Counted from the stretch's first letter, positions 1-21,878 are shown. The stretch: DNA of 21,878 nt from Rhodothermales bacterium (GCA_040904565.1 JBBDTI010000058.1:75258-97135); one strand, 5' to 3'. The notes: generated by a model from the letters alone, not told the origin. Numbers and translations: made by a program.

Positions 1-86
1 GCCGCCGCGACGAACGCCCGCGCGAGCTGGACGTCGGCGTGCTGCGAGACCACCTTCTCGAGCTCGGTGCCGTGCTTCGACCTTGA
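1..86 (+). CDS. 3' end of an upstream gene, probably an FAD-dependent oxidoreductase (partial)
   Basis: Frame 3 reads RRDERPRELDVGVLRDHLLELGAVLRP* (TGA 84-86). 'PRxLDVxxLRxxLxxxGAxL' resembles the C-terminus of FAD_oxidored-family proteins. The stop overlaps the next TTG start (TTGA 83-86). Only 27 residues are visible. Confidence 0.5.
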   Translation, partial: RRDERPRELDVGVLRDHLLELGAVLRP

Positions 87-198
87 AAGTAGAGCCCCTA
101 AAACCAGAGGTTGTGAACCATGAGCTCTTAAACCTTGATCTCCTGAAGCAAGCGATCCTGAAACCGCAGATTCTGAAACCGAAGATCCTGAAGCCGAA
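79..198 (+). repeat. Eight degenerate 15-nt tandem units encoding pentapeptides (LKVE-PLKPE-VVNHE-LLNLD-LLKQA-ILKPQ-ILKPK-ILKPK)
   Basis: Units start at 79, 94, 109, 124, 139, 154, 169 and 184. The last three are near-identical: gatcctgaaaccgca / gattctgaaaccgaa / gatcctgaagccgaa. Confidence 0.8.
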
Positions 199-1207
199 GC
201 CTTTCATACTGACCGTTCGGGGTCCCGTCTCGCCCTCGGAGCTGGGCACGTGTTACGCGCACGAGCACCTCCTGGGCCGCCCGCCGCCGGACACGTCCGA
301 CGATCCCGACTTCGTGCTGGGCGACGAAGAGGCCGCCGCCGTCGAGCTGAAGCGATTCCGTCGAGCCGGAGGAAGGGCCGTCGTCGAGATGTCGACGGCC
401 GACTACGGTCGTGACGCGGCCGGACTCCGCCGGCTCTCGGAACGGACCGGCGTCCACATCGTCTGCGCGACGGGCTACAACAAGGATCGTTTTTCCGCAC
501 GTCATGTGGAGGGCGTATCGGTGGGCGAGCTAACCGACCGCTTCGCCGCGGAGATTCAGACCGGCATCGACGGTACGGGCGTGCGAGCAGGGCTCGTCAA
601 GGCCGCGTCGACGCTCAACAGCATCAGTCCGACCGCCGAGCGCGCCTTCCGCGCAGCGGCCCGCACGCATCGGCGCACCGGCGCGCCGATCTCGACGCAC
701 ACGGAGGCGGGAACGATGGCCCTCGAGCAAATCCGACTTCTCGAGTCGGAGGGAGTGGATCCATCGCACGTGCTTATCGGGCACATGGACCGCAGGCTCG
801 ATGTCGCCTATCATCTGGAGGTAGCGGCCACGGGAGCCGCGCTCGGTTACGATCAGATTTCGAAGGAGAAGTACTATCCCGACGTGAAGCGGGCGGAATC
901 GATCGCCGCGCTCGTGGACGAGGGATACGGCTCCCACGTCGTGCTCGGAGGCGATCTCGCCCGCCGTTCGTACTGGCCGGCCTACGGCTTCGCGGCCGCC
1001 CCCGGGTTCTCGTTCATCCTGGAGCGGTTCGTACCGCGTTTGTGGGATGTCGGGCTCGGCGAGGTCGAGGTCGACGACCTCCTCATCCACAATCCGGCAC
1101 GCATCCTGACGTTTGCCGCGCCGTCGGAGGATCGATCGGATGCCGGATCGGGCCGGGGTGACGACCGGATCACCCACCGGGCGCGTGGAAATGACGACGT
1201 AGAATAG
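83..1207 (+). CDS. Phosphotriesterase-family (PTE/PLL-like) binuclear metallohydrolase, possible lactonase
   Basis: TVRGPV start of fold, HEH metal motif, DYGRD, IVCATGY, GLVK (Lys to be carboxylated), STHTEAG, GHMDR, GGDLAR and HNPARIL: the complete amidohydrolase ligand set. The TTG start is coupled to the upstream stop. Confidence 0.9.
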   Translation: MKVEPLKPEVVNHELLNLDLLKQAILKPQILKPKILKPKPFILTVRGPVSPSELGTCYAHEHLLGRPPPDTSDDPDFVLGDEEAAAVELKRFRRAGGRAVVEMSTADYGRDAAGLRRLSERTGVHIVCATGYNKDRFSARHVEGVSVGELTDRFAAEIQTGIDGTGVRAGLVKAASTLNSISPTAERAFRAAARTHRRTGAPISTHTEAGTMALEQIRLLESEGVDPSHVLIGHMDRRLDVAYHLEVAATGAALGYDQISKEKYYPDVKRAESIAALVDEGYGSHVVLGGDLARRSYWPAYGFAAAPGFSFILERFVPRLWDVGLGEVEVDDLLIHNPARILTFAAPSEDRSDAGSGRGDDRITHRARGNDDVE

Positions 1208-1219
1208 CAGGAGTAGCTC

Positions 1220-2170
1220 ATGTTTGCCGTCATAGGATCAACAACCGTCGACGTGGTCGTTCACAGTCCGGATCGCCTCCCGCAGGTCGACGGAGACGAG
1301 TTTACGTCCAACAGCCTGGTCTTCACGGACGATCCGCTGCAGTTCATGCCCGGCGGGAACGGGGCTAACAGTGCCTGCGTGCTCGCCGCTCTCGGAGCCG
1401 AGACGGCGCTCTGCAGTGCCGTAGGTAACGATCCGCTCGGGGGCATGATGCTGCAGTGGCTGGAGGAGGTAGGGGTAGGACTGGCCTCGCTCAAGCAGGA
1501 GGTCTCGGAGTCTACCTCGTCGACGACGATTATCAGCGCCGGGCGCACCCGCCTGTCGTTTCATCATCCCGGCGCGCTGAAATCCTACGCCCGGCAGGAC
1601 TTGCCCGGACACCTGCCTGCGTCGGCCGACGTGCTGCTCGTGTGCTCCTACCCGCTGCTGCGTGCGTGGCGTCCGGGCGGGTACGAGGACGTTCTCCGCG
1701 CGGCCCACGCGAACGGCGTCGTGACGGCCCTCGACATCGGTCCGGCCGTTGGCGACCCCGTGCGCCTCGAAGAGCTTCGCCCGATGCTCCCGCACGTCGA
1801 CTACTTCGTCTGCAACAGCCTCGAACTGGAGACCTGTACGGGGTCGGAAGATCTCATTCGGGGCATGATCGACGTGGCCGACGCAGGTGCGTCGAATGTG
1901 ATCACGAAGCTGGGTCCGCGTGGGGCGGCCGTGCTGCCCCACGGAGGAAAGGAGCCTTCCGTCGTGCCCGGATTTTCCGTGCAGGAACGCGGCACGGTAG
2001 GCGCGGGTGACTCGTTTAACGCCGGGTTGCTCTACGCCCTGCTGCAGGGCCGGCCGCTGCTCGACGCCGTGCGCTTCGGCAATGCCGTAGCCGGCCTCGT
2101 CATCGCCTCGCCGCTGGGTGTGATGGTCGCCCCGACGGTAGAGGAAGTAGATCGCAAGCTGAATGGTTAG
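1220..2170 (+). CDS. PfkB/ribokinase-family carbohydrate kinase
   Basis: VIGS..VD, PGGNGAN, AVGNDPLG, CNSLE, ITKLGPRGA and TVGAGDSFNAG signature. SD-like AGGAG lies just upstream of the ATG. Confidence 0.92.
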   Translation: MFAVIGSTTVDVVVHSPDRLPQVDGDEFTSNSLVFTDDPLQFMPGGNGANSACVLAALGAETALCSAVGNDPLGGMMLQWLEEVGVGLASLKQEVSESTSSTTIISAGRTRLSFHHPGALKSYARQDLPGHLPASADVLLVCSYPLLRAWRPGGYEDVLRAAHANGVVTALDIGPAVGDPVRLEELRPMLPHVDYFVCNSLELETCTGSEDLIRGMIDVADAGASNVITKLGPRGAAVLPHGGKEPSVVPGFSVQERGTVGAGDSFNAGLLYALLQGRPLLDAVRFGNAVAGLVIASPLGVMVAPTVEEVDRKLNG

Positions 2171-2235
2171 AATACGCCGATCAGGCCGCCACTGCCATCG
2201 CATCCGCCGTACACACGCTCAACGTCAGTCGAACC

Positions 2236-3750
2236 ATGCGCGTCGAATCGCCCCATCCAACCGCTTGCCCACGTTTCACCATGTTCAGTGTGGTGCTCCT
2301 GATGCTCGGCTGGGCGTCCGCCGTCCCTCGCCACGCCGCCGCTCAGGAAGCCCAGGGTCCGAACGTCGTCTTTATCTATATCGACGACATGGGGTGGTCC
2401 GACCTGTCCTACCGCGGCAGCACGTTCTACGAAACGCCTCGGATCGACAGGCTGGCAGCGCGCGGTATGCGGTTTACCAGCGCCTATGCCAATGCCCCAA
2501 ACTGTGCTCCGTCGAGAGCCAGTCTGATGTCGGGTGCCTACGCGCCGCGGCACGGTGTCTACACCGTCGGCGATCCGTGGAGGGCGCCGCCGTCCACCCG
2601 CCGCCTCGTTCCCCTGGAGAACCGGACGACGCTGGCGCCGGAGGTGATCACACTGGCCGAGGTCTTAAGGGATGCCGGCTACGCCACGGCCCATATGGGA
2701 AAATGGCACCTGGGTGAACCGGCGGGCATCACCGGCCGGGCCGGTAATGCCGGTTCAGACGGCAGCGCGTCGGCCGGGGGCGCCGGGCCGCTCGCTCAGG
2801 GCTTCGACGTCAACCTGGGGGGCACGCACGCCGGACATCCGCCCACCTATTTCAGTCCATATGACATCGCGACGCTGCCGGACGGTCCACCGGGCGAATA
2901 TCTCACCGATCGCCTGACGGAGGAAGCGCTCGCATTCATCGACGAGCATGCAGACGAGCGGTTCTTCCTCTACCTGTCTCATTACGCCGTGCACGTCCCT
3001 ATTGAAGCCCCGGAAGAGCTCACGGCGAAGTACGCCGGCAAGCCGGCCTGGCACGGCCAGCGGGATGCCGGGTACGCGGCGATGATCGAGCGCGTCGACC
3101 ACGGCGTCGGGCGCGTCGTCGACCGCCTTGACGAGTTGGGACTGACGGACGAGACGCTCATCGTTTTCACGTCGGACAACGGCGGACTCGGCGGGTACGC
3201 CTCGGCCGGACTCCCAGGCAGCCGGCAGGTGACGGATAATTATCCGCTCAAGGGGGGTAAAGGGCAGCTCTACGAAGGGGGGATTCGCGTGCCGACGTTC
3301 GTCGTCTGGCCCGGCACGGTCGAACCGGGTTCCGTTTCACATGAGCCGATTGTCGGGATGGATTTCTATCCGACGCTGGTCGAGGCGGCGGGTGCGGACC
3401 TGCCGCCCGATCAGCCCATCGACGGCGTAAGCCTGCTGCCCGTGCTGCAGGGTGGGGAGCTGGACCGCGAGACGCTCTACTGGTACTTCCCGGCCTACCT
3501 CGAGGCATATGGACGAGAAGGAGAGCGCACGACGCCCGCGGGCGCGGTGCGGCGCGGAGACGAGAAGCTGATATGGTTTTTCGAAGACGATCGGACGAAG
3601 CTCTACGATCTCGGCGACGATCCGGGCGAGCGTCGCGATCTGGCGGCTGAACGACCGGAACGCGTCCGCGCCCTCCGGCAACTCTTCGAAAACTGGCTGA
3701 TAGAGATGGACGCGCCTATGCCGCGCCCGAATCCCGATTACCGCCCGTAG
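2236..3750 (+). CDS. Exported formylglycine-dependent (Cys-type, S1) sulfatase; start may be ATG 2281
   Basis: PNVVFIYIDDMG, CAPSRASLMSG (CxPxR), GKWHLG, YAVHVP, FTSDNGG, KGGKGQLYEGGIRVP and LYDLGDDPGE. Signal-peptide-like N-terminus ending AAA-Q. Confidence 0.95.
   Translation: MRVESPHPTACPRFTMFSVVLLMLGWASAVPRHAAAQEAQGPNVVFIYIDDMGWSDLSYRGSTFYETPRIDRLAARGMRFTSAYANAPNCAPSRASLMSGAYAPRHGVYTVGDPWRAPPSTRRLVPLENRTTLAPEVITLAEVLRDAGYATAHMGKWHLGEPAGITGRAGNAGSDGSASAGGAGPLAQGFDVNLGGTHAGHPPTYFSPYDIATLPDGPPGEYLTDRLTEEALAFIDEHADERFFLYLSHYAVHVPIEAPEELTAKYAGKPAWHGQRDAGYAAMIERVDHGVGRVVDRLDELGLTDETLIVFTSDNGGLGGYASAGLPGSRQVTDNYPLKGGKGQLYEGGIRVPTFVVWPGTVEPGSVSHEPIVGMDFYPTLVEAAGADLPPDQPIDGVSLLPVLQGGELDRETLYWYFPAYLEAYGREGERTTPAGAVRRGDEKLIWFFEDDRTKLYDLGDDPGERRDLAAERPERVRALRQLFENWLIEMDAPMPRPNPDYRP
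2715..2757. repeat. Imperfect inverted repeat inside the sulfatase CDS
   Basis: tgaacc(ggcg)ggcatcaccggc-cgg-gccggtaatgccggttca: the arms pair except for a 4-nt bulge and one mismatch. Confidence 0.6.
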
Positions 3751-4021
3751 CCGATGGTCTTAGCGACTGACGTATGATGCAGCGCGAGCAATGTACCCTC
3801 CAGTGCAACTCGTAACGTAACGGAGCGTCGCCGTGGAAGATTGGACGGGAAATGTTGATATTGCGCGGATGTGATTTCGAACGGACGTGTCTACCGCAGC
3901 GTCCCGCCGTCGCTTTCTGTTTCGCGTTCTGAGCGCATATCCCATGCTTGCGTTCCGCGCTCGTTCGCTATCTCCGATCGACCGCTACCCTCGTTTACAA
4001 CGCCATCAAGATCTCTGTCAT

Positions 4022-6808
4022 ATGTCAATAAGACGTTCCATCGTATTCGTCGCCGCGCTGCTCGCATTTGTGATGGGCTGTTCGGGTCCCTCCACCGACA
4101 CAACCATGCAGGTGAAACCCGATGAAACCCGTTTTACGCCCGTCGTGCTGGCGGAAGGCGACGAGCTCAACGAGCCGATGGCCTTCGACGTACTCGGCGA
4201 CGGTCGCGTACTGATCGTCGAACGAAAGGGCGGCTTCAAGATGTACGTCCCCGAGACGGACAGCGTGCACCTGATCGACGACATTCCCGTCAACATTTTC
4301 TATACGAATCTGGAAGGGGAGACGCGCAATGCGGAGGAAGGCCTTGTCGGCGTCAGCGCGGATCCGGATTTCGATGAGAACGGGTGGGTGTACCTGCTCT
4401 ACGCTCATCCGGACGAGGCCAAGCACGAGCTTACACGTTTTACGCTCGACGGGCCGAACATCGTACCCGGCTCCAGGCAGGTCCTGCTGGACTTTCCCGT
4501 GCAGCGCCGACAGTGCTGCCATACCGGCGGCGGGATGACGTGGGACGCCGACGGCAATCTGTACGTTACGATCGGCAACAATACGAGCAACGACCGCGGC
4601 TCGCAGACGGACGAGCGTCCGGGGCGCGAACCGTGGGACGATCAGCGCGGAGCCGCGAATACGAACGACCTCCGCGGGAAGATCATCCGCATTCATCCGG
4701 AGAATGACGGCACGTATTCCATACCGGAGGGCAACCTCTTTCCGGAAGGGACGCCCAGCACGCGTCCGGAGATTTACACGATGGGTCACCGCAACGCGTG
4801 GCGCGTCTCCATCGACAGTGAGACGGGATACATGTACTGGGGAGAGGTCGGTCCGGATGCCCGCGAGGATACCGAGCTCGGTCCGCAAGGCTACGACGAA
4901 CTGAACCAGGCCCGCGGTCCGGGTAATTTTGGATGGCCCTACTTCGTCGGGGAGAATCACGCCTTCGCGTTCCAGGATTTCGTGCGCGATACGCTCTTGC
5001 CGCCGAAGGATCCCAACCATCCGATCAATACATCGGTGAACAATACGGGTCTGACGGAGCTTCCGCCGGCACAACCCGCCTTCATCTCTTACCCCTACGG
5101 CTATTCGGAGAAGTTTCCGGAAGTAGGAACGGGTGGGCGGAGTGCCAACGGCGGTCCGATCTATCACCGCGCCGACTTCGACGATCCGGAGCGGCCGTTT
5201 CCGGCGTATTATGAGGGAATGTGGCTCGTGTCGGATTTCTCTCGGGGATGGCTTATGGCGATCACGCTGGATGAGAACGGCGACTACGTATCGATGGAGC
5301 GCTTTCTGCCGGAATACCGTCCGGTCGAGCCCATCGACATGAAGTTCGGTCCGGAGGGCGATCTCTACGTGTTGGAGTACGGAGAGACGTGGTTTTCAGA
5401 CGGTCAGGAAGACAAGCTGGTTCGTATCGAATACAACGCGGGCAACCGCGCGCCGATAGCCCGCGTCTCGACGAGCGCCCGGGGCGGCAGCGTCCCGTTC
5501 GAGGTGGCGCTCTCCGGTGAGGGAAGCCACGACTACGATGGAGACGAGCTCTCCTATACGTGGGACGTCGCGCCGGCCCGCGGTGGGGAGGTTCGCACGC
5601 TGGAAGGGGCAAATCCGTCGATCACGTTCGACGCGGAGGGCGTGTACATCGCGACGCTGGAGGCAACGGATCCGTCCGGCGCCTCGAGCACCAGTGCCGT
5701 GCGCATCGTGGCCGGCAACACGGAGCCGAGCGTGGCGCTGCAGTTCGATGGGAATCAGACGTTCTTCTTCCCGGGCGAGCCGATCGCTTACGACGTGCAC
5801 GTGCGTGATGCGGAAGACGGCAGCCTGAGCGATGGCGGCGTATCCCCCGACCGCGTAGCGGTGACGATCGATTACGTTTCGCAGGGGCTGGATGCGGATG
5901 CGCTCGCCGATAGCGAAGGTGGCGAGGTTGGGGCAGGACGATTCGCCGTCGCCCAGCTGCTGATGAGCGGGTCGGACTGCGCCGTGTGCCATCAGCCGGA
6001 GGCTGCCTCAAACGGCCCGTCCTACCTGGCTATCGCCGAGCGCTATGCCGGCGACGACGGTGCGGCGGAACGCCTGGCTCAGAAGGTCGTCGAGGGCGGC
6101 ACCGGTAACTGGGAAGCGGAGACGGTCATGCCCGCGCACCCGGCTCTGTCGATAAACGATGCGCGCACGATGGTCGACTATATTTTGAGCGTCGGTAACG
6201 AGTCGGCCGGCTCGCTCCCCGTATTCGGCACGTACGTGCCATCCGTTCCGGAGAACGATTACGGGCGCGGCTCCGTCATCATGCGCGCCGCCTACACCGA
6301 CCGAGGCGCTGGAACGCTTCCGTCGCAACGATCCGAGCACACGGTCGTGCTTCGCAGCCCGATTCTCGATCTCGGGTCGGACGACGAGGTTGAAGGCGCG
6401 CGGATGGAGGCAGGCGGACGTGGAAGTGGGCCTATGACCATCATCCCGCAGCATGGCGGACATGCCGCATTCCGGAACATCGATCTGACGGGCGTCGGCC
6501 GCATCGACGTAACGGCGTCGGCCAGCTCGCGTACGGGTGATGCGGGTGGAACGGTCGAAGTTCGCCTGGGCGGTCCCACCGGCATGCTGCTCGGCGAGGT
6601 CGTGGTGGATGCGCCCGATCCCGAGGCGGGCTTCCGCCGCGGACCGGATCCCGTACAGAGCGTCCAGGTGTCCGGAGCCGAAGGCCATCAGGACCTCTAC
6701 CTCGTCTTCAGGAACGACGCCGTCAATCCCGATCAGCCGCTCATGTCGCTCTCGCGCGTCGAGCTCGTGCACGCGAGCAATACCGCGGATGGGATGGCGG
6801 TGCGGTAG
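4022..6808 (+). CDS. Lipoprotein: PQQ-dependent glucose/sorbosone-dehydrogenase-type propeller + PKD + class I cytochrome c + CBM6-like domain
   Basis: ATG 4022 (in frame with ORF 3887) gives MSIRRSIVFVAALLAFVMG-C, a lipobox. GSDH motifs: EEGLVG..DPDF, QCCHTGG, DLRGKIIRI, MGHRNAWR, GNFGWPY, DMKFGPEGDLYVLEYG. PKD: SHDYDGDELSYTW. Heme motif CAVCH with distal MPAH. C-terminal FRNIDLTG..VEVRLGGPTG..HQDLYLVF. Confidence 0.88.
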   Translation: MSIRRSIVFVAALLAFVMGCSGPSTDTTMQVKPDETRFTPVVLAEGDELNEPMAFDVLGDGRVLIVERKGGFKMYVPETDSVHLIDDIPVNIFYTNLEGETRNAEEGLVGVSADPDFDENGWVYLLYAHPDEAKHELTRFTLDGPNIVPGSRQVLLDFPVQRRQCCHTGGGMTWDADGNLYVTIGNNTSNDRGSQTDERPGREPWDDQRGAANTNDLRGKIIRIHPENDGTYSIPEGNLFPEGTPSTRPEIYTMGHRNAWRVSIDSETGYMYWGEVGPDAREDTELGPQGYDELNQARGPGNFGWPYFVGENHAFAFQDFVRDTLLPPKDPNHPINTSVNNTGLTELPPAQPAFISYPYGYSEKFPEVGTGGRSANGGPIYHRADFDDPERPFPAYYEGMWLVSDFSRGWLMAITLDENGDYVSMERFLPEYRPVEPIDMKFGPEGDLYVLEYGETWFSDGQEDKLVRIEYNAGNRAPIARVSTSARGGSVPFEVALSGEGSHDYDGDELSYTWDVAPARGGEVRTLEGANPSITFDAEGVYIATLEATDPSGASSTSAVRIVAGNTEPSVALQFDGNQTFFFPGEPIAYDVHVRDAEDGSLSDGGVSPDRVAVTIDYVSQGLDADALADSEGGEVGAGRFAVAQLLMSGSDCAVCHQPEAASNGPSYLAIAERYAGDDGAAERLAQKVVEGGTGNWEAETVMPAHPALSINDARTMVDYILSVGNESAGSLPVFGTYVPSVPENDYGRGSVIMRAAYTDRGAGTLPSQRSEHTVVLRSPILDLGSDDEVEGARMEAGGRGSGPMTIIPQHGGHAAFRNIDLTGVGRIDVTASASSRTGDAGGTVEVRLGGPTGMLLGEVVVDAPDPEAGFRRGPDPVQSVQVSGAEGHQDLYLVFRNDAVNPDQPLMSLSRVELVHASNTADGMAVR

Positions 6809-6895
6809 GTAGCAAGTAGATCGCGTAGGAAGCGCGATATCACTTCCGGCGGGTCGCCGGTTGTACCTCCCCCGCGATTTTGCGAATATGTGGTT

Positions 6896-6930
6896 CCCGC
6901 AGGCCCCATGCCGTCGCGCGGGGCCGCGGG
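6896..6930. other. GC-rich intergenic hairpin without a U-tract
   Basis: cccgc-a-ggcccc [12-nt loop] ggggcc-gcggg. Confidence 0.4.
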
Positions 6931-7017
6931 TGATGACAAACTGACCTCGCGGTTGCTCGAGCGCGCACGGCAGCGGAAGCCCTGCGTCGTGTCGCCGGTC
7001 ATCAACAGGGGGACGTC

Positions 7018-10000
7018 GTGCGCGGACTGCTTACTCTCGCCGTTGCTCTCGTACTTTCGGCGAGTCTGTCGTACTGCCACCAGGAGGCAGGTTTACCGGA
7101 TCCGGGAACGGACGCATATAGCGACGCCGTGTCGGCATTCTATGCCGGACTGGCCGGTATCGAGGCGGGCGCCCATCCGCATGCTGAGGATCGCTTCCGG
7201 CGGCTCTCCGAGCTGGCGCCGGAGGAGCCGGCAGGGTGGATGAACCGGGGACTGCTCGCGCTTCGAGAGAACCGGTTGGATGAGGCTGCGGAGCTGCTGG
7301 ATCGGGCTCGACGCCTCGCGCCGGAAGAGGCGCATGTTTATTACCTGATCGGCATCCTCGAACGACGTCGGGGGCGGGTGGACGAAGCCTCCGCTCAGTT
7401 TCGACGAACGCTCCAGCTGGATCCCGGCCATCTCAAGGCCGCTTACGCACTCGTTCAGATCCTCGAGCAGCAGGAACGCGCCGAAGCCGAGCGACTCCTC
7501 GACAGCCTGCTGCAATCTCGCCCCGACCACCTCGTACTGACCGTAGAACGCGCCCGCCTCGCAGCCGAGCAGGGTGATGCGGCTGTGGTCGAGGAAATGC
7601 TCGACAGGCTCGCCGGCATGGCGGGGGGCGGAGACGCCTGGCCGCAGGAGCTTCAAGATCGGCTGTCAAACCTTCGCGAGGCCGCGGCCAGGAACGATGG
7701 GAGCGGGCTGTCTCAGGAAATCGCGTATCTGAAGAACGACTTCCAACGCGTTCCGAGCTATCGCGAGCAGCTGGCGGACGTGGAGGAGGCGGCTGGACGG
7801 GAAGGCGCGCCGATCACGCGGTTCGTCCGACTCCCCGTCCCGCGTACGACGACGGCGGATCCGGACACGGCGATGTACTTTACGGCGGACTCGCTCGCGA
7901 TCGACGGCGGACCGTGGGATTGGGTGCGTCCCCTTCCCCTCGCCGGAGATCGGGTACTCACGCTGGCCGTGGCAAACGGGCAAACCGTCAAGCTGGGTAC
8001 GGGCACGTCGTTCCCGTTTCCCGGCGGCCCCGCGGCCGTCCCGCCGGGGCGCAACGGCATCACGGCCGCAGACTGCGATAACGACTACCGGGCGGATCTG
8101 GTGCTGGCCGGGGAGGGCGGACTCCGGCTATACCGGCAAGAGCGCCTGGACACCTTCAACGACGTAACCGCCGAGATGAATCTGCCGGAGGACGTTCGGG
8201 ACGGGGACTATTCGGGCGTGTGGGCGGTGGATCTCGATATGGACGGAGATCTCGACCTGGTGCTTTCGTCTACCGTCCAGCCGACACGTGTTCTGGGAAA
8301 CGACGGCGACGGTACGTTCACGCCGTGGGCGCTGTTCGATGAGACGGACGACGTGGTGGACTTCGTCTGGGCGGATCTGGATGGTGACGAGGTGCCCGAC
8401 GCCGCACTGCTCGACGCGAGTGGCGGGCTGCACGTCTATCGCAACCTGCGCACGGGGCGTTTCGAGGCGCTCGATTCGCCGAGCCGCGGCGGCGGTGTCG
8501 TGCTCGCCGTTACGGCGGCCGATCTCGACGGCGACGGTCGTATGGAGCTCGCCGGTCTGGAGGTCGGCGGTGCGATGGCTCGCTACTCCTTCGCCGGCGG
8601 CAGCTGGACGCGCGTGACCGTCGCACGCTGGGATGGGATGCCGGAAAGCCCTTCCGTCGCCACACTGTTTGCCGCAGACCTCGATAACAACGGTGGAGTC
8701 GACCTCCTCGCGGTCGTACCGGGTGGAGGGCAGACGTGGCTGGCTGATGCTGACGGACGTCTGGTGCCCGCATCCATTTCCGTCGCCCCGCGCGTGTTCG
8801 ATGTGGCGGACCTCGGAGGAACCGGCCGGCTGGACCTGATCGGCCTTTCCTCGGGTGGACAACCCGTGCGGATGATCAACGTAGGCGTCCGAAACTATGC
8901 GTCGAAAGGAATCCAGCTCAGAGCCGAACGTACTACGGGGGATCGGCGCATCAATTCGTTCGGTATCGGTGGGACGGTCGAGATCCGCTCCGGCCTCCTG
9001 TATCAGAAACGCCGTATTACCGGTCCCGTGGTGCACTTCGGACTCGGAGAACGCGACGTGGTCGATGTCGCTCGCATCATCTGGCCCAACGGTACGTCGC
9101 AGGTGGAGTTCGACCTGGAAACGGATCAGACCGTGCTCGCCCAGCAGCGCCTGAAGGGGTCCTGTCCATGGATCTTCACGCACGACGGAACCGGCATGCG
9201 ATTCGTCACCGACTTTCTCTGGCGTACGGCCCTTGGTCTGCGCATCAATGCACAGCCGGGAACGAACGTGATCCACAGTGTGGACTGGGTCAAGATCGAC
9301 GGCGATCTGCTTCGGCCGCGGAATGGATTCTACGACGTCCGCATTACCGCGGAGCTGTGGGAAACCCACTTCTTCGACCACGTAGCGCTCATGACGGTCG
9401 ACCGTCCGGCCGGCGTCGGCGTGTTCGTCGACGAGCGGTTCGTGCTGCCGGCTCCGGACCCGGAGCTATTTGCCGTCGCTCCTCTCCGGTCCGTGGCGGG
9501 AGCTTGGGACCACCGCGGGCGCGCCGTGACCGACCTCGTTCGTGATCTCGACGGACGATATCTGGACACGTTCGACCTCGGTCCGTACCAGGGCGTGGCG
9601 GAGCCGCATTTCGTGGAAGTCGCGTTGGGCGACGGCGCGGCGGAATCAGGGCCGATCCGTCTCGTTGCTTCCGGCTGGGTTCGTCCAACCGACAGCTCCA
9701 TCAATCTGGCCGTCGCACAGGGCTCGCACGACCCCCCGCGCGGACTGCGGCTAGATGTGCCCGACGGAACCGGCGGGTGGAAGACCGTCGACTCCGATCT
9801 CGGGTTTCCGGCAGGCAAGTCGAAGACGATCGTGATCGATCTGGATGGCGTATTTCCACCAGATGTGTCCCCCCGAGTGCGGCTTCACACGAATATGGAG
9901 GTTTACTGGGATCGGATTGCCTGGTCCGTCGAAGCTCCGCAAGCGGAGCTGCGCACGGAGCGGATCGTTCCACACGCCGCCGAGCTCCGCTATCGCGGCT

Positions 10001-10461
10001 TCTCCACGGTGCGGCAGGACGGACATTCATCTCCGGAGCTGCCCGATTATGACGCGCTCACCGCCACGTCGCCGCAGTGGCTCGATCTCAGCGGCTATCA
10101 TACCCGCCTCGGCGACGTGAGCGAGCTGGTCGGACAGGTCGACGACCGGTACGTCATCATGAATGCGGGCGACGAACTGGCGTTGACCTTCACGGTGCCG
10201 CGACCTCCGCCGGATGGATGGGTCCGCGATTTTGTGCTGATCGGCGACGGCTGGGTGAAGGACGGCGACTTCAATACGGGCCACTCGGCTACCGTTCGCC
10301 CCCTTCCTTACCACGGACTGACGGATTACACGGCGCCGCCCGGACGGCTCGAAGACGATCCCGTCTTTCAACGTTTCCCACAGGACTGGGCCACCTATCA
10401 CACGCGTTACGTTACGCCCGGTCCGTTCCGGCGCGCCTTGGTCCCCGTTCAACATCCATGA
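7018..10461 (+). CDS. Exported TPR + FG-GAP/VCBS repeat + ASPIC/UnbV protein with a ~430-aa C-terminal domain of unknown function
   Basis: GTG start after AGGGGG, hydrophobic leader ending LSY-C. TPR helices (GWMNRGLLAL..AAELLDRARRLAP; VYYLIGIL..DEASAQFRRTLQLDP). Repeated DxDxDG motifs. UnbV-type NSFGIGGTVEI..VHFGLG..RIIWPNG. Then KGSCPWIFTHDG and the tail domain. Confidence 0.85.
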   Translation: MRGLLTLAVALVLSASLSYCHQEAGLPDPGTDAYSDAVSAFYAGLAGIEAGAHPHAEDRFRRLSELAPEEPAGWMNRGLLALRENRLDEAAELLDRARRLAPEEAHVYYLIGILERRRGRVDEASAQFRRTLQLDPGHLKAAYALVQILEQQERAEAERLLDSLLQSRPDHLVLTVERARLAAEQGDAAVVEEMLDRLAGMAGGGDAWPQELQDRLSNLREAAARNDGSGLSQEIAYLKNDFQRVPSYREQLADVEEAAGREGAPITRFVRLPVPRTTTADPDTAMYFTADSLAIDGGPWDWVRPLPLAGDRVLTLAVANGQTVKLGTGTSFPFPGGPAAVPPGRNGITAADCDNDYRADLVLAGEGGLRLYRQERLDTFNDVTAEMNLPEDVRDGDYSGVWAVDLDMDGDLDLVLSSTVQPTRVLGNDGDGTFTPWALFDETDDVVDFVWADLDGDEVPDAALLDASGGLHVYRNLRTGRFEALDSPSRGGGVVLAVTAADLDGDGRMELAGLEVGGAMARYSFAGGSWTRVTVARWDGMPESPSVATLFAADLDNNGGVDLLAVVPGGGQTWLADADGRLVPASISVAPRVFDVADLGGTGRLDLIGLSSGGQPVRMINVGVRNYASKGIQLRAERTTGDRRINSFGIGGTVEIRSGLLYQKRRITGPVVHFGLGERDVVDVARIIWPNGTSQVEFDLETDQTVLAQQRLKGSCPWIFTHDGTGMRFVTDFLWRTALGLRINAQPGTNVIHSVDWVKIDGDLLRPRNGFYDVRITAELWETHFFDHVALMTVDRPAGVGVFVDERFVLPAPDPELFAVAPLRSVAGAWDHRGRAVTDLVRDLDGRYLDTFDLGPYQGVAEPHFVEVALGDGAAESGPIRLVASGWVRPTDSSINLAVAQGSHDPPRGLRLDVPDGTGGWKTVDSDLGFPAGKSKTIVIDLDGVFPPDVSPRVRLHTNMEVYWDRIAWSVEAPQAELRTERIVPHAAELRYRGFSTVRQDGHSSPELPDYDALTATSPQWLDLSGYHTRLGDVSELVGQVDDRYVIMNAGDELALTFTVPRPPPDGWVRDFVLIGDGWVKDGDFNTGHSATVRPLPYHGLTDYTAPPGRLEDDPVFQRFPQDWATYHTRYVTPGPFRRALVPVQHP

Positions 10462-10480
10462 AAGAACCGTTCGAACTTCT

Positions 10481-10503
10481 CCCTCGCACATACCTTGTGA
10501 GGG
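10481..10503 (+). terminator. Possible terminator or processing hairpin after the TPR-VCBS gene
   Basis: ccctcgca[catacct]tgtgaggg, an 8-bp stem 20 nt after the stop codon. No U-tract follows. Confidence 0.3.
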
Positions 10504-10568
10504 CAACGTAAAGTTAGGGGGAAAATATGGTACAGTTTGAATTTCTCCTCAATTTGGACGATGTTGGA

Positions 10569-10686
10569 GTCAGGTTTAGAGGAACCTGGACCGTAGTTCC
10601 GTCAGAACGATGACCTGCTTTAGGGTCGTCTGAGTGTTCGAGCGTACGGAGATGTCCTGCGTGATCAATCAAAGGGACACTCAACC
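10569..10686 (+). promoter_or_regulatory. Putative structured 5' leader of susC
   Basis: Stems caggtt/aacctg, ggaac/gttcc, tccgt/acgga, tcag(a)acga/tcgtctga, and tgtcct/gggaca, which overlaps the SD-like AAGGGA. No known riboswitch consensus was recognised. Confidence 0.3.
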
Positions 10687-13600
10687 ATGAAGCAGATTGC
10701 ATCACCTCTCTCGTTCATCGTTCTGATCATTGCGTTGATGGCGCCGGCTGGCGCCTTCGCGCAGCACGAGGTTTCGGGCACCGTGAGTGACTCGACCGAC
10801 GGCGGGCCTCTTCCGGGCGTCAATATCATCGTGAAGGGGACGACCCAGGGTGCGGCCACGAATGCGATCGGCCAGTACGAACTGACGGCACCGAGCGCCC
10901 AGGATACGCTCGTGTTTTCGTTTATCGGCTACGAGTCGAAAGAGGTGCCGATCGACGGGCGGTCGGAGGTAAATGTTGAGCTTGCGACCGTTACCTACGT
11001 AGGTGGAGAGCTGGTCGTAGTCGGGTACGGAACCCAGCAGCGTCGGCAGATTACGGGATCGGTCTCCAGCCTCGATCCGGAAGACTTCGCCGTCGGAAAC
11101 GTCAACAGCGCCTCGGAGCTCATTCAGGGTAGAGTTCCCGGCCTTCAGATTACTACCCGCTCCGGCAATCCGAACGACGACGCGGAAATTAGACTGCGCG
11201 GCATATCTTCGTTTGGCGCCAACCAGGAGCCGTTGGTGGTGGTCGACGGCGTCGTCGGTGCGAGCATGGAGAACGTGGATCCCAACGACATCGCCTCCAT
11301 CGATGTCCTGAAGGATGCGTCGGCGTCGGCCATCTACGGTACCCGTGGTTCTGCCGGCGTGATATTGATCACGACGAAGTCAGGAGATGCGCGCGAGGGG
11401 GTCGGCGTCGATTACAACGCGTACTACACCTATGAAGGCATTGAAAACCGACTCGAGGTTCTCACCGCCGACGAATACCGGCGCCTCGGAGAGGTGACCG
11501 GCTTCAATGCGCCGGATCACGGTGCCGATACGCGGTGGTTCGAAGAGGTTACGCAGCCGGGCGGTAACATCGTACACAGCCTGGCTCTTTCGGGAGGCAA
11601 CGAGAATACGCAGTTCCGCGTTTCGGCGAATTTCAGAGATCGAAGCGGGATTCAAAAGCACACGGGCTTTCAGGAGATCGGGGGGCGCCTGAATCTTACC
11701 CAGTGGGCGCTCGACCAGGACCTGCAATTTACGGTCCAGCTCGCGGCAACGAACAAGGATCACAATTTCGGATTTACGGACGCGTTTAAGTTCGCCAGCA
11801 TCATGAATCCGACCGCTCCCGTTACGGCCGACGGTTTTGAAAATACGGGAGGCTACTTCGAGCAGCCTCTCTTTAATTATTTCAATCCGGTCAACATGAT
11901 CGAGGAGGGGCAGCGAGTCGGAGAGACGAAATTTTTCAACGGCGTGCTCAGCGCTGAATATGACCTGAGCACCTTCGTTCCGAATCTGTCTGTTTCCGCG
12001 CAGTATGCTCGGCAGTCGGAAGACCAGGTCCGGAGAAACTTTTATTCTAGGCAGCACAAGCTCCTCGGCGGGGCTACGGCCGCGTCGCGGGGTCCCGGTC
12101 TCGCGCAGCAGTTCTATGTGGATCGGCGGAACGAGTTGTTCGAATCCACCCTCCATCATCTCGGCAGCGTGACCCCGGAGCTGGACGTGGAGACGATCGC
12201 GGGCTATTCGTTCAACGACTTCGTCGACGAAGGCTTTTCGGCCTCCGGCGGTGACTTCATCGCCGATCACGTCGGCTTCAACAATTTCAGCTTCGCGCAG
12301 GACTTCAATCAGGGTGAAGGCTCCGTAAACAGCTTTAGGAGTACGCATCGCATTATCGGCTTCTTCGGTCGTACGAACCTGACCTACGGCGATACCTATT
12401 TCCTGAATGGAAGCATTCGCCGAGAAGGCTCGTCACGCTTCGGCATCGACCGCAAATGGGGGACCTTCTTCTCCGCCGGTGCCGGTATAGAGGTGGGCAA
12501 TCTGATAGATCTGGGTCCGGTGAACTCGCTGCGACTGCGCGGGAGCATCGGCAAAACGGGACAGGATGCACCGGAGAGCGGGCTTTCGGTCCAGCGATTT
12601 GCCCCGCAGGGCAACTTCTTCGTCAACGGCAGTTTCATCCAGAGCTTTGGTCCGGTAAGTAACCCGAATCCCAATTTGAAATGGGAAGAGAAGACGGAGA
12701 TCAACCTCGGGCTCGACTTCGAGGCCCTGCGGAATCGACTGGCAGGCCGGATCGACGCGTACAATTCCGTCACGTCCGACCTGCTCTTCGAAGTTGGCGT
12801 GCCGGTTCCTCCCAACCTGTTCCCATCGACGTGGACGAACGTCGGAGAGCTCGAGACGAGCGGGCTGGAGATTTCGCTCGACTATACGGCCCTTCAGGGG
12901 AGTCCGGCCGGCGGATTGCGCTGGGAAACGGGGCTGATCGCGTCGTTCTATTCGGAAACAATGCTTAATAAATATCTCACGGAAGACGTCCAGTTTCTCG
13001 CGAGTCCGGGGTCGCCTGGACTCAACACTCCGGATCTGATTCGGATCAAGGAGGGCGAGCCCATCGGGCAGCTCTGGGGCCCGAAATTCTCGGGAATCGG
13101 TTCCAACGGGGAGTGGCTCTTCACCACGCCGGGCGGATCGGAAGTGACGTATGGGGATCTCAATTTCCCGGACGACGAGCAGATTCTGGGTAACGGCCTG
13201 CCCGACTTCCAGCTCGGCTGGTCGAATACGGTCAACGTCAGGAATTTTGATTTCAATGTCTTCGTCGAGGGCGTCTTCGGCCACCAGCTGGCCAACATGT
13301 TCAGTCTTTTCTATTCGGTACCGAAGCAGATTACGTCCTATAACGTTCTGACGTCGGCTTTCGATCTCACGGACCTGAAGGACGATCCTCGATGGTCGAG
13401 TTATTACGTGGAAGATGCTGACTTCGTGCGCATTCAGAATGCGACGCTGGGGTATACCATCCCCGTATCGTCGACCAGCGCGATCAGCCGCCTGCGCGTG
13501 TACGTATCGGGCAACAATCTCTATACGTTCACGGGATACAGTGGCGTGAATCCGCAGGTTCGTTACGAAGACACCAACCTTGGCCAGTCTGAGCAGGGTT

Positions 13601-13692
13601 CGAGCGGCGGTTCTCTGGCTCCGGGCATCGAACGTCGGATCGAATGGTTCACCGCGCGGTCGATCAGCATCGGCCTCAGCCTGAATCTCTAG
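10687..13692 (+). CDS. susC: SusC/RagA-family TonB-dependent outer-membrane transporter
   Basis: Signal peptide AFA-Q, N-terminal extension (VSGTVSD..PLPGVNIIVKGT..FSFIGY), VVVGYGTQ, plug motif DIASIDVLKDASASAIYGTRGSAGVILITTKSG, RREGSSRFG, NPNLKWE, VEDADFVRIQNATLGY and a beta-strand C-terminus. Confidence 0.97.
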   Translation: MKQIASPLSFIVLIIALMAPAGAFAQHEVSGTVSDSTDGGPLPGVNIIVKGTTQGAATNAIGQYELTAPSAQDTLVFSFIGYESKEVPIDGRSEVNVELATVTYVGGELVVVGYGTQQRRQITGSVSSLDPEDFAVGNVNSASELIQGRVPGLQITTRSGNPNDDAEIRLRGISSFGANQEPLVVVDGVVGASMENVDPNDIASIDVLKDASASAIYGTRGSAGVILITTKSGDAREGVGVDYNAYYTYEGIENRLEVLTADEYRRLGEVTGFNAPDHGADTRWFEEVTQPGGNIVHSLALSGGNENTQFRVSANFRDRSGIQKHTGFQEIGGRLNLTQWALDQDLQFTVQLAATNKDHNFGFTDAFKFASIMNPTAPVTADGFENTGGYFEQPLFNYFNPVNMIEEGQRVGETKFFNGVLSAEYDLSTFVPNLSVSAQYARQSEDQVRRNFYSRQHKLLGGATAASRGPGLAQQFYVDRRNELFESTLHHLGSVTPELDVETIAGYSFNDFVDEGFSASGGDFIADHVGFNNFSFAQDFNQGEGSVNSFRSTHRIIGFFGRTNLTYGDTYFLNGSIRREGSSRFGIDRKWGTFFSAGAGIEVGNLIDLGPVNSLRLRGSIGKTGQDAPESGLSVQRFAPQGNFFVNGSFIQSFGPVSNPNPNLKWEEKTEINLGLDFEALRNRLAGRIDAYNSVTSDLLFEVGVPVPPNLFPSTWTNVGELETSGLEISLDYTALQGSPAGGLRWETGLIASFYSETMLNKYLTEDVQFLASPGSPGLNTPDLIRIKEGEPIGQLWGPKFSGIGSNGEWLFTTPGGSEVTYGDLNFPDDEQILGNGLPDFQLGWSNTVNVRNFDFNVFVEGVFGHQLANMFSLFYSVPKQITSYNVLTSAFDLTDLKDDPRWSSYYVEDADFVRIQNATLGYTIPVSSTSAISRLRVYVSGNNLYTFTGYSGVNPQVRYEDTNLGQSEQGSSGGSLAPGIERRIEWFTARSISIGLSLNL

Positions 13693-13725
13693 GAAACTGA
13701 ACGCACATTAACGCAGGATTTAGCC

Positions 13726-15405
13726 GTGTCTGATCACAGATATATCCCAACTTGTTCGTTCCTCGTGGCGCTGTGCGTGGCCGCTCTGCTCGCGTCGTGC
13801 ACGGATCTGGTGGAGCCGATCGACAGCCAGGTCACGACGGAGAATTTCTTCCAGACCGATCAGCAATTCGTCTCGGCGCTGGGCGATGCGTACAGCGCGC
13901 TCACGGCCGTTGGAGGCGGGGGTGCCCCCGCGCAGCTGAACGAGGCGACGACCGACGAAGTGATTGTCCCCGCTCGCGGTCAGGACTGGTCGGAGGGCGG
14001 TTTCTGGTACCGCGTGAACAGTCACCGCTGGACGCCGTCGGACGGCACGTTCAACGGGTTCTGGCAGAGCTACTTCTCCGGCGTGAATAACGCGAACCGT
14101 CTCATCTTTCAGATAGAATCGGCGGTGGAGTCGGGAGCGGCGGATGCCGGCGTGGCCGCGACGTTTATCTCGGAGTTGCAGGCGATGCGCGGGTTCTATT
14201 ATTACTGGCTGCTCGATGCGTTCGGTAACGTTCCCATCGTGACCAGCTTCGCGGATGCGGATCCCAACCCATCGCAACCCTGCAGCGCGGGCCCGCAGTG
14301 CTTCGATGAAGGACGGTTGGAAGTCTTCAACTTCGTCGAACAGGAGCTCGTCGATAATATTAATAACCTGAGCGACGACGTACGGTCGACGTACGGACGG
14401 ATGAATGTGTACGTCGCGCACATGACCCTGGCCAAGCTGTATATGAATGCCGAGGTCTACACCGGTACGCCGCGATGGAACGACGCCCTGACGCACCTTA
14501 ACGCGATCATCAATTCGGGCCAGTATAATCTGGCCGCCAATTACCACGATAATTTCGCGGTTCAGAACGAAGGCTCGCCGGAGAATATATTCGTGGTGCC
14601 GTACGACAAGGTTTTTCTTACCGGGTTTAACCTGAATATGATGACGCTGCACTACGGCAGCCAGAACACCTACAATTTCCAGAATCAGCCCTGGAACGGA
14701 TGGTCGGCGACGCAGAAGATCTACGAATCGGTCATCGACCCCGAGCAAAATCCGGGTCCGCAGGGTGACGTCTGGGGGACGCAGCCCACCTCATCGGATG
14801 CCGGACTCGAACGCGTGCAGGGGACGCTCGACGATCGGGTAGGTAATTTCATTATCGGACCGCAGTTTACGGCGGCCGGTGCGAGAATTACCGACAGCGG
14901 CGTGTTTTCTGATTTCGACCTGAACGGTCCGCCGTTAACCTTCACGCCGGCCGTAAACGATCTGGAAGCGGTCGCCTGCCGGCAGTGCGGCGCACGCATC
15001 GGCAAGTACGCATTCGAGATGGGCGGTGGGCCCAACCTGAGCAACGATTTCGTCATTTACCGCTATGCCGACGTGCTGCTTATGAAGGCGGAGGCTCTCT
15101 GGCGTCAGAATCCGGGCAGCGGAGAAGCGCTCGCTCTGGTCAATCAGATTCGGACGCGCTCCGGCGTGGATCCGTTTTCGTCGCTGGACGCCGATAAGAT
15201 CCTCGCCGAACGCGGACGGGAGCTGTTCTGGGAACAGGTTCGCCGGCAAGATTTGATTCGATTCGACGGCATAGAGGGCGGACAAACGCGCTACAACGAC
15301 CCGTGGCAGTTCAAGCCGATCTCCGAGGCTCATCGGAACGTAGCGCCGATCCCGACGGACCAGCTCCAGACGAATGCCAATCTGGTTCAAAACCCGGGTT
15401 ATTAA
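13726..15405 (+). CDS. susD: SusD/RagB-family nutrient-binding lipoprotein
   Basis: Directly follows susC. Lipobox LAS-C, ELQAMRGFYYYWLLDAFGNVP, LAKLYMNAEVY, YRYADVLLMKAEA, ILAERGRELFWE..RRQDLIRF and terminal QNPGY. Confidence 0.97.
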   Translation: MSDHRYIPTCSFLVALCVAALLASCTDLVEPIDSQVTTENFFQTDQQFVSALGDAYSALTAVGGGGAPAQLNEATTDEVIVPARGQDWSEGGFWYRVNSHRWTPSDGTFNGFWQSYFSGVNNANRLIFQIESAVESGAADAGVAATFISELQAMRGFYYYWLLDAFGNVPIVTSFADADPNPSQPCSAGPQCFDEGRLEVFNFVEQELVDNINNLSDDVRSTYGRMNVYVAHMTLAKLYMNAEVYTGTPRWNDALTHLNAIINSGQYNLAANYHDNFAVQNEGSPENIFVVPYDKVFLTGFNLNMMTLHYGSQNTYNFQNQPWNGWSATQKIYESVIDPEQNPGPQGDVWGTQPTSSDAGLERVQGTLDDRVGNFIIGPQFTAAGARITDSGVFSDFDLNGPPLTFTPAVNDLEAVACRQCGARIGKYAFEMGGGPNLSNDFVIYRYADVLLMKAEALWRQNPGSGEALALVNQIRTRSGVDPFSSLDADKILAERGRELFWEQVRRQDLIRFDGIEGGQTRYNDPWQFKPISEAHRNVAPIPTDQLQTNANLVQNPGY

Positions 15406-15432
15406 GCAGTTATTCGATCTTTGAGGACTGGT

Positions 15433-16293
15433 ATGTGGATGGTATGCTCGGTTCGGCATTCGCTGCCGCCTCTAAACGTACGCCGGTTACCTCTCGTGTC
15501 GCTGATCGTTGCCGTACTGGTTGTTTGGTGTCTGCAGCCCGTACGCGCGCAAGTAGGGGATGTCTCGGACAAGGTGCTTCTGGCGGTCTTCGCCCATCCC
15601 GACGACGAGAGCACCGTGGCGCCGGTGCTGGCCCGTTACGCGCGAGAAGGAGCGAACGTGGTGCTGGTTACGGCGACGGATGGGCGCCTCGGCACCAACG
15701 AATATTCCGATCTCCCGGCGGGCGACGAACTCGCGGCGGTTCGACGAGGAGAGATGGAATGCGCGGCCTCGGCGCTGGGTGTGGAGCTGATACACCTCGA
15801 TTATTACGATCAGTTCAACTCGCAGGAAGGGTATGACGGCTTCATGCCGCAGCTTCAGGGCGTGATTCGCGATATCCATCGCATCATCGAAGAGCGCACC
15901 CCTGACGCCATCGTGACGTTCGGCCCGGACGGCTTCTCCAATCACATGGATCATCGCCTCGTCGGTTCGTCGGTCACGCAGGCACTGGTCAGCACGGAGT
16001 GGGAAACGACGCCCGCCCTCTACTTCGTGGGGATGCCGGCTTCCCAGTTCTCCGATGAGGAGCGCATCCTCCGGGGCGTGCAGGAAAAATATCTTACGGT
16101 GCGCGTTCCTTACACCGATGAGGACGGCCGCGCGGCCATCGAGTCGCTGCGGTGTCATACGTCGCAGTTCCCGCCCGATTTCGTGGAACGGCGAGCCGCT
16201 CGTGAGGCGGAAACAGAGAACCTCATCTACTTTCGTCCCTTCACGGCACCCACGGGCCAGTCTGGCGACCTGTTCGCACCGCCGTCACCATGA
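15433..16293 (+). CDS. Exported PIG-L/LmbE-family de-N-acetylase
   Basis: AVFAHPDDE, ATDGRLG, VRRGEMECA..LG, VTFGPDG..HMDH and CHTSQF. GAGGA lies 5 nt before ATG 15433. Hydrophobic leader ending VRA-Q. Exact start is uncertain. Confidence 0.9.
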   Translation: MWMVCSVRHSLPPLNVRRLPLVSLIVAVLVVWCLQPVRAQVGDVSDKVLLAVFAHPDDESTVAPVLARYAREGANVVLVTATDGRLGTNEYSDLPAGDELAAVRRGEMECAASALGVELIHLDYYDQFNSQEGYDGFMPQLQGVIRDIHRIIEERTPDAIVTFGPDGFSNHMDHRLVGSSVTQALVSTEWETTPALYFVGMPASQFSDEERILRGVQEKYLTVRVPYTDEDGRAAIESLRCHTSQFPPDFVERRAAREAETENLIYFRPFTAPTGQSGDLFAPPSP

Positions 16294-16463
16294 CGAGGAT
16301 ATGACTGAAGTGCCCGCTAGCGGACGGCCCACTTACTGCCGGCACAATTGCGCTTCATTTTGCTGATGTCGTGTGGGGGTCAGCCTGGTTCAGCCTTCTT
16401 CCGGCTCCGCTTCGTGAATCTCTCCCCTCCTTAATCTCAGTATCTCTTTACCGTCGTTTAACT

Positions 16464-18374
16464 ATGCGTGTGAGCCGCGGTAGACCGATCGAGGGCCTCG
16501 CTGGGATGCTCGTGCTGCTGTTCCTCATCGGGTGTGGGGGAGAAGAAGCGGAGGCATTGTTCGAGAAAATGTCCTCCGCCCGTACCGGTGTTTCCTTTGC
16601 CAACGTGCTTACTCCGACCGAGGCGCTGAATACCTACCTGTTTCGCAACTTCTACAATGGGGGCGGCGTGGCGATCGGCGATATCAATAACGACGGTTTG
16701 CCCGACCTCTTCCTTACCGGCAATCAGCGGTCGAACCGACTGTATCTCAATAAAGGCGATTTTGTATTCGAAGACATCACGGAGGCGGCCGGCGTGGCTT
16801 CGGAGGGACTCTGGTCGACGGGGGCCGTGATGGCGGACGTGAACGGAGACGGCCTGTTGGATATTTATGTGTGTAAGTCGGGCCCGCCCGGTGGAGCGCG
16901 ACGATATAACGAACTCTATATCAACAACGGAGATAAGACGTTTACGGAACGGGCGCGCGCCTACGGACTGGACGTGGCCGGACTCTCGATTCACGCCGCT
17001 TTTTTCGATTTCGATGGAGACGGTGATCTGGATATGTATCTACTGAGCAATCCCGTCCGGTCTCTCGACGACCTGCGGCGACAGCCCGGACTCCGGTCGA
17101 TCCGAGACCCGGGCGGAGGGAATCGCCTCTTTCGTAATGAGCTAATTCCGCATGAAAAGGGCGCCGACACTGCGGCGTTCGATGGGCCCGTCTTTACGGA
17201 CGTGACCGAAGAGGCAGGCATTTACAGCAGCCGGATCGGCTTCGGACTGGGCGTCTCCGTCGCCGACGTCAACCGAGACGGCTGGCCCGACGTTTACGTG
17301 TCGAACGACTTTTTCGAGCGAGATTACCTGTACATCAACCGCGGTGACGGTTCGTTCGACGAGGTGCTGCTGGACGCCATGCCCGCCATCAGCCTCAGTT
17401 CTATGGGCGGGGACGTCGCAGATATCAATCACGACGGCTATCCGGAACTGTTCGTGTCGGATATGCTGCCCGACCGGACTGACAGGCTGCATGCTAAGGC
17501 GTCGTTCATGTCCTGGGAAGAGCACGCGTCACTCGTCGCCGACGGATACCATCATCAGTTCACCCGGAACACGCTCCATTTGAATCGGGGAGCGGATTCG
17601 GGATCTATCGAGAACGGCGGCACGGCGCGCTCCGTCCGATTTAGCGAGATCGGCCGGCTCGCCGGCGTGGAGGCGACGGACTGGAGCTGGGGCGGACTCT
17701 TCGCCGACTTCGATCTCGACGGCCGGCTCGACCTGTTCGTGCCCAACGGGATCTACAAGGATTTGCTGGACCAGGATTTTCTGGAGGAGGCGTCAGACCC
17801 GGCCGCGCTGCGCGCCGTCATGGCGGGGGAGGAGGAGCCCATCATGTCGCTGCTCGACCGGATTCCGTCCACGCCGTTATCCAATCATATGTTCGAAGGC
17901 CGCGAAGGCCTTGTGTTCGATGACGTGAGTTCGGCGTGGGGCGTGGATGAACCAGGCTTTTCAAACGGAGCAGCCTACGCGGATCTGGACGGGGACGGCG
18001 CGCTCGATCTCGTCGTCAACAACGTCAACATGGAAGCGTTCGTCTACCGCAACCGGGCCGCCGAATGGTATCCGGATCGAGCGTGGCTCCAGATCGATCT
18101 CGCCGGCCAGGCTCCGAATGCCTTTGCCGTTGGCACGCAGGTAACCGCCTGGTCGAGCGGCCGGCAGTGGTACGTCGAGCAACAACCCGTGCGCGGCTTC
18201 CAGTCGACCGTGGACCACACCCTGCACATGGCGTTCGGAAAGCGGCTTCCATCCGGCCGGCTCGATTCCCTCGTCGTACGGTGGCCGGACGGGCGTATCG
18301 ATACCTATCTCGACGTCGCGACGAACGATCGAATCGAGCTCGCTCCGTTCGACCGAACCGGAGGCGCCCGATGA
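16464..18374 (+). CDS. VCBS/FG-GAP repeat + ASPIC/UnbV (CRTAC1-like) lipoprotein, short form
   Basis: ATG 16464 gives a leader ending LIG-C. NFYNGGGVAIGDINNDG, multiple DxN/DxDG repeats, SNDFFERDYLY, SMGGDVADINHDG, ATDWSWG, FSNGAAYADLDGDG, and UnbV RGFQSTVD..VRWPDG. The stop follows the UnbV domain. Confidence 0.9.
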   Translation: MRVSRGRPIEGLAGMLVLLFLIGCGGEEAEALFEKMSSARTGVSFANVLTPTEALNTYLFRNFYNGGGVAIGDINNDGLPDLFLTGNQRSNRLYLNKGDFVFEDITEAAGVASEGLWSTGAVMADVNGDGLLDIYVCKSGPPGGARRYNELYINNGDKTFTERARAYGLDVAGLSIHAAFFDFDGDGDLDMYLLSNPVRSLDDLRRQPGLRSIRDPGGGNRLFRNELIPHEKGADTAAFDGPVFTDVTEEAGIYSSRIGFGLGVSVADVNRDGWPDVYVSNDFFERDYLYINRGDGSFDEVLLDAMPAISLSSMGGDVADINHDGYPELFVSDMLPDRTDRLHAKASFMSWEEHASLVADGYHHQFTRNTLHLNRGADSGSIENGGTARSVRFSEIGRLAGVEATDWSWGGLFADFDLDGRLDLFVPNGIYKDLLDQDFLEEASDPAALRAVMAGEEEPIMSLLDRIPSTPLSNHMFEGREGLVFDDVSSAWGVDEPGFSNGAAYADLDGDGALDLVVNNVNMEAFVYRNRAAEWYPDRAWLQIDLAGQAPNAFAVGTQVTAWSSGRQWYVEQQPVRGFQSTVDHTLHMAFGKRLPSGRLDSLVVRWPDGRIDTYLDVATNDRIELAPFDRTGGAR

Positions 18375-18490
18375 ACGACCGCTCCTACGTGAACGATCGA
18401 GCCGCATACGTAAATGACCGACGCGCATGCCGCTGGGCGGTTGGTCGCATGACGTCCGGTCTCCTCGGTCGCATGACGCCCGGTCTCCTC
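18371..18490 (+). repeat. Two short tandem repeat sets: 3 x 18-21 nt (18371-18430) and 2 x 24 nt (18443-18490)
   Basis: MNDRSY/VNDRAAY/VNDRRAC; ggtcgcatgacgtccggtctcctc / ggtcgcatgacgcccggtctcctc (1 mismatch). Confidence 0.85.
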
Positions 18491-19057
18491 GGCCTCGCCC
18501 TGCTCCTCGTCGGCCTCTCCACGTCAGCCTGCGGCGGCCGGTCGGACTACGAACGCATGGTCGATCGGGAGCTGGCGCGGGGCGTCGAGTACAACGAACT
18601 GTTTCTTGGATACGAGCTCGGCATGAGCCGGCAGGCATTCTACGACCGCGGCTGGGAGCTGAATCGACAGGGACTCGCCATACAGGGACCCATGAATCAG
18701 TCCGTTCAATACGATCTGGACGACATGCTGCCGCACCCGGCTAAGATGTACTATTATGCCGATTTCCACGACGACCGGGTGTTTCAGATGCGCGCTCGAT
18801 TTGTATATGACGGATGGGCGCCGTGGAACAGAAATTTATCGGCTGACAGTCTGCAGGTCGATGTCGTGTCGCTGTTCACGGAATGGTATGGCGACGGCTT
18901 CGTCGAACGCGGCAGCGGACGCGGCGACCTCCATTATGTCAAAGTCGACGGGAATCGACGCATCGTCGTGGCGAAGCAGTCGGACAGTGAAGTGGTTGCC
19001 GTCTTTACCGATCTTGCCGTCGAGCGAACGCTGGGCGAACGAGACGATCAGAAATAG
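18371..19057 (+). CDS. Hypothetical lipoprotein; true start may be ATG 18449 or 18473
   Basis: ATGA overlap with the upstream stop, hydrophobic stretch ending TSA-C, and a globular aromatic-rich mature part (LFLGYELGM..FY..WELN..YDGWAPWN..VKVDGNRRI). The ORF-track extension to 18065 overlaps the upstream gene. Confidence 0.8.
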   Translation: MNDRSYVNDRAAYVNDRRACRWAVGRMTSGLLGRMTPGLLGLALLLVGLSTSACGGRSDYERMVDRELARGVEYNELFLGYELGMSRQAFYDRGWELNRQGLAIQGPMNQSVQYDLDDMLPHPAKMYYYADFHDDRVFQMRARFVYDGWAPWNRNLSADSLQVDVVSLFTEWYGDGFVERGSGRGDLHYVKVDGNRRIVVAKQSDSEVVAVFTDLAVERTLGERDDQK

Positions 19058-19074
19058 ATCTCCGCAATAGAAAA

Positions 19075-21878
19075 ATGGCGGCATCCTACCAGTCCACCGG
19101 CACGCCAGGTCCCGCTCTTCCTCCCCGCGGCCTCGTCCGCCGCCGCCGCAGTCCGGCGATCGTTGCCGCGACCGTCGCGACTGGGATCGTCATGCTTTCA
19201 ATCCTGCTAGCTGCCTGCGGTGAGCGTCCGTCCACCCCCGACGAGCATCTGTTCGAACTCGTACGTCCCTCCGACACGAACGTCGACTTCGTGAATACGC
19301 TGGGTTACGAGTACGCCTTCAATATTTACAGGTATCGAAATTTCTACAACGGAGGGGGCGTCGCGCTCGGCGATGTCAACAACGACGGATACCTCGATAT
19401 CTTTTTCACGGGGAATCAAGTCCCCAACCGCCTCTACCTCAACAACGGCGATTTTACGTTTACGGACGTCACGGACGTCGCCGGCGTGCAGGGACGTCGC
19501 GCCTGGTCGACGGGCGTAAGCATGGTGGACGTCAACGGTGACGGCCGTCTCGACATCTACGTCTGCAATGCGGGGATCGTCGAAGGAGACAACAAGAAGA
19601 ACGAACTCTATATCAACAACGGCGATTCCACCTTCTCCGAGCGGGCCGCAGCGTACGGTATCGCCGACGCCGGACTGTCCGTCCACGGTTCGTTTCTGGA
19701 CTACGACCGCGACGGCGATCTCGACCTGTATCTGGTCAACAACTCGTACAGAAACATAGGGAGCTTCAATCTCGAGGAGAATACGCGCCACGTTCGGCAC
19801 CGGGCCGGGGGAGATCGGCTCTATCGCAATGAGCACGTTCCGAAGCGTTCCCAGCCGGATGACGGCTCGGCAGGATCGGGGCACGTTGCGCAAGCCGGGT
19901 ACGTCGGCGTACGCACCGCTAGCGGCCGTTCCGACGCCAGCGCCGACCCACGTTTCGTCGATGTCAGCGCAGAAGCCGGGATCTACGGGAGCGAGATCGG
20001 ATTCGGCCTCGGCGTCTCCGTAGGAGATCTGAACCGCGACGGGTGGCCGGATATGTACGTTTCGAACGATTTCTTCGAGCGGGACTACCTCTACCTCAAC
20101 AATCGTGACGGGACGTTCAGCGAGGTGTTGGAAAGGAGCATGCACGCCGTGAGCGCGGCGGCCATGGGGGCGGATATGGCCGACCTGAACGGCGACGGCT
20201 ATCTGGATGTGTTCGTTACCGATATGCTCCCGAAGGAAGAGCACCGGATAAAGACCGTGTCCGCCTTCGACAACTGGGAACGGTATCAGCGCTATATAGG
20301 CGATGGCTACTATCACCAGTTCACACGCAATACGCTGCAGCTCAATCGTGGTCGGCGTCCTGCAATACGGTCGGACCGAGCCGACGGTGCGGTTCGACCC
20401 GTTGCCTTCAGCGAGATCGGACGCCTGTCGGGCGTCGAGGCCAGCGACTGGAGCTGGGGGGCGATGATCGCCGACTTCGATCACGACGGATACCGGGACC
20501 TGTTCGTGGCTAACGGGATCTATCAGGATCTGACCAATGCGGATTACCTCGTCGAAATCCGGGACGAGAACACGATGAACGAGATCATCCGGGGCAACGT
20601 GGTTGATTTCGAGCGGCTCATCGACATGATTCCTTCGAATCCCATCGCGAACCACCTGTTCGCGGGCCGGCCGGAACTCCGGTTTGAGGAAGTAACGGAC
20701 GCCTGGGGTCTCGGTACGCCCGGGTTTTCCAACGGGTCGGCCTATGGGGATCTGGACAACGACGGCGATCTGGATCTCGTCGTCAACAACGTCAACATGA
20801 TGCCCTTCATCTATCGAAACCGGACGGCCGAACGGTACCCTGAACGCGCCTGGCTTCAGGTCGAGCTCAAAGGGTCCTATCCCAATACGTTCGCCGTCGG
20901 CGCCCAGCTCACGGCGTGGTCGAGCGGGCGGCAGTGGTACGTCGAACAGCAGCCCGTGCGCGGTTTTCAGTCTACGGTGGACCATACGCTGCACCTCGGC
21001 CTCGGCACCGAGATCTCGGGCGGGCGGATCGATTCGCTCGTTCTCCGGTGGCCTGACGGGCTCGTCTCCAGGCTTGAAGACGTCGCCGTGAATCAGCGGC
21101 TCGACATCCGGCATTCCGGCACCGAACATTCCGAGCCGCGACCACCCTCCGTCGAGTCCGATCCCCTGCTGACCGAGCTGGTCGCTGCCGAGCTCGGCCT
21201 GGATTGGCGTCATCGCGAAAACGAACACAACGACTTCGAGCGGCAGCCGCTGCTTTTTCACATGCGCTCGACGGAAGGCCCCGCGCTATGTGTGGGCGAC
21301 CTGAATGGGGACGGGCGGGACGACGTGTTCCTGGGCGGGGCCAGAGATCAGGCAGGCGCCGTGTTCGTGCAACACGCCGATGGCACCTTCCGACGGCTGG
21401 AGCAGCCTGCACTGGAGGACGATCGCATCTCGGAGGATACGGACTGCGCCATGTTTGACGCGGAGGGCAATGGAGTCCTCGACCTCTATGTGGCCAGTGG
21501 AGGGAGTGAGTTTCCATCGAGCAGCTCCGCGCTCATGGACCGCCTCTATCTGAACGACGGAACGGGTAGTTTCGTGCGTTCCGACCAGCCGCTGACGGCT
21601 GCTGGAGGCGGATTCGAACCGACGGGCGTCGTGGAGGCGGCGGACGTCGACGGGGACGGTCACGTCGATCTCTTCGTGGGTGCAAGGATGCGCCCCTTCG
21701 CGGTCGGTATGTCGGCTGACGGACACCTGCTGCTCAACGACGGTGCGGGGACATTCCGCGAGGTGACGGACGAACGGGCGCCCGAGCTCCGCGGACTCGG
21801 CATGGTGACCGACGCAGCCTGGACGGACGTGGATGGGGACGGTGACCTCGATCTGATCCTCGCGGGAGAATGGATGCC
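19075..21878 (+). CDS. VCBS/FG-GAP repeat + ASPIC/UnbV lipoprotein, long form with a second propeller region (partial, runs off the window)
   Basis: Not in the ORF track because it has no stop. Frame 1 from ATG 19075: MAASYQ..MLSILLAA-C, RNFYNGGGVALGDVNNDG, SNDFFERDYLY, ASDWSWG, UnbV RGFQSTVD..LRWPDG, then HRENEHNDFERQPLLFHMRSTEGP..GDLNGDG, ending DVDGDGDLDLILAGEWM. Confidence 0.92.
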   Translation, partial: MAASYQSTGTPGPALPPRGLVRRRRSPAIVAATVATGIVMLSILLAACGERPSTPDEHLFELVRPSDTNVDFVNTLGYEYAFNIYRYRNFYNGGGVALGDVNNDGYLDIFFTGNQVPNRLYLNNGDFTFTDVTDVAGVQGRRAWSTGVSMVDVNGDGRLDIYVCNAGIVEGDNKKNELYINNGDSTFSERAAAYGIADAGLSVHGSFLDYDRDGDLDLYLVNNSYRNIGSFNLEENTRHVRHRAGGDRLYRNEHVPKRSQPDDGSAGSGHVAQAGYVGVRTASGRSDASADPRFVDVSAEAGIYGSEIGFGLGVSVGDLNRDGWPDMYVSNDFFERDYLYLNNRDGTFSEVLERSMHAVSAAAMGADMADLNGDGYLDVFVTDMLPKEEHRIKTVSAFDNWERYQRYIGDGYYHQFTRNTLQLNRGRRPAIRSDRADGAVRPVAFSEIGRLSGVEASDWSWGAMIADFDHDGYRDLFVANGIYQDLTNADYLVEIRDENTMNEIIRGNVVDFERLIDMIPSNPIANHLFAGRPELRFEEVTDAWGLGTPGFSNGSAYGDLDNDGDLDLVVNNVNMMPFIYRNRTAERYPERAWLQVELKGSYPNTFAVGAQLTAWSSGRQWYVEQQPVRGFQSTVDHTLHLGLGTEISGGRIDSLVLRWPDGLVSRLEDVAVNQRLDIRHSGTEHSEPRPPSVESDPLLTELVAAELGLDWRHRENEHNDFERQPLLFHMRSTEGPALCVGDLNGDGRDDVFLGGARDQAGAVFVQHADGTFRRLEQPALEDDRISEDTDCAMFDAEGNGVLDLYVASGGSEFPSSSSALMDRLYLNDGTGSFVRSDQPLTAAGGGFEPTGVVEAADVDGDGHVDLFVGARMRPFAVGMSADGHLLLNDGAGTFREVTDERAPELRGLGMVTDAAWTDVDGDGDLDLILAGEWM

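Follow-up and report, generated by a model that had tools for sequence, protein, structure and literature searches.

The window, that is, the whole stretch of 21,878 nucleotides analysed from a Rhodothermales bacterium, is rather likely, taken as a whole, to carry one copy of an ancient and self-contained uptake cassette of the Bacteroidota, with extra genes added around it in this Rhodothermales lineage and with propellers and a small lipoprotein that work with SusCD. The core cassette consists of SusC, SusD, a propeller lipoprotein of about 620 aa (A), a lipoprotein of about 195 aa and two further propellers (B and C).

Gene content of the locus

All genes named in the original prediction were recovered by Pfam on the + strand and where it had placed them (Table 1). 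The pair of adjacent susC and susD homologues that defines a Sus-like PUL is present (TIGR04056, TIGR04057 signature, PF07980); SusC carries CarbopepD_reg_2, Plug and beta-barrel domains, and SusD has the lipobox LLASC. Propeller A (lipobox LIGC) likely starts at 16506 (622 aa) or at 16464, the latter being an in-frame ATG, and the small lipoprotein has an alternative start at 18449. FG-GAP repeats and UnbV_ASPIC were detected above the Pfam cut-offs in all four ASPIC proteins of the locus (33.2-69.9 bits, cut-off 23.4). The gene for propeller B (lipobox LAAC) is broken by a scaffold gap of 100 N beginning just past the end of the window. Since this gap, flanked by a duplicate of about 50 bp, splits the 978-aa and 328-aa ORFs of B, both were taken as a single gene; the counterpart in the related genome G005 has 1213 aa. 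Upstream, the sulfatase shows a signal peptide and a CAPSR formylglycine motif (C-x-P-x-R) at residue 90. The redox lipoprotein, with a likely start at 4022 and one CAVCH haem motif, has paralogues at other sites of the same genome.

Table 1. Features of the locus, with positions counted from the first nucleotide of the window unless a contig is given.
Feature	Position	Strand	Evidence or remark
Sulfatase, exported, formylglycine-type	2236..3750	+	PF00884 8.6e-60, SGSH_C 1.4e-16
Redox lipoprotein: GSDH (PQQ-type glucose/sorbosone dehydrogenase) + PKD + cytochrome c + CBM6	3887..6808	+	Pfam
TPR + FG-GAP_3 + partial UnbV_ASPIC lipoprotein (TPR-ASPIC)	7018..10461	+	Pfam
SusC/RagA-type TonB-dependent transporter, core gene 1	10687..13692	+	TIGR04056 8.9e-180
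SusD-family lipoprotein, core gene 2	13726..15405	+	PF07980 3.6e-31, PF14322
PIG-L family deacetylase, exported, between SusD and A	15421..16293	+	PF02585 3.7e-26, signal peptide
Propeller lipoprotein A, CRTAC1-like, core gene 3	16371..18374	+	FG-GAP_3 1.4e-44, UnbV_ASPIC 2.4e-14
Small conserved lipoprotein, ~194 aa, core gene 4	18473..19057	+	family profile 4.6e-71
Propeller lipoprotein B, double propeller, core gene 5	19075..21878, continues past window end	+	FG-GAP_3 5.1e-70, UnbV_ASPIC 4.6e-17
Propeller C, core gene 6, 1135 aa	L002:3804-7211, directly outside window		fourth ASPIC gene of the locus

The claim that GH, PL, peptidase and regulator families are missing from the window was borne out by Pfam on its 11 ORFs, among which the frame at 18065-19057 is the only one with no Pfam family. 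CAZymes immediately outside the window had been named as the finding that would speak against the proposal; within the 20 kb before and the 13 kb after it, Pfam detected neither GH nor PL, the sole CAZy-type match in these flanks being an opposite-strand GT4. The statement that there is no CAZyme holds for GH and PL only, since the PIG-L deacetylase and the CBM6 module, which we take to be listed in CAZy as CE14 and CBM6, are CAZy modules. A GntR/UTRA regulator in the same orientation is located some 3.2 kb upstream of the window, with five genes in between.

A conserved core and its lineage-specific surroundings

Across the window and the adjoining contig the gene order is SusC, SusD, the PIG-L insert, a propeller, a lipoprotein of about 200 aa, and two propellers. 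SusC, SusD, A, the small lipoprotein, B and C were found in 5/5 orthologous Rhodothermales loci (G005, G006, G007, G043 and G060; SusD orthologues 71-85% identical). The cassette is complete in G043 and G060 though its gene order is rearranged, and also in G007, where the flanks are housekeeping genes (PheRS, UbiE-type methyltransferase). PIG-L occupies the same position in two of the five loci (G005, G006) and is absent from those of G007, G043 and G060. The TPR-ASPIC gene adjoins SusC in one of the four assessable loci (G006, upstream of SusC); it lies elsewhere in the genome in G007, G043 and G060, and on another contig in G005, where adjacency could not be assessed. Both genes are add-ons restricted to the closest genera. 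The sulfatase and the redox lipoprotein were next to the cassette in 0/4 orthologous loci and are seen beside it in this genome alone. In addition, the TPR-ASPIC protein gave no match to the cassette-propeller profile at E <= 1e-10 and, by its sequence, is assigned to a different ASPIC subfamily, outside the core cassette. The original prediction of a single unit built on three propellers, with the product of the gene at 7018 as one of them, has to be revised accordingly to the six core genes.

The linkage of SusCD to propellers does recur in Bacteroidota, as had been supposed. A survey was made of 78 loci from Bacteroidales, Cytophagales, Saprospiraceae, Chitinophagales, Balneolaceae and Rhodothermales, chosen by similarity to propeller A and many of them mutually related. 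An ASPIC gene comes immediately after SusD in 48 of the 58 loci having at least 2 kb upstream. The small lipoprotein, described originally as an orphan, belongs to a conserved family present in 57/78 loci, nearly always behind the first propeller gene; it is the sole match of the family profile in its own genome. Since both of the only two SusD genes of this genome are followed by an ASPIC gene (directly behind PIG-L in the window, behind a 231-aa ORF on contig C1), the SusCD-ASPIC linkage exceeds chance. PF07593 had no match in 14 control genomes, B. thetaiotaomicron included.

The cassette has already been catalogued (Kappelmann 2019, ISME J, Table S3, PMC6298971), in predicted PULs that bear the label 'trehalose', 'alpha-glucan' or 'unknown'. 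In the portions of that source consulted, LacI::SusC::SusD::ASPIC::hypothetical::ASPIC::ASPIC is given for the 'trehalose' PULs 103 and 116 of Flavobacteriaceae bacterium MAR_2010_105 and MAR_2010_119, and PUL62 (Dokdonia), PUL18 (Arenibacter) and PUL156 (Gramella forsetii) are further examples. The supplement places GH37 and GH13 beside the same cassette in other lineages, and the main text reports expression of related SusC/SusD proteins in North Sea blooms. The substrate labels were predicted from the genes nearby, and the ASPIC proteins are not discussed in these portions (PMC6298971). As far as they go, the catalogued PULs share with the window cassette the order SusC::SusD::ASPIC/VCBS::hypothetical::ASPIC/VCBS::ASPIC/VCBS but differ in having LacI, GH37 and GH13, all three missing from the window locus, which has PIG-L, TPR-ASPIC, sulfatase and dehydrogenase genes and A in a short form of about 620 aa. 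The proposal that propellers stand instead of glycoside hydrolases goes too far: the window locus has no GH or PL, but in other lineages GH37/GH13, in the entries consulted, or GH65 lies beside the cassette. An orthologous locus already characterised had also been named as a finding that would speak against the proposal; such loci are catalogued, not characterised. Literature searches found no functional study of the cassette and no paper assigning a function to the propellers, in agreement with the undefined function claimed originally.

Families, folds and export of the propellers

In the propeller tree, C forms one clade (33/33, support 0.96) with the window's C inside, and A and B each form a pure clade of 29; the window's A and B fall in the A/B clade, within a Rhodothermales-specific subclade (support 0.99). 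These pure clades show the paralogues to be old and to have been retained together. Lipoboxes were found in A (32/33), B (33/33), C (32/33) and the small proteins (30/34), the lipobox Cys of the latter being invariant across 34 sequences. The small lipoprotein, with no Pfam family, gave a model with pLDDT 94.8.

Propeller A contains seven Dx[DN]x[DN]G loops, and its model (pLDDT 81.6) is a CRTAC1-like seven-blade propeller. The closest structure is mouse CRTAC1 (cartilage acidic protein 1, PDB 9ETN), aligned via propeller A only with Z 36.4, rmsd 2.9 and 22% identity over 471 residues (Foldseek E 2.8e-30); by sequence, CRTAC1 was matched at E 8.1e-11 with a single protein and 1.2e-17 with a profile. 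The vertebrate protein shares the FG-GAP propeller followed by an UnbV_ASPIC domain, whereas the bacterial propellers are lipoproteins and B and C have a second propeller. No biochemical function can be transferred from CRTAC1, and we know of no binding or catalytic activity for ASPIC/CRTAC1 proteins, the mouse structure included, which counts against our preferred explanation. Beyond CRTAC1, fold matches were generic propellers. A total of 107 columns at least 90% conserved have an identical residue in A, B and C, mostly D, G and N of the calcium loops, which are structural, plus E, Y, Q, R and W.

Substrate and candidate roles

For the majority of cassette copies the examined flanks contain no GH or PL, and the propellers could themselves be, as in the stronger form of the original proposal, a new class of carbohydrate-active enzymes, e.g. 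calcium-dependent lyases or dehydratases, performing the extracellular cleavage that in classical PULs falls to GH or PL enzymes. The polar and aromatic residues conserved in all three paralogues are in line with such a class, as is the median identity to non-Rhodothermales orthologues, 45-51% for propellers against 40-43% for SusC/SusD, a difference exaggerated by the choice of loci for their similarity to propeller A. Aldos-2-ulose dehydratase (PDB 4A7K), a propeller enzyme, also ranked fifth in the wide fold search (Z 25.9, rmsd 3.3, 357 residues, 13% identity), compared by fold alone and not by catalytic residues. This Z, however, is tied with those of WD40 and other generic propellers and well below that of CRTAC1, the shared residues are mostly those of the calcium loops, and the cassette is also found beside ordinary GHs in the catalogue entries consulted. 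The profile search of PDB sequences yielded at E <= 10 nothing beyond CRTAC1 and integrin alpha, hence neither the dehydratase nor any PL11 chain (YesW/YesX), and PL11 was not among the best 50 matches listed per fold search. Judged from its model and sequence, propeller A appears to have no specific similarity to any known enzyme; the analogy drawn originally with PL11 and aldos-2-ulose dehydratase found no specific support in fold and profile searches, and we regard an enzymatic class as unlikely. That the propellers are cell-surface adhesins or matrix proteins, sharing an operon with SusCD and having no transport role, seems highly improbable. FG-GAP and VCBS repeats are known from both adhesins and integrins, among the PDB sequence matches integrin alpha ranks second, and the genome has 11 further ASPIC-domain matches outside the locus. 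Nevertheless, gene order and copy number beside SusD are fixed across orders, the small-lipoprotein marker is single-copy in 25/25 genomes carrying it, and the cassette propellers are a distinct subfamily (650-1035 bits with their profile, compared with 57-127 for other paralogues of the same genome).

The neighbours of the cassette bear on its substrate, which is probably a carbohydrate. In 12/35 assessable loci the gene directly upstream of SusC encodes a LacI regulator, and GH65 (3/78), 3-keto-disaccharide hydrolase with PA14 (7/78) and a TAT-signal GFO/IDH/MocA protein (5/78) occur nearby. Because the enzyme partners vary between loci, the substrate class is read from neighbours present in a minority of them, which weighs against our explanation. 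The published 'trehalose' label does not carry over to this locus: GH37 had no match in this genome (94.9% complete), and its one GH65 gene and its GH13 genes are on other contigs than the cassette. The vanadium haloperoxidase envisaged downstream was found as a homologue, an ORF of about 455 aa behind propeller C in 15/78 loci that is close to the vanadium-dependent haloperoxidase (iodoperoxidase) of Zobellia galactanivorans (PDB 4CIT, E 2.4e-143). The same pairing is catalogued for Gramella forsetii PUL156 in the entries consulted (PMC6298971). The homologue points away from plain sugar chemistry, to the detriment of our explanation, and together with the many calcium loops per propeller and an S9 peptidase inside the G043 and G060 loci it would suit a halogenated, phenolic or phosphorylated organic substrate, in which case SusCD would be an importer of general use and the propellers would bind anions through calcium. 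We consider this quite improbable, given that the search of this genome yielded no such homologue and most loci lack it, that LacI and alpha-glucoside enzymes are at least equally frequent neighbours, and that the peptidase is on the opposite strand.

Our reading is that SusCD handles a carbohydrate with the propellers and the small lipoprotein as its obligate partners. In Sus-like systems of gut Bacteroides, a susC/susD pair is likewise followed by co-oriented lipoprotein genes; the window locus differs from a classical Sus-like PUL in having no co-localised GH or PL, and its lipoproteins behind SusD are CRTAC1-like propellers conserved across orders to the extent given above. By comparison, divergence is far more rapid among typical SusE/F-type binding proteins. 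The three propellers and the small lipoprotein would be exported and lipidated, as the observed lipoboxes indicate. Acidic residues behind the lipid-anchor Cys are plain in SusD and weak in A, B and C, so that surface exposure of these three is no more than possible, a point against our explanation. Strict synteny and co-conservation suggest that the propellers and the small lipoprotein assemble with SusCD as a substrate-capture or -processing layer, like the surface glycan-binding proteins and surface enzymes of Sus-like utilisomes. Calcium-loaded propellers may engage the substrate via a site common to A, B and C, to judge from the Dx[DN]x[DN]G loops and the shared E, Y, Q, R and W, and SusD and SusC would import it with TonB energy, as established for the SusCD family. 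Periplasmic processing would depend on the lineage, the candidates here being the exported PIG-L deacetylase and perhaps the sulfatase and dehydrogenase, and in other lineages GH37/GH13/GH65, glucoside 3-dehydrogenase with 3-keto-disaccharide hydrolase, or the vanadium-haloperoxidase homologue. The cassette is widespread, already catalogued and functionally unstudied, and the window adds to it one copy with different surroundings.

Gene content of the window and its flanks

The genes listed in the original prediction were all recovered in their places by Pfam and NCBIfam, all on the forward strand. Pfam also upheld the claim that GH, PL, peptidase and regulator families are missing from the window, and a check for CAZymes just outside it, over 20 kb upstream and 13 kb downstream, found no GH or PL family. 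The window occupies positions 75258-97135 of contig C58, on the + strand. The assembly (G000) comprises 4.02 Mb in 95 contigs, with 61.5% G+C and 94.9% completeness.

Features of the window, with short Plug-type ORFs from other extracted loci (L-handles)
Feature	Position	Strand	Source
Sulfatase	2236-3750	+	Pfam/NCBIfam
GSDH + PKD + cytochrome c + CBM6 protein	3887-6808	+	Pfam/NCBIfam
TPR + FG-GAP + UnbV_ASPIC protein	7018-10461	+	Pfam/NCBIfam
SusC	10687-13692	+	Pfam/NCBIfam
SusD	13726-15405	+	Pfam/NCBIfam
PIG-L	15421-16293	+	Pfam/NCBIfam
FG-GAP + UnbV_ASPIC protein (A)	16371-18374	+	Pfam/NCBIfam
ORF without Pfam family (small lipoprotein)	within 18065-19057	+	Pfam
FG-GAP + UnbV_ASPIC protein (B)	from 19075, past window end	+	Pfam/NCBIfam
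Short Plug/SusC-N-terminal ORF, contig C1 locus	L103:14802-15377		
Short Plug/SusC-N-terminal ORF	L021:1250-1786		
Short Plug/SusC-N-terminal ORF	L022:15360-16037	-	
Short Plug/SusC-N-terminal ORF	L106:11300-11809	-	

A scaffold gap of 100 N lies immediately beyond the window, which ends at 21878; it spans 2837-2936 of the downstream flank (L002) and has the same ~50-bp sequence on both sides. Because of this gap and its flanking duplicate, the 978-aa and 328-aa ORFs were taken as a single gene B; the two contig ends overlap, yet were left unmerged. A fourth ASPIC gene, encoding the 1135-aa double propeller C (L002:3804-7211), lies downstream of this split third one, and an opposite-strand GT4 gene then closes the co-oriented run. 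On the other side, directly upstream of the sulfatase, co-oriented GntR/UTRA, SIS, SDR, FAD-oxidoreductase (PF12831), phosphotriesterase-family and PfkB genes extend from 15996 of the upstream flank (L001) to window position 2170, and this run resembles an operon for the catabolism of amino sugars or lactones.

The 225 bp that precede susC (10462-10686) are locally A+T-rich within a region of 60-66% G+C, and they may hold a promoter of the cassette's own. No consensus promoter site was found within them, promoter and terminator scans gave fewer sites than shuffled sequence, and the single match to TAnnTTTG lay within a gene. Five runs carrying this DNA were listed, four from sediment and one soil metagenome at a share of 0.06; all were DNA, with no RNA run among them.

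The GSDH lipoprotein has at least five large paralogues in the genome (E 1e-106 to 1e-195), on contigs C11, C56, C59 and C60, and the one on C11 lies between ASPIC genes. Its combination of GSDH, cytochrome c and CBM6 is reminiscent of the fungal AA12 dehydrogenase-cytochrome-CBM enzymes.

Core and add-on genes of the cassette

A protein search with the SusD of the window (E ≤ 0.001) gave a match in 45 of 61 genomes, namely G000 and 60 relatives. Near-full-length matches of 71-85% identity were found in the Rhodothermales genomes G005, G007, G060 and G043, and contig-end pieces in G006. All five orthologous loci had SusC, SusD, a ~620-aa A, a ~200-aa ORF and two propellers of ~1100-1200 aa (B and C). 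PIG-L was present in two of the five (G005 and G006). The TPR-ASPIC gene stood beside SusC in one of four assessable loci (G006; the G005 contig begins within SusC), and the sulfatase and the GSDH protein were beside the cassette in none of four. Gene order is rearranged in G043 and G060, where SusC-SusD follows the A-small-B-C block and an S9 peptidase gene on the opposite strand separates the two, and in G007 the flanks are housekeeping genes. The entire 30-kb co-oriented array was therefore rejected as one conserved operon, since the relatives do not have it. What the window contributes is to sort the core genes from the add-ons and to place in the core the small lipoprotein, previously described as an orphan, which occurs in all five orthologous loci.

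A variant locus was observed in two further genomes, G039 (L020/L021) and G058 (L024), with a SusD ~41% identical and just two propellers, each C-like to judge from its best match. The propellers are separated by a PD-(D/E)XK gene, the small-lipoprotein profile found no match there, and the G039 copy has a LacI regulator upstream.

Inside G000 there were 15 UnbV_ASPIC matches and 30 Plug matches, with only 2 for SusD, and each SusD gene is followed by an ASPIC gene, after PIG-L in the window and after a 231-aa ORF on contig C1. The C1 locus (G000:C1:23876-33373; L103), the sole other SusCD pair of the genome, consists in order of a 3-keto-disaccharide hydrolase, a HEAT/cytochrome c protein, SusC, SusD, the 231-aa ORF, a 588-aa ASPIC protein, a TPR protein and a 191-aa Plug-only ORF. 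The TPR-ASPIC gene of the window looks like a fusion of an ASPIC and TPR pair such as those on C1, C11 and C21. ORFs of ~170-230 aa, which either carry a Plug domain alone or match SusC solely in its N-terminal part, turn up repeatedly next to ASPIC/SusCD loci in G000 and its relatives; these could be stand-alone plugs or receptor remnants.

Recurrence across Bacteroidota was studied by scanning one genome per species with a pattern derived from a 40-sequence alignment of propeller A. At least 632 stretches matched, 629 were confirmed relatives and 78 loci were kept, from Bacteroidales, Cyclobacteriaceae, Saprospiraceae, Chitinophagales, Cytophagales, Balneolaceae and Rhodothermales. Of the 58 loci that keep 2 kb or more of upstream sequence, 48 had SusD immediately 5' of an ASPIC gene, which bears out the expectation that SusCD-propeller neighbourhoods recur in the phylum; three of the ten exceptions were Rhodothermales loci of the rearranged type. 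Among the leftover ORFs, clustering brought out one ~204-aa family, which is represented in 57 of the 78 loci and almost always follows the first propeller gene. The order SusC-SusD-propeller-small lipoprotein-propeller-propeller was matched exactly by 21 loci, and a further 6 had it with an additional SusC-like ORF at the end. Species of Belliella, Algoriphagus, Mariniradius and Fulvivirga were among the carriers of the canonical cassette. The profile of the ~204-aa family matched the window's small lipoprotein at 4.6e-71, the sole match in G000, and as a marker it was present in 25 of 301 sampled genomes, once per genome. A library of 1.84 billion proteins contained 452 representative clusters of the family (E ≤ 1e-10), and a homologue search gave at least 8000 candidate relatives of the propellers. 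No Pfam family was found for the small lipoprotein and no NCBIfam family for A, B or the small lipoprotein, and the ESM Atlas returned for the latter only unnamed Bacteroidota lipoprotein clusters.

Propellers and small lipoprotein

The history of the propellers was studied with FastTree (LG + gamma) on 99 modules from 33 loci, namely the window and 32 of strict canonical order, the other 46 being excluded; three distant G000 paralogues served as outgroup. All 33 C propellers fell into a single clade (support 0.96), and pure clades of 29 were obtained for A and for B. The A and B sequences of the four Rhodothermales loci, among them those of the window, grouped as sisters (support 0.99) in a basal position within the A/B group. 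Only Rhodothermales had the short A of ~620 aa. In 107 columns at least 90% conserved, A, B and C shared the same residue, mostly D, G or N, but also E, Y, Q, R, W and S within the motifs FFERDYLY, YHHQATRN and WSWG. A cassette-propeller profile scored about 658-1036 bits for A, B and C against 57-127 bits for ten other ~600-aa ASPIC proteins of G000, and the TPR-ASPIC protein gave no match at E ≤ 1e-10. Median identities between the window and non-Rhodothermales loci were 40% for SusC, 43% for SusD, 40% for the small lipoprotein and 51%, 50.5% and 45% for A, B and C, the propeller values being inflated because the loci were selected by similarity to A.

Lipobox cysteines were found in A, B, C, SusD, the GSDH protein and the small protein. 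Across loci, they were present in 32 of 33 A, 33 of 33 B, 32 of 33 C, 50 of 52 SusD and 30 of 34 small proteins. The acidic residues behind the lipid-anchor Cys, a surface-export signal, are plain in SusD and weak in A, B, C and the small protein. Dx[DN]x[DN]G loops numbered 7 in A and 13 in C.

The model of A (pLDDT 81.6, pTM 0.88) matched mouse CRTAC1 (PDB 9ETN) with a Foldseek E of 2.8e-30 and a VIA Z of 36.4 (rmsd 2.9, 471 residues aligned), followed by LGI1 EPTP (Z 31) and then by generic propellers (Z 23-26). A sequence profile against the PDB (E ≤ 10) found only CRTAC1 and integrin alpha. The original prediction had drawn analogies to PL11 lyases and to aldos-2-ulose dehydratase. Neither gave a profile match in the PDB at E ≤ 10, PL11 was absent among the fold-search matches listed for A, and the dehydratase (Z 25.9) was level with generic propellers; neither analogy gained specific support. 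The small lipoprotein was modeled with a pLDDT of 94.8 and had no Foldseek match in the PDB at E ≤ 0.001. Its best VIA score was a Z of 7.4 with an Rhs immunity protein, followed by DcrB, PsbP-like and 'double-wing' folds at Z 4-6, scores too weak for a fold to be named.

Neighbours, substrate and role of the cassette

Since the flanks kept beyond the cassette were short (~5 kb upstream, 2-3 kb downstream), the counts of neighbours given here are lower bounds. A LacI-family regulator lay directly upstream of SusC in 12 of the 35 loci with enough flank, a 3-keto-disaccharide hydrolase with PA14 was found in 7 of the 78 loci, a TAT-signal GFO/IDH/MocA protein in 5 and GH65 in 3. In 15 of the 78 loci, propeller C is followed by an ORF of ~455 aa that is a close homologue of the vanadium-dependent haloperoxidase of Zobellia (4CIT, E 2.4e-143). 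This homologue, of the kind that the original prediction suggested looking for downstream, was not found in G000. The Pfam PAP2 match of the copy at L092:17297-18790 was weak (E 0.0012).

Full-text searches of the literature turned up neither a paper on what bacterial ASPIC proteins do, in SusCD loci or elsewhere, nor a functional study on the structure of CRTAC1. In the excerpted Table S3 of the PUL survey by Kappelmann (2019, PMC6298971), PUL103 and PUL116, labeled 'trehalose', read LacI::SusC::SusD::ASPIC::hypothetical::ASPIC::ASPIC..., PUL62 ('alpha-glucan') combines GH13 with three ASPIC genes, and PUL18 is 'unknown'. G. forsetii PUL156, also 'unknown' there, holds a glucoside 3-dehydrogenase, two FG-GAP proteins and a vanadium haloperoxidase. 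According to excerpts of the supplementary text, the trehalose label rests on GH37 and GH13 (PMC6298971). As the cassette is listed there under predicted labels, it counts, within these excerpts, as catalogued without characterization.

For G000, the trehalose reading was rejected: GH37 (PF01204) had no match in the 94.9% complete genome, and the single GH65 gene and the GH13 genes are on other contigs, unlinked to the cassette. The inserted, exported PIG-L hints at an N-acetylated substrate in this Rhodothermales family, and the sulfatase and GntR/UTRA-SIS-PfkB genes hint at the same, to judge from neighbours in one to three genomes.

Taken as a whole, the proposal that the propellers are the missing processing or binding components of the locus held in one respect: the propellers A, B and C, together with the small lipoprotein, very probably function in partnership with SusCD. 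Neither a replacement of GHs nor an enzyme role of the propellers found support, and, apart from SusCD itself, the core is confined to A, B, C and the small lipoprotein. We regard as unlikely the further proposition that these proteins and SusCD form a fixed outer-membrane complex without classical CAZymes, acting either as a new calcium-dependent enzyme class or as a high-affinity capture device for small, ubiquitous solutes such as trehalose-type alpha-glucosides.

The window locus is one more copy of a catalogued, functionally uncharacterized kind of locus. According to the same excerpts, SusC/SusD proteins related to the listed PULs were strongly expressed in North Sea blooms (PMC6298971), which lends the system environmental relevance. 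It is a widespread, discrete six-gene unit, present once in each carrier genome and with its marker in 15 of 144 genera of the phylum, and it includes two large families, propeller and small lipoprotein, that lack an assigned function. Among the members of the CRTAC1/UnbV superfamily are a marker of human cartilage and serum and a gene conserved in enediyne clusters, and we know of no biochemistry for this superfamily. If the fixed complex were real, either outcome, enzyme or capture device, would provide the first biochemical function for this superfamily.
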